In this document: piece by piece, positions 1-64,000 of the stretch
How positions within the stretch are numbered: the stretch's first letter is position 1
How the letters are laid out: the number at the start of each line of letters is the position of its first letter
IMG/VR virus record: IMGVR_UViG_3300045988_096839
DNA from: a virus
DNA length: 64,000 nt
Direction: 5' to 3' (one strand)
Notes under the pieces: generated by a model
Databases searched by the model: none
The model's input: only the letters and a program-made list of their open reading frames with translations
Told to the model about the DNA's origin: nothing
Made by a program: the position numbers and the translations under genes

Positions 1-284
1 GTTTATATAAAATGGGTATACCTGCAATTTCTCCAGCATCAGAAAGTACATTTATTCCTAACATAGCTCTAGAAGAGCTTAAGAAGCGTTTTAAACGCAT
101 TATTATACTTTTTGATAGAGATAAAGCTGGTTGTAAATATCTTCGTAAAATAAGCCAAGAAACAGGCTTAGAACCGATGTTAATTCATAAGAAATTTAAA
201 GCAAAAGATATATCTGATGCTATTAAATTAAATGGATTTGAAACAATAAAAAATTGGATTAAAAAAGAAATACAAAAAATATGA
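1..284 (+). CDS. DNA primase, C-terminal Toprim-like part (5' end upstream of the window)
   Basis: The frame is open from the first bases of the window to TGA 282-284. IIILFDRDKAG is a hydrophobic strand followed by an acidic DxD, a Toprim-type motif. It heads a replication gene block. No in-frame TAG. Confidence 0.5.
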   Translation, partial: LYKMGIPAISPASESTFIPNIALEELKKRFKRIIILFDRDKAGCKYLRKISQETGLEPMLIHKKFKAKDISDAIKLNGFETIKNWIKKEIQKI

Positions 285-598
285 AAAATTTTAAATCATT
301 ATTAAAATCCTTTTTTCAGGTGTACTTGAAGTTTTTATTACGTTAATTAATATAATTATTATTATATATAAATTACCTATATTATTAATTTCTTACTTAA
401 AATTATTAATTAAAGGTGATTATAAAAATAGTGAATTTAAATTTAAATTAGATATGATTAAATTCATATTTAAACATTTAGATTCAGAAATAATTATATT
501 TACTTCTAGAAAAGTAAGAGCAAGAAGTTTTAAACTCAATACAGGTACTTATATTGATGAAGAAATTAAATTTGAAAAAGAAGAAATGTTAGGGAAAA

Positions 599-967
599 GT
601 GCGTAATGCACAACCTAATATATACGACGGAATTAAATTTCGTAGTAAGCTAGAAACTTATACTTATAAAAAACTAAAAGAAGCAAATATATTTGCTGAA
701 TATGAGTCAACTCATTTTGAGTTAATACCCAAATTTGAGTACCAAGGAGAAAAAGTAAGAGCAATGACGTACTTACCAGACTTCGTAGGTAAAGACTTTA
801 TAATTGAATGTAAAGGACTCATGGGAGATTCCTTTCCTTTAAGATGGAAAATCTTTAAATATACTTTAATGAAGAATAATTCTAATTATAAATTATATTT
901 AGTAAGGAATCAAAAGCAAGTTGATGCTTTAATTCAACAATTAAAACAAGAAGGTCATGGAAATTAA
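599..967 (+). CDS. PD-(D/E)XK nuclease, DUF1064 / resolvase-like
   Basis: Track ORF with a GTG start that overlaps the end of the upstream open frame. FRSKLE..YKKL ... FELIP ... YLPDF ... IIECKG reproduces the D-(x)n-E-x-K core and layout of DUF1064-type phage nucleases. Ends in TAA. An in-frame TAG lies 9 nt upstream of the GTG, so the start is uncertain. Confidence 0.6.
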   Translation: MRNAQPNIYDGIKFRSKLETYTYKKLKEANIFAEYESTHFELIPKFEYQGEKVRAMTYLPDFVGKDFIIECKGLMGDSFPLRWKIFKYTLMKNNSNYKLYLVRNQKQVDALIQQLKQEGHGN

Positions 968-1826
968 AAATGCAGAATTTATCAAAGTAGGTAACAATAT
1001 TCTTCCGAAACCCAAAGGTGCTGATTACGAACTTATTAACGGCGGCGTATACGATTTAAAATGGGATCGATTTGAAGGACGTGCTATCTTTACTGAAAAT
1101 GGTAAATTAAATTTACCTGATAAAGTATATGAGTTAGAAGAAGATACTACTTTCAAAACTCGTGTATTAAATAACTTTAACAAAAACGATAAAAGTGTCG
1201 GAATAATGTTAGCTGGTACAAAAGGTACTGGTAAAACAATGCTTGCTAAAGTTATTGCAAAGGAATCAAACCTTCCAATTATTATTGTTGATTCACAATA
1301 TCCAGCAAACCGATTAGTTACGTTCTTTAAACAATTCACTACTCCGGTATGTATCATTTTCGATGAAATTGAAAAGAATTTTGATACATCGTCAATGCTT
1401 GACTTTTTAGATGGTGTTGAAAAAACTACTAAAAAGTTAGTATTAATGACATGTAACAATTTAAATAGAGTATCTGAATATCTTCAGGATCGTTGTTCAC
1501 GCGTACGTTATATACGTAAGTATACACCTACAGACAATCTTGCTTTTCTTCCAATGTTAATCGAAGATAAACAAATTAAGAATGCTAAGGAAGTTGAAGA
1601 ATTTATTAAAACTAAATTCAAATTACCATCAATTGATAATATCAATGCATTTTTAAATGAGATAAAAGAATTAGAAGATGAAGACCTTAGTTTAGATGAT
1701 ATCATAAAATATATGAACATTAATTTAAACGATTCATCAACTCCGAATATTACTCCAGATACTGATTCTATATCTATAGCAATAGACGAAGACGACCTTG
1801 ATGACTTACTTATGGAGGCAGCGTAA
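957..1826 (+). CDS. AAA+ ATPase
   Basis: Walker A GTKGTGKT, Walker B CIIFDEIE, sensor-1-like MTCNN, and an Arg in RCSRVRY. Acidic C-terminal tail. Ends in TAA. Confidence 0.75.
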   Translation: MEIKNAEFIKVGNNILPKPKGADYELINGGVYDLKWDRFEGRAIFTENGKLNLPDKVYELEEDTTFKTRVLNNFNKNDKSVGIMLAGTKGTGKTMLAKVIAKESNLPIIIVDSQYPANRLVTFFKQFTTPVCIIFDEIEKNFDTSSMLDFLDGVEKTTKKLVLMTCNNLNRVSEYLQDRCSRVRYIRKYTPTDNLAFLPMLIEDKQIKNAKEVEEFIKTKFKLPSIDNINAFLNEIKELEDEDLSLDDIIKYMNINLNDSSTPNITPDTDSISIAIDEDDLDDLLMEAA

Positions 1827-2722
1827 TGAAAATTTGTGGAATAAGTGATATTCATGGTAATTTATTAGAAAACGTCCCTGAATGCGATGTATTATGCATC
1901 GCAGGGGACGTAATTACCTTAAATGCTCAAAGAAATTTTGATGCATCGGAATATTGGTGGAAAAACCGATTTATTCCATGGGTAATGCAATTACCATGTA
2001 AAAAAGTAATAATTGTTCCTGGAAATCATGATTTCTATCTTGAAAATCTATATACAACAAATAGATGGGAAGAATTTTGTGATTACATGGCAATAAATAC
2101 TGAAGGAAAATTATATTTCCTTATTGATCAATCATTTGAATACGAAGGAATAAAATTCTATGGTACTCCATGGATTAATCCTATCGATTTTCAAAGAAAC
2201 AAATGGGCTTTCGAAAATTATGATTTTAATGACGATAACCCATACTCAAAAATACCAGAATGCGATGTTCTTATTACTCATGATTCTCCGATTAAAAATG
2301 AATTGCTTAATATAGAAAGTTGGTATAAATGTAAATATCATTTCTATGGTCATTGGCACGACGGGGAAAGTAAACCAAGCGAAGGAAAATACAATTGTTC
2401 TAGATTGAACGATTACTATAGTTTCAAAAAGAATTTTGAATTTCCTACAATAGATATTGATACAACTATGGAAAAAACTAAATATGAATTATTACAAGAA
2501 TTTGTAAATGAAATAAAAGAAACAGCAAAAGATTTCTTTGTTACATTTGATTCAGTAACTGAAGAAGATTTAAAAGTATTCAACAGTAAAATTGATGAAA
2601 CATTTATTAAATTCTTGGATAATCCACAAGATAAAGAAGATGAAATTCTTTGGACTGAATCTTCAGTAATTACTGACATGGATGGAAATAATGAGGAGAG
2701 TATAGAAGATGAATACAAATAA
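1826..2722 (+). CDS. Calcineurin-like metallophosphoesterase
   Basis: The ordered motifs SDIHGN, AGDV, PGNHD, THDSP and GHWH are all present. Its ATG overlaps the upstream TAA. Confidence 0.8.
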   Translation: MKICGISDIHGNLLENVPECDVLCIAGDVITLNAQRNFDASEYWWKNRFIPWVMQLPCKKVIIVPGNHDFYLENLYTTNRWEEFCDYMAINTEGKLYFLIDQSFEYEGIKFYGTPWINPIDFQRNKWAFENYDFNDDNPYSKIPECDVLITHDSPIKNELLNIESWYKCKYHFYGHWHDGESKPSEGKYNCSRLNDYYSFKKNFEFPTIDIDTTMEKTKYELLQEFVNEIKETAKDFFVTFDSVTEEDLKVFNSKIDETFIKFLDNPQDKEDEILWTESSVITDMDGNNEESIEDEYK

Positions 2723-3713
2723 AATGGATATTTCAATTCCATATTACGAAGATAATTCGCGTATTTCTAACTCTGCCTTAGGTTGGTTTATTAAATATGG
2801 ACCACAATATCTTCGTAACATGTTAGATGGAAAAGAAGAAGGTTTAAAAGGTTCTTTCCTTGAAAAAGGTACTATGATTCATGAATATATTCTTCAACCA
2901 GATGAATTCTGGAAAGATTATATAATTCTTGATTTTGAAGTACCTAAAGTAAAACAACAAAAAGATTTATGTGAATGCTATGCACATTTAATCGAAGTAG
3001 AACCTTTAGAGTCTAAAGAAACTTTAGCTTTAAAAGCATATCGTCAATCTTATTCTAATAGTAAGAAAGATGATGTAGTAAAAGAAGAAGCTTTAAAAAT
3101 AATAGATACTTATTCTCAGTATATAGAATATTGTAAGAATAAGGATACTAAAAAGGTAATATCTTTTGCTGATTTAAATACGCTTAAAAAGATTAAAGAT
3201 AACATTAAAGAACACAAAAAGGCAAATGAATTATTATTCAATTTGCCTGACACATTTAAAGCGTATAACGAATTCCATATAAATTGGGAAGTACCGAAAT
3301 ACAATAACATAAAATGTAAATCTCTACTTGATAGAGTATGTTTTGACCACGTTAATAAGAAAATTATCTTAATTGACTTAAAAACAACACAAAATGTCTA
3401 TAATTTTGCACATTCTGTAGAAGAATATGATTATTTTAGACAAATTGCATTTTATGGACTTGCAATACAATGGTATATGCAAGAGGTTTTAAATCTTAAT
3501 TCTGAAGATTATGATTTTGAAGCCTATATTATTGCTATTGGAAAAGATAGTAATAATGAAATTAGAGTTTTTAATATGAATAAACAAGAGATATTGAGTC
3601 AAAAAGTAGACCTAATATCAGAAACTCTCAAAGAAATATCATATCATATCAATTCAGGAAATTGGACTCATACTCGTAATTATTATGAGAATGACGGAGT
3701 TGAAGAACTATGA
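2709..3713 (+). CDS. PD-(D/E)XK exonuclease (RecB/Cas4/YqaJ-like)
   Basis: GTMIHEYIL, then DRVCFD...IILIDLKTT (D ... D/E-x-K) and RQIAFYGLA (Q..Y). This is the typical phage recombination exonuclease layout. Confidence 0.65.
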   Translation: MNTNKMDISIPYYEDNSRISNSALGWFIKYGPQYLRNMLDGKEEGLKGSFLEKGTMIHEYILQPDEFWKDYIILDFEVPKVKQQKDLCECYAHLIEVEPLESKETLALKAYRQSYSNSKKDDVVKEEALKIIDTYSQYIEYCKNKDTKKVISFADLNTLKKIKDNIKEHKKANELLFNLPDTFKAYNEFHINWEVPKYNNIKCKSLLDRVCFDHVNKKIILIDLKTTQNVYNFAHSVEEYDYFRQIAFYGLAIQWYMQEVLNLNSEDYDFEAYIIAIGKDSNNEIRVFNMNKQEILSQKVDLISETLKEISYHINSGNWTHTRNYYENDGVEEL

Positions 3714-4228
3714 GAGATTATTTAAATAAAGCTTTACTTTTAATACCTCTTATTGCAAAAGAAAACGAAACAATGCAAAAATGGATAACACCAGGATTCA
3801 TTGGAGCATACTATAAAGACACAAATAAACCTCAATGGGAAGAAAAAATCATAATGGTATTCAATATTAGAGAAATGAACATACGTCCAATATTAAATTG
3901 GAATAATTCAGAATACCGTTATGAAACTTATTCAGAAGAACACAATGGTAAGATATACAATATTTTTGCATATCAAATACCACCAAAATATAAAAAAGAT
4001 TTCAACTTAATAACAAGTGGAAATTATTCAAAAGTATCTTTACAAGTAAAATCGTTAATAACGAATTTTTATTTCAAATCGAAAAAAGGAAAAACAAATC
4101 CTTTATACGAAATGGTAGAAAAGATACTTTATCCGCCAATAACGGAAACTTTAACGAAGAAACGGGAATATACTGGCGCTTTCGGGGGGAAGCAGATATT
4201 AAATATCAACCAGGTCCCGTTGAGTTAA
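3710..4228 (+). CDS. hypothetical protein (last early gene)
   Basis: 172-aa track ORF with an ATGA overlap with the upstream gene. Ends in TAA just before the terminator. I recognised no motif. Confidence 0.5.
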   Translation: MRDYLNKALLLIPLIAKENETMQKWITPGFIGAYYKDTNKPQWEEKIIMVFNIREMNIRPILNWNNSEYRYETYSEEHNGKIYNIFAYQIPPKYKKDFNLITSGNYSKVSLQVKSLITNFYFKSKKGKTNPLYEMVEKILYPPITETLTKKREYTGAFGGKQILNINQVPLS

Positions 4229-4230
4229 TA

Positions 4231-4268
4231 AAAAAGGGTGTGATTTATTCACACCCTTTATTTTTTTC
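4231..4268. terminator. bidirectional rho-independent terminator between the convergent early and late blocks
   Basis: 10-bp stem AAGGGTGTGA / TCACACCCTT with loop TTTAT (4234-4258). It is flanked by an A-run on one side and a T-run on the other, so both transcripts end in a U-tract. Confidence 0.75.
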
Positions 4269-4308
4269 CAAAATAAACAAACTGATTAACCATCTATGAG
4301 TTCGATCA

Positions 4309-7300
4309 TTAATTCTTTTTAGCCAAAAAGTCGAACTCATATTGAATATTCTCTAAACGACTAAGCTGTCTATAGATAGGAATCATTTGTCCAATAGAAT
4401 ATAACAATTTATTTTCCCCATCATTTTTACCAGTAGTATATACATCTGTAGGATGCCATAATCGGTCATACAATCGACCTAAATTATCCACAGCAGACAT
4501 AACTGGAAACGGATTCTGAATAATCTGTGTAAATGACCAAGGATTAAAATAAAATGAAAAATCGGTATAAACACGATATAATTGATAAGCTATGTTCATA
4601 TAAACAATATCAATACCTTCATCGTCATCACCTTCAGCCAATCCTCTAAATACATTAGATAATACATAAGCTGATATAACAAGTATCAATTCTGTAATTG
4701 ATTTTTTCAAATTATTTTTTTCATCGGTTGTTAACTAATTCCATCTTAAAGCAGTACGTTTATCTCTATCCAATTGTTTACCTAAAGCAATTTTGATATT
4801 ATCAATAGCAGGATTATAAAACATTTCTTTACTTATTCTAAGTAATGTACTGTGATATCCTTCAATCCATTCACCACGAATATTATCGTAATATCGTTTG
4901 CTAAAACGTCTTTGGAATGAAGTATAAATCCATTTACGGAACATAAGTAATAATTTACCCCATATGTACTATTGTATAGCAACAGCCCATCTACTATTAT
5001 AGTTACCGTGCATACCCATTAAAGTAGATCTTACTCCCATACTGAACTCATTCATTCTTTTTTCATCAAAATTGGCTACTTTATCGTCTACAACTAATTC
5101 TCCGTTTTTATTAAAACTAAGATAATCAATCATACTACCTAACTCATTACCATTTTTATCTATAGCTTTTAATTTGTATAAAGCTGCTAATAAAAATCTT
5201 GTTTGAGTTAATCTTTCACCAATATTAGTAGTCCAGTAAGCAGCATCTGTAGTAAATAGTCTTTGTACTCCTTTTGCTCTTAAATTAGGATCTCCTGCTT
5301 CATAAATACCAAACCAATCCACTAATTGATTTACAAAATCTTCTGGTACTCTTCTACCAATATCAGCTAACATACTACCTGATATAAGATGTTGCCCAAA
5401 CAATTTACTAGCTTTTAACATCGATTTATGGTCTATCCAACGACTACCAAAAGCTTCAACAAACTGATTTAATTCTGCAACAGTTAAGTTATTAATCATA
5501 CTGATGTAGTTGACACCCATAACACGCATAGAATAATATTTCATTATTGTTTTGGCAAGTTTATCTACAGATATGTTACCAATTTCGGTATTAGTACGAA
5601 TTTGATTACCGTAGAACACCTGATCCAACCATGAAGCAAATAATTTATATGTGTTTTCAGATTTGGTAACAGCTTTTTCTTGTTTACCTTGTAATTTACT
5701 TAGGATTGAAACATTTTGTGTTTCAGTAGATCTATTCTTCAATATTTCTGCTGTCATTAACATAAAATCTTCAATCTAAAGTTTTGCTTGATGCTCTAAT
5801 GCGCTGTGTAACCATCTTGCATAAATAGTAGGTAAATCAAATGATTGTAAATCCAAATTCAATCTTTGATTATAAAACAAAGGAATTTGATTTACTACGT
5901 TACCATTCATATCGGTAAATACTTGTCCAGTCATAGCATCATCTTCTACTAGCATAGAAGCTTCTTTTGCATACTGAACAACTCCGTCTTTAACACCTTT
6001 TACACCATCTTCTGATACTCTTTCTACAAATTCTTTACGTATACCAGGTAATCGATAATTCAATTGTAATCTTGAAGATACACCTTTATCACCAATATCA
6101 TTAAGTTGTTTAAACATCTCCCATAATCGATATTTTACATCATTACTTTGTTTTAATTTCTATAAATTATCATATTTCTTATTAGGATATTTTGAACTGT
6201 TTATAACACGATATTGTTCTAACAAATCATCATATGCTTCATTTATACGATCGAACTGTTCCAGACTAATGATATTTTTATCTCTAAAATATTTCCAAGA
6301 TTTCTTATCTTTACCTTCTGCTCTTATATTCTTTAGTATTTTATTTTTATCACTGTCTTTTAAGTCTGATACTATTTCTTTAACAGCTTGTTCAAATTCA
6401 AACAACAATCCTTCTTTATCAATAATTGGCGCATTTTCGTCATACCATTTTTCAATGGCTTCTTGTCTCTACTAAAAAGTAAGTGAATGGTCGTTGTTTA
6501 ATTCCGTGAACATTTTTCTTCGAGCTACTACAAAAGAGTTAGGCACCTCATTAACAAGATATGCTTGACCATCTACGATTTCGATCATATCGTCGTATAA
6601 CTTTCTATGATCTGACCAGTTACCACCTTTATATTTTTTCTCATATTCGTCAGTCAATTTTATCATTTGACGAACTAATACTTGATATTTATGATCAGCC
6701 TGTTGTGTTTTCTCATCAAATATTTTTACGGCTGCTTGAACAAATGGATCTCTTGCTTGAAAAACATTACCAATATTTGCAGCAATTGTACTACATTCAA
6801 ATATATCATCGGCAACTCGTTTCTGACGATTCAACCACGTTGCAGTCTCCTCATCAATTTTATCACGTATTTCTTCTATTTTATTATCGACCCATTTTTT
6901 CATATCTTTTTCATCTACTCGACGATTATTTTCTTTATATTGCCTTTCGAACTCTAATCGATAATTTGCTTCTATGTTTTTAACATAAGGTGTTACTGCG
7001 TCCATATATAATCTTGAACCAATATCCTTATACGATGATATTATAGATCTTTGTAAAGTAGTTACCTCTTTGATAGAATCTGTTAATGTTTCGTATTCTT
7101 CTTCTGTAAAGAATGATTTAAATCTCTAAACGAAACCAGCAATATCATCAACCATATTAAACGATAAAGCCAAATCTCGATAGTTTCTAAGATATACCAA
7201 ATCCCATGTTACTGGTTCAGCATTTCTTTTACTTTCTTGAGTGTATTTTCTATCTATTTGTTTATATACTCTAGATAATTGGTCTATAGCAGTAATTAGA

Positions 7301-9687
7301 TACTGCATCATAGCTTGAGCTTCAGATGCATTACCTATCTAATCTATTTGATATTCTATAGTTTTAGCCTAACTACGTCTACCAGCTCTTCTTTCAATCT
7401 GAGCTTTATTCTACAAAGATTTAAGAATATCACTTATTATTTCTCTAGCAATATTCATTCTACTTTGCGCATATTCTTGGTTAAGTTTATCATCTTGTTC
7501 TCCAAAAACTTTAGTCTTTATATCATATTCCACTGCTTTTTGTCTTTGGATATGAAATACTCCTAATTTTGGATCAACTTCAAAACTACCCATCTTCTTA
7601 CTAAAGAAAGCCTATTCTACAGTTTGTGTTTTACTATTATATTTATATACTATAGGAATAATACCTCTTTCATCAATTTGAACACCATAACTATTCAGTA
7701 TATGTTCATATGCACCTAACTGAAAATCATAAGCGTTTGTAGCAGTTTTAGCACCATTCTTTGACTTATTTACATAAGAGAATCCCCATAAACGTTTACC
7801 ATCTTTATTTTCAGTCTTACCGTCAAGTTCTATACATTTTGTTTTATAGTCAAATATTGCAAATTTACCAGTTTTTTTATTCTTTAATAGTAAGTCAGTA
7901 GTACCAGCTACACCTTTTTCAAAATCAGCAAGTATTGCTTCTGTTGCTACTAATTCGTAATTTTCTGATATATTCTTATATATTTGCTCTAACTATTGTA
8001 ATGCTTTAGAACTCAAAGCTGCTTGTCTTAATTTTCCAGTAGAAACATTTATAATAGATTTCATAAACGCTTCACGACGATAGGAGCCATTGAACATGCT
8101 TTCCAATACAGCATGAATAGTTGTACCTATTATTCTAGAATCATCATTATACGATCTTTGATTTTCACTAATATCTGAATCATCGTATACCGAATATAAA
8201 AGATTCTACTTAAATGTTGATACAGCTGTAAGTGGCTATCCATTGTACATATAAGTATGAGTATCGTCATCGAACTGTATCTTATTCGCTATTTCTTGTA
8301 GTATTGCTCTTACTTTATTTATGTCTTTTACTCTGTCAGAAGCCTTCTAAAAGTAAATCTGCCCTTCTTTTACAATTTGTTGAAAAATGCCTGATTTTTT
8401 AGCTAAATCTTTTCTTTGTAAAAAAGAATTAGTCAACTACATCTACAATGCTAACTTCATTATAGGTTGACCATTAACTACTGCTTTTATATATTGCCAT
8501 AATTTTTTCCAAAAACCGTAAGCGTCACCTTTTTGTTTAACAACCTACTCACCAATAGCTTGTACTAATGCTTCTTCACTATCATACTTTTGTATAGCTT
8601 TTTGTACTATAGGCGTTTCTCTAAACATTTCGATGTATCTGTGAGCATATTCGTGTGGAAGAGTATCCGCTTGATAGTTATCAGATAACATTATAGTAAT
8701 TGCTTCCAAATCAGTAGTATCTATTCTACCGTATTCACCTTCTGGTAAATTCTGATGCCATAATACAGTTATTTCTGGAAATAATCTTGCCAAAGTATCA
8801 GCAATATGTTTAAACGTTCTATCTGTTATAGCATCTCTTGGAATATATGTTTTATTTTCTTTTGTTTGATGATAAACTTTTTTATTAGAATCTGGTATAA
8901 TATTACTATATTCGATCAACGGCTCTCCGTTTTCATCAACGGTTTTGGATATATTACTGTTTTTCTACCATATAGGAATATTGATTTTATCACCAGATTT
9001 TTTCTTAGATACTTGTCTTTCACCAACTTTAGAAAACTATTCAAATTTACCAAACTTATTTAAAGCGTATATACCATCTTCTGATAATTCTCCCCAAGTA
9101 GAGACCATAGAACCTCCAGGAATAAGATTTATTAACTATTTCCAAAGTATTTTACGTTCTTCGTAAGTAGAAGGTATTGAAGTTTCCCCTCTAGATGTGG
9201 TTAAACTTCCAGTTTTTTCAGTAGATGTTTTAAAATGAACAGAATAAAAATTATCTTCGTTGTCTTTAACCAATTCAAAATAACCTTTTTCATGTTGATC
9301 TTTTAGATAAATTTTAACGGCTCTATTTACTTTATTCGGATCATTTTTCCAAGGTTTTGGATATTCTTCAATATCAACTAAATTGTAATCAACTTTATTT
9401 TTATTAAATATATCATTAGACACATTCAACCAATCACCAAACCAATTTCTAAACTCGTCTGTAAACGTTTTAGCTTTAGCCCGAATAGCTAATACTCTAT
9501 CACCGTTAAAATGGTTTAGAAGGTCTGAAAACAGCTTAGAAGGCTATCCATTGGGTGCAAATTCCAGACCATAACCATTATTTTCTGACAGAACATAGTA
9601 GGCAGCGCTTTCGCTGCCCAATATGTCTGTATATTCATCCAGTTGTTTTTTAACTTCTGGATTTTTTCTTAATAAACATGTTGCCAT
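4309..9687 (-). CDS. giant virion/cargo-type protein (1,792 aa) with zincin-like and PD-(D/E)XK nuclease-like modules; TAG read as sense
   Basis: Track ORFs 4309..4710 through 9136..9429 all share one frame. I hand-translated every gap and found 22 in-frame TAG and no TAA/TGA. ATG 9685-9687 lies 2 nt after the TAA of the upstream gene. It ends in TAA 4309 before the terminator. HEYAH is at 8641-8655. The nuclease motif set is IHAVLE / GTTDLLL / IFDYKTK / FQLGAY, at about 7700-8120. Confidence 0.75.
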
Positions 9688-9689
9688 AA

Positions 9690-12600
9690 TTATTTACACT
9701 CCTTTTCTCTTTTCTTACCATTTTCAGTAAGGTTCTTCTAATCAGTTTCAGTAATAATATTAGATGTTTTATTATTGGTAGTTTTATTATCTGCTGTTTG
9801 CATATCATCGTTGTTTGCAGTAATTAATAATACCTATGCACTAAACGGAGAATTACCATTTTCATCATTGTATTTTGTATCCATTGGACTTACAAATCCT
9901 GCAGGTTTTGCACTTTCTAAGAACTGAACATTTTTTGGGAACGCGTCTATAATTTTCTGCATTTGTTCTTTAGATGCACTACCGATTACTGCTACTTTAG
10001 CTTTAGGATAATTCAACTTACCTTTAATAGAATTAAAATGTATGAATTGTTTATCTTTAAATTCGCTATACTTAACCATATTAGAAGCTTCTCTAGACGC
10101 ATTACCATCATCTACATAAACAACAATATCAGCAGCATCTATTGTAGCTAAATCAGCTTTACCGTTTCCTAATTTACTTAATAATTGAGAGAAATCCATA
10201 GAATCAGTAACAGGTATAGCTTTGTTTACTAATGTTTCATACTTCTTGTTTTCTTTCAAAGTAAGATCGATATCTTGTGAATTACTAAAGTGATCTTCAG
10301 ATTCGTATAACAATGATTTTACTTTACCATCTTGTACATAACCATCTGATCTTACTGCATAAGCTTGGAATTTAAAATTACGATAACCTAATCTTCCTAT
10401 TTTGTAATATACTGGATTAACATAAGTATTACCATCAGCAGATTTAGATGTTATCATATCTCCAATCTTATACAAATCATATAAACCAAGTTTGTTTTTA
10501 ACTTTAACGTATTTTGCGTATAAACCAGTGCTAAAACTTACTAATTTATTAGAACCTTTCTTAATAATAAGAATATTATTATCTCCACTTACAGGGAAAG
10601 ATCTATTATATATCTTACTATTAGAAATATCTTTAGCAAAATCATCATCGAATTGAGCCATCATTAACTCAGCAACTTCGATTATGTCATCGTTAACAAC
10701 ACTATCTGGTTTAGATAAGTTATTCATAAGATTTTCAACATAGTTGTTGTACGTTACTCCATTTACTTCCAAATTAGCTAACAACCTAGGTGGAACCAAA
10801 TCAAATATACTTGTTTTAGTTAAACCTGATGCATTAGTATCTGTACCACCAGTTATAAAGAACATGTAAACTGCCAAATCTTTAGCGTATTGTTGCAATT
10901 TAGCATCATCACTCTCATACAACTCTTGCCAAGCTTGAGTTATGTTTGCTTTGATATCAGTATCATCGCTAACTGCGCTATTAACATTAAAGAACTTAGG
11001 CGACCCAGTAGTTGTTCTAGCTGGTTTCAACATATCAAACAGAATTTTACCTGTATTAGTATATTCAGCTAATTGTTTCATTTCGTTGAATCTATCAACT
11101 ACTGTGTTATCTCCAGCAAGAAATTCTTTTAACGGTAATTGACTATTACTAAATTGTTTAGCAATATAAGCATTAAAGAATGTACTCAGTAAAGCAGTTC
11201 TTAATCTTTGACTAAAGCGTTTAACTTGCATTTTACCGTATGCTCCATAAATACCATATCGTTTAGATATTTTATCTATAGTATTCACATAACCTGGTGA
11301 GAATTCAAGTAATACTTTACTAAATATATTAAACAACGCTTTTACACCGAAATCGTATTTCTCACCTAAGAATGTTTTATCAAACAAATCTTGAGGATTA
11401 CTGAATGTAGTATTATATTCAGAAGAGAATTGTTCGTGAGATTGCATAAACTTAATGATATCATTTGCACTAATACCGTATTTACCAGTATCAATCTGTG
11501 CAGCATTTACCATTGTTCTATAATCACCAGACATTCTCTTAAGATACAAGAACGTATTCAAATATCTAATTTGTTGTTTATACCATTCTTCAGAGTCTGT
11601 TTTCTTGATATTGTTTCTAAGATTCTAAGCGCTCATTTCTTCTGGAGTAGCCTTATCGTTAGGATCATATACATAATCGTCTGGTAATTTATCCACGTAA
11701 TTCTTTATAATTTCCTGTAAATAATTTTCACCAGAAGCTCGTTCAGCATCAACACCTACTTGACCTTTCTTAAGATCTACATAGTTGTCTGCAACTTCAC
11801 AAATTATAGGTTGTCCTAACAAGTAATAAGTATCGTTACCCATACCGCAAGATATTAACATTGATACGATATCAAACGTAAAGTCATTTACATTCATTCG
11901 ACCAATATAGTTATCCTTAACGGCATCCACGAACGCATTAATCAATGCAGATGTACTATCTACAATACTTTCACCATTTCTATCAAATATTCTAGGAATA
12001 CCATTATCTTCCAAAGACAATCCTAAACTATTCAGATAATCGTTATCTTGTAATTTTATAGATGCCATCTGTATAAACGCTCTAACAACGTTATTCAACG
12101 CCATAGGACCGATACCAGCACTAGAACCTGCATTTTTAGTACGTTGCTCTATCTAGAATACAGGATTTAAGAACCATCCACCTTTTTTAGTTCTAGGATC
12201 TTTTGATACACCTTTCAAGTTGTCTATATCGTCTTTGATTGCTCTCAACGGGTCTGTTGTAACATCCAAAGGAGTAACAGTATCAACTCTATGATGTTCA
12301 TTGGTAAGTATTAAGAAATATATATCAAGTAGCACGTTCTGTAACTATTCGATTGACACAGAATCATCATTTAAATGATTTAACAAATTATTCAAATTAT
12401 AATCTATTTTCTGTGCTTTACCATCTTTTATTTTAACATTTGGTCTAGACAAGAACATCTTATCGATATCGAAGTCAGAACCAGTTAATGCAGTAATATC
12501 TGATGGGAACATTATAATATCACCTCTTTGTGGTTCAAATACGTCTACTACCTTAATAGGAATAGTTGAGTTCTGACCCTGAGTAGGTACACGATATGAT

Positions 12601-26713: not shown

Positions 26714-28693
26714 TCATCTAAAATTTCTATATAATTTATTTACGGTATCTTGTGTAGAACCATAATTGAAAAACTCTTTCATATATTCCAACATTGCTTG
26801 ATCTCGATTATTCAAACGATTATCACGAGACATTGATTGCAAAGCTGTACCAAGTTGACTGAGATCAGTATTACGAATGGTTCGAGCAGCTGCTCTATTT
26901 TGAGCATCTTCTTCATATCCTCTATGGAATGCTTCAGTATTATATCTAGCCCTATCGTTATATATACCAATGTTTCTAGCTTTTCTTTCATTTTCAATAT
27001 TATTCTTCTGATTATATGCTTGAGCGATAGCTCTGTTTCTAGCAACTTGTGATTGTACGGCTTGTGCCAAATTAGCACTTCTACCAAACCCACCTGCCTA
27101 ATTAGCATTATATCTTGCAATAGCATTGGTCATATCTATTTCTCGTAATATTGGACTGATATCATAATCTACTGGAGCAAAATGTGGAGAATAAGTAAAT
27201 ACTCTTGCTTTTTCAGGATCACTATTATAAATGTTAGCCATTGGTCCTATTAATGCAGCACCATTAGTTAATATATCAAATAATGATCCATACGATCTAT
27301 CATTACCATTATTAGGATTAGTATTTCTCTTAGGAATATTTATTTTCCCAGGACCAGTATAAATATAATTATTTGTGAAATTATGGTCGCCTATTTTATT
27401 CTATACACTGTAACTCTATCCACTAATAGGTACTTCAATATTATGTAAAAATGAACTTCTAGAACGTACTGGAGCAACACTATTTGCTTCATCCGTAAAA
27501 GGAGTAGAAGATATGTCAAAGTAATCATGTACTTGTCCATACAGACCATCCTGAACATTCTTAACTACAGCATCTTCAAATGACATACCGGTTTTTAAAT
27601 TTCTCTGTATTTGTGGCAAATCGCTTAATGTTTTGTAAGCGTTATCGTAATTATCTTTGTTTTTTAAAAACGTACGTATGGATTCACCAGCTTGTTTATA
27701 CGCATTCTTATCAGCACTTTTGTACCAAGAAGTTGTAGCGCGATTTCTGTCATGACGTATATTTGGATTATAATTGGGGTTAACTCTAATAAACAACTCA
27801 TTAAGTTTATCTCTATCCTCAGCACTAGTAACAGGTTCTGGTAATCCAGGTGTACCTCCTGCATATTTACCAACTTTATTCTTTATTCCTCTTTTAGCTT
27901 TTACTTGTTCTTGTAAGGCAAGTAATTCATTATATTTTTTCTAATTATTACGATCATTTAGCATTTGTGTATTCTGCGCATAAATATCGTTTCCTTTTTT
28001 CTTACCTGTTTTCATATACTTTTTACCAGCTTGTGCAAAAGTTTCATTAGTTCCTGGAACTTTTAATTTATCACTTAATACCTAAGTTCCAACAGGAACA
28101 TTAACTAAATTACTATCTGTAGGTTTTCCTTGTTCAGGAATTTGACTTATTTCTCCATCTGGGGTTCTCATTAATTCACCATCATCCAAGTAAGCTAAAG
28201 TAGTTGGTAATATACCTCCGTAAGCAGCTAAAGAATAATCATTATCACCATATTCATTAGCCCATTCTTCTTGAGCAGCTGCAGTAGCGTTAGCATCAGC
28301 AATACCTTGATTCACCCTTCTCCATTGAGCTCTAACTCTATTTCTACTACGTCTGCCTTTAATACCTTTACCTTCGATATATTCACCAGTATCAGTATTG
28401 ACAGAATCAGATGTACCAACCATAGCGCCTATACCTTTTGTTAACATACCTGCAGCTTTACCAACTACGCTACCAATTGGACCAAAGGCACTACCTACTG
28501 TTTCTAATCCAGTAGCAATACCACCAGTAATAGCATCTGTTTTAGCATTTCCACTAGAAGGTATTAACCCGTTTCCTAAATCTAATCCTGCACCTACTGC
28601 ATTTCCTAATTTATTTAATTGACCAGTAGCTTTATCAATTAATCCTCCTAAAAAGTATGAATTTATATCTTTATTTTTTCTTATTCTTTTCAT
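26714..28693 (-). CDS. virion structural protein with a Gly-rich N-terminal region (659 aa)
   Basis: Track ORFs 26714.., 27416.. and 28082.. are in one frame, joined by 5 TAG. ATG 28691-28693 overlaps the upstream TGA (ATGA). Ends in TGA 26714. The N-terminal GxxG-rich stretch reads GNAVGAGLDLGNG...GIATGLETVGSAFGPIGSVVGKAAG. Confidence 0.65.
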
Positions 28694-31600
28694 AACATGG
28701 ACTATCTAAATGTTGTTTTTATTAAAGGTATTTCAATTTTTTTATCATCATTACAATCAAAAGTATATTCACATAGCATATATTTACCTCTCATTCTTGG
28801 TGAAAAAGATCTATTTAATATATCTTGTTCTGATTCATCAGAACTTCCCAAATCCCCTCTATCTTGTCTAGGTATAGGAAAACGATAAGTATCTTCTCTA
28901 CATTCTATATTATTATAATTTATTTCAAAACTGTCCTAAGTTTTAGTGTAACATTTTACAGAAGTAATAACTTGTGGAGAAGAATTATTCGGATCTTCTA
29001 TATTACCAGACAACCATTGATTATCAAACACTTTTGTATATTCAGGATTAGGATTAACTGCAAATGTCACTTTAGCAATTAAATCTTCTACATCAGCTTC
29101 TTCACCAAATGAATCATTTTTATAAAAATTAGTACCTCGTATAGTTATTAATCTATCATAAAACCGTAATCCCCAATCAGGAATATGTGAATAAAATGAT
29201 GTAAAACAATCAGATTGTTCATTATATATCAATGAATTACCTTTTGCTTTTAACCACAGTTCATTAGTTTTATCATTAAAAACAGAAGTAAGATTTATTT
29301 TACTAGTCTACGCTAATGAATTTAAGAACGTCTATACCTTTTTCTCTTTTGAGAGTATATGGAATCCATTACTGCCATATGAGCATATAACGTTTTTATT
29401 AGTATCATACCAATAAATACTTTGTGAACTAGATATAATACTTTTATCATTTACTATACCCGCACCATAATTCTAAACTATTGTATCAAAACGACTTAAT
29501 ACTCCACCAGTACCTAATACCAATTGTGCTCCACTCTAATCACTTATAAGCGATCTATCATCTACAGATAAAACATTAAACGCATTTTGTTGGAAAGCAT
29601 ATAAATTATTATTAAATACATTTAAACTAGTAGTAATACCATACTTAGCATCCAAATCCAATGTATTAGCAAACTTAGCTTTAGACCAAGAATCTATTTC
29701 TTCTCCAAATGATTTTTGTTCTGAACAATTTATGCGGTAATAATTGGTTTCGTTTGTAGAAATATTTTCATTCGTAGAACCAGAACTATAATTTACACCA
29801 CCATCAGATACAGAATAAGCTGAATTATATGCATACATCTGATAAGAATAAGTAATACCATTCAACGTAGTAGGATTAGTAAACATAAACCATCTATTTT
29901 TTGTTTCCCCTTCTATCGCTTCTGGTTCTGTGGAATGTTTTAAATAATAATCATCCCATCTAGCATAGCAATTTATAGTAGATTCTACAGGTAAGTATAC
30001 TTGTAAGTAGCGTCTATACCAGGTTGCTTCTTCCTACCAATCGTTTTTAGAAAACATAGATGCGTGCATATAATTAAATACTGTAAGATATACATCTCCA
30101 CCAAATATTACTTTACCTGTAGCAGCTTCATTTTCTTTTATGTATCCACCACAAGATATATAATTATTCGATGATCTGGATAAATAAGAGTTACCACCGT
30201 AAGGTGTAGCTCTTTTCTTAATATTACATAACAAAGTTACTACTTTTGGATCAGTATCTGTACTTAATGTTTTTGAAAAAGCATTATATAGTATATGATC
30301 AGCATTAACATCTGCTGATTTCATATTTATTAATTGATTCACACCAGCTATGCCAAAAGAACCAGAAGCAACAATAGTGTTTGTATAATTACCAGCATCG
30401 ATTGAATCAATATAACCGTCTTTAAAAGCTTGTATGCCATTATTATTTTGATTTGGTAAATCAGTTCTTGCTGTTTTAGTATTACCTATATCTGCAATAA
30501 AATTATTAGACTGCTATGTTTTAGATACTCCTTTGTTACTCTTAAATAAACTATTTGCTGATTCGTGTAAGAAATATTTCATTACACCACCTATGATACC
30601 AGTATTGTTATGGCTACCTATTACCAGTATAGGTTTATCTTCAGTATTTATGGTACCCATGGTAGATAAACCAGCAATAACATCAGATACTTCACTATAA
30701 TATGACATATCCTAAGTCATGAATCTACGTGAACTTCCAGAATTAAAATCTGATGTTAACTGATAAACTGGACACATATAACAGCTTTTATCAATTACTT
30801 CAGATTTATAGTTCGTGCATATTTCGGGAGACGCAAATGTTTTTAAATTTCTATTTACATTCCATCCATCTTTACCATGAAATATTACTGCGGTTATCTT
30901 ATGTTCTCTACTAACTTGAGGATATTCTCTCATCGTCGGTATATAAGGAGATCTAATGTCATTGGTACCGTTTGATATATCTGCATTAACATCACTGTTA
31001 TCAAAATCAACGTTTCTAAAATGTACTGTATTATTTAACATACCCTGCGCAACCACAGTTCTATCTGAATAAGTTCTATCACATCTTACTATTTCAGCAG
31101 CAACGGCTTCATCAGGAAAGTTTTTAATAGTGAATTTTACACCAAATGGTCTAGCTATCAATTCATATTTAGAATTAACATTAGTTATATCATTTGCAAA
31201 TGCAGCACAGCCATCAGTATCACCAGATGGAAATCGTATATCACATATCCAATGTACTGGGGTAGTAACATTATTTTTATTATAAAAAACAATACCAAAT
31301 CTATATACTTCATCACGTTGATATGATTGAAATTTAGCTGCGATGTATGGATTAGCATAGCTCAATAACTAATCACCATTTAACGATATAGATGTTACAC
31401 CTACGTTTGTTTTTAATTTTTTTATCGATATTGAAGACCCTGTAACATTAGCTGCTCCATTATACGAATCGTATAATTTACCATCAGCAGTATAAGAGTC
31501 TGTGATATGTGGTGATTCATATATTTCCCCATATACAATTTCAAAATCAATATTTGTGCCACTACCTCCATAAGTAATACCATCTTGTTGAAAAGCATAT

Positions 31601-32820
31601 TCATTATCTTCTCCGGAAGGATATACATCTAATACGTTCATAGGATTTATAGCGTCATCATCATATGGAATACTATCTATCTAACTAAATGAATAAGTTG
31701 TTCCATTACCATTAGAATCCTATAATAAACACTATTGATTTTTATTAAATCTGAAACTTCTAGTATCCCAATCTTTAGGTATATCCCAATCAGATGATTC
31801 TATATTTGCAAAGAACAGTCTGTTTTTAAAAGAAGTCATTATCTATGCTTTAAATATATACGGTATGATATCATTGAATTCTTCTTGAGTAACAGTAGTT
31901 AAGCTTTGCATTAAAGCATCTGTTATGGTATAATTTAAATTACCTTTTGATATTCTATCTTGTAGTATTATAGAAATCTCTGGTTCATTTAAATTATCTT
32001 TCCAAAATACTCGATATATTTTTATCTTATCAAACTGTGTATTATCAGCGATAAATCTTAATACTATACCATTTGATGTACTATAATCATCAGAGTATCC
32101 TTCTGCTTCAGCTGAATTGTATATATTATATTTGTAATTGTATATTATTTCAGAACCGGCAGATAATGCAGATTCTATACCAGTATCGTTATACAGTTTA
32201 TAAAAATACTAATATGCACCAGATTTTAGATTACCAGAAGTAAACGACTCTAAAGACAACGGTATCAATGTTGCTAAAGCATTACTATCGAAATATGATG
32301 GATTTTGGATTGGTTCTTTATCACCCCATTCTTCTTTGTAATCTGCAAGATTTATTATTTTTAAACCAGAACTAGAATCGTTTACATATAACTTATATAC
32401 ACTTTTTGTTTCATAGTTATATATCATACTAATATTCATATCCGCTGTTATATGCCATAATATCTTCATTACACATCTACAAGATAATTGTGATTTATCA
32501 AAATCACTCACCAAATAGATACTATTAATGGCATTACTATACTTATCCTAAGTAAGTAATATAGCGGTATTCTACAGAGTTTCATCATGGTAAGGATATT
32601 GAACAGCAATAGCATTTAAAATCTTTTGTGTTTTTAAAGCATCTATTTTTTCGTATTTCTTAATATAATCTATGTTTTGTAAAACACCGTTTGTACCATT
32701 AGTATTAGTAACCAATCTAATATTTTGAGCATATCGATACGTATTATTTGCAGCATAAGATACGTCTGTATCCATATCCATACCGCCTTCAAATGTATTT
32801 TTGTGTGAATTTATTTCCAT
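28690..32820 (-). CDS. large tail structural protein (1,376 aa), possibly tail hub / tubular-protein-B-like
   Basis: Eight track ORFs (28936.. to 32572..) are in one frame. I found 17 in-frame TAG and no TAA/TGA on hand translation of all gaps. ATG is 32818-32820 and the stop is TGA 28690. Size, position ahead of the cargo-sized proteins and the N-terminus FEGGMDMDTDVSYAANNTYRYAQNIRL suggest a tail tube/hub protein. The function is a guess. Confidence 0.6.
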
Positions 32821-33716
32821 ATCGAATTCTAATTTTTAATTACCTAACTATCCCCAGTAGTGCTTAAGAAAGTATCATAACTATCTATCTCCGGAACAAT
32901 AGTATGCCATGTTTTACTAATGTTTATTAAATCATTTTGATCAGGCATCATTGCTTCAGCATATGCTTGTTTACGATAGAAATTCCATGAATTCTTTGCA
33001 TCGTAATATAATCCTTGAGATTTTCTACCAGTAAAATATTCTATATATAACAATTTCATAGCTACATACCAATACAATGCTTCAAAGTATGATGGCTCAT
33101 CAGGTATCATAGGCATACCTTCATCATCAGTATATATACCATAATATGATATCTTTACATAACCATTTCGTACATTACTCATTAAATATCCTGGTTTAAT
33201 AATATACTAAGGTGTTATACTAAAATTAGTTGTATTACTACCTGTAGTATTACAAGTTGTATTTGTATTTAATAAGGCGCTTAATGTACAACGTAAGTTA
33301 TCTTCTTTATTTAAAATCTCTAAAGCCTCAGCATCAGTATTAATATTAAACATACTTTTTACCAAAGGAAATAATACTGTATCCTAAAATAGCATCTTAC
33401 ATTCTTCACAATTGTCTATTTTGTCATGAACCGTAAAGAATCCTGTTGATTTTTTCATAGGTATCCAACCGTTACAATTGCAATTAGAGTAAGCTACAAA
33501 ATCTATCTTTTCTAAATCACAAGGTAATGCTACCTAGTAATCTTTTATTTTTAATATTTGTACTTTGTGATCTAATTGAGTAACAGCACCTATCTTTTGC
33601 ATAGCTTCCCCTATCCATTGTGATATATCAGTTATCTTTATATCATTTTCATCTAAATCTAAGTCTGCTATTACTTTTGCAATTACAGCCTTAGAGGAAA
33701 CAAATCTATTTATCAT
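32811..33716 (-). CDS. late structural protein (301 aa), tail/neck region
   Basis: Track ORFs 32844..33182 and 33534..33716 are in one frame and the gap is open, with 5 TAG in total. The first non-TAG stop is TAA 32811, which overlaps the next ATG by 10 nt. Confidence 0.6.
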
Positions 33717-33718
33717 AA

Positions 33719-34189
33719 TTAATATTTTTCTTCGTAATCTGTAATCTTATTTTTAATTATAGTAGCTAATCTTCTCTTATTTGCTCTGGTTAGTACCAAC
33801 TAATATTTTGTTTTATTTGGAACCAGCATATCCTACTTGTTATAGTACATTCTATATTTGTAGAAATCACTATGTTCGTTTGTAAAAAATATTAATTTGT
33901 TATACTATTTTGTTGACTAATAATCTATTCTAAGACTACGTTTATCATAATACTTTGGTTTATTTTTAATAATCTATACAGAACCCATTCTGTATGGTAA
34001 TCTTACACATTTACCGCGTTCAATCAATTCATCTCTAAGATACTAAAAATAATCAGTTATTATCTTTCGATATAAAGAATAAGATATATCATATATAGTA
34101 TCCTATTCTATATCATCTAAGTATGAATTATAGAAAGCTGAAATAGTATAAGATTTTGTTTTATCTGCATTCTTTACTTTCTAATTCAT
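33719..34189 (-). CDS. hypothetical late protein (156 aa) with the densest TAG usage
   Basis: It is invisible in the track because 8 in-frame TAG cut it into pieces shorter than 60 aa. It runs from ATG 34187-34189 (ATGA overlap with the upstream TGA) to TAA 33719-33721. There are no CAA or CAG codons anywhere in the frame. Confidence 0.6.
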
Positions 34190-34827
34190 TGTTTAGCGTT
34201 TATATTTTGATTATCATCATTACTATCATTTGTAGTATCTGAAGGAGATGTTCTCATTACATTCAAATCTCTATCAAATATTAATTGTTTTATTGTAGAC
34301 CACATTGCTGCAGGTATCGGATATTGATCTGTATCAGGATCGTAGCATTCTTCTAATTCAGTAGGATCTTCTGCTATTACTTGAACTTGTATTTTCTCTA
34401 TTAAATTTGGTCCTCCTTGTACATAAACATAATCATCTTTTATATATGCAATATAATGACTACATGTAAATTTACGATACCTCTAATATTTCATTTTAGT
34501 TTCACTACCAATCTGAATAAGATTCCCAAACATATCTTTAATGGATACTACTCCGGTACTATAATTAAAATCAATAAGAGCTGGTAACTTTTTATCACTT
34601 TTATAAACGCAGTTACCGTTCTCATTGATTTTGTTAATATCCATTTCAATATACTAAGTATATAATGGATTTATAGTTCTGCCTTTATCTATATCCTATT
34701 TAATAAGCATGGCTCTATAAGTGTTAATCCATAGAGCGATCTACAATCGGCTTAATTTTTCAGATTCCCCAATCTGATTGTTTCTAGCTTCTAATAATAT
34801 ATCATCTATACATTCATTCAGTGTCAT
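34186..34827 (-). CDS. hypothetical late protein (213 aa), possible head-tail joining component
   Basis: The frame was reconstructed by hand from ATG 34825-34827 to TGA 34186-34188, with 4 TAG and no TAA/TGA. Coherent protein-like sequence, for example NTYRAMLIK.DIDKGRTINPLYT. The function is not established. Confidence 0.55.
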
Positions 34828-34941
34828 ATCATTTGTGTGTTAATTTTAAATATAAACGTATTTTATAGTATTTCGTAACATTATAATATAATCGTAATAC
34901 ACTAGAACAAATTATCAATAGCGTTTTATAATTGAACAGAC

Positions 34942-34972
34942 ATAAAAAAAAGGATTAGCTTAGCTAACCCTT
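34942..34972 (-). terminator. rho-independent terminator whose loop is the stop codon of the upstream gene
   Basis: The minus-sense RNA is AAGGGUUAGC-UAA-GCUAAUCCUU followed by UUUUUU. It has a 10-bp stem including one G-U pair. The UAA loop is the stop of 34960..35415. Confidence 0.65.
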
Positions 34973-35415
34973 ATTAAATCAGTTTGAACTGATTCATCTT
35001 TTATTATTTTATGTTCATCTTTTAGTTGATTAAGTATTGCTTTGCATTTATCCATCTCTTCTCTATATTTCTATATGGATTCAATCTTAGCCTAACATTC
35101 TTTATATTGCGTATCAACTAATGATATTAATTGTTGTTTATCAGTAGAAATAGTAAGACCAATAGTAGAATCAGTTATAATTGTTTTATCAGCACCAACA
35201 CTTATCTTCTTCTATATACCTTCACAACTTATATTCACATCAACTAATTTCTTCTTTAGCATCTAGGATAAATACTAATTGTTCATAGTATTATCATCAT
35301 ATGGAGCAGATACACTAATAACCTAACCTACATTATAGGTTGTGGTCTTTCGGAATGTTCCAGTATTTTCAAGTATATAGACAGAATCTCCAATTTTTAA
35401 ATCTTTAAATTCCAT
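34960..35415 (-). CDS. hypothetical late protein (151 aa), C-terminal coiled coil
   Basis: The frame was reconstructed by hand from ATG 35413-35415 to TAA 34960-34962, with 6 in-frame TAG and no TAA/TGA. Confidence 0.55.
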
Positions 35416-35434
35416 AATCATCATTATTAAAAAT

Positions 35435-35458
35435 AAAGGGGGCTTAACCCCCTTTTTA
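35435..35458 (-). terminator. rho-independent terminator (GGGGG/CCCCC hairpin)
   Basis: AAAGGGGG-CTTAA-CCCCCTTT. On the minus transcript it is followed by UUUAUUUUU. It sits about 10 nt after the TGA-TAA double stop of 35466..36224. Confidence 0.65.
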
Positions 35459-35465
35459 TATATTA

Positions 35466-36224
35466 TCAGGCAGCTGCACCACCTGTAGTCGTTGTAGTCT
35501 TCAATTGAGATATCAGATATTCATTTTGAGCTTTCTGTGATAATTCAAGACGTGCGTCATTATATTTCTGCTATAATTCAGCATTCCAATGACTATTCAA
35601 AGTATCTATAATTCTCTGAGTGTTATTGTTACCAGCATTCAGTAAGTCACAAGTTTGCTGTGCATTAGCATAACCAAGCTGAGAGAAACCAGTAGACAGT
35701 GCGTAATTCAAACCACTAAACCCTCTTGTCATTTCATTAGTAAGAGTATTAGTTTGGTTACAAGTAGCTAATTGCTGTTCATAACCCATCTTTAAAATAG
35801 ATTGCTGAGTATTGCAGCAACAGTCTTTTACAGCAGTAATAATACCACAATCACCAGTATTGATGGCATTAATAACTCTTTCAGCACTGAATCCAGTTTG
35901 AGCAGCTACATTCTGTATAGCAGACTGAACATTGCATATAGCAGCATTTAAAGTATTAAAATCACAGTTAAGGTTAGCTGCTAAAGTACTAACAGCGGAA
36001 GCATTACCTTTAATGCCATCCATAATCAAATTAGAATTCTGGTTATCTGACATTTGTGATGCCAATGCAGCGATTTGTGCATTCTCTGCACAATTTCCAT
36101 TATTTCCAAACCCAAATCCTCTTCCAAACAATGCTAAGAAGATAAGATAAATAACGTTTTGTGTTGCGAATATACCGTTTCCGTATATTCTCTTTATGTT
36201 ACCATAAAGACCAGACTATATCAT
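35466..36224 (-). CDS. membrane-anchored Cys-rich protein (252 aa)
   Basis: This is track ORF 35571..36131 extended through TAG 35571 down to TGA 35466, and up through TAG 36216 to ATG 36222-36224. The N-terminal hydrophobic segment is NVIYLIFLALFGRGFGFG. A CCC triplet and further Cys residues are present. The C-terminus is a coiled coil. Confidence 0.55.
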
Positions 36225-36278
36225 ACTATCTTATAAAGATAGCCCTCGCGCTTCGAGTTCACTTGAACCCTACTCTAC

Positions 36279-36962
36279 TCACTTCTTCGATTCTTTTGAA
36301 TCTATGCTTTCGATAGTCGTTGCTCCTTCCTTTTGGAACAAAAGGCTTGGATCATGATTGCCTCTTTTGAGGTTTTCCATGAATTCACGAGGTTTTAAAT
36401 CCGCTTGTAACATTTTTTCGTAACTGTTTTTATAAATCCAATAATAACCAAAAGCGGTTTTACATTTCGGATATTTAGATGATAAACACTTATAAATTCT
36501 ACTAGCCTTAGAAATATCAGTGACACTTTTAGCAGCTTCTATCCCGTTAACGTACATGTCTATATAATTTCCATGTAAATCTAATTTAACAATATAGTCT
36601 TTATATACCGGACTATTTATTCCTTTAACATTATACATAGGATTATTTTCACCATCCATATTTTTTCCTAAAACATATCTGCGATGCATTTGGTTTTCAT
36701 ATGGAGTACACCATTCTAAATTCCATACGCAGTTATTAGTTTTATCTCCGTTTTTATGATTTACTTGTGGTTTATTTTCATAATTTGGAATAAACGCTTT
36801 AGCTACTAATATGTGAACTAAATAACGTTTACCATTTATTGATACTCCACAATAACCACTACCGTCCTTGGTACTAGCTAGAACTTTGTTATTACTGTTT
36901 ACAACATAACCTAAATTACTTACATAACAACCTGTATTTTCAATTTGCTTTATTATTTCCAT
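36279..36962 (-). CDS. HNH homing endonuclease, free-standing
   Basis: NHKNGDKTNNCVWNLEWCTPYENQMH is a classic HNH core, with an N-terminal NUMOD4-like YVSNLGYV segment. It is an intact 227-codon ORF in the standard code with no TAG. Ends in TGA. Confidence 0.8.
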   Translation of the reverse strand: MEIIKQIENTGCYVSNLGYVVNSNNKVLASTKDGSGYCGVSINGKRYLVHILVAKAFIPNYENKPQVNHKNGDKTNNCVWNLEWCTPYENQMHRRYVLGKNMDGENNPMYNVKGINSPVYKDYIVKLDLHGNYIDMYVNGIEAAKSVTDISKASRIYKCLSSKYPKCKTAFGYYWIYKNSYEKMLQADLKPREFMENLKRGNHDPSLLFQKEGATTIESIDSKESKK

Positions 36963-37016
36963 AATTTATATTTTACAGATATAACGTAAATAAATTGAAT
37001 ATGTTACTAAAAATGT

Positions 37017-37169
37017 TCATTTGTTTAACGGATTATTCATCCATTGGTTCATACCCATTCCACCATTCATCATTGCCATAGCAGTAAGCGGACTGTTCAT
37101 GTTATTACTAAGTAATGCTGCGGTACCAGTATCAATACCACGGTCGATATAAATTCTATCGTCTATCAT
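37017..37169 (-). CDS. small ORF (50 aa), Met/Gly/Asn-rich
   Basis: Runs from ATG 37167-37169 to TGA 37017-37019 with no TAG. Sequence is MIDDRIYIDRGIDTGTAALLSNNMNSPLTAMAMMNGGMGMNQWMNNPLNK. There is only positional support. Confidence 0.3.
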   Translation of the reverse strand: MIDDRIYIDRGIDTGTAALLSNNMNSPLTAMAMMNGGMGMNQWMNNPLNK

Positions 37170-37197
37170 AATTATTATTGATTAATTTATTTATTGA

Positions 37198-37749
37198 TTA
37201 ATATTTTGAACCAAGTCTTTCACGCATAGGACTTTTACGATATTCATATTCTTTTTCATCATAATCATCGTCATATTCATATCTGCTATAACGAGGTCTA
37301 TGATTCATAGAATATCTTTGTCTTGGAGAATATTCATATTCATTATAATATTCTTCGTCATCCTCTTCGTCATCACGATATAAATCGCACATAACGTACT
37401 TATAATAATACCACATCTTTCCTTCATCAATATCTTTATCTTCCAACCATGCTTTAGCTAAGTCAACAAAGTATTTAATGTTATTAGAATGTAAAGTATT
37501 TGTTATAAACTTATAGTAGTCTGAATAAACCATATTCATCGCTACATACCAGTCATATTTATTATATTTACGAGGATTGAAAGATATACCATATTGATTT
37601 GCTACAGTAGTAGTATCATTAATAGTCCAATGCTGTCCTGTAGTACCATCCTCATTCTCCATCTTAGCTACAACTTTCATTGCGCATTCTTCAGTAAAGT
37701 GAGGACCGTACATACGTTCATGACGTTCAAACTTTCTTTTATCTTTCAT
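37198..37749 (-). CDS. hypothetical protein (183 aa), acidic Tyr/Asp/Glu-rich C-terminus
   Basis: Intact track ORF with no TAG. Ends in TAA. Starts 14 nt after the upstream stop. Confidence 0.55.
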   Translation of the reverse strand: MKDKRKFERHERMYGPHFTEECAMKVVAKMENEDGTTGQHWTINDTTTVANQYGISFNPRKYNKYDWYVAMNMVYSDYYKFITNTLHSNNIKYFVDLAKAWLEDKDIDEGKMWYYYKYVMCDLYRDDEEDDEEYYNEYEYSPRQRYSMNHRPRYSRYEYDDDYDEKEYEYRKSPMRERLGSKY

Positions 37750-37763
37750 ATAATTGATTTATA

Positions 37764-38393
37764 TTATTTATTGTCTATAGTTATCAATCTCGTTTCTTTT
37801 ACTTCTATGAGAGGATTGCTATTATGTATTTGATATTTATATACGTCTCTTTTCTTAAAATCAAAGTGTATCAAACGCCTAAACCAATTTTTATATTGAT
37901 TCTTATATTCTCTTTTATTTGATATAAAAAGCGTTTGAGTATTTTGTATACTAATTTTTGCAGTAAGGATTGAATCCTTTTTAATAATGATTAAGGAGGT
38001 TAATTCATTAGGTTTAATTTCTTTTTCAAAATCTTTATCACCTACAACGATTGTTGTATCTATATTTATTTCTTGATTCTGCGATTGAGCTTGCTTTAGC
38101 TCCTTATCTTTGATTTTTAGTTCTTCTTGAATATTTACAATATCCTAAATTATACTATCATTAGTATTCTTGAACTCATCTATTGTTAAGTTTAGAGTTC
38201 TAATTTCTTTATCTTTATCAGATAACTGTTCCTAATAGAATAGGGTATTATTTGTTATTCGGTCTATCTAACGGTTCTTTTCTTTAATCTGTTTACCCTA
38301 ATAAAAAATTATGGCAGCAAATATCGATATGATAATTACTGCCACAACTTTGATATTTTTCCAGAACCAACCGAAAATAGTTGTTAAAATCAT
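37764..38393 (-). CDS. spanin-like / membrane-anchored coiled-coil lysis accessory protein
   Basis: The frame was reconstructed by hand from ATG 38391-38393 to TAA 37764-37766, with 4 TAG. The N-terminal TM is ILTTIFGWFWKNIKVVAVIIISIFAAIIFY, followed by a long coiled coil. It lies directly downstream of the holin-like gene. Confidence 0.45.
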
Positions 38394-38399
38394 AATTTG

Positions 38400-38870
38400 T
38401 TATTTTATATCTACAACATCTGATAGGTCCACGTCTAAATATTTTTCAGCCTTAGACTTTATTATTTTTGATAAGATTTTTGATAATAATGCATTTGGAT
38501 GTAATGCTCTAAATGATTCCATTAACGATAATCCTTCAGCAGCACATATTGATCCTGCCGCTATTTTTACTGCCGTTAGGTTTTCATAAGTCAGTAAGAT
38601 ATATTTATCTAATAATAATCCTAACGATATTAATATAAAACAATCTCTTAGTTTATATATAGTTTTCCATAATTTATTAGATTCTAACTTATGTCCATAT
38701 TGTTTGGAAACCTTATAACCATAATACGTATCCGCAAATATAAAGCAGAACGCAGTTATCATTACAGGTACAGCCGGAGTAAAGATAGCAGTAAAACTAG
38801 ATATTAATCCTATTAATGCCTAATAACCGTTATTACCGAATCTTTTTAAAAATAACACAATCTATTCCAT
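38400..38870 (-). CDS. holin (phage_holin_4-like)
   Basis: This is track ORF 38400..38762 extended through 2 TAG to ATG 38868-38870. It has several hydrophobic segments plus AAGSICAAEGLSLMESFRALHPNALLSKIL, which resembles the conserved E..S..EN..P..L end of holin family 4. Confidence 0.55.
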
Positions 38871-38942
38871 TAAGTTCTACATGGATTTATTTGATATAAC
38901 CTGAAAAATATTAATGCTAATATACTGTTATAACGTACACGG

Positions 38943-38978
38943 TATAGTATGTTCCAATATCGATTGCAGCATACTATA
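38943..38978. repeat. 9-bp inverted repeat with 18-nt spacer upstream of the holin gene
   Basis: TATAGTATG (38943-38951) pairs with CATACTATA (38970-38978). The spacer contains ATCGAT. It lies in the 129-nt gap between the fibre gene stop (39000) and the holin ATG (38870). Confidence 0.6.
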
Positions 38979-38999
38979 TGTGTAATAGCTGTTTTAAAA

Positions 39000-39647
39000 T
39001 CACGCAGCAGGTGTTTCCAAAGCTTCTACTCTAGCCGTTAAAGCATCAATCAAAGCTTTCAATTGTTTACCTTGAGCAGCGGATAAAGCTTCAGCAGTAG
39101 AGTCAGAAGTTAAAGTATTATTTACTGTTACTTTAGTATCTGACCAGTTAACATTTACAAAAGCTTTATCATTACTATCCAACTGTACTGCGTAATTCTT
39201 ACCCGATGTAGTATAACCAACTTTTATACCACCCAAAGTATCTGCTGTTGCTTTACTAACTGTTGTACTTGGAGCATTAGACCATTGTGCTTCGCCGTTT
39301 GCTTTCCAAGTCAAAATTTGATTTGCACTACCACCAGTAGGTATATGTTTATTACCAGCACTAGTTGGATGAGAATAGTTATTAGCATTGTTTGCAATAC
39401 CTGCTAATTTCTGTTTTTCAGTAGTAGTGTAATCATTTGTTGACAACTACTTACCACTTACTTTATCTACTTTGTTATTGAGAGAATTCTTAATAGCTGT
39501 CAAATCACCACTCTCATCACTTACTTTTACCCAAGAAGAACCATTAAAATATTTAATAGAACCACCATAATGATTCTCTGTCAAATCAACCCAATATTTA
39601 TATTGTGTTGGATTTGGAGCTGTTTTACTTTCTATAAAATTTACCAT
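39000..39647 (-). CDS. fibre protein (tail or head fibre), 215 aa
   Basis: Track ORFs 39000..39446 and 39447..39647 are in one frame, joined by one TAG. Fibre-type motifs are LSTNDYTTTEKQKLAGI and NYSHPTSAGNKHIPTGGSANQIL, with a C-terminal coiled coil. Confidence 0.65.
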
Positions 39648-39657
39648 ATCAATATTT

Positions 39658-39897
39658 TTATAAACATCCTAAACTAATACCAATTAAATTAGAAATAATA
39701 TCTTTTTTATCACATGTACCTTTCTTCATTAATTTATCCCATATAAATTCTTTACCTATTCCAATAACTACTGTTACAATTATTGCTATCCACAAAGGTA
39801 ATATTAATTGCAATAAAGATACTAATAGATTAGAACAAATAATATGTTTTAATCCATCAAAGCCAAAATAATTAAAAATCTTATTTATCATACTCAT
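39658..39897 (-). CDS. small membrane protein (79 aa)
   Basis: Track ORF with two hydrophobic helices. ATGA overlap with the upstream gene. No TAG. Confidence 0.5.
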   Translation of the reverse strand: MSMINKIFNYFGFDGLKHIICSNLLVSLLQLILPLWIAIIVTVVIGIGKEFIWDKLMKKGTCDKKDIISNLIGISLGCL

Positions 39898-40553
39898 ACT
39901 GTTTCAACATATGTTCCAACTAGTGCACTTAAATCATGCGATAAAGGAATACCACTGTTTCTTGTACATTTATACATTACTTTATTCTGTGTGTAATACT
40001 TACCTTCAAATATCTCCATAGGTGGAGTGTAAGGAATTGGGTCTTCTTGTGTTCCAGCATGTTCTTCATCAACTACTTTCCAAAGACTTGCTGTTTCAAG
40101 ACTTGGTTTCCATAACTCTTGAGTAGTATGATTTTGAACTACTTCCCATAACAGATTATCGTATTGGTATCTTTCTCCTTGTTTTACTTCTATTGAATCA
40201 GCTGACCATTCTGGATAGAATTCTTTAACTTCCAATGCTTCATTATTACTTAAAGCCATTGTATTAATATTAGCTTTAGCTTCAGCAGTAAGAATCTCTA
40301 TAGCTTTAATTTTAGCATAATCTTCATTAGGTTGTACATAATTTTCTCCATGAGTCCATTCTTCACTATTCATTAATTCCGTAAATTCAGGACTATCAAA
40401 TTCATATTTTGTAAGAACATTAAATTCATCAATATTCTTTACGTATTCTTCATGTAGAACAACTTGTGTTCCATCTACTGATTGTCTCATTGTTGGAATA
40501 ATTTCGATTCCATGCGTTTTAGCTTGATTAATTGTGCAAATTACAAATTTCAT
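39894..40553 (-). CDS. protein with a C-terminal CBM5/12-like carbohydrate-binding motif
   Basis: YQYDNLLWEVVQNHTTQELWKPSLETASLWKVV fits the aromatic pattern of chitin-binding type-3 (CBM5/12) modules. Intact 219-codon ORF with no TAG. Confidence 0.5.
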   Translation of the reverse strand: MKFVICTINQAKTHGIEIIPTMRQSVDGTQVVLHEEYVKNIDEFNVLTKYEFDSPEFTELMNSEEWTHGENYVQPNEDYAKIKAIEILTAEAKANINTMALSNNEALEVKEFYPEWSADSIEVKQGERYQYDNLLWEVVQNHTTQELWKPSLETASLWKVVDEEHAGTQEDPIPYTPPMEIFEGKYYTQNKVMYKCTRNSGIPLSHDLSALVGTYVETV

Positions 40554-40574
40554 ATTTCTTTTAATTTAATTGGT

Positions 40575-42527
40575 TTAACTTACTTCTATTTCATCTACTC
40601 CGTCAAGGAGATTGTATTTCTTAATTACTGTTTGTATCTGTTCTTCTGTTAGAGCTTCTTTGAAGCCGAGGAATTTATAAAGAGCCATAATAGAATATTG
40701 ATTTTGTCCTAAACTTCTGCCTATATTTGGCTTTCTAGATTCGGATATATCATTTGTTACTACATGAATTAAATGTTTTTTATTAATTAATTCAGAACAT
40801 TTTAGTTTTGTATTTAATATACCATTTATATAAGTCCCATTAATATTTGAAGCACTATATGCTATACTGGTATTATTATAAATAGCAAAATTTTTATTAA
40901 ATGTTGCACTTCTTTGGTCATATAAAATATTATTTCCCTTTGTAAAATTAGCACAAAGCATAAACATAGTCTTAAACCCACTATTAAAAGCATCAAGACT
41001 TATATAATCATCTACACCATCAAATACTAATGCGCCTGGATATTCAGGAATGAATTCAATAGTAATATCACATTCTCCAATATCTCCTAAAATACCAATA
41101 GAATAGTTATATCCCTCTGGGAAAAGACTACTATCTATTTTATGTGTTCCATTAGATAATGATAAAGTAGCAACATTTGGTGGTCCAATTCTTACAAGAT
41201 TATTTCCGGTAATACCAGAAATTTTTATATTAAAATTATTTATTATATAAATATTAATTAGATTTTTATTTACTTCATCAATAATCTTAGTTATATGTGC
41301 CTTATCGTTTGTAAAACTACCTTCATATCTATCAACTCCTGAATTAGAACTAAAATAACAATTATATCCACCATATCCACTCATGCCGCGCCAAGCAAAG
41401 TTATGAGCAACAGCATCATTACCATTACCGCTATAATCTTTTATAGTATTCCTATTTACATCATCATTACTACCTTTACTGAAATCATAATAACAATCTG
41501 GAGTAGGAATCTCAGACGGAAGAAGATATTCAGGGTCAATATATTTACGGATAAATGCTTTTATCTCTTGTTCGTCTAAGCTTCTGTTGAAGAGATAAGC
41601 GGAGTAAAAAGCACCTTTTAGGTAGCGAGGATCTGTACTATTAAGTGCACCAATAGTTATTCGATTAGTATTATCTGATTTATCTCCTACAATTAAATTT
41701 TGTTGATTATATGAATTTTTGTTTTGCCAAGTTATAGTATTGTTTAGTAAAAGATTTTTATTTTGTCCTTGACCATAATTATAAGTGTTAGAAGTAAATC
41801 CATATCCTTCTAAAATAAATGCGCCATTTGTATTTACCCCTTTTGTAAACAAACATCCACCACTACAATCTTTTCTTTTTACTATAATTGTATAATCTTC
41901 AAGTAATGGAATATTTGTACAAAATCCATAATCATTAACTCCGTCAAATACAAGAGCATCGGGGTAATTAGGAACAACTTCTATAGTAATATTACATTCT
42001 CCTATAAATCCACACATTATACATGATGCATAAGAATTATTTTTAGTCCAATCTACTTCGTACTCTCCATCAGTTGTTATTGTTAATATAGAAATAGAAC
42101 CAGTATCACTTCCTAATATAACAGATTGACCATCTGTTAAACCTTGTACTTTATACTTTTGCTTTTTATTTTTCATAGTAGATTGATTACTATTTGATGT
42201 ATAAAGTATAGCTTTATTAATTATATGACAAGATAATATATTTATTTTATATGGACTTATAATATTGAATGTACCTGAATCACCTTTATTCCATACCGAT
42301 AATTTAGTAGTATATTCTCCATATCCACTACCTGATTCATTAAAAGCAAATCCATTCAAAGTAATATCATGTCCGTTACCAGTCAAATCTTTAAGAGTTG
42401 CTCTATCTTTATCATCATTAGTCTTACCTTTGGCTGACCATGCGGCAATAAGCCCTGGGTAATTTATATTTCCGTCACTCCTTTTTAGAGCATTGGCTAT
42501 CATAAGCCTTCGTCTGTACATACTCAT
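40575..42527 (-). CDS. receptor-binding protein with two tandem LamG / concanavalin-A-like lectin modules
   Basis: There is an internal duplication. GECNITIEVVPNYPDALVFDGVNDYG matches GECDITIEFIPEYPGALVFDGVDDYI, and KDLTGNGHDITLNGFAF matches KDYSGNGNDAVAHNFAW. LVFDGxxDY is the LamG_3 hallmark. 650 codons with no TAG. Confidence 0.6.
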   Translation of the reverse strand: MSMYRRRLMIANALKRSDGNINYPGLIAAWSAKGKTNDDKDRATLKDLTGNGHDITLNGFAFNESGSGYGEYTTKLSVWNKGDSGTFNIISPYKINILSCHIINKAILYTSNSNQSTMKNKKQKYKVQGLTDGQSVILGSDTGSISILTITTDGEYEVDWTKNNSYASCIMCGFIGECNITIEVVPNYPDALVFDGVNDYGFCTNIPLLEDYTIIVKRKDCSGGCLFTKGVNTNGAFILEGYGFTSNTYNYGQGQNKNLLLNNTITWQNKNSYNQQNLIVGDKSDNTNRITIGALNSTDPRYLKGAFYSAYLFNRSLDEQEIKAFIRKYIDPEYLLPSEIPTPDCYYDFSKGSNDDVNRNTIKDYSGNGNDAVAHNFAWRGMSGYGGYNCYFSSNSGVDRYEGSFTNDKAHITKIIDEVNKNLINIYIINNFNIKISGITGNNLVRIGPPNVATLSLSNGTHKIDSSLFPEGYNYSIGILGDIGECDITIEFIPEYPGALVFDGVDDYISLDAFNSGFKTMFMLCANFTKGNNILYDQRSATFNKNFAIYNNTSIAYSASNINGTYINGILNTKLKCSELINKKHLIHVVTNDISESRKPNIGRSLGQNQYSIMALYKFLGFKEALTEEQIQTVIKKYNLLDGVDEIEVS

Positions 42528-42528
42528 A

Positions 42529-42978
42529 TCAAGCCCCTCCCAATACAGCTATATTGTTTATGATAGATACCTGATAAGTCTTGCTTGCTTCAATGGTGTT
42601 GCTACCTATCCACTTTACGCTTTCAGGTAATGTCAAAGTAGTAGGAGTTGTTCCAGAAGTAAACTCAAACATATATTCAGACAATTTATTTTCTTCTCCT
42701 GCTGCTAAAGTCAAAGTGAGTGTTTCCATCTCACCAAAGATGTAATATTTATTTGGTTGTAATTCTTTTGTATTCTCTGATACATTTTCTACAGATACTT
42801 TATTAGCTTTTGAAGATAATTCTGTTTTAGTTGCTAACTATCCTACATCGGGAATATTATTTGCATTTGTGTTAACCCCATCGACTAGTTCATCTATCTT
42901 CTGACTTATCTGATTCATTTCAGTAGCTTGTAATACTTGTTCTGAAATGAAAGTTTTATTTAATTTATTTATTGCCAT
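42529..42978 (-). CDS. fibre-associated protein (149 aa)
   Basis: This is track ORF 42529..42729 extended through one TAG (42838) to ATG 42976-42978. The N-terminus has a fibre-like coiled segment. TGA 42529 abuts the next ATG. Confidence 0.5.
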
Positions 42979-42979
42979 A

Positions 42980-43357
42980 TTATCTTATTTTATCAATGTT
43001 TAGTTTACCTATATCTAATTTTAAATACTATTCGATTGGAGAAGTTTCAAATAATATTGTAACTTTATCTCCTAACTGATTTAATTCAAATGTATCGGGA
43101 TTAATATTATTGTCTGAATTTAGATAAAATTCTCCTAATACACAGTTACCATCTATAGAATACAAATCAAGATGTAATATATAATCATTACTAGTTTTTA
43201 ATAATTTACCTTCTATTCTACCAGATGTATTAATTACAAAACTATATGAATCTTCAGTAAAATCAAATGGTGTAGCCATTTGTATATATGATAATTCAGG
43301 TATAGTTAAGTATGCCTATGGATTTATGAATAAAGGTCTCGTAAATATTGATTTCAT
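42980..43357 (-). CDS. hypothetical protein (125 aa)
   Basis: This is track ORF 43028..43279 extended both ways through TAG 43028 and TAG 43316. It runs from ATG 43355-43357 to TAA 42980-42982. Confidence 0.45.
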
Positions 43358-43372
43358 AATATTTCTTTATTT

Positions 43373-43921
43373 TTAATTTTTCAAAATATATCCAGTACAA
43401 TTAATTTGCCCTACGGTACTACCAAAATTACAATTAACACCATACCCAAAACTAGTTTGATCCCTATTAGTAATTGTAGCTCTCATATTTGTGGTATTAT
43501 ATGAAACACTACAATTGCTTGTTCCGATTACATTCCGCACTGAGAAATTTAGAGTTTGTTCTTTATAATTAATATAATGTATAGACATATAATAATTTAT
43601 ATATAATTCGATAACAACATTCCAATTATTATCAGTTACCTCAACCAAATATTCATCATTTCCAGCATCTGTTACAATAGCATTACTTGCATGAAATACA
43701 GGTTTATAAGTATATGACTAAAAAATTAATTTAAAACTACCAATTACATTTTTTATATAATTCCCTTCTGGTACAAGACGGTTGCTAGCATAATTTTCTA
43801 CACCATTAATTCCTGTACAACCTAGTGCTTCCATTCGTTGTTTAGTACAACATTTATTTGCAACCGGAGTATCTTTTTTACCTACGTCATAAACATCTTG
43901 TTCTGTAGCAATTTTACTCAT
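43373..43921 (-). CDS. hypothetical protein (182 aa)
   Basis: Track ORFs 43373..43648 and 43718..43921 are in one frame, joined by one TAG. Ends in TAA. Confidence 0.5.
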
Positions 43922-46900
43922 TTTTCAAGTCCTCCAATTGTTTTTCAAGTTGTTTAATTCTGTTTTCTAACTAAGCACATTTGAGAATTAATACTGAATC
44001 ATATTTCACAGTTTTATACCCTGTTACTTCGTTAGTTTCAACTAATTCTGGATAATTCTATTCTATTTGCTGAGCTATAACACCATACGATTTTTTACCA
44101 GTATTTTTCCAATTAAATTGTACTAAGTCTATTTGTTTATCAGTAGTAATATCACATACGTTTTCTTTAAGACGTATATCAGATGACTCATAAAAACCAC
44201 CGGACGCAGTAAAACTATTATTTAGCGTCATTTGTCCGTTTATAGAAAAATCAAGCTGACCAGAACTTGTTTTAAGATGTAAACCATAATATCCAGATAA
44301 CCAAACATTTCCACCATTTTCTTCTCCTGCTTGTAGTTTGATACCATACCAAGGTACATCCTCATCGTGAATATCAGTTAATGTGCCCATTTTGCACGTA
44401 CCTTCTGCATCAATTCCTTTACAATTTATTTTTCCGCTGAAAGAAGAATTTCCACTATTGTCAACAGTAAACGCATTACTTCTTGAAGTATGACTAGTAC
44501 CATTACCAACCACAAATAAGTTATTAGTATCCGATGAATAATCATTAAATGAACCTACTACAAATTCCTAATCATTTTTAGCAACGTTACCTCGTCCATT
44601 AGACATGCTCTATAAACCTAATGCAAGATTATTTTTACCAGTTACCATAGATTGTTTTGCAAAAGCAACATGTATTGAATCTTCTTGCTAATTATAAGTA
44701 GATTCGTATAATTGTAATAATGATGTTGCGTTTTGGCTGCCTATAGTTAAAATTATTCCACCACCACCAAATGCTACTGTAGCATTACCATAAGCTGTAC
44801 AATTGTAACCTACTGTAATAGATTGACTATCACATATAGTATTATATAAACCAACACAAATTGAATTATTACTATACGCGTGATTTGCATTATTGTAACT
44901 GCCAACTACTAGAAAACTTCTACCAGAAACATTATTGGATTCGCCAATAATTAAATAAGTAGTGTCTCCAGATGCACCGTCATTAGTAATTTTATTATTG
45001 CCTCTATCAGTAATGATTAATCCTTTAGACGTATTAGTTATCTAATTTGTGGTAGAATTACCAATAGTGATATTATTCCATGATATTAACTTATCAGAAA
45101 CTGTAATACCATATGTCTTAATATAACTAGTAGTTGTTACTCCATCATTGCCTACTGATAAAGCGTTTGCTCTTCCTTTATACCAATCAATACCATAGCC
45201 TATTTGAAATAAATCATCTTCGTTATACAAATTGTATTTTCCAAATACAGTCTATCCGTTACCAGCTATTAGGTTTTCTCCATGAACAAATGAATTATTA
45301 CCTATAGCCTAACATCCGTTACCTCCTACATGAGAATTAGTACCGTAAGCACAATTATTTGTACCTTCGTGATGAGACTAATCACCAATAGCTGTTCCAA
45401 GCTTTGTTACAGGTTCTATTGTTATTTCTGTTGGCGCACTATAATCACCAGATAACTCTATATTATCTACAATATTTGGAGAAGTAGAAAATGATTTATT
45501 ATTATAATTTATTTCCTTTACTTTATATATAGTATTACCGTGTTTAAATAATTCTCCAGCTGATAATATAAATTGAAATTCTGAAGAGTCATTTACATAT
45601 CCAACATACTAACTACTAGAACGATATACTTTTAACTTGCGAGTCTTTGAAAAAAATGGAGCTTCTACTTTTAAATCAACTTGACCTTCTGCGTGTGAAC
45701 ATTCGCCTATCGCTTGTGTTAAATAACCTTCTACATGGGATCTTGATCCACTTGCTCTCGTACTATCACCTTCTGCGTGAGATTTATTACCTAATGCAGA
45801 AGTATTATAATTCTCAGCATGTGAATAGATTCCTGTAGCATAATTGTTATCATAATCATTAAATATTTCTCCTGTTCCGTTAGAATTTGGGTCTACTTCA
45901 CCAACATTACTACTACCAGATATGGTTAAATCTCCTTCACCTAAAATCGACTAACCATTTATGGTCTTAATATTAGTACCACTTACGAGTGTATTTTGTT
46001 TATTATCTAAAGCAATTTGTACCGCATTAGATATTGGTTTATTAATATCTGATGTATTATCAACATTTTCTAAACCTATCTAAGCTTTAGTTACATTATG
46101 TGGATTTAAAGTATTTCCAATATGAGAATCAGTTTTATTTTCCAAAGCTTTACCTCTAGCACCATCAAAGGCAGTACCTGTTATTTCTCCGATAACTGTA
46201 GGAGCTCCTACAACAACAAATTGCGTTCCAGTCCATCTAAATTGATACGCACTGTCACTACCAGTAATATCAACATAAATCTTTCCAGATTCTCCTGTTA
46301 TTGCATTTTGATGTCCCGCATCAGAATATAATTTAATATTAGATAAAGTACCATCTTCTTCTTTAGAATACGTAGCATAACAATCTATTACATCATCTAC
46401 ATACGATGGTAATTGATTAGAAGGTATTAATCCTTGTTCATTCAGCGTGGCTATACCGTTTGCAGTACCTATTTCTGAACGTTTTACTTGAGCGTCATTT
46501 GTTACATTAGAAAGACCTACTTGTTGTTTTGTAACATTATGAGGATTGTTTTTATTATTTATATGCGATGTTAAATTACTTTCTATTTCAGTTATATTCT
46601 AACTTATCTTATTTTTTAAATCAGATAGAATAGATTGTAATGTATCAGTATCCTCATAACCAGTTAAGAAATTTAAAATTTCATTATATTTGTCAATAAA
46701 TTCTGAAGCACTTTCACCAAGTAATGTCTCTAGACTAGCATTAATATTTTCTATCTATTCGTTTATTGTATTTAAACTAGAATTTGTTTCATTCTTGTAT
46801 TCTTCAAAATCTTCTTTATGTTGTAATAAATTATTTTCACATTCTTGTATTTCTATAAGTAGTTCATCTAACTTATGCTTAAAACTAATGATTTCGTCAT

Positions 46901-47051
46901 AAGTACGCTAATCGATTCTTTCCCATTCAACGCCATTATAGCATTTTATTACACAACCGTATCTGTCTTCACTTAAATCAATCCAATATTCTATTTCTTC
47001 TGGTTTTGGAGCGATTGTTGAAGCTAAAAATCTAATTCTACCTATTACCAT
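43914..47051 (-). CDS. long tail fibre (1,045 aa) with Hep_Hag-like repeats and a C-terminal S74 intramolecular-chaperone domain
   Basis: I checked the whole frame triplet by triplet and found about 15 TAG and no TAA/TGA, from ATG 47049-47051 to TAA 43914-43916. Repeats read SHAEG..T.A.G..SH.EG. PISNAVQIALDNKQ-type fibre repeats are present. The C-terminus SDIRLKENV...YGVIAQQIE.NYPELV...KYDSVLILKCA.LENRIKQLE is the S74 auto-cleaving chaperone signature. Confidence 0.7.
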
Positions 47052-47055
47052 ATTA

Positions 47056-47514
47056 TTAACCGTTAAATTCTACTAATTTTGTTTTATTATCCGTAGTATA
47101 AGCATCAACGTGAACCCAAGTTACATCTCGTTCCAATCTTATCGGATATTCAAATTTATCAATATTAGAACGTATAAGATTTCTCACTTCTTCTGCAGAC
47201 ACATCATTAACGGTAAAGTCAATAGCTTTTCCTAGTCCGTGAGCGGTCATGTATATCCTATTAGAATTAGTTTTATCTTTACATAACTAACATATATTAC
47301 ATCTCAATCCTCTTTGTGTTAGATTATTATCATAAGAATTAATAATCATTGGTTTCTTAATTATTTGAGTACGTAATGTATAAATAATGCTCAGTAGTTC
47401 AGTTGAAATGAACTACCAAGCATTATCTCCAAAAGTATTAACACAATGAGGACAAACTAATTCTTTCAACTAAAAATACTTTTTAACTTCTTTAATTAAT
47501 TCGTCTCTTTCCAT
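47056..47514 (-). CDS. endolysin, peptidase M15 (VanY / L-Ala-D-Glu peptidase-like)
   Basis: This is track ORF 47056..47250 extended through 3 TAG to ATG 47512-47514. TAHGLGKAIDF (H..G.A.D) and TWVHVD supply the Zn ligands. The upstream Cys-containing segment is typical of Peptidase_M15_3. Confidence 0.7.
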
Positions 47515-47518
47515 AATA

Positions 47519-47803
47519 TTATTCTTTTATTTCTTCTGCTGTTGGTTTATTTTCATTAACAGTATCTTCAAATGCCTTTTGAACAAATGCTTTAAAACCT
47601 TTTTTAAGAATATCTTTTATTCTTTCAATCTGTTCATCTGTTAATTCAACTTCACCGTTTTTATAAATATCTTGAGCTAAAATTAAATCTTCAAGATTTT
47701 GTGTTTCGCTATAAATAAAATTAGCTACTTGCTTAGAACAATCTAAAGGTAATTTATTACCTTCAAGATCTGTCATCATTAACTGTTTAAAATTTATTTT
47801 CAT
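47519..47803 (-). CDS. hypothetical protein (94 aa)
   Basis: Intact track ORF with no TAG. Ends in TAA. Confidence 0.5.
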   Translation of the reverse strand: MKINFKQLMMTDLEGNKLPLDCSKQVANFIYSETQNLEDLILAQDIYKNGEVELTDEQIERIKDILKKGFKAFVQKAFEDTVNENKPTAEEIKE

Positions 47804-47816
47804 CGTTTCTTAATTT

Positions 47817-49937
47817 TTAACCAAAGTAATTAAAATACCATATTCCTTTTTTACCAGAACCTTGCGTTAATACTTCACTATAAACAAAAAATCCAGCCTC
47901 TCTACCACCAAATTGTACCTATGTAGCAAAATCACCGTCGCTAACTCCTTCATTAATACATATTGTAGTATTTCCTTTTGCTCTGACATATATCACACCG
48001 TGATAATTACCTTTTCTCACAATATACATTTGTCCTTCTTGAGGATTAGTTGGAAGATTTACACCAGTTATTGAATTACTTGTTACGTATACAAAAGTAT
48101 CAGCATCGGTCATATTATAATATCCTTCACTATCTTTTTCACCACTTTGTAAATTATATGTTGTCTTTACGTTAAATCGTAATCCTCGTATAAAACCAGA
48201 TTCTATGTTTATAGCTATATTACCACTATAAGCAACATCGCTATATTTACGTCCTCCATTACAAGATATAAACAATCCAACGTTTTCATCCCAAATAGCT
48301 GAAGAGTTAGATATATTTCTATATATACCTATAGGCATAGACATTCCTAAACTACCTGGTAATACTCCTGAGCCGTCTGCTCCAAAACTAGCACGTATAT
48401 CTCTATTACCTATATTTGATCTAAAATATAAACTGGATGATGATAATCGCATATAATTACCAGATCCATTTGAACCAGAACTTAAACTACCAGATATATT
48501 AAACGCTCCTATATTACCAGAATTAATTGTTACATTAGAAAATGTACCAGATGTTGCATTAACAACTCCTGTTATATTTGCATTCTTTGCAGTCATTGTT
48601 CCATCTGAAGTTACTGTAAAATTGTTACCCACCTATATCTGATTTGTCCATATACCAATATCAGCTATAACTTTATCTACGTCAATCAGATTAGTTTTTA
48701 TTTTACCACCTTCTATCAAAGTAACATCACCATCATCTGATTCTACTATAAGTTTAGCTTTTACTGTTAATAATCCTTTGCCGCCATCTTCAGTAGGATC
48801 ATATTTTACATACGATGTTGATTTATCTTTAGTACCTACATACATTCTACCATACACATTCATATATGCTTGTTGCTATGATTGAGTAGTATCGTAAGCC
48901 ATTTCTATAATTGCTTTTCCGTCGGTACTATAATTATTTATTCCTTGATACATTTGTATTGCAGGAGCATTATCAGCGTAAGTAGTTAAAGATATAATAT
49001 TCTATCTTTTTATATCATTCTTATTACCATACTATATTAATGTATCTCCCTCTACAGGTTGTGTATTTGTACTAGGATCTACATCAGTTTTTGATAAATC
49101 TATATAATCTTCTCCAACGCCTAATACTTTACCCCAATAATATCTATTTTTAGCCCCTTCGTTTACTCCTTCAGCAACATTGAATTGTTGTATTTTAGCT
49201 AAGTCTCCAGCTTGAAAATCAGTTTTAATCTATTCTGTATTACCACCATCTTTTTCATCTTTATTTTTAAAATAACAACGATATACAGATTGATATTCAT
49301 CTTCATATAACTGTGTAGTCTCTTCTACACGAATTATGTTATTACTTGCTGGGGAGATAACTAAATTTCCACCAATAGATGTAATTTTTTTGATTTCTAG
49401 AGTATTAAACATGGCTGCACCTCTAACAGCCAAATCATCCACTTCTATGTAAGATTTACCGCTAGATTTTATTTTACATATAAAACCGCTACCTAAATCA
49501 GTACCTTCAGATGCATTTCTAGATTGAATATTATCGATGTATATAGTTTTCCCTTCATTGAATGTCAAACTTCCTTCAACAACATCATCATTTTTGGATG
49601 ATACCCAATCTTCAATTGTTCTAGCTGCAGAATATACATTTTCATTAGTAGGACTAGTATCGTCGCCTATACCTATCACATATACATTAGATTCACCGCC
49701 TTCACCTGGCTAAAGTCCAATTTCATCATATTGGGCATTTTTCCATTTACCTGTTTTATCATAAACTAGTACGTCGTTTTCGGCAGGATACTATACACTA
49801 ACATCCAATAAACGTGTAAGATATTTTGTGTTTTCAACTTTTGTATCTACACGAGCAATAGAGTCGGCAAGAGTATCCGTTTTTTCAGTAAGTTGCTAAA
49901 CGGTATTTACTAAATCATTATATTCATCTTGTGTCAT
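47817..49937 (-). CDS. tail fibre / spike-like structural protein (706 aa)
   Basis: Track ORFs 47919.., 48633.. and 49230.. are in one frame. The gaps were hand-checked, giving 9 TAG and no TAA/TGA. ATG 49935-49937 overlaps the upstream TGA (ATGA). Ends in TAA 47817. The C-terminal half is rich in Gly/Ser/Asn and beta-strand-like sequence. Confidence 0.6.
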
Positions 49938-50167
49938 TTGTTTATATTTTTTATAAGTTTTTGAACTATATGCTGTTGTTCTTTAGTAAGTGATGCGTAT
50001 TCCATAAACCACTGACAAAATGATGTACAGACATAATTTAAAATCTCTTCTGAATTATAATCAATATTGTATTTTACAATTTTATTTAATTTCTTACCAT
50101 AATTGTATAATTGCTCATCTTTTGTTGTATACACATGTCCCATTTTTGCAAGTATTACATTCAACAT
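49934..50167 (-). CDS. hypothetical protein (77 aa or shorter)
   Basis: Track ORF with no TAG. Its first 53 nt overlap the end of 50115..50639 in another frame. An internal ATG at 50141-50143 would shorten the overlap. Confidence 0.4.
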   Translation of the reverse strand: MLNVILAKMGHVYTTKDEQLYNYGKKLNKIVKYNIDYNSEEILNYVCTSFCQWFMEYASLTKEQQHIVQKLIKNINK

Positions 50168-50639
50168 TTTGATTGTTTATATAACACGGACCATCCAATA
50201 ATCTCATCAGATCTACATAACTACTTACTATTTCTTCTATACTGTTATTAAATGATAAAGCATTATAGAATAAACTTAATCTAAATGAGCACATTAAGAT
50301 TCGTTCTTTTTGAAGTTTATCCAAACAAGTATTACAATAAAATTTTAATAATTTATAAATATCTTCATCTAATTTTTTAGAGTTATATGCGAAACGATGA
50401 TTATTATTTTCAGTAAAAATTATAGCACTTACATCTAAATCAGATATATCTATACTATATCCGTATTCTTCCTTCTAAAAGTCTTCGAACGTTATTACTT
50501 TAGTATGATTGGATGCTTCTTCAGAATGTACATTATCGATATTGCATACTTTGTCTAAGAACATTGTCTATGTAATTTCTTCACTAGACGTAATTATAAC
50601 CAACTTTTGATTTTCTATATAAATATATTTAATTTCCAT
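50115..50639 (-). CDS. hypothetical Cys-rich protein (174 aa)
   Basis: This is track ORF 50115..50324 extended through 2 TAG to ATG 50637-50639. CNTC ... CYINNQNVECNTCKNGTC suggests a small zinc-binding element. Confidence 0.5.
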
Positions 50640-50651
50640 AATTAATAAATT

Positions 50652-50688
50652 AAAAAAGGCGAAGCCGAGGATTACCCTCAACCTCGCC
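50652..50688 (-). terminator. strong strand-specific rho-independent terminator
   Basis: The minus-sense RNA is GGCGAGGUUGAGG-(loop)-CCUCGGCUUCGCC followed by UUUUUU. It has a 13-bp stem that needs three G-U pairs, so it forms only in the minus sense. It lies 25 nt after the stop of 50713..51699. Confidence 0.75.
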
Positions 50689-50712
50689 AGAGTTATAAAG
50701 AAACTTTGAAAA

Positions 50713-51699
50713 TTATTCTTCTGCAGTACCTGAAATAAAGCTCTTCAAGTTCTTATAGAATCGTGAACTTGACAAAGAACCTGATTTAACGTATACTTCA
50801 GTAGTAAGAGGAGTAGACTTAACATACTGATTATCACAGCTCAAGTAAGAATTATCATTTTCAATAGTAAGATAATCATATGTAGTACCTTCCTGTACAT
50901 TACGTTTCTGTTCAATTACTGGATAAGCATCAGTAAATACATGACCTTTATAACCCATGCAACGCATTTCACGGTCACGCACTTGCTTCCAATAACCTTT
51001 ACCAGGATTACCATCAGTCTTAGTCATCGTCATACCAGGAACAGTTGCAGGAACGTTAGATAACAATGCACCAGGAATAGTTACATAGATAGAAGCTTCC
51101 ATACATACTACTGTATATTCATTAATAGAATATACTCCTTTGTTATCATCTTTTTCTAAAGCTGTCAAAGTCAATTTGTTACCTGAACTAGTAACAGATA
51201 CACGACGATTCTTATGAGCATTGATCTGTTTAGCAAAAGCATCACACAAATCCTGAGGAGTTTCTGTCTGAGCAATTACTTCATAAGTATGAGTAAACTG
51301 ACCCGGAGCTTCATACAAATCTTTATAAACAATACGTAATACATATCTATGACCAATAACAATTTCTGCACTAGCCATATTGAACTCAATCTTTTCCTAA
51401 ACAGGAGCAGAATAAGCCTGCATTACGCTATTCAAATTTTTACCTTTCTGGATTTCATTAGAAAATTCAATTTCTTTCTTATCTTCCAATGCACCAGTTT
51501 GAGGGTTAACTACTTTCATAGTACCTTTGCAAACACCTACATAAACAGAGTTTGCTGCTACTGATTTTTCACCATCAGTAAGGATATTTTTATTTTCATC
51601 AAACAATGCTACTTCACCTACATTCAAAGCATCTGCTGTAGAATAACTAGCTGGGCAAGCAGCATTTGCGATCATTACACTATCAACTCTTGTAATCAT
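50713..51699 (-). CDS. abundant structural protein (328 aa), role unknown
   Basis: Track ORFs 50713..51378 and 51397..51699 are in one frame, joined by a single TAG. It is visibly less AT-rich than its neighbours. It has a roughly 108-nt upstream gap and its own strong terminator. Confidence 0.6.
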
Positions 51700-51807
51700 T
51701 TTTTAATTTATTAATTTGTTAGACTTCGCGCCAGTCTTCGCTCTATTCTTCTACTTTCCTATTTACTAAGTAAATTAATTTCCACGTCGAATAAGCGCAT
51801 TAATTTA

Positions 51808-52536
51808 TTATTCCATTACTTGTGTTTCCTAAGCAAGTAAATTATAATTCTGTGTTGGTTTATTTGTCGCATATAATCTGACTGCTAATTTAACAATCTC
51901 CATATGCGTATGTGATGGCAATTCTGTATATTCCTAAGATAAATCATCATTAGTAAATATACCTTTTGGTTTACTTAAATATACTAAATTATATTCTGCA
52001 ACTTTATAATTACCATCTGTATATAAAACAATGTTGTTACCTTGAATCAATTTTAAAGGTCTTGCATAACAATGTTTTAATTTGTGTTCAGATAAAGAAT
52101 TAGATAATTGTCTATCTATGGTTTCAATAGTTGATTCTAAAGTATCTACATTTTTCACTATATAATTGTTGTCAGAATCTTTCTTCCAGCAATCATTAAT
52201 GATACCATCTGCAGGACTTATTCCAGCTGTATCTCCAAGTAAGATAGTATAATCTTCTGGAAGTTCTACAGTATATTTAGGATTATTATTAATTATTTCT
52301 GTAGTATACTTTTTATTTCTAATCAAAGTACGTAAATCATCTATTCTTTTCTGTGATTGTTCAAATCCTTCTTGTTTAGTATTTAAACCAGAATATCTTG
52401 TTTTCCAAAAAAGATCAATAGCTTCATTTAATATAGAAAACAACTAATCAGATGTTAACTTATTTTCAGCTACTAATTTAGCGTCATTCAATTGGAGTCT
52501 ACGTTCCAATTCAATCTACATTTCACGTTTCGTCAT
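51808..52536 (-). CDS. head-tail connector-like protein (242 aa)
   Basis: This is track ORF 51934..52443 extended through 4 TAG. It runs from ATG 52534-52536 to TAA 51808-51810. The C-terminus HMEIVKLAVRLYATNK resembles the end of gp6-like connector proteins. This is a weak call. Confidence 0.45.
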
Positions 52537-52537
52537 A

Positions 52538-53245
52538 TCATTCCTCCATTTGAATTAGTTGACTCTTTGTTGAAAATCTTTGTGATTCTATATTTTCTAA
52601 AGCTAATTGTACTGCTCTATTAACAACTTCGTACCATGTTTGATCCGGTAATTCACTCAAACCTAAATCAGATGGTAAATTGTTAATTAAACACGGATGT
52701 TTGATGTATGTCAAATCTAATCGATATTCATCCGCATTCATTGATATCGGATCATAATATATTTTTAAAGTATTATTTTCAATAACACCAACTGGATTAT
52801 CTATCCAAGGTATATTATTATTAGTCTTTATAAAATTCTTTATCTGTGTATGATCCAATAATTTTACAGTAGCACAATTATCTTTTCCATCTTTAATCCA
52901 GTGAAATACAGAAGATACATAAAACATTCTTCCTCTATTATTAGTCTATCTGTTTAGAAGATTTACTAACGATGCGCAATTTGTATTTTCACTAGCATTT
53001 AGTTTTAAAGACTCATCTGTTCTAATAAGTCTATCAAAATCAGAGATACGTTTTACATCACCTTCAAATTTTACTTCGTTTTCAGTACCACCTGTAAACT
53101 TTGTCATAAGTAATGCATAGTATCCTTTATTTATCCAATAATCTATTTCAGCGTCAATAAATGCAGGTACACCACCGTATGCTACACTATTAGAGTTTTT
53201 GTCTAATTCTACTTTAAAGGCTATATGTAATTCGTCTCTATTCAT
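52538..53245 (-). CDS. head-tail adaptor-like protein (235 aa)
   Basis: Track ORFs 52538..52927 and 52946..53245 are in one frame, joined by one TAG. Ends in TGA. WYEVVNRAVQLALENIE is adaptor-like. This is a weak call. Confidence 0.45.
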
Positions 53246-53247
53246 TA

Positions 53248-54000
53248 TTACTTAGATTTAATTTCTTTAAGTATTGCTAAATAAATATCTTGGTTCTTCT
53301 TATCTTTAAGATAAGCAATAACGTCATCAACACCATTACCGATAACATCTGTACCAAAATAATAAGTAGCTCTATTCTTTCTAATAATATTTTTACTCAA
53401 AGCTTCTTCAATTACAAAACTATATTCTTTATCAGGATTTTCAATCCAAATACTGATAAATTTGGCAGGATTCTTTTCTACGTTTTCTGTAAGTTTAGCT
53501 TCTACTACTTCATTAGACAAAGTATCAGATTTAACACCGAACAGACGTAAACACTTACGCATATCATCCAATGTCATCTTATCCAAAGCACGATAAGCTT
53601 CACGTTTAGTTTTATTATATTTATTCTGTTCTGTAGCTTCAAGATCTTTATCTACGATTACATAATCTGTTTTAGGACTAATCTTACTTACTCCATCTGC
53701 AACGTGTTTATGATTCTTTAGAAACAAATATTGTAATTCACCTTCAGGAGTATCGGTGTTTATAATAAGTTCTTTTCTACCAATTTTAACAGCAAAAGTA
53801 TCCCAGAAAGAACTATCTGGATCTAAATGACCCAACGGTAATCTCATTTTTTCTTCTAATTCTCTTGCTTTCTACGTAGTTAAACCTGTATATCTACTAC
53901 CTGATCTAGTCCAATATGAACTAATAAAATCGAAACATTTATCCCATTTAATCAATCCTGTCCAAGGATTTGTTTTTGTCATTCTAACGATTACTTCCAT
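53248..54000 (-). CDS. hypothetical capsid-module protein (250 aa)
   Basis: This is track ORF 53248..53847 extended through one TAG (53872) to ATG 53998-54000. Ends in TAA. Confidence 0.5.
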
Positions 54001-54025
54001 AATTATATTTAATTAGATTATCTAG

Positions 54026-55108
54026 TTAGTTATTAATAATTTCTTTTACCCCGTAACCAGTAGGCATTTCTCCGCCTAAGTATTTTTTAATGGTTCTGAA
54101 GTCAGATCTTAAATATTTTTCTAAAGCCCTAATACCTTCTATTCTGATAGGAGTATCAGAAAGTGTAGTATTGTGAACTTCAAATATTCTGATTCTTTTT
54201 GTTGCAATAATATCTCTTAATTCTTCATAGTCTATTACTTTTCTATCTTCTTCTTTACCGTACTTCCAATTAAATCTTCTACGGATTGCCGGAACTTTAT
54301 TTATATACTCTGGGTCATTAATATATTTTCGTATAGTACAACCAGAAATACCTGATGCCTTGGATGCGTCTGAAATACTACCATATTTTGCAATTAAATT
54401 ACCTTTTAAATCATATTGTTCTACGGGAGTAGATAAACCATTCATGTCACCATTTTCGACTATTCTTAAAGCTCGTTTGCGTTTGAATTCTTCAGATTGT
54501 TTGGGAACATAATTTAAATTCATGTAATAGTCTTTTATATTTATTTGCAATTTGATATCTTCTCTGTTATCTGGAGATAATATCCAAACATAAGGATTCT
54601 TTTTAGATGGTTTCATCGCTTGTTTACGAAGTATTCTGTAAATAGACGTTTTAGATATGCCAGTATCTTCGGATGCTGCTTCTATACTAGGATATTCTTT
54701 AACAAATATACCATTTATGTCATATTGAAGTATAGGCTTTCTGTTTTCTGAAATTTTTCCTCTATGAAGAATACCTATTTTTTCTTTAGTTTCATCTGAT
54801 TGAAATCTAACTCCTCCGCCTAGCTTGTTGTTATATCCTATTTCAGGATTGGTTGCACCAAGTAAAACTATCCAATAATTCTCACGCTCGTTCATATGAG
54901 CTAAATCTTTGCATAGTTCAATAGTTTCTATTTTAAAATTATTTTCGCCATACTCTCGTATCGCATTGCAGATAGCCGTTGTGCCACCACCATTTGCTTT
55001 AATTACGTGTCTTCTAAATCTGTATGACGCGCCTTCAGTAGTGGCACCAACGTATATCTTGTTATTAACCAAATTGGTCAATTTATAAATTTCGTAGATC
55101 TTTTCCAT
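54026..55108 (-). CDS. GIY-YIG homing endonuclease, free-standing
   Basis: The N-terminal IYKLTNLVNNKIYVGAT...RFRRH...ENNF...E is the GIY-(x10)-YIG / R / E catalytic pattern. Two HTH-like repeats follow (ISKTSIYRIL and ISGCTIRKYI). 360 codons with no TAG. It sits between the putative major capsid gene and the next capsid-module gene. Confidence 0.8.
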   Translation of the reverse strand: MEKIYEIYKLTNLVNNKIYVGATTEGASYRFRRHVIKANGGGTTAICNAIREYGENNFKIETIELCKDLAHMNERENYWIVLLGATNPEIGYNNKLGGGVRFQSDETKEKIGILHRGKISENRKPILQYDINGIFVKEYPSIEAASEDTGISKTSIYRILRKQAMKPSKKNPYVWILSPDNREDIKLQINIKDYYMNLNYVPKQSEEFKRKRALRIVENGDMNGLSTPVEQYDLKGNLIAKYGSISDASKASGISGCTIRKYINDPEYINKVPAIRRRFNWKYGKEEDRKVIDYEELRDIIATKRIRIFEVHNTTLSDTPIRIEGIRALEKYLRSDFRTIKKYLGGEMPTGYGVKEIINN

Positions 55109-55179
55109 AATTAATATTTTAGTTATACTTTATATAACGTCAAAATATTAATTATGTTGATATTTTACCTAGAAAAAAT

Positions 55180-56646
55180 TTACTCGCTTAGCATGATAAG
55201 TTCTCCGCAAGCTCTAGGATCTCTAAGCATTATACCCATTTCACCTAAGAAATGAACAGAATAGCCATCCTTAGCGTTACTACGAACTTCAGTATTAGAA
55301 TGAGCGTAACCTGCAGGAGTTACAGAACCAGCCGTACACCAGTTAACGAATTCACGGTCTTTACGAACAACCTTAACAATGTTAGCTTCACCATCACGAC
55401 GACCAAGGTCAAGGAATGTCATACGATATGATTCCAATGGTTTCAAAGTAATCGGATGCAACTGACGGTTGTAAGTAGTATTGTCATACAACGGGAAATA
55501 CTTCAAAGTAAGTTCAATACCGTTAGACATCTTATAAGTCTTGAACTGACCACCAAATGTCAAATTGTCACCAGAACCAGTTACGAATACAGTATCGATA
55601 AGATTCATGTTAGCCATCTTTTCTTTCAATACTCTATCGAACTCACGCATACCCATTTCACCAGTCAATGCAACAAACTTACGTTCGTTAGTACCAAGTA
55701 CATTGTATGACAAGTCTGACAAGAAGTCTTCGAGCAATTCAGCAGTCAAACGAGTATAGAAACGTCTGTTAGACGGAGCAATCTGTTCAAGTAAACCAGC
55801 ACCGATGAATACCGGACGACCGTTAGCACCTTTCAGATTACAAGAACCATCACGGTTAACATTACTTACATTGTAAACTAAAGCACGTTCAATACGCTTA
55901 TACCATTCACGCATAGCAACCCATTCCTGGAAAGTAGACCACAAATAAGAAGTCTTACCTGATTTAGGATCTTTCAAAGCAACTGCCATTACAGTAGAAT
56001 AAGCTGAACCAGTAATATCATAAGAAAGACGTACTGTCGTAAGATAGTTACGCATCTTGAAATGAGTATTATAGTTCAGGATATCAGCCTGTTCACTATA
56101 TTCTTCATATGCAGAAGCAAGACGAGATACCTGACAACCTGGTTTTAAAACAGACGGATCGATATAAGATGCAGGATTACCATTAGAAACAAATACGGTA
56201 TAAACATACAAGCTACCATCCTGATACGGAGCATCTGATACACGTACCTGGCTCTTGTCATCAAGTTCCAAAGTAGCACCTGGACCAAACCAGTTATCTT
56301 CCAACCACAACTGAATCGGAGTGTTGTTCAAACCAGCAGTAGTAGTATCTGAAATAGTTGCGCCATTCCATTTTGCATCACGGATTGTAACTGCACGATC
56401 TTGATCAATCATTACACCCCATTCGAAAGAAGGCTGATCGATAACCATTACGTTACCAAGACCACCAGTAAGCATATCCAAAGATGTTGTGTAACCATTA
56501 TCTTTTGTACCAAATACGTATGATAAAATAGTTGATACTTCATACGGTCTCTACTGTGAAGCGATTGAAATCTTATTAGTATCAATCAAATCACTAAACC
56601 ATTTTCCTTTATATAAAACTAATGAATTTAAGATATTGTTATCCAT
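55180..56646 (-). CDS. putative major capsid protein (488 aa)
   Basis: This is track ORF 55180..56481 extended through its single TAG (56551) to ATG 56644-56646. It lies directly downstream of the acidic scaffold-like gene in the TerL-portal module. It is less AT-rich and almost TAG-free, as expected for a very abundant protein. The assignment rests on position and size only. Confidence 0.55.
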
Positions 56647-56691
56647 AATATTTTATTAATATTTCAATATTGAATTTTTAATTATTTTAAA

Positions 56692-57852
56692 TTAAGATAT
56701 ACGCAATCTTCTTGTAAAACTATCCCATATAGTATCACTATTTGAATCTCTTCCGGAGGTGTTTCTAGATTTTGAATTAACCGTAGTATTTTTTAAGCTA
56801 TCTTTAAACTTATTAATTGCGGTATTATTTCCTTCTCTTTTGGCAGCATTTATTAACTTATCAGCATTCATTGTGAAATATGCAGATTCAATTAAATTCT
56901 TTACACCACCTTTAGCATAATCCTTCTGATATTTTGTTTTACCATCAGAATCAGGTTTAAGGATATAATCCATCAAAACCTTTTTATCCTTTTCTGGGAT
57001 TGCGATTCCGCGTATATTTTTTAAGTTCTTTATTTCCGTGACAACGTTATCACAGAAATCCTGTTGTCTTTGACGATACTGCTCATAAGCTCTTTTCTGT
57101 TCTGCCAATAGCTGTTCTTTCTTCTGTTCTTTAATCTCTTTTAAATCTTCTATGGCATCTTGGGCTTCATCTTCGAGAAGTCCGGCGTCGATATACTTAG
57201 ATATCTTCTTGTCGATCTGTTTTTCATTAAAACCTTTTTCTCTAAGTAGTGACTTAACTACAAGCTTCTGATTAGTTTCATCGTCTAAATCTATTTCATC
57301 TAAATCTAATTCTGCATCAATCTGTAAATATTTAGCTAAATCTCCACCCTGTTTAACATAATTATCAAGAGCTTCAATTTCTTCACTAGCGTACTGAGGT
57401 TTACTGTCTTCTTCAATTACTTTACTAAAATAATTAATCAGATCTTCTACATTCTTTGGCTTTTCTTCATCAGTTACATCTGCCCATTCTAACTTTTCAG
57501 CAATAGCATCAAAGAAATTAGTCACCATCTCTGTTTCATTATCATCAAGATTGATTTGATTTTTAGGTTCATCACCATTTTCATCTGGTTCATCTTTCTT
57601 CGGATCAACAACGTTATCATTGTCATCGTTATCCTTATCAGGATCTTGTTCTTCAGAAGTTGTTTTGATTTTCCCTTCTTTCTTCATCTTAGCGACAATA
57701 GGATCTTCTACTTTCTTGTTTTCGTCATCATCGTCGTCATCATTAACTTTATTTTCAAAGTTCTCTAACTCAAGTTCTTGTTCTGTTTTAGGGATAAAGC
57801 TGTCAATAATTGTTTCAAATCCACCTAAAACATTTGTTTCTTTCTTTTCCAT
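56692..57852 (-). CDS. acidic coiled-coil protein, scaffold-like (386 aa)
   Basis: Track ORF trimmed to ATG 57850-57852. It has poly-Asp/Glu runs (DDDDDDE, DKDNDDNDN) and a Gln/Lys/Glu-rich coiled coil. No TAG despite about 17 canonical Gln codons. Confidence 0.5.
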   Translation of the reverse strand: MEKKETNVLGGFETIIDSFIPKTEQELELENFENKVNDDDDDDENKKVEDPIVAKMKKEGKIKTTSEEQDPDKDNDDNDNVVDPKKDEPDENGDEPKNQINLDDNETEMVTNFFDAIAEKLEWADVTDEEKPKNVEDLINYFSKVIEEDSKPQYASEEIEALDNYVKQGGDLAKYLQIDAELDLDEIDLDDETNQKLVVKSLLREKGFNEKQIDKKISKYIDAGLLEDEAQDAIEDLKEIKEQKKEQLLAEQKRAYEQYRQRQQDFCDNVVTEIKNLKNIRGIAIPEKDKKVLMDYILKPDSDGKTKYQKDYAKGGVKNLIESAYFTMNADKLINAAKREGNNTAINKFKDSLKNTTVNSKSRNTSGRDSNSDTIWDSFTRRLRIS

Positions 57853-57862
57853 AATTAATATA

Positions 57863-59296
57863 TTAATTAGATTCGTTATTATTTCCAAAATACATTGCAG
57901 CTCCTGGTATACTCAACAAAGGTATCTTATTGAACCATTTAGTGTATTCTCCAGGACTATTAAATTGTAAGTATGCTGCTCGAACAGCGTTCATTTCTGA
58001 TGGTAAAGAGTTTATTGCTCTTTTAATAGTTTTAGTTGTTACTTTCTATCCTGGTCTACCCATTAATCCTATTGACTACATATAACTACGTAATGTATTC
58101 ATATAAGATTTCTATTCAGTTCCTTGTCTGAAATAATCTGTTTTATCAGGATACAAAGGATTACTATCTGTAGATAAATCTCTACGTAATGCACTAAACA
58201 TATTATTGTTATAATCGGCATTAGCGTTTTGAGACAGATTAAAATCTACATAATGACCTAACTCATGCTGTGCAGTAGGTCTATCAATTCTATCCAAATG
58301 AGGAGATATATTATATTCAAAATCAGTATATCCTGCAGGTATCTTATTCATTCGAAATCTTTCCATAGCATCTTTTCTAGCTGCCATTTCAGCTTTAGCA
58401 TCACCAAAGAACTATTTAGCTTTCGGTTCAGGTAAACCTGTATATTTATTTTCATAAGTATCTAGAACGCCTTTATATACCTTAGTATAATCGTCTCCGT
58501 ATTGTTCATTTATTGCTCTAGCACGATCCCAATAATCATAATCAGTGTATAAATCTTCTATAACTCTATTTCTCTGATTTATTGCATCAGTATAAACATC
58601 TCTGCTTAATCCATTTGGTCTTACTTCTCTTCCTAATACTTTATTTATTTTATCACTAAAATATTTAGGATTAACAGAAGGTATTTCTCTAACAATCTTT
58701 TTCAACGGTTTTGATATTGCACCAGGTAACAATGCTGCTGCACCAATTAAACCAGCTGTAATATAATCTCCTTGACTAGCACTCTGATATACATCATTTG
58801 CTGTTATAGCATTTCCAACAGGAGTAAGATCAGCAGCATCTTGAATAGATACTACTGGTTTTAAGAATCCTGCTCCAGGATTATATCCGTAATTCCATTT
58901 TCCGTTTGAATATGTTACTGGTATCTCTGATGTATTTGATTGAACACCGTCTGTACCGTTTGCATATCCACTTATATCACCTGTAGGACTGTATGTTTTC
59001 GTATAAGTTATCCCATTCTTTTCATATGGAAAATATCCTGCAGCTACATCATTCTATATAGCTTTGTCATAAGTAGGATGAGATTTCGGTTTTAGAATTT
59101 CACCTGTATATGGGTTTCTGCTACCTAAATGATAATATCCATCTTCATTCAATTCCGGTTTCAATCCTCCAGTATAAGCTCCAAAATTATTGTATTGCCA
59201 ATCTGGAGTATGGGCTAAATTATCTGGAAGAGAATTCTTCCATTCCCAGTAACTCAGCTAGGGATTGGATTCCCTAGCTTGTTTGAACTGGTCCAT
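57863..59296 (-). CDS. late protein with a HELGH zincin motif (477 aa)
   Basis: Track ORFs 58112.. and 58412.. are in one frame. The gaps were hand-checked, giving 6 TAG and no TAA/TGA. It runs from ATG 59294-59296 to TAA 57863-57865. The motif context is PTAQHELGHYVDF. Confidence 0.6.
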
Positions 59297-59309
59297 TCTC
59301 TATCTAAAT

Positions 59310-59495
59310 TCACTTCTTTCCATAACCACCATTTAATAATCTATCTGCTAAAATATTTGCGACAATGTTCATAGTAAAATCATTAGCGTTTTCTTCTGGT
59401 GAATTTAAACGTCTTGATATTTGAGTAAGAATTATATATATTTGTTCTAATAATTCTCTATCACTTAATTGGCTTAGGTTTACCATAACTTCCAA
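59310..59495 (-). CDS. hypothetical protein (61 aa)
   Basis: Intact track ORF. Ends in TGA. Overlaps the end of 59461..59811 in another frame. Confidence 0.4.
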   Translation of the reverse strand: MEVMVNLSQLSDRELLEQIYIILTQISRRLNSPEENANDFTMNIVANILADRLLNGGYGKK

Positions 59496-59811
59496 TCTTT
59501 ATATATTTTAGCCATGAATAATGCTTTCGTTCTTTGATATAGTTTAGATTGTCATCATTATCGTAAGCTTCACGTTCAAATGATATATTACGATAAGCAT
59601 TACCTTTCATAAATAATCTTATGACCCATTCTATTATATACCATATATAAAATAATATATAAAGCATTTCTTTCATCTATGCGGTATGAATAGATTCATG
59701 ATTAATTGTTTTATCATCTATTTTACTACCTTTTCTAGCAAACAATACACCAAATAGATTTATTGCTTTAAAACCTGGGAATGGTATTATACTGTTAAAT
59801 ATTACTTTCAT
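59461..59811 (-). CDS. small membrane-associated zincin (HExxHxxQ type, DUF4157-like), 116 aa
   Basis: Track ORFs 59461..59676 and 59677..59898 are in one frame, joined by one TAG. Start taken at ATG 59809-59811, which is 8 nt after AAGGAGGT. The motif is INHESIHTA-TAG-MKE, followed by a hydrophobic helix and FEREAY. Confidence 0.6.
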
Positions 59812-59812
59812 A

Positions 59813-59872
59813 TTATTTACCTCCTTTACCTTTTCCGCCTTTTCCTTTTTTAGAACCACCTTTACATGCCAT
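59813..59872 (-). CDS. tiny Lys/Gly-rich ORF (19 aa) with its own Shine-Dalgarno
   Basis: ATG GCA TGT AAA GGT GGT TCT AAA AAA GGA AAA GGC GGA AAA GGT AAA GGA GGT AAA TAA encodes MACKGGSKKGKGGKGKGGK. AAAGGAGGTG lies about 7 nt upstream, overlapping the portal stop. Confidence 0.3.
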   Translation of the reverse strand: MACKGGSKKGKGGKGKGGK

Positions 59873-59887
59873 ATTATTACACCTCCT

Positions 59888-64000: not shown

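What the first reader, a model, noticed from the sequence alone, without database searches (positions are those of the whole stretch)
33719..34189. A 156-codon gene with eight TAG codons and no CAA/CAG: all of its putative Gln would be TAG-encoded
This gene is absent from the track because TAG cuts it into short pieces. In the reconstructed frame there are 8 TAG, about 5 percent of codons. I found no CAA or CAG codon at all. A Gln-free 156-aa protein is unusual. If TAG is read as Gln, the protein gets an ordinary Gln content. This is in-window evidence for the identity of the inserted residue. It also marks this gene as completely untranslatable until TAG decoding is available, which suggests a possible timing switch.
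Basis: seen in the sequence. Interest (0 to 1): 0.65.

Follow-up and report, generated by a model that had tools for sequence, protein, structure and literature searches.

The report
All-TAG glutamine gene in recoded crAss phage
This is a real, conserved small gene of a gut crAss-like phage that reads the stop codon TAG as glutamine; it spells all eight of its glutamines with TAG, which is an extreme example of a recoding already described and proven for these phages.

Summary
The minus-strand ORF 33719-34189 has 156 sense codons, 8 in-frame TAG, no CAA, CAG or TGA, and ends in TAA.

The window is a TAG-recoded crAss-like phage (Crassvirales, Suoliviridae-like). The gene is real: dN/dS is 0.04-0.12, there are 362 homologues, and it matches PHROG 12177. 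It lies between tail ring protein 2 and tail ring protein 1. The literature calls this family "IHF subunit" or "histone-like"; I could not reproduce that fold link.

TAG means Gln. In 84 distinct homologues, codons 72, 119 and 130 alternate almost only between TAG and CAA/CAG. Across 80 TAG sites in the window, Gln beats every other residue by at least 42 log-likelihood units. A contig 100% identical to the window carries a tRNA(CUA) about 0.8 kb beyond the window end, just upstream of TerL.

Eight of eight is an outlier, since TAG makes up 19.5% of Gln-like codons in the window (P=1.6e-6 binomial, 4e-4 beta-binomial). It is also the extreme of a family-wide bias: TAG share is 0.61 in relatives, within a TAG-rich block running from the spanin-like gene to ring 1.

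Code 15 in crAss-like phages, its proteomic proof, and per-family TAG preference near the lysis cassette are all published. The finding is confirmed, its interpretation is supported, and its novelty is low.

The parts
33719..34189 (-). Target gene: 156 codons plus TAA, with 8 TAG and no CAA/CAG. It is the conserved crAss-like small protein of PHROG 12177, called 'IHF subunit' or 'topoisomerase, histone-like DNA-binding' in the literature and GenBank.
   Evidence: dN/dS is 0.04-0.12 against relatives.
34181..34183 (-). TAG codon 3. Relatives mostly have Glu; 8 have TAG and 1 has CAA.
34103..34105 (-). TAG codon 29. This is a variable column, mostly Pro in the 65%-identity clade.
34043..34045 (-). 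TAG codon 49. Relatives have Tyr 35, TAG 15, Lys 10 and Gln 9.
33974..33976 (-). TAG codon 72. This is a conserved Gln column: CAA 56, CAG 2, TAG 18.
33917..33919 (-). TAG codon 91. Relatives have Lys 64, TAG 12 and Gln 3. The closer relatives L087 and L088 also have TAG here.
33905..33907 (-). TAG codon 95. Relatives mostly have Glu. The closest relatives L087 and L088 have a sense-coded Gln here (Gln 4 in this column overall: CAA 3, CAG 1).
33833..33835 (-). TAG codon 119. Relatives have TAG 61 and Gln 8 (CAA 7, CAG 1).
33800..33802 (-). TAG codon 130. Relatives have TAG 72 and Gln 8. Four of the six TAG-free homologues have Gln.
34186..34827 (-). Upstream gene, tail ring protein 2 (CrAss_Ring_2). 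Its TGA stop overlaps the target's ATG (ATGA). TAG is 4 of 13 Gln-like codons.
32811..33716 (-). Downstream gene, tail ring protein 1 (CrAss_Ring_1). It starts 2 nt after the target's TAA. TAG is 5 of 12 Gln-like codons.
28690..32820 (-). Muzzle protein gene, assigned by synteny with the crAss_MUZ genes of L087-L089. TAG is 17 of 51 Gln-like codons.
34960..35424 (-). Small coiled-coil gene and the second most TAG-dense gene in the window (6 of 11 Gln-like codons). Family TAG share is 0.54.
37764..38393 (-). Spanin-like or lysis-regulator-like gene (my reading: hydrophobic, membrane-anchor-like N-terminus followed by a coiled-coil-like region). Its family has the highest TAG share in relatives, 0.66.
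38400..38882 (-). Holin (Phage_holin_4_1). TAG is 3 of 4 Gln-like codons here, but the family share in relatives is only 0.07.
599..4228 (+). Early replication-module genes on the opposite strand (DUF1064, AAA ATPase, metallophosphatase, DUF3799-like and others). Their code-11 ORFs contain no in-frame TAG.

Best explanation
The window comes from a crAss-like phage (Crassvirales, Suoliviridae-like) that uses genetic code 15, in which TAG encodes glutamine, in its late genes.

ORF 33719-34189 (-) is a genuine gene under purifying selection. It belongs to the conserved tail-barrel operon, in the order ring protein 2, this gene, ring protein 1, muzzle. Its start overlaps the R2 stop (ATGA) and its stop lies 2 nt before the R1 start. 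It belongs to the small-protein family that the crAss literature labels 'IHF subunit / histone-like DNA-binding', with a proposed role in DNA compaction during packaging.

All eight of its Gln residues are written as TAG. They are read by a phage-encoded amber-suppressor tRNA(CUA). In the same genome that tRNA sits about 0.8 kb beyond the window's right end and about 310 bp upstream of TerL, on the late-gene strand.

Without that tRNA, translation would stop after Met-Asn.

The all-TAG state is the extreme end of a lineage-wide bias. This family, and its neighbours from the spanin-like gene to ring 1, prefer TAG over CAA/CAG in related recoded phages.

Shown here: the gene is real, TAG corresponds to Gln, the tRNA(CUA) is present, and the bias is family-wide.

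Inferred: the tRNA is charged with Gln by the host GlnRS, the gene is expressed late, and the bias has a gating function.
For: Recoding:
- Treating TAG as sense restores ORFs of 5047, 1792 and 1376 aa and a compact minus-strand gene array.
- The plus-strand replication genes are free of TAG.

Real gene:
- PHROG 12177 matches at E = 6e-36 over the full length.
- There are 362 homologous proteins.
- Homologues occur in Suoliviridae genomes and in cultured standard-code phages (Cellulophaga phi14:2 g073, Flavobacterium FpV4) at the same syntenic position.
- dN/dS is 0.04-0.12.
- The flanking genes match CrAss_Ring_2 (E = 9e-71) and CrAss_Ring_1 (E = 2e-106).

TAG = Gln:
- The codon-level table of 84 distinct homologues gives codon 72 as CAA 56 / CAG 2 / TAG 18, codon 119 as TAG 61 / Gln 8, and codon 130 as TAG 72 / Gln 8.
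- Four of the six TAG-free homologues have Gln at codon 130.
- Over 80 window TAG sites, Gln has logL -203 against -245 for Glu, the next best. The result holds when this gene is excluded: -178 against -211.

tRNA:
- L193 is 100% identical to window 46692-64000 and carries a tRNA with anticodon CUA at L193 3020-3094.
- 54 tRNA(CUA) genes occur in related loci, and nearly all start with U1.
- The suppressor's D-arm motif occurs in 118 of 121 bacterial tRNA-Gln and in 0 of 70 other tRNAs from the same loci. The fetching pattern was biased towards Gln anticodons.

Family-wide bias:
- The gene's TAG share is 0.62 against 0.35 for the rest of each locus, and it is higher in 57 of 58 loci.
- Family TAG shares are spanin-like 0.66, target 0.61, the 34960 family 0.54, R2 0.53, R1 0.43 and MUZ 0.35.

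Literature:
- TAG to Gln has been proven by metaproteomics in crAss-like phages (PMC9523058).
- Recoding of late genes and suppressor tRNAs in the delta, beta and zeta crAss groups are described (PMC7886860).
- Per-family TAG preference (amidase, spanin, a tail tube gene and one unknown family) is reported in bioRxiv 10.1101/2021.08.26.457843.
Against: - Only three or four of the eight TAG sites (72, 119, 130, and partly 49 and 95) lie in columns where relatives have Gln. Codons 3, 29, 91 and 95 align mostly with Glu, Pro, Lys and Glu in the bulk of relatives. Those columns are variable and so are uninformative rather than contradictory.
- The suppressor's acceptor end (U1·G72, A73; read by eye from the sequence) does not match the E. 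coli tRNA-Gln identity set (U1:A72, G73, from my own knowledge). The charged amino acid is therefore not proven from the tRNA.
- The tRNA lies outside the window and was found in an identical contig, not in the window itself.
- The HU/IHF fold could not be reproduced. There is no Pfam hit. hhalign against HU/IHF gives E = 0.08 and probability 0.7%. The AF2 model is only moderate (pLDDT 70.6) and has no PDB match.
- There are no expression or peptide data for this gene.
Confidence: 0.88

Rival explanations
1. The all-TAG state is a neutral by-product. After recoding, C-to-T pressure on a very AT-rich, C-poor coding strand converts CAG to TAG. In a small, low-GC gene under weak codon selection, drift can fix TAG at every Gln site. 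No special regulation of this gene would be implied.
For: - Across late genes, the per-gene TAG share falls as gene GC rises (Spearman -0.61, p = 1.6e-4). The target has the second-lowest GC, 0.236.
- Genes that favour CAG avoid TAG. These include the major capsid protein gene (55180-56646) and, presumably, other highly expressed late genes: 56692-57852, 50713-51699 and 35466-36224. Among TAG-containing genes, TAG share correlates negatively with CAG share (rho -0.59, p = 0.004).
- The +4 base context of TAG resembles that of CAG more than that of CAA.
- Only 8 sites are involved, and the beta-binomial P is 4e-4, or 0.015 after correction.
- Borges et al. link recoding to low GC (bioRxiv 10.1101/2021.08.26.457843).
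Against: - The bias recurs in 57 of 58 related loci and reaches 6/6 in another lineage at 66% identity. These loci are not phylogenetically independent.
- TAG at codons 119 and 130 is retained across clades that are about 65% identical.
- TAG and CAA have the same GC content, so GC pressure alone does not favour TAG over the dominant CAA.
- The neighbouring families (spanin-like, R2, the 34960 family) share the bias, whereas the adjacent 35466 family has almost no TAG, at 0.03. That pattern looks gene-specific rather than regional.
Confidence: 0.45
2. The TAG saturation is selected. Eight TAG codons, the first at codon 3, make this gene and its TAG-rich neighbours next to the lysis cassette a tight translational gate or attenuator. 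They are silent until the phage suppressor tRNA accumulates, and they may be dosed by suppression efficiency relative to the co-transcribed ring proteins.
For: - The gene has the highest TAG density in the window.
- The preference is family-wide and block-wide, with the spanin-like family on top. This matches the published finding that spanin, amidase and a nearby tail gene prefer TAG in crAss-like phages (bioRxiv 10.1101/2021.08.26.457843).
- The tRNA(CUA) sits at the head of the late operon.
- Metaproteomics found recoded peptides only in late proteins (PMC9523058).
Against: - The 5047-aa ORF carries 32 TAG codons and presumably has to be made at full length. Suppression must therefore be efficient, which leaves little room for dosing by 8 codons.
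- A single TAG already blocks translation, so 8 add little to an on/off gate.
- The holin family, for which timing should matter most, mostly avoids TAG in relatives (0.07).
- The correlation with GC offers a neutral alternative.
- No expression data are available.
Confidence: 0.3
3. TAG encodes a residue other than Gln (Trp, Tyr, Leu, Glu or Lys) in this phage.
For: - The protein also lacks Trp, so composition alone does not exclude it.
- Several TAG columns align with Glu, Lys, Pro or Tyr in many relatives.
- The tRNA's isotype was not determined rigorously.
Against: - The likelihood ranking puts Gln first, then Glu (-42 nats) and Lys (-47). Neither Trp, Tyr nor Leu is among the six best-scoring residues.
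- Conserved columns 72, 119 and 130 exchange TAG with CAA/CAG almost exclusively.
- 5% Trp would be abnormal.
- Mass spectrometry proved Gln in crAss-like phages (PMC9523058).
Confidence: 0.03
4. The frame is not an expressed gene. It would be a pseudogene or a chance frame in an AT-rich spacer.
For: Under code 11 it is broken into pieces of 26 aa or less. No Pfam family matches.
Against: - dN/dS is 0.04-0.12.
- There are 362 homologues and a full-length PHROG match.
- Synteny is conserved even in standard-code cultured phages, where the gene is intact.
- The gene is tightly coupled to both neighbours.
Confidence: 0.01

Closest known systems
Genetic code 15 (TAG to Gln) in crAss-like phages (Yutin et al. 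2021, PMC7886860; Borges et al., bioRxiv 10.1101/2021.08.26.457843; Peters et al. 2022, PMC9523058)
   Same: The genome is AT-rich. In-frame TAG is confined to the late structural and lysis genes, and the replication genes use the standard code. A phage tRNA(CUA) is present. TAG aligns with Gln.
   Different: Nothing differs in kind. This is one gene in which TAG has replaced every CAA/CAG.
[quoted passage not shown]
   Same: I see the same pattern in relatives of this window. The spanin-like family has the highest TAG share (0.66). Next come this gene (0.61), a small neighbouring gene (0.54) and the ring ('tail tubular') proteins (0.53 and 0.43).
   Different: That study used a different crAss lineage. 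I could not establish whether PHROG 12177 is one of their four families, because the figures and tables are not held. Here the holin family avoids TAG.
crAss-like 'IHF subunit' genes 53/54 (Yutin et al.; PMC7886860), also annotated 'topoisomerase, histone-like DNA-binding superfamily' in GenBank cr-phage records
   Same: The family is the same by sequence and by synteny next to the 'tail tubular protein' (ring 1).
   Different: I found no support for the HU/IHF fold with Pfam, hhalign or Foldseek. No structural-atlas protein (R1 gp43, R2 gp40) corresponds to it, and the gene products between them are not mentioned in PMC10172136.
E. coli supE (glnV amber suppressor, tRNA-Gln with anticodon CUA); from my own knowledge
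   Same: A tRNA-Gln-type molecule with anticodon CUA inserts Gln at UAG in competition with RF1.
   Different: Here the tRNA is phage-encoded and has U1·G72 and A73. It serves hundreds of sense TAG codons rather than suppressing rare nonsense mutations. Its charging enzyme is unknown.

Membership tests
Code-15 (TAG to Gln) recoded phage late gene | In-frame TAG in conserved genes, with long ORFs restored when TAG is read as sense | tested here: met
   restores ORFs of 5047, 1792 and 1376 aa. The target has 8 TAG.
Code-15 (TAG to Gln) recoded phage late gene | TAG positions align with Gln (CAA/CAG) in homologues | tested here: met
   The codon table is (codons 72, 119, 130). The window-wide likelihood test puts Gln first by 42 nats.
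Code-15 (TAG to Gln) recoded phage late gene | Phage-encoded suppressor tRNA with anticodon CUA | tested here: met
   None lies in the window. One is present in a 100%-identical contig 0.8 kb beyond the window end and in 54 related loci.
Code-15 (TAG to Gln) recoded phage late gene | Early and replication genes keep the standard code | tested here: met
   The plus-strand ORFs at 599-4228 have no in-frame TAG within their code-11 ORFs. They are annotated as replication genes.
Code-15 (TAG to Gln) recoded phage late gene | Gln is actually inserted at UAG (peptide evidence or tRNA charging) | not testable with these tools
   This has been shown only for other crAss-like phages (PMC9523058). The tRNA's similarity to tRNA-Gln is suggestive, but the test was biased.
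crAss-like 'IHF subunit' family / PHROG 12177 | Sequence membership | tested here: met
   PHROG 12177 matches at E = 5.6e-36, covering residues 11-154. tblastn finds Cellulophaga phi14:2 g073 'IHF subunit'.
crAss-like 'IHF subunit' family / PHROG 12177 | Conserved position between ring protein 2 and ring protein 1 (the 'tail tubular protein') | tested here: met
HU/IHF (Bac_DNA_binding) fold | Detectable profile or structural similarity to HU/IHF | tested here: inconclusive
   There is no Pfam hit at E up to 10 for the query or for six diverse homologues. hhalign gives E = 0.08 and probability 0.7%, but it aligns the expected helix-2/strand-1 region. Foldseek finds nothing in the PDB.
Crassvirales (Suoliviridae-like) | crAss-specific structural genes and closest relatives in that family | tested here: met
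   CrAss_Ring_1 and CrAss_Ring_2 match in the window. Crass_capsid and crAss_MUZ are present in identical or related contigs. The best phage-database hits are Suoliviridae.
TAG-preferring gene families (Borges et al.) | The family uses TAG more than CAA/CAG relative to the rest of the genome, across related genomes | tested here: met
   The share is 0.62 against 0.35, higher in 57 of 58 loci. No phylogenetic correction was applied.

The most novel reading that the evidence does not exclude
TAG saturation of this small gene, together with the spanin-like gene, a neighbouring small gene and ring 2, may be an adaptive, gene-specific device. It would be a translational gate or attenuator inside the polycistronic tail-barrel mRNA. 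The output of the gene would then track the level of the phage suppressor tRNA, which would set the timing or stoichiometry of a non-virion, DNA-handling assembly factor relative to the dodecameric ring proteins.
Probability: 0.2. Interest if true: 0.45.

Novelty: already known. Interest (0 to 1): 0.2.

Why it matters
The finding is a clean, self-contained illustration of code 15 in a gut crAss-like phage. The gene is invisible to standard gene callers and can only be made once the phage's own amber suppressor is active.

Practically, windows like this one must be annotated with TAG as Gln, otherwise a core conserved gene is lost.

Scientifically, it adds one more heavily TAG-biased family next to the lysis cassette, in line with the published late-gene gating hypothesis. 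It also supplies a counter-observation: TAG share tracks low GC and low CAG usage, and the holin family avoids TAG. A future test of selection against drift would need to explain both. The finding does not open a new question.

Tried and rejected
- Fold and function: the AF2 model from a 46-sequence alignment is moderate (pLDDT 70.6). Foldseek found nothing in the PDB (best E = 3). BFVD returned only uncharacterised crAss proteins. A PDB sequence search found nothing. Pfam found nothing for the query or for six diverse homologues. hhalign against an HU/IHF alignment built from sequences recalled from memory was not significant. The 'IHF-like' label therefore rests on the literature only.
- Database proteins: protein-database homologues cannot be used naively. 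P0001 shows that the database translates TAG as Gln, and the look-up of encoding contigs reported 'translates_to_query: no' for P0002, P0019 and P0104. I therefore redid the table at codon level.
- Pattern bias at codon 91: the back-translated search pattern RSLRIDYQ used biases codon 91 towards CAR. That column is not used as evidence.
- Search for the suppressor: it is not in the window, nor in the ~18 kb upstream of window position 1 or the adjoining ~10 kb on that side. It turned up at the other end.
- tRNA isotype: my genome contigs pattern forced a YTR anticodon, so it could only return Gln or suppressor tRNAs. The one informative control is that 0 of 70 other tRNAs in those loci share the D-arm motif.
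- Published paper: the journal version of Borges et al. is not held. I could not check whether this family is one of their four.

Full report
**1. The observation**

The reverse complement of 33719-34189 reads ATG AAT TAG ... TAT TAA. It has 156 sense codons. Eight of them are TAG, at codons 3, 29, 49, 72, 91, 95, 119 and 130. There is no CAA, CAG or TGA.

Under the bacterial code the frame breaks into pieces of 26 aa or less. No ORF of 80 aa or more is listed between 33182 and 35571. That explains why the gene is missing from a standard gene track.

**2. The window**

The sequence is 30.6% GC with strong strand asymmetry. Reading TAG as sense turns the minus strand into a compact gene array. 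It includes ORFs of 5047, 1792, 1376 and 1063 codons carrying 32, 22, 17 and 17 TAG. The plus-strand genes at the left end have no in-frame TAG inside their code-11 ORFs. Gene calls on an identical contig list DUF1064, an AAA ATPase, a metallophosphatase and DUF3799-weak hits for these genes, and DnaB and primase genes just upstream of the window.

Flanking genes match Pfam families specific to crassviruses. 34186-34827 is CrAss_Ring_2 (E = 9e-71) and 32811-33716 is CrAss_Ring_1 (E = 2e-106). The muzzle gene follows, by synteny. The major capsid protein gene is 55180-56646. The closest annotated phages are Suoliviridae. The window is therefore a TAG-recoded crAss-like phage.

**3. Is it a gene, and which one?**

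With Gln at the TAG sites, the protein matches PHROG 12177 end to end (E = 6e-36). It has 362 database homologues. tblastn finds it in 62 phage records. These include the cultured standard-code phages Cellulophaga phi14:2 (g073, annotated 'IHF subunit') and the Flavobacterium FpV4 group, where the ORF is intact.

Nei-Gojobori dN/dS against relatives is 0.04-0.12.

The start codon overlaps the ring-2 stop (ATGA), and ring 1 starts 2 nt after the gene's TAA. The order ring 2, this gene, ring 1, muzzle is conserved.

GenBank labels the family 'topoisomerase, histone-like DNA-binding superfamily', 'peptidoglycan-associated protein-like' or 'IHF subunit'. Yutin et al. treat IHF as a signature gene of crAss-like phages and suggest a role in DNA compaction during virion assembly (PMC7886860).

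I could not reproduce the HU/IHF link:
- Pfam gives no hit.
- hhalign gives E = 0.08 and probability 0.7%, although it aligns the expected helix-2/strand-1 region.
- The AF2 model has pLDDT 70.6.
- There is no PDB match, and BFVD returns only uncharacterised crAss proteins.

In the crAss001 structural atlas, R1 is gp43 and R2 is gp40. The gene products between them are not mentioned (PMC10172136). A role as a non-virion or low-copy factor is possible but unproven.

**4. What TAG encodes**

Database proteins are not safe evidence here. P0001, the same protein at 99% identity, already carries Gln at all eight TAG sites. Three further homologues do not translate to their database sequence under code 11. 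I therefore worked at codon level on DNA from 84 distinct homologues.

| Codon | Codons or residues in relatives |
|---|---|
| 72 | CAA 56, CAG 2, TAG 18, other 6 |
| 119 | TAG 61, CAA 7, CAG 1 |
| 130 | TAG 72, CAA 7, CAG 1 |
| 49 and 95 | Gln occurs in this column in some relatives; at codon 95 it is the residue in the closest relatives, L087 and L088 |
| 3, 29, 91 | variable columns (Glu, Pro, Lys) |

At codon 130, four of the six TAG-free homologues have Gln.

I also ran a window-wide test that does not depend on this gene. I took 80 window TAG sites that have aligned homologues at 90% identity or less. For each candidate residue I compared the residues opposite TAG with the substitution profile of that residue in the same alignments. 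Gln scores -203, Glu -245 and Lys -251. With the target and the adjacent ring-2 gene excluded, Gln scores -178 and Glu -211.

The protein also has no Trp.

**5. The decoder**

ARAGORN finds no tRNA in the window. I walked outward through contigs that are identical or nearly identical to the window. L193 (ENA ERZ19617638, 97.6 kb) is 100% identical to window 46692-64000. It carries a tRNA with anticodon CUA at L193 3020-3094. That is about 760-830 bp beyond window position 64000 and about 310 bp upstream of the TerL start, on the late-gene strand.

Fifty-four such tRNAs occur in related loci, and nearly all begin with U1. The suppressor's D-arm motif is present in 118 of 121 bacterial tRNA-Gln and in none of 70 other tRNAs from the same bacterial loci. 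My search pattern forced a Gln or suppressor anticodon, so this is only suggestive. The acceptor end (U1·G72, A73) is not the classical E. coli tRNA-Gln set. Charging remains inferred.

**6. Is 8 of 8 more than chance, and what does it mean?**

In the window TAG is 185 of 949 Gln-like codons (19.5%). P(8/8) is 1.6e-6 under a single rate. Between-gene heterogeneity is real (chi2 = 137, df 45, p = 3e-11). Under a beta-binomial fitted to the other late genes, P is 4e-4, or 0.015 after correction. The gene has the highest TAG density in the window.

The bias belongs to the family, not just to this genome. In 58 related loci the gene's TAG share is 0.62, against 0.35 for the rest of each locus, and it is higher in 57 of the 58. 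Another lineage at 66% identity reaches 6/6.

| Family | TAG share in relatives |
|---|---|
| spanin-like | 0.66 |
| this gene | 0.61 |
| 34960-35424 family | 0.54 |
| ring 2 | 0.53 |
| ring 1 | 0.43 |
| muzzle | 0.35 |
| DUF7841 | 0.12 |
| holin | 0.07 |
| 35466-36224 family | 0.03 |

This reproduces the codon-preference analysis of Borges et al.. They found that in TAG-recoded crAss-like phages only four families prefer TAG to CAA/CAG: an amidase, a spanin, a tail tube gene two genes downstream of the spanin, and one family of unknown function. They read this as regulation of late and lytic genes.

Two observations argue for caution about selection:
- TAG share falls with gene GC (rho -0.61, p = 1.6e-4), and the target has the second-lowest GC.
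- Genes that favour CAG avoid TAG; these include the major capsid protein gene and, presumably, other highly expressed late genes.

The 5047-codon ORF has 32 TAG. I assume it must be made at full length, so suppression must be efficient, which limits any dosing effect of eight codons. I therefore rate a neutral origin (0.45) somewhat above gene-specific selection (0.3).

**7. Verdict**

The suggested timing switch is the existing hypothesis for these phages and was not tested here.

Three things are already published: code 15 in crAss-like phages (PMC7886860), its proteomic validation (PMC9523058), and per-family TAG preference next to the lysis cassette (bioRxiv 10.1101/2021.08.26.457843). 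Identical contigs for this genome are public. This is a tidy, extreme example of a known phenomenon, so its interest is low.

Noticed in passing
window 36279-36962 and 54026-55108: Two homing-endonuclease genes sit inside the TAG-containing late region and are themselves free of TAG. One matches HNH_3. The other is GIY-YIG/NUMOD1, assigned from an identical contig. They may need to be expressed independently of the suppressor, or they may move between phages that use different codes.
   Followed up: partly
window 55180-56646, 56692-57852, 50713-51699, 35466-36224: A subset of late genes avoids TAG almost completely and prefers CAG over the otherwise dominant CAA. The subset includes the major capsid protein gene, which has 11 CAG among 12 CAA/CAG codons and 1 TAG. 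The 35466-36224 family has a TAG share of 0.03 across 46 relatives. This suggests codon selection against TAG in highly expressed genes.
   Followed up: partly
L099 5216-7913 (IMG/VR 3300045988_097163, near-identical genome; outside the window): A non-coding stretch next to tRNA-Leu(UAA) holds three Hatchet ribozyme matches (93, 90.9 and 69.7 bits; gathering score 51). It also has sub-threshold RAGATH-7, RAGATH-6 and twister-P1 matches.
   Followed up: partly
L093 1372-1863 and L096 1367-1845 (outside the window, roughly 17 kb upstream of window position 1): There is a tmRNA-like locus here. ARAGORN calls a permuted tmRNA with tag peptide GKTFVTDYTRIAA in L096. L093 encodes GNKFVTDYTRIAA* between two tRNA-like pieces. 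One piece (54.8 bits) has a 57-nt insertion in the anticodon loop and a G3:U70 pair. Rfam tmRNA_permuted scores only 25 bits.
   Followed up: partly
L093 11151-11224, L094 10238-10309, L095 11151-11222 (outside the window): One tRNA gene has its acceptor and T arms conserved, while its D and anticodon arms differ between near-identical genomes (sequences read for L093 and L094 only). ARAGORN calls it Ile(GAU), Ala(AGC) or Val(AAC) depending on the genome.
   Followed up: no
L193 3020-3094 versus L105 7917-7989 (outside the window): The suppressor tRNA(CUA) has quite different sequences in genomes that are 96-98% identical over the flanking genes. This suggests that the tRNA cassette has been swapped. 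A further tRNA-like remnant (T-arm plus acceptor) lies at about L193 3205-3270.
   Followed up: no
L192 657-3839 and 4389-7955; L194 2285-5467: Close relatives carry intein or LAGLIDADG insertions in the TerL and portal genes. Their products are 1060 and 1188 aa, against 687 and 831 aa in the window's genome. L105 has a 1.1 kb insertion in TerL relative to the window.
   Followed up: no
window 9690-24833: A single 5047-codon ORF with 32 in-frame TAG follows a 1792-codon ORF (4309-9687) with 22. I presume these are the giant virion proteins typical of crassviruses. They imply that TAG suppression must be efficient.
   Followed up: no
window 50713-51699, 52538-53245, 53248-54000, 55180-56646: In each of these genes a single TAG joins two code-11 ORFs that lie in the same frame. 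Gene calls on identical contigs treat them as single genes. I did not check whether any of these TAG codons acts as a leaky stop.
   Followed up: no

Follow-up and report, generated by a model that had tools for sequence, protein, structure and literature searches.

How does a phage that reads a stop codon as sense distribute that codon among its late genes, and what sets the number in each? This question is raised by a 64,000-nucleotide stretch of viral DNA (the window; IMG/VR record IMGVR_UViG_3300045988_096839). In crAss-like phages that use genetic code 15, in-frame TAG occurs only in the block of structural and lysis genes and is abundant in lysis and tail genes; it is missing from genes on the opposite strand, and a tRNA(CUA) is found in relatives (Yutin et al. 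2021, PMC7886860; Borges et al., 10.1101/2021.08.26.457843; Peters et al. 2022, PMC9523058). The phage studied here has these features in common with them, including a Suoliviridae-type genome of about 97–99 kb, and does not differ categorically from known code-15 recoding; our findings are an incremental refinement of that biology.

The recoded late-gene block

A late-gene block of a crAss-like phage, Suoliviridae-like and nearest to the record cr6_1, fills positions 4309 to 64000 on the minus strand, and all of its genes end in TAA (26) or TGA (13). When TAG is taken as sense, the longest open reading stretch grows from 658 to 5053 codons and holds the gene of a giant virion RNA polymerase (RNAP) protein (5047 amino acids counted from the first ATG), the coverage by open reading frames (ORFs) rises from 50.4 to 72.8 kb, and the products match Pfam crAss families. 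Between near-identical strains, TAG is exchanged with CAG 24 times and with CAA five times, together 29 of 40 differences, and the remaining 11 lie in hypervariable or non-coding stretches. These sequence comparisons support the reading of TAG as glutamine in the late block; mass-spectrometric proof comes from other crAss-like phages only (PMC9523058).

The suppressor tRNA(CUA) gene is absent from the window. In the near-identical strain L004, and also in cr6_1, L006, L050 and L058, it lies upstream of the large terminase (TerL) gene, and by synteny that of the window phage would sit just past position 64000, upstream of the terminase gene. On the plus strand, the ORFs of 12..4228 stay open when read with the standard code and represent early or replication genes without in-frame TAG.

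4309..64000, minus strand: late-gene block with TAG as glutamine; 183 in-frame TAG in 19,548 codons
59888..63999, minus strand: portal gene (TAG/CAA/CAG 7/43/13; 7 TAG in 831 codons) and partial TerL gene (9/10/2), low-copy comparison genes

TAG density differs between late genes

The original prediction, made from this DNA alone, listed hand counts of TAG and held that TAG density varies greatly between late genes. All of the counts were reproduced exactly on TAG-sense ORFs, and the variation is confirmed (G=128, 37 df, Monte Carlo p<5e-5). The heterogeneity amounts to G=101.6 per codon and 126.6 per glutamine codon (df 38, Monte Carlo p<5e-5), and it survives splicing of a split gene and still holds when the two most extreme outliers are taken out (G=87, df 35). 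Only the RNAP gene (low) and 33719..34189 (high) are individually significant after BH correction.

9690..24833, minus strand: giant virion RNAP protein; 32 TAG in 5047 codons and 271 glutamine codons, significantly low in the window
28690..32820, minus strand: muzzle protein; TAG/CAA/CAG 17/29/5; 17 TAG in 1376 codons

The cr6_1 RNAP gene is not TAG-low (57/240). That the low-copy giant RNAP is TAG-poor in the window runs against the view that TAG is costly. The gene 28690..32820 had been labelled tail hub-like; the label is wrong, as the 1376-residue product of strains L165 and L166 carries PF25731 (crAss_MUZ), which identifies the muzzle protein. Elsewhere in the block, 4309..9687 has 22 TAG in 1792 codons, the gene starting at 34960 has six, and the variable tail-fibre gene 43914..47105 is TAG-rich (17 of 49 glutamine codons). 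TAG is absent from the scaffold-like gene, 40575..42527, 39894..40553, the GIY-YIG and HNH endonuclease genes, and 37198..37749.

Most TAG-free genes are explained by low glutamine content

These TAG-free genes had been read as islands within the recoded block, with a permutation test proposed as the refutation. The islands fail it: their number is that expected from glutamine content. There is no excess of zero-TAG genes (10, with 7.5 expected given glutamine content, P=0.15; 9 and 6.8 after correction, P=0.19). The probability of finding no TAG is 0.022 for the scaffold gene, 0.034 for the LamG-like gene, 0.105 for the CBM-like gene, 0.26 for GIY-YIG, 0.33 for HNH and 0.51 for DUF7841, and multiple-test correction leaves no TAG-free gene individually significant. 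Measured per codon, the longest TAG-free runs comprise 1120 codons (39452..42837, P=0.0035) and 860 codons (53877..56550, P=0.039); counted in glutamine codons, the longest run is 29, which is not significant (P=0.22). For most of the TAG-free genes, low glutamine content is enough to account for the lack of TAG.

Capsid-class genes avoid TAG across lineages

55180..56646, minus strand: major capsid protein (MCP; PF23898, E=3.8e-206); TAG/CAA/CAG 1/1/11; 1 TAG in 488 codons
50713..51699, minus strand: auxiliary capsid protein (AuxCP); TAG/CAA/CAG 1/2/9; 1 TAG in 328 codons
56692..57852, minus strand: acidic, putative scaffolding protein, encoded immediately upstream of the capsid gene; TAG/CAA/CAG 0/6/11

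The homologues P0019 and P0043 of 50713..51699 (64–70% identical) exceed the cut-off of PF25650 (crAss_AuxCP). The product of 56692..57852 has no family match, and its putative assignment as a scaffold draws on position and composition only.

Pooled over 15 dereplicated lineages, TAG makes up 0.031 of the glutamine codons in MCP, 0.022 in AuxCP and 0.093 in the putative scaffold, and 0.18–0.50 in the portal, terminase and tail-ring proteins. The capsid-class genes lie below the other late genes in all 15 lineages (sign test p=6e-5), and even when measured against CAA, TAG is depleted in them (odds ratio 0.15, p=2e-11), pooled p-values being optimistic because the compared lineages share ancestry. 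The capsid genes are CAG-rich (8–14 CAG each) and have 0–1 TAG in every lineage. The proposal that the most abundant proteins nearly avoid TAG is thus borne out clade-wide, the comparison giving it stronger support than the window itself, where TAG share and a glutamine-independent codon-bias index are uncorrelated (Spearman −0.18, p=0.42). MCP has the strongest codon bias in the window, and no other gene of the block is as biased in composition (GC 0.367, 4-mer z=3.9). In the T=9 capsid of crAss001, each asymmetric unit contains nine MCP and nine auxiliary capsid proteins; cargo proteins are present in up to 12 copies and RNAP proteins in about 6 (PMC10172136).

This near-absence of TAG from the capsid, AuxCP and scaffold genes across lineages is new relative to the code-15 crAss-like literature with which we compared it. 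The original prediction suggested that decoding capacity might be limiting. This idea sits uneasily with the 32–57 TAGs of the giant RNAP genes, which imply that suppression must be very efficient and thereby also weaken a simple cost of a leaky codon.

TAG is concentrated towards gene 5′ ends

Within genes, TAG lies nearer to the 5′ end than CAA and CAG, both in the window (P about 0.01; 18 of 24 genes) and in relatives (P<2e-4); by gene-length quintile, its share is 0.31, 0.22, 0.17, 0.16 and 0.16. We did not find this bias in the code-15 crAss-like studies compared, and regard it as new.

TAG-rich lysis and tail genes

33719..34189, minus strand: small protein encoded between the genes of tail ring proteins 1 and 2 (phrog_12177); all 8 glutamine codons are TAG; 8 TAG in 156 codons
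37764..38393, minus strand: spanin-like protein; 4 TAG in 15 glutamine codons and 209 codons
38400..38882, minus strand: holin (PF05105); 3 TAG in 4 glutamine codons
47056..47514, minus strand: probable endolysin (weak Peptidase_M15_3 match); 3 TAG in 5 glutamine codons and 152 codons

The counterparts of 33719..34189 have TAG/CAA/CAG of 8/0/0 in five other strains and 5/3/1 in cr6_1, and the cr6_1 orthologue of 47056..47514, annotated as an endolysin, has 5/1/0. In four lineages, the 33719 family (21/31, 0.68), the spanin-like family (34/59, 0.58) and ring protein 2 (27/57, 0.47) prefer TAG. TAG enrichment in lysis and tail-ring genes has already been published by Borges et al., who tested enrichment only, not depletion (10.1101/2021.08.26.457843). 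By kind of gene, the four TAG-preferring families here (spanin-like, endolysin, ring protein 2 and the small 33719..34189 protein) appear comparable to their preferentially recoded lysis-cassette families, and their 'tail tube' family, which lies two genes downstream of the spanin, probably corresponds to ring protein 2. Unlike in those families, individual significance within our single window is limited to 33719..34189.

Homing endonucleases and a group I intron

36155..37027, minus strand: group I intron of 873 nt that interrupts the phrog_16490 gene; the last base is T in the 5′ exon and G in the intron
36279..36962, minus strand: predicted HNH homing endonuclease ORF inside the intron (PF13392, E=1.6e-8; phrog_59); TAG/CAA/CAG 0/5/0
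35466..37169, minus strand: split gene phrog_16490 (exon 1, 37169..37028; exon 2, 36154..35466)
54026..55108, minus strand: predicted free-standing GIY-YIG and NUMOD1 homing endonuclease (PF01541, PF07453); TAG/CAA/CAG 0/6/0

We assign 36155..37027, on sequence grounds, as a group I intron carrying a homing endonuclease ORF. A match to RF00028 at 36192..36453 on the minus strand (76.5 bits, gathering 50; E=2.6e-19) was missed by whole-window scans, and the 873 nt are exactly absent in strains L083 and L086. Splicing would restore one ORF, with a predicted product of 276 amino acids (TAG/CAA/CAG 1/10/10), 274 of which match P0241; the phrog_16490 family has a TAG share of 0.05 and is high in CAG. 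Among strains the HNH intron is present, absent or deleted for its ORF, and most near-identical strains lack it. The RF00028 core, the HNH ORF within the intron and the precise presence or absence among strains resemble the introns of Delta-group (Suoliviridae) crAss-like phages (Yutin et al. 2021), from whose host genes (MCP, PolB, primase, as well as ATP_43b) phrog_16490 differs.

The GIY-YIG endonuclease carries two NUMOD1 domains and lies downstream of the capsid gene, where the group I intron model finds no match; its domains and intergenic place beside a core gene resemble those of T4-type free-standing endonucleases. An endonuclease ORF, of many types, occupies this capsid-adjacent site in 53 of 80 related loci, and the GIY-YIG protein has diverged to about 33% identity among them. 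TAG content at this site is bimodal: 13 clusters have none in 103 glutamine codons, with about 30% CAG, and 3 clusters have 44% TAG. These two states are likewise new with respect to the code-15 crAss-like reports compared.

The original prediction held that the mobile genes are entirely standard-code, as if recently acquired. For endonucleases as a class this fails: in the clade they have 63 TAG in 333 glutamine codons (0.19) and are not depleted, relatives of the HNH ORF have 14 in 42, and the absence of TAG from both endonucleases of the window is not significant (joint P=0.086). Recent acquisition holds for the HNH ORF, given the absence of its intron from most near-identical strains, and is wrong for the GIY-YIG gene, a long-resident element as its occurrence in 53 of 80 loci and its divergence indicate.

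A TAG-free cassette exchanged between strains

39658..42527, minus strand: TAG-free three-gene cassette, swapped between strains
39658..39897, minus strand: small membrane protein
39894..40553, minus strand: CBM-like protein
40575..42527, minus strand: lectin-like protein with two predicted jelly-roll domains; TAG/CAA/CAG 0/14/1

Two of these genes had been named LamG and CBM. The CBM label has a weak CBM_5_12 match only (E=0.012). The product of 40575..42527 matches no Pfam or PHROG family at E up to 10, so that the LamG name falls; a lectin-like fold is suggested by its AF2 model (mean pLDDT 68), which gives low global TM-scores and local Foldseek matches to a trans-sialidase lectin-like domain (probability 1.00, 177–192 columns) and to botulinum toxin Hc. 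Its place among fibre genes and strain-level allele swapping suggest that it may bind receptors.

Five distinct cassette alleles in one species have 2 TAG in 71 glutamine codons (P=2e-5). The alleles are 56–73% identical between flanks that are 95–100% identical, and segments of cassette DNA are 86–97% identical to phage contigs containing no TAG; the swapping and these segments support the proposed exchange with TAG-free phages. The k-mer comparison proposed as a check finds nothing unusual in the cassette relative to its flanks. The tail-fibre gene 43914..47105 is equally variable and TAG-rich; exchangeability by itself is therefore no predictor of TAG absence.

What sets the TAG content of late genes

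Highly expressed phage and bacterial genes favour preferred codons, and the cost of a nonsense error depends on its position. The late block resembles such translational selection: its most abundant proteins use the favoured CAG, and the presumably costly codon is avoided and better tolerated towards the 5′ end. What would set it apart from the ordinary case is that this codon is a reassigned stop, whose decoding by a phage tRNA presumably has to compete with host release factor 1.

The likelier account, in our judgement, is a code-15 late block in which expression cost, gating, module exchange and chance together set the TAG count. A phage suppressor tRNA with anticodon CUA would make TAG a third glutamine codon, and the main source of new TAGs would be CAG, through one C-to-T substitution, which the AT-rich genome favours. 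If TAG is slow or termination-prone, selection would remove it in proportion to the protein made, and the capsid and auxiliary capsid proteins, at roughly 500 copies, would like the putative scaffold keep CAG and almost no TAG; near the 5′ end TAG would be tolerated because a truncated product wastes less. The TAG-richness of a few small tail-ring and lysis genes agrees with a published proposal in which TAG would hold back or gate their synthesis. Exchanged modules (the cassette and the intron-borne HNH ORF) would arrive TAG-free and CAA-rich and gain TAG slowly, and small or glutamine-poor genes (DUF7841, and HNH and GIY-YIG singly) may lack TAG by chance.

It is unlikely that timing decides instead, with TAG-free late-block genes needing translation ahead of the suppressor tRNA or without it, and TAG-rich genes locked until it is abundant. 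The bimodal capsid-adjacent endonucleases do look like two selected states, and Borges et al. (10.1101/2021.08.26.457843) proposed gating of lysis genes and reported a TGA-rich intron endonuclease. However, the clearest TAG-poor genes encode capsid, auxiliary capsid and scaffold proteins, which by their nature are made late; the suppressor tRNA gene stands at the head of this block, on its strand, and HNH relatives often carry TAG.

We consider it improbable that gene age alone accounts for the pattern, TAG content measuring residence in a recoded genome through neutral CAG-to-TAG drift, free of selection on expression. The TAG-free mobile genes are CAA-rich and CAG-poor, which leaves few one-step routes to TAG, and the cassette has segments in common with TAG-free phages. 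Yet the capsid genes are core, vertically inherited and rich in CAG while staying at 0–1 TAG, the MCP-adjacent endonuclease is old and still TAG-free, and the 5′ bias within genes is not explicable by age.

Equally improbable is random placement of TAG among glutamine codons, with islands and extremes as sampling noise: it agrees with the number of zero-TAG genes, the longest run in glutamine codons and the lack of individually significant TAG-free genes, but as a full explanation it is refuted by the very strong heterogeneity, which persists without the two outliers, and by the same genes being low or high in 15 lineages despite TAG/CAG turnover between near-identical strains. Chance is still the best explanation for DUF7841, and for HNH and GIY-YIG singly in the window.

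An extension of the favoured account, which we offer tentatively, is that TAG acts as a graded dial and not a simple lock, its number and position setting both how much of each late protein is made and when: capsid proteins would have none, most genes would carry it towards the front, and a few ring and lysis genes would be saturated with it. Endonucleases would then have two selected code states, the TAG-free ones working in any host or phage code at any time and the TAG-rich ones in late infection only, and TAG content would date the residence of a horizontally acquired module in a recoded genome.

For annotation, standard-code gene finders call the TAG-free genes correctly and fragment their recoded neighbours, and introns such as 36155..37027 can give a single gene the appearance of three. 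Recoding of stop codons in gut phages has been viewed as a gate on late and lysis genes. The purging of TAG from capsid genes, its 5′ concentration and its absence or abundance in endonucleases suggest that reading TAG is costly and tuned gene by gene, which gives testable predictions for the few culturable recoded crassviruses.

Reassignment of TAG to glutamine in the late block

When TAG is read as sense, the minus strand of the window forms an unbroken gene array from 4309 to 64000, and the longest open stretch extends from 658 to 5053 codons, with the product of the giant virion RNA polymerase (RNAP) gene measuring 5047 residues from its first ATG. Pfam models identified the following late-block features.

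55180..56646, minus strand: crassvirus major capsid protein (MCP)
28690..32820, minus strand: muzzle protein, assigned via a strain carrying an identical gene
Late block: tail ring proteins 1, 2 and 3/4
Late block: holin
Late block: GIY-YIG endonuclease with NUMOD1
Late block: HNH endonuclease

The closest annotated phage is cr6_1 (Suoliviridae, Afonbuvirus), which has a 90% identical capsid protein and the same gene order, and near-identical strains were found in IMG/VR, Logan and ENA assemblies. In comparisons of these strains, TAG is matched by CAG in 24 cases and by CAA in 5; the 11 remaining differences fall within hypervariable or non-coding sequence. TAG thus encodes glutamine, as already published for this phage group (PMC7886860, PMC9523058). 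The window contains no tRNA gene. In cr6_1 and the near-identical strain L004, a tRNA with the anticodon CUA directly precedes the terminase gene (L001:25904-25977; L004:393-465); by synteny, a suppressor tRNA(CUA) should head the late block of this genome just past the right end of the window (position 64000). The base at position +4 differs weakly between TAG and CAG (p=0.08), and we therefore see no clear anti-termination context.

Six plus-strand genes (12..4228) are intact under the standard code, placing the end of the recoded block at the convergent junction near 4228/4309. A related lineage with an 87% identical capsid protein (L060, L061 and L062) has few TAGs and many CAGs (TAG/CAA/CAG of 4/19/40 in portal and 3/8/10 in TerL), and may be in the process of gaining or losing the recoding.

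Depletion of TAG in capsid-class genes

The 39 late genes (19,548 codons) contain 183 TAG, 560 CAA and 165 CAG codons, and every per-gene TAG count of the original prediction was reproduced. TAG use is uneven across genes, both per codon (G=101.6) and per glutamine codon (G=126.6; df 38, Monte Carlo p<5e-5), and remains so once an intron-split gene is corrected and the two most extreme outliers are excluded (G=87, df 35). Only the giant RNAP gene (low) and 33719..34189, in which 8 of 8 glutamine codons are TAG, are individually significant after correction.

The proposal that abundant proteins avoid TAG was borne out. In the window, TAG:CAG is 1:11 in MCP, 0:11 in the scaffold-like gene, 1:9 in 50713..51699 and 1:10 in the gene of the phrog_16490 protein, whereas TAG exceeds CAG in tail and packaging genes. 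The product of 50713..51699 is an auxiliary capsid protein, as its 64–70% identical homologues exceed the Pfam crAss_AuxCP cut-off. The asymmetric unit of the T=9 capsid of crAss001 has nine copies each of the capsid protein and the auxiliary capsid protein; the same study gives at most 12 copies for cargo proteins and about 6 for RNAP proteins (PMC10172136). From 80 related loci spanning the capsid gene, dereplication at a capsid nucleotide identity of 96% left 15 lineages, and the TAG share of the capsid class was below that of the other genes in all 15.

Pooled TAG share of glutamine codons by gene family across 15 lineages
Auxiliary capsid: 0.022
MCP: 0.031
Scaffold-like: 0.093
Portal: 0.18
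53248 family: 0.21
52538 family: 0.30
Ring 3/4: 0.33
TerL: 0.35
50115 family: 0.38
57863 family: 0.50

In the capsid class, TAG is scarce even against CAA, the other non-preferred codon (odds ratio 0.15, p=2e-11), indicating more than a preference for CAG. The sole TAG of the window's capsid gene is CAG in two related strains (L003 and L004). Since TAG and CAG turn over between near-identical strains, lasting depletion in capsid genes implies selection. Of all window genes, the capsid gene is the most strongly biased in codon usage and composition; across the whole set, TAG share did not correlate with a glutamine-independent codon-bias index (rho −0.18, p=0.42).

The phrog_16490 protein is as TAG-poor and CAG-rich as the capsid proteins, with 4 TAG and 38 CAG among 80 glutamine codons in the window and its relatives, a profile that hints at high expression. 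It has a predicted N-terminal hydrophobic helix followed by a Q/N/A-rich helical body; its AF2 model (pLDDT 41) was unusable. PDB sequence searches with the spliced phrog_16490 protein and the products of 50713..51699 and 33719..34189 returned no matches, and PHROGs did not assign a function to the scaffold-like protein, the lectin-like protein or several others.

TAG position and TAG-rich genes

In 18 of 24 window genes, TAG is shifted towards the 5′ end relative to the gene's own CAA and CAG codons (permutation P about 0.01), and this bias survives the omission of any large gene. Across the 14 other lineages (within L006-L081), the first fifth of genes has a TAG share of 0.31, against 0.16 for the last three fifths (permutation within genes, P<2e-4, with the first 30 codons left out). 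This pattern fits that expected of a codon carrying some premature-termination risk, the same cost argument as for the avoidance of TAG in capsid proteins.

At the other extreme, family TAG shares reach 0.68 for 33719..34189, 0.58 for the spanin-like gene, 0.47 for ring protein 2 and 0.43 for the 34960 gene, and endolysin is likewise TAG-rich across lineages. The TAG richness of lysis and tail families largely restates the findings of Borges et al. (10.1101/2021.08.26.457843). Pattern searches seeded with a single ring protein 1 sequence retrieved close strains only and a two-sequence alignment added one further clade, so that the 24–48 kb half was tested on four lineages. The gene at 33719..34189 (phrog_12177), between ring proteins 1 and 2, lacks CAA and CAG altogether, and five other strains share this all-TAG state; cr6_1 has TAG/CAA/CAG of 5/3/1.

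TAG-free genes and glutamine content

The original prediction also described TAG-free islands within the block. The permutation on glutamine content that this prediction had set as its own refuting test accounts for them: 10 genes lack TAG where 7.5 are expected (P=0.15), or 9 where 6.8 are expected after correction of the split gene (P=0.19). Taken gene by gene, the probability of zero TAG lies between 0.022 (scaffold) and 0.51 (DUF7841), and none is significant after correction. The longest TAG-free stretch, 39452..42837, is exceptional when counted per codon (1120 codons, P=0.0035) and ordinary per glutamine codon (29 codons, P=0.22), because the region is glutamine-poor. The heterogeneity and the capsid-gene depletion are statistically sound, whereas the claims of TAG-free islands and of standard-code mobile genes are overstated.

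HNH gene within a group I intron

The HNH gene lies within an 873-nt insertion (36155..37027, minus strand) that L083 and L086, two near-identical strains, lack exactly. It scores 76.5 bits against the group I intron model of Rfam, well above threshold; the match emerged only from a scan restricted to 1.4 kb, while Rfam scans of the whole window returned nothing. The intron separates exons 37169..37028 and 36154..35466 and makes the phrog_16490 late gene look like three ORFs; its removal fuses the 50-codon ORF 37017..37169 with 35466..36154, yielding a predicted 276-residue product identical at 274 of 276 positions to unsplit database proteins. Within one phage species, the site occurs in three states: intron-less, with an HNH-bearing intron, and with an intron from which the HNH ORF is deleted (intron-site states at L166:15523-15704, L165:8869-9600 and L083:8970-9080).

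The HNH gene is a recently arrived mobile element, in line with the original prediction. Since it has just five glutamine codons, the absence of TAG from it is uninformative (P=0.33). A pattern search of IMG/VR found no close relatives of the HNH protein, and its best matches in the phage collection were 33–42% identical. In L165, the HNH stop codon TGA is changed to CGA, and a TAG three codons further along is the first stop-like codon to follow.

Exchange of the lectin-like cassette

Genes flanking the cassette (39658..42527) are 95–100% identical between strains, whereas the lectin-like alleles are 56–73% identical or replaced by a fused variant; five distinct alleles together have 2 TAG in 71 glutamine codons (P=2e-5). 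Segments of the window's lectin-like gene are 86–97% identical in DNA to the related contigs L084/L085, L087 and L088/L089. The fetched stretches of L085, L087 and a further contig, L167, contain no TAG, as stop or sense, and that of L088 has a single TAG stop; the L167 stretch includes holin and amidase genes, and its cassette proteins are 61–64% identical to those of the window. Segments common to TAG-free stretches, together with allele swapping, therefore support the suggested exchange with TAG-free phages. Composition does not set the cassette apart: in the k-mer comparison proposed as a check, neither the cassette nor the intron nor the GIY-YIG gene deviates (|z| below about 1.4), and only the capsid gene stands out. 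The 'LamG' label found no sequence-family support, although a moderate-confidence model suggests a resemblance to concanavalin-like lectin domains.

In L087, a 104-kb contig, the lectin-like gene (7900-9650) is spread over three reading frames with TAA and TGA stops between the pieces, and may reflect a pseudogene, an assembly error or frameshifting. The neighbouring tail fibre gene of the window (43914..47105, with a Peptidase_S74 chaperone domain) is as variable as the cassette (74–92% identity between strains), yet is opposite in TAG content (17 of 49 glutamine codons).

Bimodal TAG content of capsid-adjacent endonucleases

The GIY-YIG gene is free-standing, with no match to an intron model around it, and old. 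In 53 of the 80 loci (L003-L082), the capsid gene is followed about 80–850 nt downstream by an endonuclease ORF, with divergence down to about 33% identity. Thirteen of the 16 clusters of this ORF have 0 TAG in 103 glutamine codons and the other three (L063, L064 and L076) have 17 in 39, with no intermediates, a bimodality explained by neither chance nor recency. Clade-wide, endonucleases are not depleted of TAG (63 of 333 glutamine codons, share 0.19), ruling out the proposition that all mobile genes are TAG-free.

Discussion

We propose that TAG, as an extra glutamine codon, would be supplied mainly by CAG-to-TAG transitions, and that selection against it would scale with expression and with position in the gene. 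The cost behind such selection may stem from release-factor competition, tRNA supply or timing. A few lysis and tail genes are enriched in TAG, as already described, and modules circulating among recoded and non-recoded phages would gain TAG slowly; in small, glutamine-poor genes, TAG density would be plain sampling noise. The number of TAGs that giant RNAP genes carry speaks for efficient suppression. Our finding is an incremental refinement of the known biology of code-15 phages.
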